Below, one piece after another: positions 1 through 17,587 of a stretch of DNA of 17,587 nt. The stretch lies in the IMG/VR virus record IMGVR_UViG_3300045988_158108. The stretch is one strand, 5' to 3'. The notes below the pieces were generated by a model, which was given only the letters and a program-made list of their open reading frames with translations, had not been told where the DNA came from and did not search any database. The stretch's first letter is position 1; every line of letters starts with the position of its first letter. Both the position numbers and the translations under genes were made by a program. Source of the stretch: a virus.

Positions 1-15
1 GTGTATAAGAGACAG
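1..15. other. Tn5/Nextera mosaic-end adapter remnant (sequencing-library artifact, not phage DNA)
   Basis: gtgtataagagacag is the reverse complement of the 3' 15 nt of the 19-bp Tn5 mosaic end CTGTCTCTTATACACATCT. It sits immediately outside the ITR and is mirrored at the other contig end. Confidence 0.8.
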
Positions 16-79
16 GTACATTCCCTTTCTCAAAAATTTTTAGCCCCCCTAAAAAATATTTTTTAGCTAAATTTATTCG
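16..79. repeat. Left inverted terminal repeat (64 bp) of a linear genome. Presumed protein-primed replication origin.
   Basis: gtacattccctttctcaaaaatttttagcccccctaaaaaatattttttagctaaatttattcg is the perfect reverse complement of 17509..17572 (64/64). It contains the A5T5 palindrome aaaaattttt, a C6 run and a second A/T tract. Similarity continues imperfectly for ~20 nt inward, with one indel. Confidence 0.85.
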
Positions 80-88
80 AGAAAAGTA

Positions 89-117
89 TTGACAATCTGA
101 ATTTATTATTATACGAT
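89..117 (+). promoter_or_regulatory. Left-end early promoter, sigma-A-like
   Basis: -35 TTGACA (89..94), 17-nt spacer, -10 TACGAT (112..117), directly internal to the ITR. First gene follows with RBS AAGGAA. Confidence 0.4.
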
Positions 118-164
118 GGTCTTGTCGATAAGGACAAAACAAAAAACGAAAGAAGGAAATTATC

Positions 165-482
165 ATGTCAAAAGAAGAAAAAGTACAAACCGAGGAAGAA
201 TTAGAATTTTCACTGAAAGCAGATAGAGCGAATGCGTTTATGAGAAAATTGGATATTCCTTTTATTACTATCACATTTTCAGAAGATACGCACAATGTAT
301 CGGTGAATGCAAGCGAAAAACATTTTGCAATTGCAGTTGATAGTTTGCTAGAAGAAATCATCAATAATCTTGACCCACAAGAAGACATCATGAAAATCTT
401 GTTATTTATGGGAATGTTAAAAGGCAACATGGATAAATTAGATGCTTTATTACCTACATTAGGTGAAAGCGATGAAGATTAA
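165..482 (+). CDS. Early protein, 105 aa, net acidic with acidic C-terminal tail (GESDED). Position-equivalent to phi29 p6 DNA-binding protein. Alternatively a DNA-mimic or anti-host factor.
   Basis: ORF with RBS AAGGAA 6 nt upstream. First gene inward from the left ITR and promoter. No recognisable motifs. Confidence 0.55.
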   Translation: MSKEEKVQTEEELEFSLKADRANAFMRKLDIPFITITFSEDTHNVSVNASEKHFAIAVDSLLEEIINNLDPQEDIMKILLFMGMLKGNMDKLDALLPTLGESDED

Positions 483-578
483 GAACAAGCTTTCTAACTT
501 TCTATTTATTTCATTTTTACCATTATCATTAATCACTTACATTATTTTAGGTTTAATATACTAGGAGGAATTTCAATC

Positions 579-986
579 ATGGAAACATTAATTATTGCAG
601 GACAAATTACAGCAACATCAAACAGACAAGATGACAAGTTCAAACAAGAAGTACCAACGAAAACGGTGTACATCGCTTTCGATGAAGAAAACGGCAAGAA
701 ATTGGAAGATTTTGGCATTCACACTTACACATCCAAAAACAAGGAACGCTTTGCAATTGTAAAGGCGCCTGCAAGTGGAATCTCAATTTGGAACAATGGC
801 AAAAATCTTGGCAAAATGGATTGTTCAATTGAAGCAAAAAATTTCAAAACTGTTGACGGTTTGCCTGTCGGTCTTGCGTTCGTGAAAGGTGACAAACTAG
901 GAAACGACTTCTACCGCATTACTGATATTAATGTAGGTCAAGAAACGGACATCGAGTATCTTGAAAAAGAAAATCCTTTCATTTAA
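579..986 (+). CDS. Early protein, 135 aa. Candidate abundant ssDNA-binding protein, by synteny with phi29 p5.
   Basis: Strong RBS AGGAGG 8 nt upstream of the ATG. An intrinsic terminator follows immediately. N-terminus LIIAGQITATSNRQDD loosely resembles the OB-fold SSB start. Confidence 0.6.
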   Translation: METLIIAGQITATSNRQDDKFKQEVPTKTVYIAFDEENGKKLEDFGIHTYTSKNKERFAIVKAPASGISIWNNGKNLGKMDCSIEAKNFKTVDGLPVGLAFVKGDKLGNDFYRITDINVGQETDIEYLEKENPFI

Positions 987-998
987 TATTTAATAAAT

Positions 999-1034
999 GG
1001 GTAGAACTTTCACGGTTCTGCCCTTTTTATTTTT
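999..1034 (+). terminator. Intrinsic terminator or attenuator inside the left early operon
   Basis: 9-bp stem gggtagaac / gttctgccc (one G-U pair), 7-nt loop, followed by tttttatttt. Confidence 0.5.
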
Positions 1035-1046
1035 GGAGGAATAGAA

Positions 1047-1478
1047 ATGGCAAATTATACACTATCACACGAAATCTCTTTTGACCCGAATTTATCGGAT
1101 AGTTTGAAAGATGATGTAGTGCAAACCATCCAATTTTTTGGAAACATGTTTCAATGGACACCGAAAAAATTAGAAGATTTTTGCCCTGATAATATGGGTT
1201 GGGCAATGGCTCGCTCAATTGCCTATGGAAAATATCATAGTGCATTATCTAATTATAAACAGTATTATGATAAACCATCGGAAAATAATGAAGCACAATC
1301 AGACATGCACATTGCAGGAATGACGGAATTTATTTCAGAAATTTCTAAATCGAAAAACTTTCAGGACTTCACAAAAAACGTTAATAGGATGATACAAGCC
1401 ATCCAAAAAGCTGAGGGGCGTTACAACGTTGTATGGTATGCTTACATGGATGAAGGAACCAAGGCACCTTGGCAATAA
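1047..1478 (+). CDS. Hypothetical early protein, 143 aa. Position-equivalent to phi29 p4; function unknown.
   Basis: ORF with RBS GGAGG 7 nt upstream. No recognisable motifs. Confidence 0.6.
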   Translation: MANYTLSHEISFDPNLSDSLKDDVVQTIQFFGNMFQWTPKKLEDFCPDNMGWAMARSIAYGKYHSALSNYKQYYDKPSENNEAQSDMHIAGMTEFISEISKSKNFQDFTKNVNRMIQAIQKAEGRYNVVWYAYMDEGTKAPWQ

Positions 1479-1516
1479 TGAATCATTAGAAAGCACGACT
1501 ATTTCAAGAATAGGAC

Positions 1517-2782
1517 GTGTTAAAAATGTTTAAGAAAAAGAAATCACAAGAAGAAATCAACGAGGAAAATTTCAAGAAATGGCTAGAAGAATACCGTGAA
1601 TGTATTCCTCCTGATTATAATAAAATTAAATTAATGGATGATTTTACGAATCCAGATTATGACTGGTTTATTTCTATTTCTAATCGTTCCGATGGAAAAA
1701 GTTTCAACTATATTGGCTTTTTAATCTATTTTGCCCACAAGTCAGGTGTACCGTTTTTAATGGTCTGCCGTCACTGGACGATACAAAATGCTTATATCGA
1801 ATTAATTTATCAGATTTGCGATGAAGTATCTTGTTTTGACCCTTCTTTATTGGTAATTAAATCATCGGATGATTATAAGCTTGTTATTTATGACAAGGTC
1901 ACTGTCTGCATGATAACAGATTTTAATAACGCATCCGATTTGAAGTATTCTTCTTCACTTTTGAAAAAATTTACAATTGCTGTTTATGATGAATTTTTAG
2001 CGTTGAAAAATGACTACTTACCAGACGAATGGGAACGCTTTAAAACAATTATGGATGGTGTTGACCGTAACCATAAGGACTTGCCTTATATCCACACACC
2101 ACGAGCATTATTAATGGGAAATGCGGTCAATTTTGATAGCCCCTTTATTGCACACTTGAAATTGTTCAATAAGCTAGAAACGCAACCTATAAACTCTAAA
2201 CGATATTATGACAAGGGAAAATTTAAGGTTATCATGGAAATTAATCGAAATGATAACGTGAAAGAGAAACGTAATTCAAGAATGTTTGGTGCAGAAGATG
2301 ACCCGATGGAAACCGCACAATTTAAAATAAATAGCACATTCATTATTGATGATGATGATTTGCAAGCCGTGAAAGCTCGTGCAAAATTTTTCTACATCAA
2401 AACACATGAAAACATGTTAAAAGTATTGTACAATCGAGAAAAAGGGTATATAGTGTTATCTGTAGAAGTTGACAGTGGTCAAGATTATGATTTTTGTACG
2501 GAAACAAGTGACATAAAAAAAGGCGTTCGCTTCATGAATGAATTTTTCTATGATGATGAACATCATAAGAAATACACAAAAGGTCTTTTCTTGTTTGAAA
2601 ATTCATATTCAAAAAATACCATCGTTGACGATCCACAATATTCTAGTATTAAGATACACAAGTGTATTAAAATTCATGACTTGGAACATCGTGACCCGAT
2701 GCCGTTTCGTGAAATAGTCTATCAAGAAAATACGGTGGCAGATATTAAAAGAAATCTGTTTCGTAAATTCATGCAAGGATGA
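1517..2782 (+). CDS. DNA encapsidation (packaging) ATPase, phi29 gp16-like, 421 aa
   Basis: Degenerate Walker A SNRSDGKS. Walker B hhhhDE (TIAVYDEF). Downstream GNAVNFDSPF recalls gp16 SNAVSVVNPYF. Sits directly upstream of the polymerase with an ATGA overlap. That arrangement is typical of 44AHJD/P68-like and Clostridium podophages. Confidence 0.6.
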   Translation: MLKMFKKKKSQEEINEENFKKWLEEYRECIPPDYNKIKLMDDFTNPDYDWFISISNRSDGKSFNYIGFLIYFAHKSGVPFLMVCRHWTIQNAYIELIYQICDEVSCFDPSLLVIKSSDDYKLVIYDKVTVCMITDFNNASDLKYSSSLLKKFTIAVYDEFLALKNDYLPDEWERFKTIMDGVDRNHKDLPYIHTPRALLMGNAVNFDSPFIAHLKLFNKLETQPINSKRYYDKGKFKVIMEINRNDNVKEKRNSRMFGAEDDPMETAQFKINSTFIIDDDDLQAVKARAKFFYIKTHENMLKVLYNREKGYIVLSVEVDSGQDYDFCTETSDIKKGVRFMNEFFYDDEHHKKYTKGLFLFENSYSKNTIVDDPQYSSIKIHKCIKIHDLEHRDPMPFREIVYQENTVADIKRNLFRKFMQG

Positions 2783-5187
2783 TTAAAATGTTAAGAGAAA
2801 ATGAGGAACTCGCACTATATATAAACCGTTGTCGCAGGTTGCGAAAAGAAAAGAAAATTGTTCTTTTTTGGGATATTGAAACATTGCTTTATAATATCAG
2901 TCAAGCTAAAAAAAGTGGCAAACCTACCGATTATAAAAACATCTCTTTTTCTTGGTGTGTCGGATGGATAAGCGATGAAGAACCGAACAAAATTGAAACC
3001 ACACTCTTTTCTACTGTTAAGGAATTTTTTGAGTGTGTGGCAAGCGGTTATGTCACACCACCGAGATATTCAAAAAAAGGCTATCAAGACATGACCATAG
3101 AATTGATAGCACATAATAATAACCGTTACGATAACCATTTTTTACGACGTGAATTAATGTATTTGTTCCCTTTTATGCAAGAGGGAAATATGTATGTGCG
3201 TAACGCAAAAGAAAATATTTATACGTATACGCAAAAAGATATTACACCCGAAATGCGTGAGGGTTTCATTTTGTCTAAGCGTATAAAATCATCGAATAAT
3301 TTAGATATGGAAATTTATTTCAAGGGTATTCGCTTTAAAACAGTTGATAATTGGATGAAAACGAACTGCTCTATTAAAACAATAGGCAAGAAGTTGCATG
3401 CAAAAGGCTTCATACCTGAAAGCATGTTAAAAACGGAATTTGACTATCAAAAATATGATAGAACCGAAAATCTTTCAGATAGAGAAGCTTTCGAGTATGC
3501 AAAATCAATTTTGCCTAAGTTAGATAAGAAACAACTCACGTATATCGAAAATGATGTATTAATTTTAGGCTATGGCTATATTTATTATTCAGAAATATTT
3601 TACGGCTTTAGCTATGATGCCATTACTTTTTCTAAAAATGTATTGGACTATTACAACGACAATATCATGGCAGGCTTTCAATTATTAAACAATTTTCCAT
3701 TAGAAACGGATAGCAAGAAACAGAAAATAAAATATACAGATTATCAGTTTCATGGCATGAATTTATATGACTTCTTTAAACAATTTTATCGGGGCGGTTT
3801 GAATTTTTATAATGATAAATATGTGGGCAAACTGCTAGAAGAATCTTGTTTTTCTATGGATAGAAACTCTAGTTATCCTGATGTAATGTATCATGACTTA
3901 GTACCCACATTTCTTTCCTCGTTTACACATTATGAAAAACCTAAGAAAATTGTTTTGCCCCTTTATCAAAAGGAAAAATATCATTTGTTTACGGTTCCGA
4001 AAGCTCGTTTCAATTTAGAAGTCTTATATAAGATTAAATCTAAAATCGTTCGGCAAATGTTAACAAAATACTATAATGGCAATGATGAAGTCTGTATAAA
4101 TACTTATACCATCCGTCTAATTCAAGAAGTTGGGCAATTAGACTTGAAAGAATTGACAGTGACAAGCGTTGTTGAGTATGATTGCATTCCTTTTGCAAGT
4201 CGGGAACATTTAGCCGAAAACTATTTTATCAAAACACAAGGTAAACTTGATAAAAAAATAATCATGAATACACCATCCGATTATATTTTGACAGATGAAG
4301 AAAACACCGAAACTTATTCAGCAGAAGAAATTTATATTTCTAAAACGCTTATGAATGGCTTGTATGGTGTACCAGCACTTCGAGCCTATTTCAATATCTT
4401 TCGTTTATTGCCCGATGGCGAATTAGAAAATCAGATTAATGGATACGAAAATACGCCACGAAATATCTTGTTTTCAGTTTGGACGACTTCTGTTGCTGTT
4501 TATAAATTGTTATTGCCATTGTCTTATTTAACACCTGAAGAAATTGACGAAAACTTTTTATACTGTGATACGGACAGTCTATATCTAAAAAGCAAGATAA
4601 AAGACAAGATGCCAGAAAAATTATTTGACCCAATTGCCTTAGGGGCTTGGGATATAGAAAACAATGACATCACTCATTTTTATATCTTGAATCACAAGAA
4701 ATATGCCTATTATTCAAAAGACATAAAAGATGGTCAAGAAAAAGGGATTGCAGTTCACTGCGGAGGTATTCCACTAGAAAGCTTTAATACAGATATGTCC
4801 TTTAGTGAGTTTATCGAAACGCAATTTCATGCAGGAATCGTGGTAGAAAATCAAAAATCAATCGTGAATAACATGGGAACAGTATCCATCTATCCAAGTA
4901 AAACGAAAATTGTCGCAGGTTCGCCTTATGCTGAAAATATGAGTGTTGGCATCGATGAAGAACGAAAATCAATAATTAAAGAAATCAATGAATCTGAAAT
5001 TGATTGGACGGATGACTATTTATATATCGAAACAAGCGTAGGGGCATTTAGCTTTCAAGATTTGCATCCTGTTATTCATCCGAAACACTATAAAGCGCCA
5101 TTGGACTTCTTAAAACGCAAACACGACCAAATGAAACAATGGTATCAAAATTCTATTGACAATCAAGAAATAGCAACCTATAATTAA
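2779..5187 (+). CDS. Protein-primed family B DNA polymerase, 802 aa. The alternative start at 2788 has a better-spaced RBS.
   Basis: ExoI FWDIET. ExoII HNNNRYDNHF. ExoIII YIENDV. Motif A DRNSSYPDVM. Motif B KTLMNGLYG. Motif C YCDTDS. KxY motif HKKYAYY. Associated with an ITR-bearing linear genome. Confidence 0.9.
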   Translation: MIKMLRENEELALYINRCRRLRKEKKIVLFWDIETLLYNISQAKKSGKPTDYKNISFSWCVGWISDEEPNKIETTLFSTVKEFFECVASGYVTPPRYSKKGYQDMTIELIAHNNNRYDNHFLRRELMYLFPFMQEGNMYVRNAKENIYTYTQKDITPEMREGFILSKRIKSSNNLDMEIYFKGIRFKTVDNWMKTNCSIKTIGKKLHAKGFIPESMLKTEFDYQKYDRTENLSDREAFEYAKSILPKLDKKQLTYIENDVLILGYGYIYYSEIFYGFSYDAITFSKNVLDYYNDNIMAGFQLLNNFPLETDSKKQKIKYTDYQFHGMNLYDFFKQFYRGGLNFYNDKYVGKLLEESCFSMDRNSSYPDVMYHDLVPTFLSSFTHYEKPKKIVLPLYQKEKYHLFTVPKARFNLEVLYKIKSKIVRQMLTKYYNGNDEVCINTYTIRLIQEVGQLDLKELTVTSVVEYDCIPFASREHLAENYFIKTQGKLDKKIIMNTPSDYILTDEENTETYSAEEIYISKTLMNGLYGVPALRAYFNIFRLLPDGELENQINGYENTPRNILFSVWTTSVAVYKLLLPLSYLTPEEIDENFLYCDTDSLYLKSKIKDKMPEKLFDPIALGAWDIENNDITHFYILNHKKYAYYSKDIKDGQEKGIAVHCGGIPLESFNTDMSFSEFIETQFHAGIVVENQKSIVNNMGTVSIYPSKTKIVAGSPYAENMSVGIDEERKSIIKEINESEIDWTDDYLYIETSVGAFSFQDLHPVIHPKHYKAPLDFLKRKHDQMKQWYQNSIDNQEIATYN

Positions 5188-5217
5188 TAATATAAAATAA
5201 GAAAGAGGGAAATTGAA

Positions 5218-5421
5218 ATGAATGAAAGTATAGAAAATATTAACGGTCGATTAGACGAATTAGAGGAACTTGCTAAATATATTGAATCGCATGACGTTGA
5301 TAAACAAGGTATATTAATGTATATCGCATTTAGAGCTATTACTTTAGGAATGGGTATGGATATAACACTAAATGAAATGACTGGTAAATTAGAAAAGAAA
5401 GAAAGTGATAACCATGAGTAA
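5218..5421 (+). CDS. Hypothetical protein, 67 aa
   Basis: ORF with RBS AGAGGGAAA upstream. No motifs. Confidence 0.45.
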   Translation: MNESIENINGRLDELEELAKYIESHDVDKQGILMYIAFRAITLGMGMDITLNEMTGKLEKKESDNHE

Positions 5422-5797
5422 AATTTTTCCGATTAAATCAGGTATGAAAAAATGTCCTTCCTATGATGAATTTATGCGGGCGGATGATATAAGCTTGAAA
5501 ACCACCCAAGAAATTGATAAGTACATGATGCTAGAAAGAATGAGTACACGTCTACTAAACGACCCTGAATTAAAACCCGATGAACGATTGCAGGCGAAAA
5601 TAAATGCGGAACGTTTTCTAAATAAACGGATGGAATTAGTGGAAGAATATGACATTTTGACTATCTATATTAAGTCCACTTACCACCGATTGTGCGAGGA
5701 ATTAGAACTTTATCGGTCTGATTTTAAAGCATTTAACGAGCAAAACGCATCGGCAAAATATCGAAAAAAACCACAAAAAACCCACGAACCTTTATAA
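5405..5797 (+). CDS. Hypothetical protein, 130 aa with a basic C-terminus. Possible regulator or DNA-binding protein. Alternative start at 5414.
   Basis: ORF overlapping the previous gene. Purine-rich RBS. The stop codon lies in the loop of the bidirectional terminator. Confidence 0.5.
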   Translation: MITMSKIFPIKSGMKKCPSYDEFMRADDISLKTTQEIDKYMMLERMSTRLLNDPELKPDERLQAKINAERFLNKRMELVEEYDILTIYIKSTYHRLCEELELYRSDFKAFNEQNASAKYRKKPQKTHEPL

Positions 5798-5812
5798 TTC
5801 GTGGGTTTTTTT
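5775..5812. terminator. Bidirectional intrinsic terminator at the convergence of the plus and minus transcription units
   Basis: aaaaaa cccacgaa cctttataa ttcgtggg ttttttt: 8-bp GC-rich stem flanked by an A-run and a T-run, so it functions on both strands. Confidence 0.65.
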
Positions 5813-5913
5813 ATCATGTAAAGAAGGAAATGAGGGAATCAAAAGAAAGCACTGTTAAGGAGGTAGCATCCTTGCTACACGTTTAATATATCATTATCGG
5901 TTTTCACAGTCAA

Positions 5914-6786
5914 CTAAACGAATAACAATTTTTCTTTGCTTTCTGTAAACAGCCAGATAAATTCTTCTGGTAGTTGTACGTGACTTAATGTAAAACCTTT
6001 ATAAGGTGTTTGTTCCTGCACCACACCAACGCTAGCAATTTGAAAATTGAAATAATCACCTACGCTTAAAACTTGGTTCGGTGTTTTTTCACCAGTTGCA
6101 GGACTTACCTTATCAATCACCGAAACAGGAATACCGTTTTCCGTCCAGTTAAAATCTACCTTATGCAAATCTTGACAATACACTTGCCATAAACCGTTGA
6201 CATATTCTAAGCCATCCACACGGTAATTTCTGCGTACTTTTCCGTTTGGTTTTGGCGGTTGGGGCGTTGGTTTGTTCCCTCCTGCCAGTTCTTTGGCACG
6301 TGCCACTAATTTATCCACGTTGATGCCCCCAGGACACGCTGTAGCGGTTATTTCATTGTGTCCTAAGATATGCCCTCTATCGATTGGAATGCCGTAGCGT
6401 TTGCAAATATCCACGATAAGGCGTGCGCTATTTTCAAGTGTTTCTTTTGCTACTGCCCAATCAGGGACACCAGTGCTGTTCACATGCTCTAGTCCGATAC
6501 TACGTTGATTGATGTTTGCAATTTTTGGTACATCCGTTCCACCTGTTCCGCCTGCATGATAAGCGCAATAGTTTTCGCCAACGCATCCGATAATCTCATT
6601 CGGCGTAATTTCATAATGTGCGCTCGTCCAATTGCCACTTGATATATTCCATGTGTTCATAGCGACATCTTTATTTGTGGTTGCATTATGATGGATAACG
6701 ATGAACTCAATTTTTCCAGTTCGTGGCTCGCAGAACATTGGATTAGGGTTTTTAGAAGTAATTAAATTTGAATAGGTTTCGCTCAT
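5914..6786 (-). CDS. Endolysin, 290 aa. N-acetylmuramoyl-L-alanine amidase (Amidase_2/PGRP), Pro-rich linker, then a C-terminal ~90-aa putative SH3-like cell-wall-binding domain.
   Basis: Amidase_2 signatures: FIVIHHNATTN, AHYEI, CAYHAG, SIGLEHV. Linker PTPQPPKPNG. RBS GGGAGG. ATGA overlap with the holin stop codon. Confidence 0.85.
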   Translation of the reverse strand: MSETYSNLITSKNPNPMFCEPRTGKIEFIVIHHNATTNKDVAMNTWNISSGNWTSAHYEITPNEIIGCVGENYCAYHAGGTGGTDVPKIANINQRSIGLEHVNSTGVPDWAVAKETLENSARLIVDICKRYGIPIDRGHILGHNEITATACPGGINVDKLVARAKELAGGNKPTPQPPKPNGKVRRNYRVDGLEYVNGLWQVYCQDLHKVDFNWTENGIPVSVIDKVSPATGEKTPNQVLSVGDYFNFQIASVGVVQEQTPYKGFTLSHVQLPEEFIWLFTESKEKLLFV

Positions 6787-7172
6787 TTTTTTGTTCCTCC
6801 CTTAGGGTCGTTGTCGTAGTCTTGTTGTACTTTCACAAGTATTTCTTTTAACCATTTAGGAACAATAATATTCATTTGTCCTAAATTTTCAAGAATTGAA
6901 ATACCATAGCTGGTTGCAAAAAAGATAATTAAGCCATTCGATATAAAATCTAATTTCATAATATGACCGAAAATAGAAACGGCACATATCATCATCACGA
7001 TGGCTGAATGTTTTAATACGCCTTGTAATGCCGTTGTGGAATTAGGTGTTTTTGTATAGAAAGCTTTCATCAATCCTGTGGCTAAGTCCATAAATACTAA
7101 TGTCATGATTATCCAAAAAAAGGTGTTTTGTGCCGTCCAGTGGCACGCTTCTATAAATAATTTAAAGGTCAT
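6783..7172 (-). CDS. Holin, class I with three predicted TM helices, phage_holin_4-like. The six-frame ORF extends to a TTG at 7202; the ATG at 7172 has an RBS.
   Basis: Three hydrophobic segments: FFWIIMTLVFMDLATGLM, SAIVMMICAVSIFGHIM, GLIIFFATSYGISIL. Charged C-terminus DYDNDPKGGTKK. Sits immediately upstream of the endolysin with a 4-nt overlap. Confidence 0.75.
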   Translation of the reverse strand: MTFKLFIEACHWTAQNTFFWIIMTLVFMDLATGLMKAFYTKTPNSTTALQGVLKHSAIVMMICAVSIFGHIMKLDFISNGLIIFFATSYGISILENLGQMNIIVPKWLKEILVKVQQDYDNDPKGGTKK

Positions 7173-7240
7173 TTTCACTGCCTTAGTCCTTTCTGGTATC
7201 AACTATACCAATTCAATAAGTTTCACTGATAGCAAGGCTT

Positions 7241-7307
7241 TAGCCTCCCCCCTCTTTAGTACCAATTGAAAAAAGAGGAGGTACCTTCGGTAGGGTAGGG
7301 GAGGTTA
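7241..7307 (-). promoter_or_regulatory. GC-rich structured intergenic element between the tail hydrolase and the holin. Mutually complementary C-rich, purine-rich and G-rich segments.
   Basis: cctcccccctcttt (7244..7257), aaagaggagg (7272..7281) and ggtagggtaggggagg (7289..7304) in an otherwise AT-rich genome. The late mRNA would carry CCUCC anti-SD-like tracts and a G-rich partner. Confidence 0.3.
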
Positions 7308-8741
7308 GTTGTCAGGAACCCACGCTCCTAAGAAACCTGCCCCCCCTGATTCCGTCCATGGTCCACAATCTGCCCTAACGAGTGGACCGCCTGAACCGTC
7401 CGTGTTCCAATTTTGTTGAAAGGTGTCTGCCCAATCGCCTGCTTTCACGCCGACATGTCCTGCGCCTTCATTCGTCCACCAGACAAAACAACCGTTCGGC
7501 AATCCGTTCCATATTTCTTTAGCATGTGCATCGTTGTTAGGGTCGCCCTCTACCTTGTGCCATCCAGCGGGCAATGGATTTTGATAGATGTTTTTTGCGT
7601 AGTCGCCTGATGTGTCTAAACCGAAACCATAAACATTCTGGTTTATCCAAGACACTAAATCAACGCACTGTGCGCCATATACTTGGTCTGTATCAAACCA
7701 TCCCCCTTGATTGGCATTGCACCAATCCCAAATTTTTTGGGCGGTTTTATTGTCTTTTCCTGCAGGAATTGAAGGAGGGTCGGGCTTATCTGGTTGTTTT
7801 GTGCCACTGCCTTGATGCCCTGAATCTGGGTCTAAAATTTCTAAATCATCTAAATTTAATAGGCTATTGATAAAATCGGTAAAACCGTTCGTAAATTTGA
7901 CATGCTGTACATTATTAAATTTTCTTGTCACTTTCACACTATCATTAAAATAGTACATCGATGAACCCAACGGAATATCATGAGCTAGTGCATCATTAAT
8001 TGCACCTATTAATTTATTAAACGCATCTTCTAACCTATCTGGTAAACTTGGTTTTCCTGTGTCAGGTGGTGGGTTTTTTGGTGTATCAGGGTTGGGCTTT
8101 GCATTGTGGCTTGGGTCGCCCGATGGTGCGAAAGGGTCGATACCAAAGCTCTTATACGTTTCAATAATCTGGTCGTAAGGATTGCCAAAATAAACAGCAG
8201 GAGGGGCGGCGCCTTGATTGGCTAGGCACCATTTTTCACCGAATATCCATGCATTTCCTGCCATCGTTGAAGGAATAAAGTAAGAACCTATTGAACCATC
8301 AGGAACCGCATTGTAGACACGCATTGTTATCCCTTCTTCGTCCTCCACATACGCACCGCCAACTTCTGGTGCAGACATGGCAGGCGGAAAATGTCTATCG
8401 AATGTCGTTTTGATGTAGTCTATATCATCATTCATACATCCTAAGCCATCCGATGCCGTGTCACTCATGTAGTGATTGACCCAATTCCCTGCGCCCCCTC
8501 CTTCCGTTACGGTGGTGCATAGAAACACCACGGCACTGCCAAAGGCTTCTTTTAAGCGTGGAATATACGTAGATAGCAAGTTATCACGAGTAACGCCATA
8601 CGAATTGATAACAGGTCTTGCGCCTGCTTGGTTCATAAACCAAGTAGCTAAATCTTCATCTTTAATACCGAAACTGTCGCCGAAATCATGGCTTAAAAAC
8701 GCTTGGTATTGTTCTGTCGTATACGTTTTATAAGAGGGCAT
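7305..8741 (-). CDS. Tail-associated peptidoglycan hydrolase (virion entry lysin), 478 aa. N-terminal enzymatic-like domain, two Pro-rich linkers, small middle domain, C-terminal CHAP peptidase.
   Basis: CHAP hallmarks near the C-terminus: catalytic Cys in GAQCVDLVSW and His in GAGHVGVKAG. Linkers PNPDTPKNPPPDTGKPSLPD and KQPDKPDPPSIPAG. N-terminal TEGGGAGNW is faintly like the GH73 ESGWG motif. Position is analogous to phi29 gp13. Confidence 0.7.
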   Translation of the reverse strand: MPSYKTYTTEQYQAFLSHDFGDSFGIKDEDLATWFMNQAGARPVINSYGVTRDNLLSTYIPRLKEAFGSAVVFLCTTVTEGGGAGNWVNHYMSDTASDGLGCMNDDIDYIKTTFDRHFPPAMSAPEVGGAYVEDEEGITMRVYNAVPDGSIGSYFIPSTMAGNAWIFGEKWCLANQGAAPPAVYFGNPYDQIIETYKSFGIDPFAPSGDPSHNAKPNPDTPKNPPPDTGKPSLPDRLEDAFNKLIGAINDALAHDIPLGSSMYYFNDSVKVTRKFNNVQHVKFTNGFTDFINSLLNLDDLEILDPDSGHQGSGTKQPDKPDPPSIPAGKDNKTAQKIWDWCNANQGGWFDTDQVYGAQCVDLVSWINQNVYGFGLDTSGDYAKNIYQNPLPAGWHKVEGDPNNDAHAKEIWNGLPNGCFVWWTNEGAGHVGVKAGDWADTFQQNWNTDGSGGPLVRADCGPWTESGGAGFLGAWVPDN

Positions 8742-8745
8742 GAAA

Positions 8746-10590
8746 TCACTTCACTTTCTTATTCAGTAATAAATTACCAGTAAATGGATTGGATGAACCA
8801 TCGTTATGCCACAATTTCATTCCATTTAAAAATTGGGCTTTTAACTGTTCCATTAGTTCCACAGGCACATTAGGAAGATGCCAGTTCCCTGAAAATTGTA
8901 CATAATTCATCATAGACATACTAGAAACATCTGAAAGCTGTTTACGTACATTCATTTCAAAACCAAACGTATTGTAATATCGGCGAATCTTGTCAAGTTC
9001 TACCTGTTCGGGTGCAGACATTTTCAAGGTAACACCGTAGGTATTTGTACTAATCTGAAAGGCTGTTCCGTTGGCTTGTCCGTTGATAGTCGGTGGCATC
9101 AAAGCCATATCAGCAAATTGGGCTTTTTGACTACGGTAAAATTCATATTCATCTGTATACATCCCTAATAACTTACTAGCACCACCAATTGCGCCACCGC
9201 CTAAGAATGCCCCTCCAATGTCTGTAGTCAAACTGATGGCATCCATTAGCTGTTGTTGCTTATTACCACTTGAGCCAGTCGTTGCGTTGTCAAAACGTTT
9301 TGATAATAACTTACTTTCAGATAGTTCCCTTTGGTGGGCATTTTGCGCTTGTGCGAGTTTTGGGCTGTCGATATAAACAGGCAATTCATTAAAGGTATTG
9401 TAAATGATTGCATTGTTTAAAAACTGCCCTTTATTTACACCGTTATCATCACTTTCGGATGGCGATGTTTTATAGTTCATCGGATACAAGGCGATTTGAT
9501 TGAAATGCCCAATACTAGAAATACAGTCCATCTGATAGCCTGTCGCTTCATCTAAGAAAGCAGGGTCGATGTATACCGCTTGACCATCCCAACTAAAAAC
9601 TTCCATGGTCGTATAACCAGTTCTTAATAAATGAGGTTCTTCATTATAATCTACACCGCAAAAGTTTGCGAGTTGGTTCATGGTGTAATGAGTACCAAAA
9701 TTTTGACGGCTTGTCACAGTTCCATTTTTAAAAGTGAAAACATTGTTAATATCTGCACTAGAAATTAAAACGGGTTGTAAATCATTTTTATCGATAAATT
9801 GAGTAGGTAGCATGATAACCGACTTCATACATTGGGCAATCCATGGAAATGGTTTTAAGCCTGTTGTTAATTTGTGGAAATCTTCTAATTGAAGCACATA
9901 CAAATTTATTGGGCTTGTGATACGGTCATAGGTCACACCTTCGGATACAGGTAATTTAGGGTCTTTTGCATCGCCCCAATCGCCTGATAGGTCGGCGGAA
10001 CATTCAAACAGTACCCAAAATTCTTTAAATATATCCGCTTTATTAAATACGTATCGTTTTGTATTGGCTTCTAAAATATCTGAATTGGTACGAATCATAG
10101 GCAAATAACTTCTATATTCTGATTTTGAAAGGTGTTCACGTTGTACCTCAACTTCACCAATTAATTGATGAAAGTTCCCTTGACAAAAGGTCATTACACT
10201 ATCCACCACAAGAATAAGCTCGGTTGTATTGTCATTTAGATAATTCACACCCACAACAAAAGCATACATCCTTAAATTGAAACGGCGCTCTTGCCATGTA
10301 CAATAATTTAAACCATAGCAGGAATTATAATCAAGTCCAATTTTTAAATGCCCACGTTGATTGACAAAATTGAAAGGTTCACGAATGTCTATCGTTGTAT
10401 AATGATTTTCTTCTAGGAAAAATTTATCTCGTTCTGCATTGCTTGAAAAATGGATGGTGTTTTGAAAATCATTAAAAGGTGTATTTCTGAAAAATTTAAA
10501 GTCAACAAGTGGTGGCTCCTTCCCTTGACGTTCAATCAAGGGAGGAACCGTTTCTACATTTTTTCGATAAGTGGATGGACGTTCTTTCAT
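8746..10590 (-). CDS. Tail knob / distal tube protein, phi29 gp9-like, 614 aa
   Basis: Size matches gp9 (599 aa). C-terminal stretches ADMALMPPTINGQANGTAFQ, NYVQFSGNW and GMKLWHNDGS recall gp9. Gly-rich loop GGAFLGGGAIGGASKLLG. RBS AGGAGG. Confidence 0.55.
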   Translation of the reverse strand: MKERPSTYRKNVETVPPLIERQGKEPPLVDFKFFRNTPFNDFQNTIHFSSNAERDKFFLEENHYTTIDIREPFNFVNQRGHLKIGLDYNSCYGLNYCTWQERRFNLRMYAFVVGVNYLNDNTTELILVVDSVMTFCQGNFHQLIGEVEVQREHLSKSEYRSYLPMIRTNSDILEANTKRYVFNKADIFKEFWVLFECSADLSGDWGDAKDPKLPVSEGVTYDRITSPINLYVLQLEDFHKLTTGLKPFPWIAQCMKSVIMLPTQFIDKNDLQPVLISSADINNVFTFKNGTVTSRQNFGTHYTMNQLANFCGVDYNEEPHLLRTGYTTMEVFSWDGQAVYIDPAFLDEATGYQMDCISSIGHFNQIALYPMNYKTSPSESDDNGVNKGQFLNNAIIYNTFNELPVYIDSPKLAQAQNAHQRELSESKLLSKRFDNATTGSSGNKQQQLMDAISLTTDIGGAFLGGGAIGGASKLLGMYTDEYEFYRSQKAQFADMALMPPTINGQANGTAFQISTNTYGVTLKMSAPEQVELDKIRRYYNTFGFEMNVRKQLSDVSSMSMMNYVQFSGNWHLPNVPVELMEQLKAQFLNGMKLWHNDGSSNPFTGNLLLNKKVK

Positions 10591-10601
10591 GTTTTAACCT
10601 C

Positions 10602-11474
10602 CTAAGGTAACATAGTTGGTGGCAATACTGTACCAGTCCATGCAACGTATCCTTCTGGTAAATCAGGGTCGAAATCCGCCACTCTTAATCTTAAATAAAG
10701 CATTGTATTATAATTATCTGGAATTGTAGCCATAAACATGGTTTGTTTTGTACCTTCTTGATATTGCCCAACGAGTGGCAATTCTGCATCAGTTTCTGGA
10801 GAAATACCATTAAAGCGCATATTGTAGTATGAAGTGTTTGATAAATCACCATCAAACCAAATTTGTAAATTTTTGCTATCTTTACCAACCTGAATTTTAA
10901 CAGGTGAATAGGTAGGTTTTACAACTGTTAAAACAGTGTGATAAACACGCTCGCCACTTTCAATTTCGTACATGTCAATATCGTAGTTGCCTTCTGCATA
11001 GGCTTCAAAGCCCCACGTACAATCATTGTCATTTTCTTGGATAATATCCATTTTTTTAGCAACCGCTGTGGAAAATTTACGATAAGTAAGTTCGTATTTT
11101 GTTCCTAGTCCTTCACCTTCAAAGTAAAATTCATATTTATAATTAGTAGTTGTATAATCAATTGTTGTTGGTAAAATTGAATTACCTCCACTAATATTGA
11201 TATTTCCTTTTTCATCTGGTTTTTCACCGTTTATAGTCTTTACACCTACATCAATTGTAACGGCTCCTGCTCTGTCTGTCGTTGCTACACCGTTCACACT
11301 TTTAACGGCATTTGTTAGTTGATAGTATTGTGGTTTTTCTTTCTCTTTGGTACGCACATACACCTCGCCTGCCGTGTCACTTAATAGGTCGTTTTGTACA
11401 TTTGTACGAAATTCTTGATTATCAATCTTGCGAATATTATGGATGTTTCTTGTAAATCTGCTACCCATTTGCAT
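10602..11474 (-). CDS. Virion structural protein, 290 aa, beta-rich. Candidate fibre, appendage or receptor-binding component.
   Basis: ORF in the late operon between the portal block and the tail knob. RBS GAAAGG. Thr/Gly/Tyr-rich composition. Confidence 0.35.
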   Translation of the reverse strand: MQMGSRFTRNIHNIRKIDNQEFRTNVQNDLLSDTAGEVYVRTKEKEKPQYYQLTNAVKSVNGVATTDRAGAVTIDVGVKTINGEKPDEKGNINISGGNSILPTTIDYTTTNYKYEFYFEGEGLGTKYELTYRKFSTAVAKKMDIIQENDNDCTWGFEAYAEGNYDIDMYEIESGERVYHTVLTVVKPTYSPVKIQVGKDSKNLQIWFDGDLSNTSYYNMRFNGISPETDAELPLVGQYQEGTKQTMFMATIPDNYNTMLYLRLRVADFDPDLPEGYVAWTGTVLPPTMLP

Positions 11475-12207
11475 TACCGCCTTTCATTGGTGGGGCTTGT
11501 AACCATTGCCCATTTAAATAAATTCTATTGTGTCCTGTATTCGGTTGTTTAATGGTGTTTGCATTTTCAAGGCTTTTATCTACCCATGCACCATTTAAAT
11601 AAATTTGAATGTGTCCGTTGTTACTATTAAAGTCCTTCCACGCACCTTGATACTCGGCATAAGGACGATAGTTGGCAGGATTGGTGTTTGTGATACTTCC
11701 GCCGATGTATAAATTAAATTCATCATCCGCCACACTCGCATCCGCTAACCAGTGCGCCACTTTAATTTCTGGAATTTTTAGGGTTTGTCCTGCATTCACT
11801 TTATAATGTTTCGGTGTGCTACCTTTATTCGTTACAAATATATCGCCTGTATCAAAAGAACTTGATAAGTCTAATGCTTGTTGCCATACCTGAACTAAAT
11901 TACCATCATTTTTCATATCCACATTCAGTGTATACGTAACACTTGCTGTTGTGATATTTAGTGCTTCATACGTTCGCACTCTAAATTGACTTACACCATA
12001 AAAATCTAATTCTATTGATCCATCGGAATTTTCTTTATAGTTTCGGACATCCGCCCAAATATAAACAATATACTTTGCTACGCTTTGCCCTGCTCGAAAT
12101 TCATTTCTAAATTTTGCACTATACAAGTTCCCTTCTGATGCCGTACCTTCAGAAAGTCCACCTTGTATAAGTTCCACACGTCCGCCAAAATTAAATTTAT
12201 CTGCCAT
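11461..12207 (-). CDS. Virion structural protein, 248 aa, with an internal repeat. Candidate receptor-binding or head-fibre protein.
   Basis: Repeated motif GHIQIYLNGAWV / GHNRIYLNGQWL near the C-terminus. Abuts the upstream stop (TAAtcATG). Confidence 0.35.
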   Translation of the reverse strand: MADKFNFGGRVELIQGGLSEGTASEGNLYSAKFRNEFRAGQSVAKYIVYIWADVRNYKENSDGSIELDFYGVSQFRVRTYEALNITTASVTYTLNVDMKNDGNLVQVWQQALDLSSSFDTGDIFVTNKGSTPKHYKVNAGQTLKIPEIKVAHWLADASVADDEFNLYIGGSITNTNPANYRPYAEYQGAWKDFNSNNGHIQIYLNGAWVDKSLENANTIKQPNTGHNRIYLNGQWLQAPPMKGGNANG

Positions 12208-12209
12208 GA

Positions 12210-12986
12210 TTAAATACCTGTTGTCACATCGTAATCGGCAACGCCCTTCCGTGTACGGATGAAGTGCGTACCACCTGCGACACCTGAAAAGTGGTTAATG
12301 TTACCAGTAGCAATGTTTCTATCTGGATTGAAATTAAACGTGTAAATATTGTTAGTTGTAATGGCACCCGAATTGTAAAGATTATCAATAATTTTTTGTA
12401 GGGTCTGTTCTATTTTTTTGATGTTATTAATTAAATTATTAATTTCATCCCCTTGGTCATTGATGATTTTAATTAAATTACCAATCTCTTTATCAATCGC
12501 ATTCAAGGCATTTATATAATCAGGCGACCACACACCATTTTTTCTTACTACTGTACCATTGGGAATCTTGACCGTTTTTGGGTCGAAATTATTAAACGTG
12601 CGTTCATCTACATCGGGCGACACAATCACATCCGCTTTAATATGAATCACATCATCGAAACCATGACAAACACCGTTGTCAATCCAATCGCCTATTTTTG
12701 TCATATCAATTGAATTGGTGTCATCTACTTCTAAGTTACGGCGCAATAAGCGATTAATAACATCCTCCACGACATGCGCCCATTTTCCGAAACGTGCTAA
12801 ATAATCGTAATAATCTTTTGCGTTGGTGTTAAAGTCCGAACTGTCATCATACCATGGTTCATAATGGTTTTTAAAATGACCATAATTGTAAAATCTGCCA
12901 TGATTATGATGAAATGCGTGGTGGTCAAAAAAACCAACTTGGCTCCAAAAATCAGGTTCAAACTTTTCTTTATCGTTACCAGACAT
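12210..12986 (-). CDS. Virion structural protein, 258 aa from the ATG at 12986. His/aromatic-rich N-terminus plus a heptad coiled coil. Candidate tail fibre or appendage.
   Basis: RBS GAAAGGAAG 10 nt upstream of the ATG at 12986; the six-frame ORF extends upstream to 13034. HHAFHHNHGRFYNYGHFKNHYEPW. Coiled-coil segment IGNLIKIINDQGDEINNLINNIKKIEQTLQKIIDNL. Confidence 0.4.
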   Translation of the reverse strand: MSGNDKEKFEPDFWSQVGFFDHHAFHHNHGRFYNYGHFKNHYEPWYDDSSDFNTNAKDYYDYLARFGKWAHVVEDVINRLLRRNLEVDDTNSIDMTKIGDWIDNGVCHGFDDVIHIKADVIVSPDVDERTFNNFDPKTVKIPNGTVVRKNGVWSPDYINALNAIDKEIGNLIKIINDQGDEINNLINNIKKIEQTLQKIIDNLYNSGAITTNNIYTFNFNPDRNIATGNINHFSGVAGGTHFIRTRKGVADYDVTTGI

Positions 12987-13614
12987 GTAAAAAGCACTTC
13001 CTTTCAAAAATTCTAAATACTTTATCAAAAACATCCTGCATCTTTTCTAAGTTGTCAGGGCTGTAAACGTTGTTCGTGCTATCTGTGGTCGTGTCATTTT
13101 GCATCTTGGTACGTGCCACATTGTTATCATCCGCATAATCGATAATCGTTTCATTTAAATCTAAATGTACAACGGTTTGCGGTAGTGATTGGTACGCACT
13201 TCTTGAATCCATTTGATTATCTTGTGCGCCCACTTGGTGGCTGTCCGTTTGACCTGTCACATATTTATCAAAGTTTTCAAAAAGGTTATTCAGATATGGT
13301 GTTAACTGTAAAAACTCATAACTTACTTTTGCAGAAAAAGCATCAATAGTTTGTGTTTGAATCTGTCTATTTAAAAAGCGATTGACAAACATTCGTTTAA
13401 ATGCTTTATCATATTCAGGTTTTGCGAGTGATAAACCGTGGAAAATTCGGCGGTTAACAATTGATGCCACCACTTCATCATAATCCATAATACGTTGGAT
13501 AAAGGCGAAATCATCATTAAAACCAGTTAATTGGTTTTGATTGAAAAATTCATTTTCGCCATTGTTATGCAGTTCTGAATGCAGATAATCATACATTGTC
13601 GTTGTGATTTTCAT
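12976..13614 (-). CDS. Virion protein, 212 aa. Possible lower collar, assigned by position directly after the portal.
   Basis: ORF with RBS AAGGAGGAG. Overlaps the portal stop. The assignment rests on gene order alone. Confidence 0.3.
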   Translation of the reverse strand: MKITTTMYDYLHSELHNNGENEFFNQNQLTGFNDDFAFIQRIMDYDEVVASIVNRRIFHGLSLAKPEYDKAFKRMFVNRFLNRQIQTQTIDAFSAKVSYEFLQLTPYLNNLFENFDKYVTGQTDSHQVGAQDNQMDSRSAYQSLPQTVVHLDLNETIIDYADDNNVARTKMQNDTTTDSTNNVYSPDNLEKMQDVFDKVFRIFERKCFLHVW

Positions 13615-14602
13615 TGTTGTCGAACTCCTCCTTTGTATTTAAGATTAATAGTTCACTGTCTAAACCATCATTATAAATCGCTCGTAATTGTACACCGAAA
13701 CGTTTTTCTAACCATCGGAATGGACGGTTTCTCGCTTCAAGATAGATATTGCCATTCCCTGTTGTGAATGCTCGGTTTGAATTGGCTTCCGTATCACTCA
13801 CACCGCTTTCTTTATCAACGGCAAGCGAATTTAAGCCTAACATGTTTAAGCATTCAGATAAAATGTTTTGGTACTCACGTTTTAACTCCACAAGGTTTGA
13901 TGAAAGACTAGCATTATCTACCGTGATAATTTGTTCTTTCGGGTCAAAATAGCCGTCAACTTTTGTGGCAACGCCGCCGTTGTAAATGTCAGAAATTAAT
14001 TGATTGGCTGTTTCGTCATTCGTATCCGATACAAAAAACGTCATTACTTTCGCTTGAATTGCCAACGAATAACGAGAAGTGATAAGTTCTGCTAGTCGGT
14101 CGGCATAATGCTCAATAACTTCCATATCGGAAACATAGTTGGCTACTTTATTTGTTAGGACAACAAAATTGCCTGTTTCACAATCATCCAAGGTCGTAAT
14201 TTCACGCATTTTTTTTGGGCGCAACGGTCTTGGAATTATCCAATTTATATCTCTTTCTGTCAATCTACGGCGGTTCCATAAGTTGGTGGCATCACTTACA
14301 CCCTGCACGGTTGTAACAATGCCTAATAACATCAATTTGCCATTGTTGGCAATTCCGATGGCTAGTTTATTGTTTTGCCGTAACGCTAACTCACACCGAA
14401 CAACATCTAGTGCCGTGTTTTCTGCTCCTAACCATTTTATCGTTAATGGCAAAATCTCTAAAATTCGATTAATAAATAAACGGCGAAAGGCGTTACGCAT
14501 TGCAACGACTTTCGCCTTTAATTGTACCGATAATTCAGGTTCTAAGCCATTTAACGCATTAGGATTGTTAGGGTTCGGATTGTGAAAGCTATGTTCACTC
14601 AT
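13589..14602 (-). CDS. Portal / connector (upper collar) protein, phi29 gp10-like, 337 aa
   Basis: Size is close to gp10 (309 aa). Sits immediately downstream of the capsid gene. N-terminal RNAFRRLFINRILEILPLTIKWLG... recalls the gp10 N-terminal region. RBS AAAGGA. Acidic C-terminal tail. Confidence 0.5.
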   Translation of the reverse strand: MSEHSFHNPNPNNPNALNGLEPELSVQLKAKVVAMRNAFRRLFINRILEILPLTIKWLGAENTALDVVRCELALRQNNKLAIGIANNGKLMLLGIVTTVQGVSDATNLWNRRRLTERDINWIIPRPLRPKKMREITTLDDCETGNFVVLTNKVANYVSDMEVIEHYADRLAELITSRYSLAIQAKVMTFFVSDTNDETANQLISDIYNGGVATKVDGYFDPKEQIITVDNASLSSNLVELKREYQNILSECLNMLGLNSLAVDKESGVSDTEANSNRAFTTGNGNIYLEARNRPFRWLEKRFGVQLRAIYNDGLDSELLILNTKEEFDNNENHNDNV

Positions 14603-14618
14603 AAATACCCATCCTTTC

Positions 14619-15797
14619 TTATGCGCCTGCTTTTCCCTTTACCAAAATTTTATTATAGAATGGTGAAATGAATTTGTTTGAGTAGTAGTGCAACCAGTAA
14701 GTCACTTCATCATATTCGCCATTGTAGAATGGTGGTTTTAACATGCCTTTAGTGTATTGTTTGTATCGAATGCAATCCACATCCAAGACAAATGCCCACA
14801 AGTCAGAAGATGGTTTTACTTCTTCCACTTTGCCTTTAAATTCTACTAATTCAGAAATATCAAACGTCAATACTGTTCCTTTCGGTAAAATATCACCGAT
14901 GGCAATTTGATAATCTCCCAATGAACGGAATTTAGCAATGGTATCCACCTCTGCAATGGTTACATCAGCAGTCAAACGGAACGTTCCACCTAAGTCATCA
15001 AAACTCATGATGTGGTCGGTCATGTCAATACCTTCATTGGCGAATGTGTTCGCAATTTTGGTGTTTAATAAGTAGCTTTTTAGTTTATCCGTTGTTAAAA
15101 TTAAAAGTTTATCTAATTTTGAAACGGTAGTATAGCGACCTAATGCACCACCAGATGCAGTATCCGCTTCATTGTGTTTTTCACTGTTATTTTGTACGTT
15201 TAATAATGCAGTGAATACTTCCTCGAATAATTCTTCTTCTGATGTGACTTGACGAACGTCTTTTACGTTACGTTCTGCATAGTCAACAAGCATTCCTTTC
15301 ATTTCACGTTCTTCTTGAACATTAATATCAGAAATTTTCTTACGGTAGACACCTGTTGCATAGTTGATAGCATCGCCTAATGTAGAAAAGTTCAAACGTG
15401 TATCGTTGTTATTTAACGTGAATTTCATTTTCTTTACAATACCTTCATGGTACAATTTAGTAGCCATACGAGGGTATTCACGTTTAAGCATCATTTCTTC
15501 TGATTTTGATAAGTTCATTGCCACAGGCACACTATCAAGGATAACGTATTCTTCTGAATATTGACCGATAAAGTCAACTTCTTTTGCGAAACGTTGGAAA
15601 CGATTGCCTAATGCTTGTGAAACTAGTAAAGTTTCGTTAATTTTTGGAAATAGATATTTATTAATAAAGGTTTCAAACTCGGTATTCACATTAGACCAGT
15701 TTTCACCAATTTGCCATGCTGTGCCATGGTCGGCATTCCACATTTTTAAGGCATCCGCCGTGGCTAGTGTGACGGCATCACGTTGCGTTTTTGGCAT
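14619..15797 (-). CDS. Major capsid protein (putative), 392 aa
   Basis: Largest head-region ORF, between the scaffold-like and portal genes. RBS AGGAGG 8 nt upstream. Translationally coupled to the upstream small ORF (TAATG). Confidence 0.5.
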   Translation of the reverse strand: MPKTQRDAVTLATADALKMWNADHGTAWQIGENWSNVNTEFETFINKYLFPKINETLLVSQALGNRFQRFAKEVDFIGQYSEEYVILDSVPVAMNLSKSEEMMLKREYPRMATKLYHEGIVKKMKFTLNNNDTRLNFSTLGDAINYATGVYRKKISDINVQEEREMKGMLVDYAERNVKDVRQVTSEEELFEEVFTALLNVQNNSEKHNEADTASGGALGRYTTVSKLDKLLILTTDKLKSYLLNTKIANTFANEGIDMTDHIMSFDDLGGTFRLTADVTIAEVDTIAKFRSLGDYQIAIGDILPKGTVLTFDISELVEFKGKVEEVKPSSDLWAFVLDVDCIRYKQYTKGMLKPPFYNGEYDEVTYWLHYYSNKFISPFYNKILVKGKAGA

Positions 15798-15958
15798 TAT
15801 TCGTTACCTCCTTGGATAGAGTGTAGTTTATTTTCATATTCATCGGGCGCTTGTTGTGTAATACTCATGCGCTCATTTAATTCTTTTGATTTGTCTAATT
15901 TATTATCTGAATAATTAGACTGCATCAAAGATGGTCGTTCGTTTTGTTCTGGGTTCAT
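15797..15958 (-). CDS. Small hydrophilic protein, 53 aa (MNPEQNERPSLMQSNYSDNKLDKSKELNERMSITQQAPDEYENKLHSIQGGNE). Absent from the supplied ORF track.
   Basis: ATG at 15958 with RBS AGGAGG 8 nt upstream. Its stop overlaps the capsid start by 1 nt (TAATG). The capsid RBS lies within its 3' end. Confidence 0.45.
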   Translation of the reverse strand: MNPEQNERPSLMQSNYSDNKLDKSKELNERMSITQQAPDEYENKLHSIQGGNE

Positions 15959-15986
15959 AAAAATGAACCTCCTTTCTTAAAGGTGG

Positions 15987-16283
15987 TTATACGTCCAAAT
16001 ATTCTTCAATCTCGTCCAATAAATCTTCATCTTTTGTAGGGTCTTCTTCCGTTGGGTCTAGTTCTGGCTGAATGGTATCCGTTACGCTATCAGGTTCTAC
16101 CTCTGGACGGACAGACTCTAATTGCTCTACTCGTGTCAATAAATCTTCAATCGCTTCTTTTAATTCAGCGATGTCTGTTGATTGACTTTCGTTTTCTGCA
16201 TCTTCTTTTGCCTGTTCTTCTTTGGTTTCTACCTCAACGGGTTCTTTTTCTTCTACTTCATCAATTTTTTCTTCCTCGGTCAT
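15987..16283 (-). CDS. Hyper-acidic helical protein, 98 aa from the ATG at 16283. Scaffolding-protein candidate (phi29 gp7 is 98 aa); a DNA mimic is the alternative.
   Basis: 40 of 98 residues are D or E, against only 8 K/R. RBS GGGAGG 7 nt upstream of the ATG at 16283. First gene of the late operon, directly upstream of the capsid gene. Confidence 0.5.
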   Translation of the reverse strand: MTEEEKIDEVEEKEPVEVETKEEQAKEDAENESQSTDIAELKEAIEDLLTRVEQLESVRPEVEPDSVTDTIQPELDPTEEDPTKDEDLLDEIEEYLDV

Positions 16284-16306
16284 AGTCACACCTCCCATTT
16301 ATGTTA

Positions 16307-16335
16307 ATTTTAAGCTACAAAAAAAGACAAGTCAA
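16307..16335 (-). promoter_or_regulatory. Sigma-A-like promoter for the morphogenesis operon. Its -35 lies inside the early terminator hairpin.
   Basis: Minus strand: -35 TTGACT (16330..16335), 17-nt spacer, -10 TAAAAT (16307..16312). Predicted TSS ~16300; first late gene RBS GGGAGG. Confidence 0.35.
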
Positions 16336-16346
16336 CAAGACTTGCC
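16319..16346 (-). terminator. Intrinsic terminator ending the right-end early transcript
   Basis: Minus strand: ggcaagtc ttgtt gacttgtc followed by ttttttt. 7 to 8 bp stem, 12 nt after the 298-aa gene stop. Confidence 0.5.
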
Positions 16347-16356
16347 TTATTATATA

Positions 16357-17253
16357 TTATTTAGTTTTTGGTGTGGTTACAATTCGATAGATATGTGCTT
16401 TAGAATCATATTCAAGTTCATATAAAGTACAATTTGAATGTAAATTCATATCACGCAATGCCACATCCAATAAATCAATTAACTGTTTAATTTCACTTTC
16501 AAGGAAATAGGCATTAAAAAAGTTATTTTTAGGAAATGTATCAAGCTTTTCTTTTAAACGTTTGTTTTCATCTCTTAATATTGAAATATTTTCAATTAAG
16601 TTTTGCATTTGTTTTTCATTAGGAAAGAATACAGTAGCACCACCTGATAAATCATCTTTTAAGGAATTATTTTCTTTTTCAAGTTCTGATAGTTTATCAC
16701 ATAAGCGATTATTTAATTTGAATAATTCTTTGTTACGTTTTGCTTCATGGTCTAAGGCTTCATTTAATTCATTTTTTGAATCTGTTATTTTTGCTAAATC
16801 TTTTTTCAGTTCGCTAACGTAATTTTCTAATCGAGTGTGACTATCCAAAATAGGTTTAAATTGTTGTTTATAATTATTCATTTCAATTTCTTGTTTTTGT
16901 AATCTAGTTACTTCTTTTTGTAATTCTTCTACCAATTCATTTTTACTTTTCAATTCTTGTTCATATCTAGAAACCAAATTTAACCAATCTCTTTCTTCCA
17001 TGTATCCCGAATGAATATCATCCATATAACTAGTTTCAATTACCATCCCACTTTTTAAACAAGTAGCAATCGATTCAGGAATATTTATTTCAAGATTTTC
17101 AATATCGCATGTCGTTTTATATTTGTCTTTTCCATCGATTGGGTTCGTTTTTACATAAGCATTTTTCCATTCTTGTTCCCAATTTTTTAATTGTTGTTCA
17201 TAATAATCTCTTTCAGTTTTCAATTGGTTGTATTCTTCTTTACTTATCCACAT
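16357..17253 (-). CDS. Right-end early coiled-coil protein, 298 aa from the ATG at 17253. Function unknown; speculative terminal-protein candidate.
   Basis: Strong RBS AAGGAGGA 8 nt upstream of the ATG at 17253; the six-frame ORF extends to a TTG at 17280. Long heptad-rich K/E/L/N stretches. Carries its own promoter and terminator. Confidence 0.55.
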   Translation of the reverse strand: MWISKEEYNQLKTERDYYEQQLKNWEQEWKNAYVKTNPIDGKDKYKTTCDIENLEINIPESIATCLKSGMVIETSYMDDIHSGYMEERDWLNLVSRYEQELKSKNELVEELQKEVTRLQKQEIEMNNYKQQFKPILDSHTRLENYVSELKKDLAKITDSKNELNEALDHEAKRNKELFKLNNRLCDKLSELEKENNSLKDDLSGGATVFFPNEKQMQNLIENISILRDENKRLKEKLDTFPKNNFFNAYFLESEIKQLIDLLDVALRDMNLHSNCTLYELEYDSKAHIYRIVTTPKTK

Positions 17254-17449
17254 TTGTTTCTTCCTCCTTAAATGATTCAACTAAATGTACAACTACTGTA
17301 AACCATGAATTTTGTTCATTAATGTAAATAACTTCTGCATTGTCTGGTAAAGAGTTCAAAAACTTTTCAAAATTATCCCTGAAATGAATTTCTTTAACAC
17401 GATACTTCAAAGGTATATACTTTTCACCATCCCATTGCTTAAATAACAT
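17240..17449 (-). CDS. Right-end early protein, 69 aa from the ATG at 17449 (the six-frame ORF extends to 17473)
   Basis: RBS GGAAGGAAG 7 nt upstream of the ATG at 17449. The upstream ATGs lie in or before the predicted transcript start. Confidence 0.4.
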   Translation of the reverse strand: MLFKQWDGEKYIPLKYRVKEIHFRDNFEKFLNSLPDNAEVIYINEQNSWFTVVVHLVESFKEEETNVDK

Positions 17450-17471
17450 TTTATCACTTCCTTCCATATCC

Positions 17472-17500
17472 ATTTTAATACTTTTGAATTGCCCTGTAAA
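17472..17500 (-). promoter_or_regulatory. Right-end early promoter, sigma-A-like, mirror of the left-end promoter
   Basis: Minus strand: -35 TTTACA (17495..17500), 17-nt spacer, -10 TAAAAT (17472..17477), directly internal to the right ITR. Confidence 0.4.
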
Positions 17501-17508
17501 TAATTTTC

Positions 17509-17572
17509 CGAATAAATTTAGCTAAAAAATATTTTTTAGGGGGGCTAAAAATTTTTGAGAAAGGGAATGTAC
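17509..17572. repeat. Right inverted terminal repeat (64 bp)
   Basis: Exact reverse complement of 16..79. Confidence 0.85.
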
Positions 17573-17587
17573 CTGTCTCTTATACAC
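17573..17587. other. Tn5/Nextera mosaic-end adapter remnant (sequencing-library artifact)
   Basis: ctgtctcttatacac is the first 15 nt of the Tn5 mosaic end. It is the exact reverse complement of positions 1..15. Confidence 0.8.

Follow-up and report, generated by a model that had tools for sequence, protein, structure and literature searches.

An essentially complete linear genome of an uncultivated, short-tailed Rountreeviridae-type phage that forms a new genus-level branch

The window, which is the whole 17,587-nt stretch of DNA analyzed here, is a linear contig in which a phage part of 17,557 bp lies between two library adapters. It has 35.7% GC and 21 genes, and the coding content makes up about 95% of 17.6 kb. 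Replication and packaging genes occupy the left arm and virion and lysis genes the right arm, and the two arms meet at a bidirectional terminator. The adapters were recognized by reading both ends, and the inverted terminal repeats (ITRs) were recognized by a repeat search and by reading both ends.

1..15, no strand: library adapter, Tn5/Nextera mosaic end GTGTATAAGAGACAG, nonphage
16..79, plus: left ITR, 64 bp, perfect, presumed replication origin
89..117, plus: sigma-70-like promoter TTGACA-17-TACGAT directly inside the left ITR, called by consensus match, its role in the left (early) arm taken from position
165..482, plus: 105-aa acidic protein, pI 4.4, no family match
579..986, plus: 135-aa early protein, phrog_22891 (unknown function), 47% identical to ORF2 of Enterococcus phage 1E1
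1047..1478, plus: candidate 5' terminal protein (TP), 143 aa, phrog_6099, directly upstream of the packaging ATPase
1517..2782, plus: packaging (encapsidation) ATPase, gp16-like, phrog_2150 (8e-79)
2779..5187, plus: family B DNA polymerase (PolB) of the protein-primed type, 802 aa (799 aa from 2788), phrog_1907 (2e-120)
5156-5184: perfect consensus promoter (consensus match) just upstream of the 5218..5421 ORF
5218..5421, plus: 67-aa acidic protein
5405..5797, plus: 130-aa helical protein (127 aa from 5414), pI 8.5, the sole basic one among the small early proteins
5775..5811, no strand: bidirectional intrinsic terminator, 16-bp stem, A/T runs on both sides
5914..6786, minus: endolysin, N-acetylmuramoyl-L-alanine amidase with a zoocin A-type cell wall-binding domain, PF01510 (Amidase_2, 3e-23) and PF16775 (ZoocinA_TRD, 8e-34)
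6783..7202, minus: holin (129 aa from 7172), PF05105 (4e-20)
7305..8741, minus: PlyCA-type bifunctional lysin, glycosyl hydrolase plus CHAP, PF21480 (PlyCA_N, 7e-59) and phrog_34646 (7e-218)
8746..10590, minus: tail knob, phi29 gp9-like, PF16838 and PF20934
10602..11474, minus: 290-aa virion-module protein, by position a receptor-binding or head-fiber candidate
11461..12207, minus: 248-aa virion-module protein, phrog_15030 (unknown function)
12210..13034, minus: 274-aa (272 aa from 13028) candidate tail fiber or receptor-binding protein (RBP) anchor, phrog_17155 and phrog_7547
12976..13614, minus: lower collar/tail stem protein, phrog_3225 (7e-36)
13589..14602, minus: portal (upper collar/connector), PF05352 and phrog_2038 (1.5e-64)
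14619..15797, minus: major capsid protein (MCP), PF25622 (6e-78)
15797..15958, minus: 53-aa inner capsid (capsid-lining) protein, homolog of P68 gp21 "Arstotzka"
15987..16298, minus: 103-aa (98 aa from 16283) very acidic protein, pI 4.05, likened by position to the P68 gp22 core/scaffold protein
16335-16307, minus: promoter-like site just upstream of the 15987..16298 ORF
16348-16324, minus: terminator-like hairpin just upstream of the same ORF
16357..17280, minus: 307-aa (298 aa from 17253) coiled-coil protein, strain variable
17240..17473, minus: 77-aa protein, first right-arm gene, hypervariable between strains (36% to 57% identity in L010 to L012)
17500-17472, minus: promoter-like site at the start of the right arm
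17509..17572, minus: right ITR, 64 bp, perfect
17573..17587, no strand: library adapter, mosaic end as reverse complement, nonphage

Rountreeviridae is the C1/P68/Andhra/Idefix group of phi29-like "picoviruses," and six of its genomes (C1, 1E1, Idefix, Kurthia P1, P68, and PT1-9) served as the reference set. By sequence matching, the capsid, portal, knob, and lysin are firmly homologous to structurally solved proteins. The MCP matches those of Andhra (8egt, 2e-167) and P68 (6iat, 2.5e-163), the portal matches 8egr (3.7e-84) and 6iac (8.9e-79), and the knob matches the proteins of Andhra (8egs, 4.5e-130) and C1 (4eo2, 4.6e-91) as well as phi29 gp9 (5fb4, 1.7e-11). The lower collar protein shows 26% to 35% identity with Rountreeviridae lower collar proteins. 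Part of the 12210..13034 product is 29% to 37% identical to the tail/collar fiber genes of 1E1, Idefix, Kurthia P1, P68, and PT1-9, and its C-terminal part is coiled-coil-like, while the 290-aa protein has no relative among annotated phages. Each of the six reference genomes has, upstream of its capsid gene, a small gene to which the 53-aa protein is 37% to 61% identical, and P68 gp21 is known as an inner capsid protein (PMC6795507). From the head-tail module of the preliminary description, the capsid, portal, gp9-like knob, and CHAP tail lysin stand, but its "scaffold-like protein" finds no support from homology. The 307-aa coiled-coil protein, for which Pfam and PHROG searches returned no homologs, shares 55% to 65% identity with its counterparts in strains L011 and L012, most of the remaining genes of these strains being 94% to 100% identical, and it probably belongs to an early cassette at the right end instead of serving as a scaffold.

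The gp16-like ATPase, also recognized in the preliminary description, contains Walker A (GKS) and hhhhDE motifs and has no sequence match in PDB or Pfam; gene callers place its start at 1526 (418 aa) on other assemblies. It would package unit-length TP-DNA via the portal into a P68/Andhra-type capsid lined by the "Arstotzka" homolog.

The PlyCA-type lysin matches PlyCA (PDB 4f88, 1.6e-66) and is 61% to 65% identical to Copernicusvirus LysIA, and no PlyCB homolog was found in the window. Its gene directly follows that of the tail knob, and the protein is most likely a tail-tip or spike lysin, a role supported by the literature on Andhra gp10, P68 gp11, and SHEF14 ORF11. The tail would thus comprise the lower collar, the knob, and this glycosidase/CHAP lysin at the tip, which would open the cell wall. 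The holin/endolysin cassette proposed earlier is borne out by its domains. The catalytic domain of the endolysin is 72% to 76% identical to amidases of Enterococcus faecalis Copernicusvirus phages, and its zoocin-type wall-binding domain is 78% identical to those of E. faecalis siphophage lysins; together with the holin, this amidase would free the progeny.

The PolB has the phi29 polymerase fold and motifs. In a profile search, the phi29 DNA polymerase (1xhx) was the sole match, with an E value of 5e-11. The AF2 model (pLDDT, 85.5) found the phi29 enzyme as its best fold match (2pyj; E value, 7.5e-26; TM, 0.71 of the target), with the TP complex 2ex3 also among the phi29 polymerase matches (E value of about 1e-25) and the next family B polymerase at 1e-9. 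Every exonuclease and polymerase motif is an invariant alignment column (D32/E34, N113/D118, Y255/D259, D361, K522, D597/D599, and K640-Y642), in agreement with the earlier call of a complete protein-primed-type PolB.

The product of 1047..1478 is the best candidate for the TP primer. Its PHROG also includes P68 ORF8 and the Andhravirus counterpart in PT1-9; the window ORF scores 5e-6, a relative of that ORF 7e-8, and P68 ORF8 2.8e-89. In addition, it occupies the position of Andhra gp7, which has been proposed as the TP and detected in virions (PMC9710869). Its AF2 model is all helical and of low confidence (pLDDT, 54), and a fold search with this model returned nothing significant. The candidate is acidic (pI 5.3), and the TPs known so far are usually basic (PMC6356687). 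Each 64-bp (possibly about 70-bp) ITR may act as a replication origin at which the PolB starts synthesis with the TP as the primer, at both ends, and the genome would then be copied by strand displacement, yielding no concatemers. Sliding-back initiation needs a short reiteration at the terminus, and the recovered end, GTAC..., has none. The 579..986 product occupies the single-stranded DNA-binding protein (SSB) position of the relatives, and it showed no homology to the SSB families of these phages.

Host sigma-70-type promoters directly inside each ITR would drive both arms inward to the shared terminator at 5775-5811, where the weak Rfam matches are terminator-like leaders without exception. 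No tRNA genes were found in the window, and an Rfam search of the window found no phi29-type pRNA. None of the 21 ORFs matched an integrase or repressor family in the Pfam and PHROG searches, and by its gene content the phage is strictly lytic, as previously suggested.

The gene order is that of Rountreeviridae, and five of the six references (C1, 1E1, Idefix, P68, and PT1-9) likewise have two arms whose transcription runs from the ends inward. The preliminary description regarded the inward late operon, an ITR longer than the 6-bp repeat of phi29, and an 802-aa polymerase (versus 575 aa in phi29) as signs of a distinct lineage. However, the proper comparison is with Rountreeviridae, not phi29, and the three features therefore lose their weight: five reference genomes have perfect ITRs ranging from 61 to 209 bp (Idefix, 61 bp; Kurthia P1, 112 bp; PT1-9, 127 bp; C1, 143 bp; and P68, 209 bp), and the polymerases of all six range from 755 to 784 aa. 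Identities with the six genomes are 29% to 40% for the ATPase, 34% to 48% for the PolB, 37% to 46% for the portal, 53% to 67% for the MCP, and 34% to 42% for the knob. Megablast aligned the capsid gene only, at 71% to 76% identity over at most 6% of the genome, and no near-identical characterized phage was found.

Placement in a separate phi29-like lineage of family rank, undescribed and outside Rountreeviridae, would fit the lack of a nucleotide-level relative among 50,697 phage records and in IMG/VR, the overall core-protein identity of only 37% to 46% with any named genus, and the 9 of 21 ORFs that tblastn left unmatched in the six references, 5 of which also lack a PHROG family. We nevertheless consider it improbable, since the accepted genera are equally far apart (C1, Idefix, 1E1, and P68 are 35% to 44% identical among themselves), the gene order is shared, the MCP, portal, and knob match Andhra and P68 structures with E values of 1e-79 to 1e-167, and the supposedly unusual features are typical of the family. 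In a neighbor-joining tree built without an outgroup, the window and its nearest relative, L018, formed their own branch among the reference genomes, and monophyly with Rountreeviridae is drawn from the identity levels and synteny. Because no annotated phage has nucleotide-level similarity, the phage represents a new genus, possibly a new subfamily, within this known family rather than a new kind of virus. The "possibly undescribed lineage" suggested previously thus survives as a branch of genus level or deeper, but not by the arguments given for it. We are confident that the window is an essentially complete phage genome and that this uncultivated phage is virulent, short tailed, and of Rountreeviridae type.

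The repeat search reported inverted arms at 1-84 and 17504-17587, with perfect identity over 1-79 and divergence beyond; once the adapter is taken off, the phage ITR is exactly 64 bp (16-79/17509-17572), as claimed earlier with the adapter outside it passed over silently. This length is far above chance. Within the left ITR, positions 44-49 form a C6 run and positions 49-66 an 18-nt perfect palindrome, CTAAAAAATATTTTTTAG. Each of the five reference ITRs has a C-rich box about 30 nt from its end, with the similar distance noted for C1, Idefix, Kurthia P1, and P68. That the ITR and the linear genome are assembly or library artifacts of a circular or permuted molecule, or of one with other ends, is very unlikely. 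Such a reading could draw on the Tn5 adapter at both ends, on two MEGAHIT contigs that continue beyond the end into an inverted copy through fold-back junctions, on the L018 contig, whose assembly passes through the termini without a break and with a single copy of the C-rich motif, and on the Kurthia phage P1 record, which was deposited as circular. Circular permutation, however, would give direct rather than inverted terminal overlaps, and the unique sequence beyond the 64 bp differs between the two ends, each of which has its own promoter. Moreover, contigs of 17.3 to 17.57 kb from several projects and independent assemblers all terminate at one common base or within the ITR and never continue into unique sequence; L011, L019, L024, L025, and L026 (MEGAHIT, Logan, and scaffolded) stop at the identical base, GTACATT..., and scaffold L013, 100% identical to the window, has part of the ITR at both ends. 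ITRs also occur in cultured relatives, including Idefix, for which 61 bp has been reported (PMC6356687). The ITR is genuine and not a product of assembly, and it is firm, as are the gene set, the gene order, and the repeated appearance of this genome with identical ends across many assemblies. The gene set and shared contig ends uphold the earlier description of a small phi29-like podophage with a linear, double-stranded, ITR-bounded genome, complete or nearly so. The contig ends are Tn5 insertion points and mark the putative physical ends; L031, which is another assembly of this phage, has the complete Nextera read-2 adapter, GTCTCGTGGGCTCGGAGATGTGTATAAGAGACAG, joined at the same end 2 nt further in.

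Although some phi29-like sequences have been deposited as E. faecalis "plasmids" (PMC11476376, a review), it is next to impossible that the element is a linear plasmid, or a satellite or defective element, with phage genes: the full virion, packaging, replication, and lysis set takes up 95% of 17.6 kb, genes for plasmid maintenance or integration are absent, and cultured lytic relatives have the same gene complement.

The lysis proteins are closest to Enterococcus phage counterparts, and from this similarity alone, in genes that are exchangeable modules, the host is probably an Enterococcus of the human gut. One source record is labeled human gut metagenome. Identical proteins are already in GenBank under a "Caudoviricetes sp." MAG (DAG12528.1 and DAG12537.1), 174 blocks of public metagenome assemblies list the exact TP-candidate protein, and well over 100 metagenome assemblies contain the phage.

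In a megablast search against 50,697 phage records, the window aligned in its capsid gene alone, at 71 to 76% identity and over no more than 6% of the genome, and it therefore represents a new genus at least. A genome-wide nucleotide identity of 70% to a named genus was not reached. At the protein level, the tblastn matches were to the Rountreeviridae throughout, with identities of at most ~47% for the family-B DNA polymerase (PolB) and at most 68% for the major capsid protein (MCP). Six core proteins, namely, MCP, portal, lower collar, the gp9-like tail knob, the encapsidation ATPase, and PolB, were all found and show 26 to 68% identity to those of six Rountreeviridae reference genomes (C1, 1E1, Idefix, Kurthia P1, P68, and PT1-9). 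When five core proteins were concatenated, the window was 37 to 46% identical to the six references and 76% identical to its nearest metagenomic relative (L018); accepted Rountreeviridae genera share 35 to 66% with each other. A neighbor-joining tree of the five concatenated proteins, built with no outgroup, places the window and this relative among the Rountreeviridae genera. The ORF map, with convergent early/replication and structural arms, matches those of C1, 1E1, Idefix, P68, and PT1-9, and the 64-bp perfect inverted terminal repeat (ITR) and the 17,557-bp size agree with the linear, ITR-bounded double-stranded DNA genomes of ~16 to 19 kb of this family. For the Salasmaviridae, the window was found to have no 6- to 8-bp ITR, no terminal protein (TP) gene adjoining the polymerase gene (the ATPase gene lies upstream of it), and no pRNA match.

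By these comparisons, the window represents a new genus, and possibly a new subfamily, in the known family Rountreeviridae, and its phage is already present in public databases. The preliminary description, that of a small phi29-like podophage whose genome is complete or nearly so, is borne out. Its suggestion of an unusual lineage was overstated, as ITR length, polymerase size, and inward transcription are all the norm in the Rountreeviridae reference genomes. The BLAST comparison that it proposed divides in the same way: no named genus reaches 70%, and capsid and TP-candidate proteins identical to those of the window already have NCBI nr entries, titled "MAG TPA ... [Caudoviricetes sp.]" (DAG12528.1 and DAG12537.1). 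A scan of IMG/VR returned no PolB relatives, and a literature search found no paper describing the lineage. The Rountreeviridae are the smallest tailed phages of Gram-positive bacteria, and they are strictly lytic and compact and hence valued for phage therapy. With the window, this family gains a deep branch that is as yet uncultured, while the understanding of how such phages work is left unchanged.

The adapter-free genome of 17,557 bp has a GC content of 35.7% and is 95% coding. Its genes are arranged as follows.

Gene content in order, each arm listed from its own genome end toward the point of convergence
Left arm, + strand: three small ORFs
Left arm, + strand: packaging ATPase (phrog_2150, 8e-79)
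Left arm, + strand: PolB, 802 aa (phrog_1907, 2e-120)
Left arm, + strand: two small ORFs
Right arm, - strand: 77-aa ORF
Right arm, - strand: 307-aa coiled-coil ORF
Right arm, - strand: 103-aa very acidic protein
Right arm, - strand: 53-aa protein homologous to gp21, the inner capsid protein of P68
Right arm, - strand: MCP (PF25622)
Right arm, - strand: portal (PF05352)
Right arm, - strand: lower collar (phrog_3225)
Right arm, - strand: three ORFs of the fibre region
Right arm, - strand: knob (PF16838 and PF20934)
Right arm, - strand: PlyCA-type lysin (PF21480)
Right arm, - strand: holin (PF05105)
Right arm, - strand: endolysin (Amidase_2 and ZoocinA_TRD)

The MCP matches the capsid structures of Andhra (8egt) and P68 (6iat) at ~1e-165, the portal matches 8egr and 6iac, and the knob matches those of Andhra (8egs), C1 (4eo2), and phi29 gp9 (5fb4, 1.7e-11); a search of the Protein Data Bank (PDB) with the packaging ATPase was empty. 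No integrase, repressor, or excisionase family matched among the window ORFs, and no tRNA was found in the window. No Rfam family, that of the pRNA included, reached threshold in the window, where the weak matches were all terminator-like. An SSB identity for ORF 579-986 was rejected for lack of support, as this ORF has no PHROG in common with the annotated SSBs of Idefix, Kurthia P1, and P68.

The phages most similar to the window are P68, Andhra/PT1-9 (Rakietenvirinae), and Kurthia vB_KgiM_P1, whose genomes likewise measure 16 to 18 kb and are bounded by inverted repeats, with a C-rich box close to the terminus. The group of P68, PT1-9, and Kurthia P1 shows the highest PolB identity (46 to 48%) and high MCP identity (62 to 67%) to the window, and the Andhra and P68 capsid, portal, and knob structures are its best PDB matches. 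The left arms of P68 and PT1-9 share its order of small early genes, TP candidate, packaging ATPase, and PolB, and their right arms, read inward, share its order of core protein, capsid-lining protein, MCP, portal, lower collar, fibre, knob, tip lysin, and holin. However, core identity to P68, PT1-9, and Kurthia P1 is ~46%, and nucleotide similarity is found in the capsid gene alone. The window also differs from this group in its shorter ITR (64 bp versus 112 to 209 bp), in its fibre/receptor-binding region (10602-13034), which consists of three smaller genes of which two are unmatched in the group, in an endolysin and tip lysin that resemble those of Enterococcus phages rather than Staphylococcus phages, and in an extra strain-variable two-gene cassette at the right end. 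As deposited (ON637248.1), Kurthia P1 carries its structural module on the early-gene strand, unlike the other five reference genomes; this is due either to an inversion or to the way in which the record was oriented or assembled. Although its topology is given as circular, the record is bounded by a perfect inverted repeat of 112 bp.

Idefix (Copernicusvirus) and vB_Ela_1E1 likely share their host genus with the window. The Idefix ITR (61 bp) is nearly as long as that of the window, the late arm of 1E1 has the same order of knob, spike lysin, holin, and endolysin, and Copernicusvirus identities to the window are 61 to 65% for the PlyCA-like lysin, 72 to 76% for the amidase catalytic domain, and 45% for the holin. 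In contrast, Idefix and 1E1 share just 34 to 36% identity with its PolB and 35 to 36% with its ATPase. These values indicate a mosaic genome, whose replication and packaging core is nearer to the Staphylococcus/Kurthia group than to Idefix and 1E1. The PlyCA-like gene of Idefix lies in the early (+) arm behind an HNH endonuclease gene, whereas that of the window belongs to the late arm and immediately follows the knob gene; the window has no HNH gene. Streptococcus phage C1 (Fischettivirus) has the same family architecture, with a 143-bp ITR, a 784-aa PolB, and a core identity of 37%, but it lacks the separate conventional endolysin that the window has. Phage phi29 (Salasmaviridae) resembles the window in its linear genome with terminal repeats, in a polymerase of the same fold and catalytic motifs, and in the gp9-like knob, gp10-like connector (PF05352), and Phi29_MCP-family capsid protein that the window encodes. 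The phi29 ITR measures 6 bp and its polymerase 575 aa, its TP gene adjoins the polymerase gene, and the phage has a pRNA and a prolate head (PMC11476376), whereas the window has a 64-bp ITR, an 802-aa PolB, and a TP candidate separated from the polymerase by the ATPase gene.

As a single sequence, PolB has no match in Pfam or the PDB. A profile built from 20 PolB sequences has phi29 DNA polymerase as its sole match (1xhx, E value of 5e-11), spanning ExoIII, motifs A, B, and C, and KxY. The full set of ExoI, ExoII, and ExoIII, motif A (DxxSLYP-like), motif B (Kx3NSxYG-like), motif C (YxDTDS), and KxY was found, with invariant columns at D32/E34, N113/D118, Y255/D259, D361-P367, K522-G530, Y595-S600, and K640-Y642. 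The AlphaFold2 model of PolB (pLDDT of 85.5 and pTM of 0.81) has phi29 DNA polymerase as its best fold match (E value of 7.5e-26; TM score of 0.71 over the whole phi29 chain) and also matches the phi29 polymerase-TP complex 2ex3 at ~1e-25, with other family-B polymerases at 1e-9 or weaker; the predicted fold is clearly closest to that of phi29 DNA polymerase. By position, a beta-hairpin at residues 539 to 553 of the model may correspond to TPR2, which, like TPR1, is an insertion particular to protein-priming enzymes. PolB and phi29 DNA polymerase are ~16% identical, and by motif spacing the additional residues of PolB form small insertions in the exonuclease domain and a C-terminal extension of ~85 residues. 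This extension (window 4920-5187, PolB residues ~715 to 802) is common to Rountreeviridae polymerases and lacking in phi29 DNA polymerase; it contains a conserved ..YIES..G.FS..D.. motif, invariant D746, Y749, E751, G755, F757-S758, and D761, and a long terminal helix.

No TP was recognisable by sequence in the window, which to our knowledge is usual in the Rountreeviridae. In Andhra, gp7, encoded directly upstream of the packaging ATPase gene, has been proposed as the TP, was detected in virions, and has a predicted fold with the topology of phi29 gp3 (PMC9710869), and the syntenic gene was chosen as the TP gene by the authors of the Idefix study (PMC6356687). The syntenic ORF of the window, 1047-1478 (143 aa), belongs to phrog_6099, as do the corresponding ORF of the nearest relative, P68 ORF8, and the Andhravirus homologue. 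On the basis of synteny and membership in phrog_6099, the 143-aa product is a reasoned candidate for the TP. It has just two homologues in 5.8 billion proteins, and its low-confidence AlphaFold2 model (pLDDT of 54) has no Foldseek match at an E value of 0.001 or below. The product of 5405-5797 is the sole basic small early protein (pI of 8.5) and remains an alternative TP candidate.

A repeat search of the window returned inverted arms at 1-84 and 17504-17587, and reading both ends showed that the first 79 bases are perfectly identical and are followed by divergent unique sequence. Bases 1-15, GTGTATAAGAGACAG, and their reverse complement at 17573-17587 are the Tn5/Nextera mosaic end, and owing to this untrimmed adapter the inverted repeat appears to be 79 bp long rather than 64 bp. 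The coordinates 16-17572 and the perfect 64-bp ITR of the preliminary description were exactly right in the end comparison, although the adapter, which is relevant to completeness, was left unmentioned. Another assembly of this phage (L031) opens with the complete Nextera read-2 adapter, GTCTCGTGGGCTCGGAGATGTGTATAAGAGACAG, whose junction with the phage sequence lies 2 nt deeper. Contig ends flanked by adapter are transposase insertion points, so that they do not prove physical ends.

A circular permutation artefact yields direct overlaps at contig ends, and the repeat of the window is inverted. Contigs encoding a capsid protein identical to that of the window were found in 28 blocks of public assemblies, and those encoding the exact TP-candidate protein were found in 174; most are 17.3 to 17.57 kb long. 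Five assemblies, L011 and L019 (both MEGAHIT k111), L024 (MEGAHIT k127), L025 (Logan), and L026 (scaffolded), share the first base of the sequence GTACATT..., and other contigs of this phage begin within the ITR, with none extending into unique sequence. A further assembly (L013) is 100% identical to the window over 36-17557, with the ITR present at both ends. Because the repeat is inverted rather than direct, near-full-length contigs are numerous, the start base is shared across assemblers and projects, and L013 has the ITR at both ends, the ITR is real and not an assembly artefact. Perfect ITRs also occur in five reference relatives, with lengths of 61 bp in Idefix, 112 bp in Kurthia P1, 127 bp in PT1-9, 143 bp in C1, and 209 bp in P68. 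The ITR core was not found in a scan of IMG/VR, and a scan of JGI metagenomes yielded a single contig, which begins within the ITR and is uninformative about the end.

The ITRs of C1, Idefix, Kurthia P1, P68, and the phage of the window have in common a C-rich box of four to six consecutive C, located ~30 to 40 nt from the genome end, although their sequences are otherwise unrelated. In PT1-9, the box lies ~22 nt from the deposited end. The CCCCCC of the window is located 29 to 34 nt from position 16 and adjoins an 18-nt perfect palindrome, CTAAAAAATATTTTTTAG, the box and palindrome together occupying 44-66. The C-rich box may be a conserved origin or packaging element.

The outermost Tn5 insertion points, at which the contigs end, are G16 for six contigs, the window among them, and A18 for two others. 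Sliding-back initiation needs a terminal reiteration, and the recovered end, GTAC..., has none. In two MEGAHIT contigs from one project (L030:1-100 and L023:1-40), the sequence does not stop at the terminus but continues as an inverted copy of the ITR, in both cases across the junction ..GGGAA-ATAT-GTACATTCCC.. This junction would be the expected product of polymerase turn-around if the template strand ended in ...GTACATATTT-3', in which case the true 5' end would be AAATATGTACATT, of the AAA type as in phi29 and Kurthia P1, and the ITR would be ~70 bp long. Library chimeras would explain the L030 and L023 junctions equally simply. In the nearest relative (L018:7204-7376; Logan SRR19169581; 74% PolB identity), the genome arms are joined head-to-head within the contig with a single copy of the C-rich motif TAGCCCCCCTA between them, and the contig break falls inside the knob and lysin genes and not at the termini. 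A second ITR copy or a long palindrome hidden at this junction was rejected, as only short AT-rich palindromes were found. We consider it quite unlikely that the L030 and L023 junctions and the L018 run-through derive from genuine replication products that a protein-primed phage forms by end joining or turn-around, with a true 5' end of AAATAT-GTACATT and an AAA-type sliding-back origin ~5 to 6 nt beyond the recovered ends, in a phage that founds a new Rountreeviridae subfamily. If this were so, a widespread gut phage would offer a natural system for polymerase template switching at TP-capped ends.

The 478-aa PlyCA-type lysin matches PF21480 at 7e-59 and PlyCA (4f88) at 1.6e-66 over residues 5 to 376, with the CHAP cysteine region aligned. 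It is a full-length homologue of PlyCA, with the glycosidase domain as the best-conserved part. A tblastn search of the window with C1 PlyCB, the octameric cell-wall-binding subunit, gave a best E value of 0.99, and a PlyC-type holoenzyme thus could not be assembled from recognisable parts; the absence of PlyCB has likewise been reported for Idefix (PMC6356687). The PlyCA-type gene directly follows the knob gene, like the "tail spike lysin" gene of Enterococcus phage 1E1, and Andhra gp10, P68 gp11, and Minhovirus SHEF14 ORF11 are proteins with PlyCA-like glycosidase and CHAP domains at the tail tip. Because of this position, the tail-tip counterparts, and the lack of PlyCB, the protein is read as a putative virion-associated entry lysin of the Andhra gp10/P68 gp11 type and not as PlyC, and the holin and amidase are read as the exit system.

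In another strain of this phage (L040:2654-3637; GCA_003555605.1, QWBY01009612.1), the endolysin has a GH25 muramidase domain in place of Amidase_2, and its wall-binding domain is 94% identical to that of the window (5914-6786). The two endolysins represent a clean exchange of the catalytic domain in a single phage lineage. This 94% match was also considered as a host gene and rejected when it proved to come from a strain of the same phage. The lineage provides new lysin modules in the form of a tip lysin of the PlyCA type and a wall-binding domain on which amidase and GH25 catalytic domains are exchanged. The GC content is 40 to 43% across 5500-9500, which contains the endolysin, holin, and tip lysin genes and the distal part of the knob gene, compared with 31 to 37% elsewhere, and these genes are also the most similar to Enterococcus phage genes. 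The raised GC content and this similarity suggest that the lysis/entry module was horizontally acquired.

The catalytic domain of the endolysin is 72 to 76% identical to those of Enterococcus faecalis Copernicusvirus amidases, its wall-binding domain, of the zoocin type, shares 78% identity with the counterparts in lysins of E. faecalis siphophages, and the tip lysin is 61 to 65% identical to Copernicusvirus LysIA. From these similarities, Enterococcus appears to be the most likely host, an assignment in which our confidence is somewhat better than even. It is weakened by the exchangeability of lysis modules and by a replication core that is closer to those of Staphylococcus and Kurthia phages. 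A scan of a genome collection with the endolysin for prophage or host clues confirmed no match, and the clusters of the nearest endolysin relatives yielded no organism names. The source record of L024, one of the assemblies of this phage, is labelled human gut metagenome. As a phage common in human gut metagenomes that probably infects Enterococcus, it could guide the isolation of a new phage for therapy or as an ecological model.

Each ITR is closely followed on its inner side by a sigma-70-like promoter (89-117 on the + strand and 17500-17472 on the - strand), a strong bidirectional terminator occupies 5775-5811 where the arms converge, and a terminator-like hairpin and a second promoter (16348-16307) lie between the two right-end genes and the structural operon. 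The promoters are consensus matches whose total number is not above that in shuffled sequence, so that their weight comes from position alone. A perfect sigma-70 consensus (TTGACA-17-TATAAT) was found at 5156-5184, within the 3' end of the PolB gene and just upstream of the ORFs at 5218-5797. The two right-end genes (16357-17473), encoding the 77-aa protein and the 307-aa coiled coil, are hypervariable between strains, with identities of 36 to 57% for the 77-aa gene in L010 to L012 and 55 to 65% for the 307-aa gene in L011 and L012; nearly all remaining genes of these three strains are 94 to 100% identical to those of the window. The designation of the 307-aa coiled coil as a "scaffold-like protein" was considered unlikely, as its gene is strain variable and lies upstream of the internal terminator/promoter pair. 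The right-end pair looks like an early host-interaction or anti-defence cassette.
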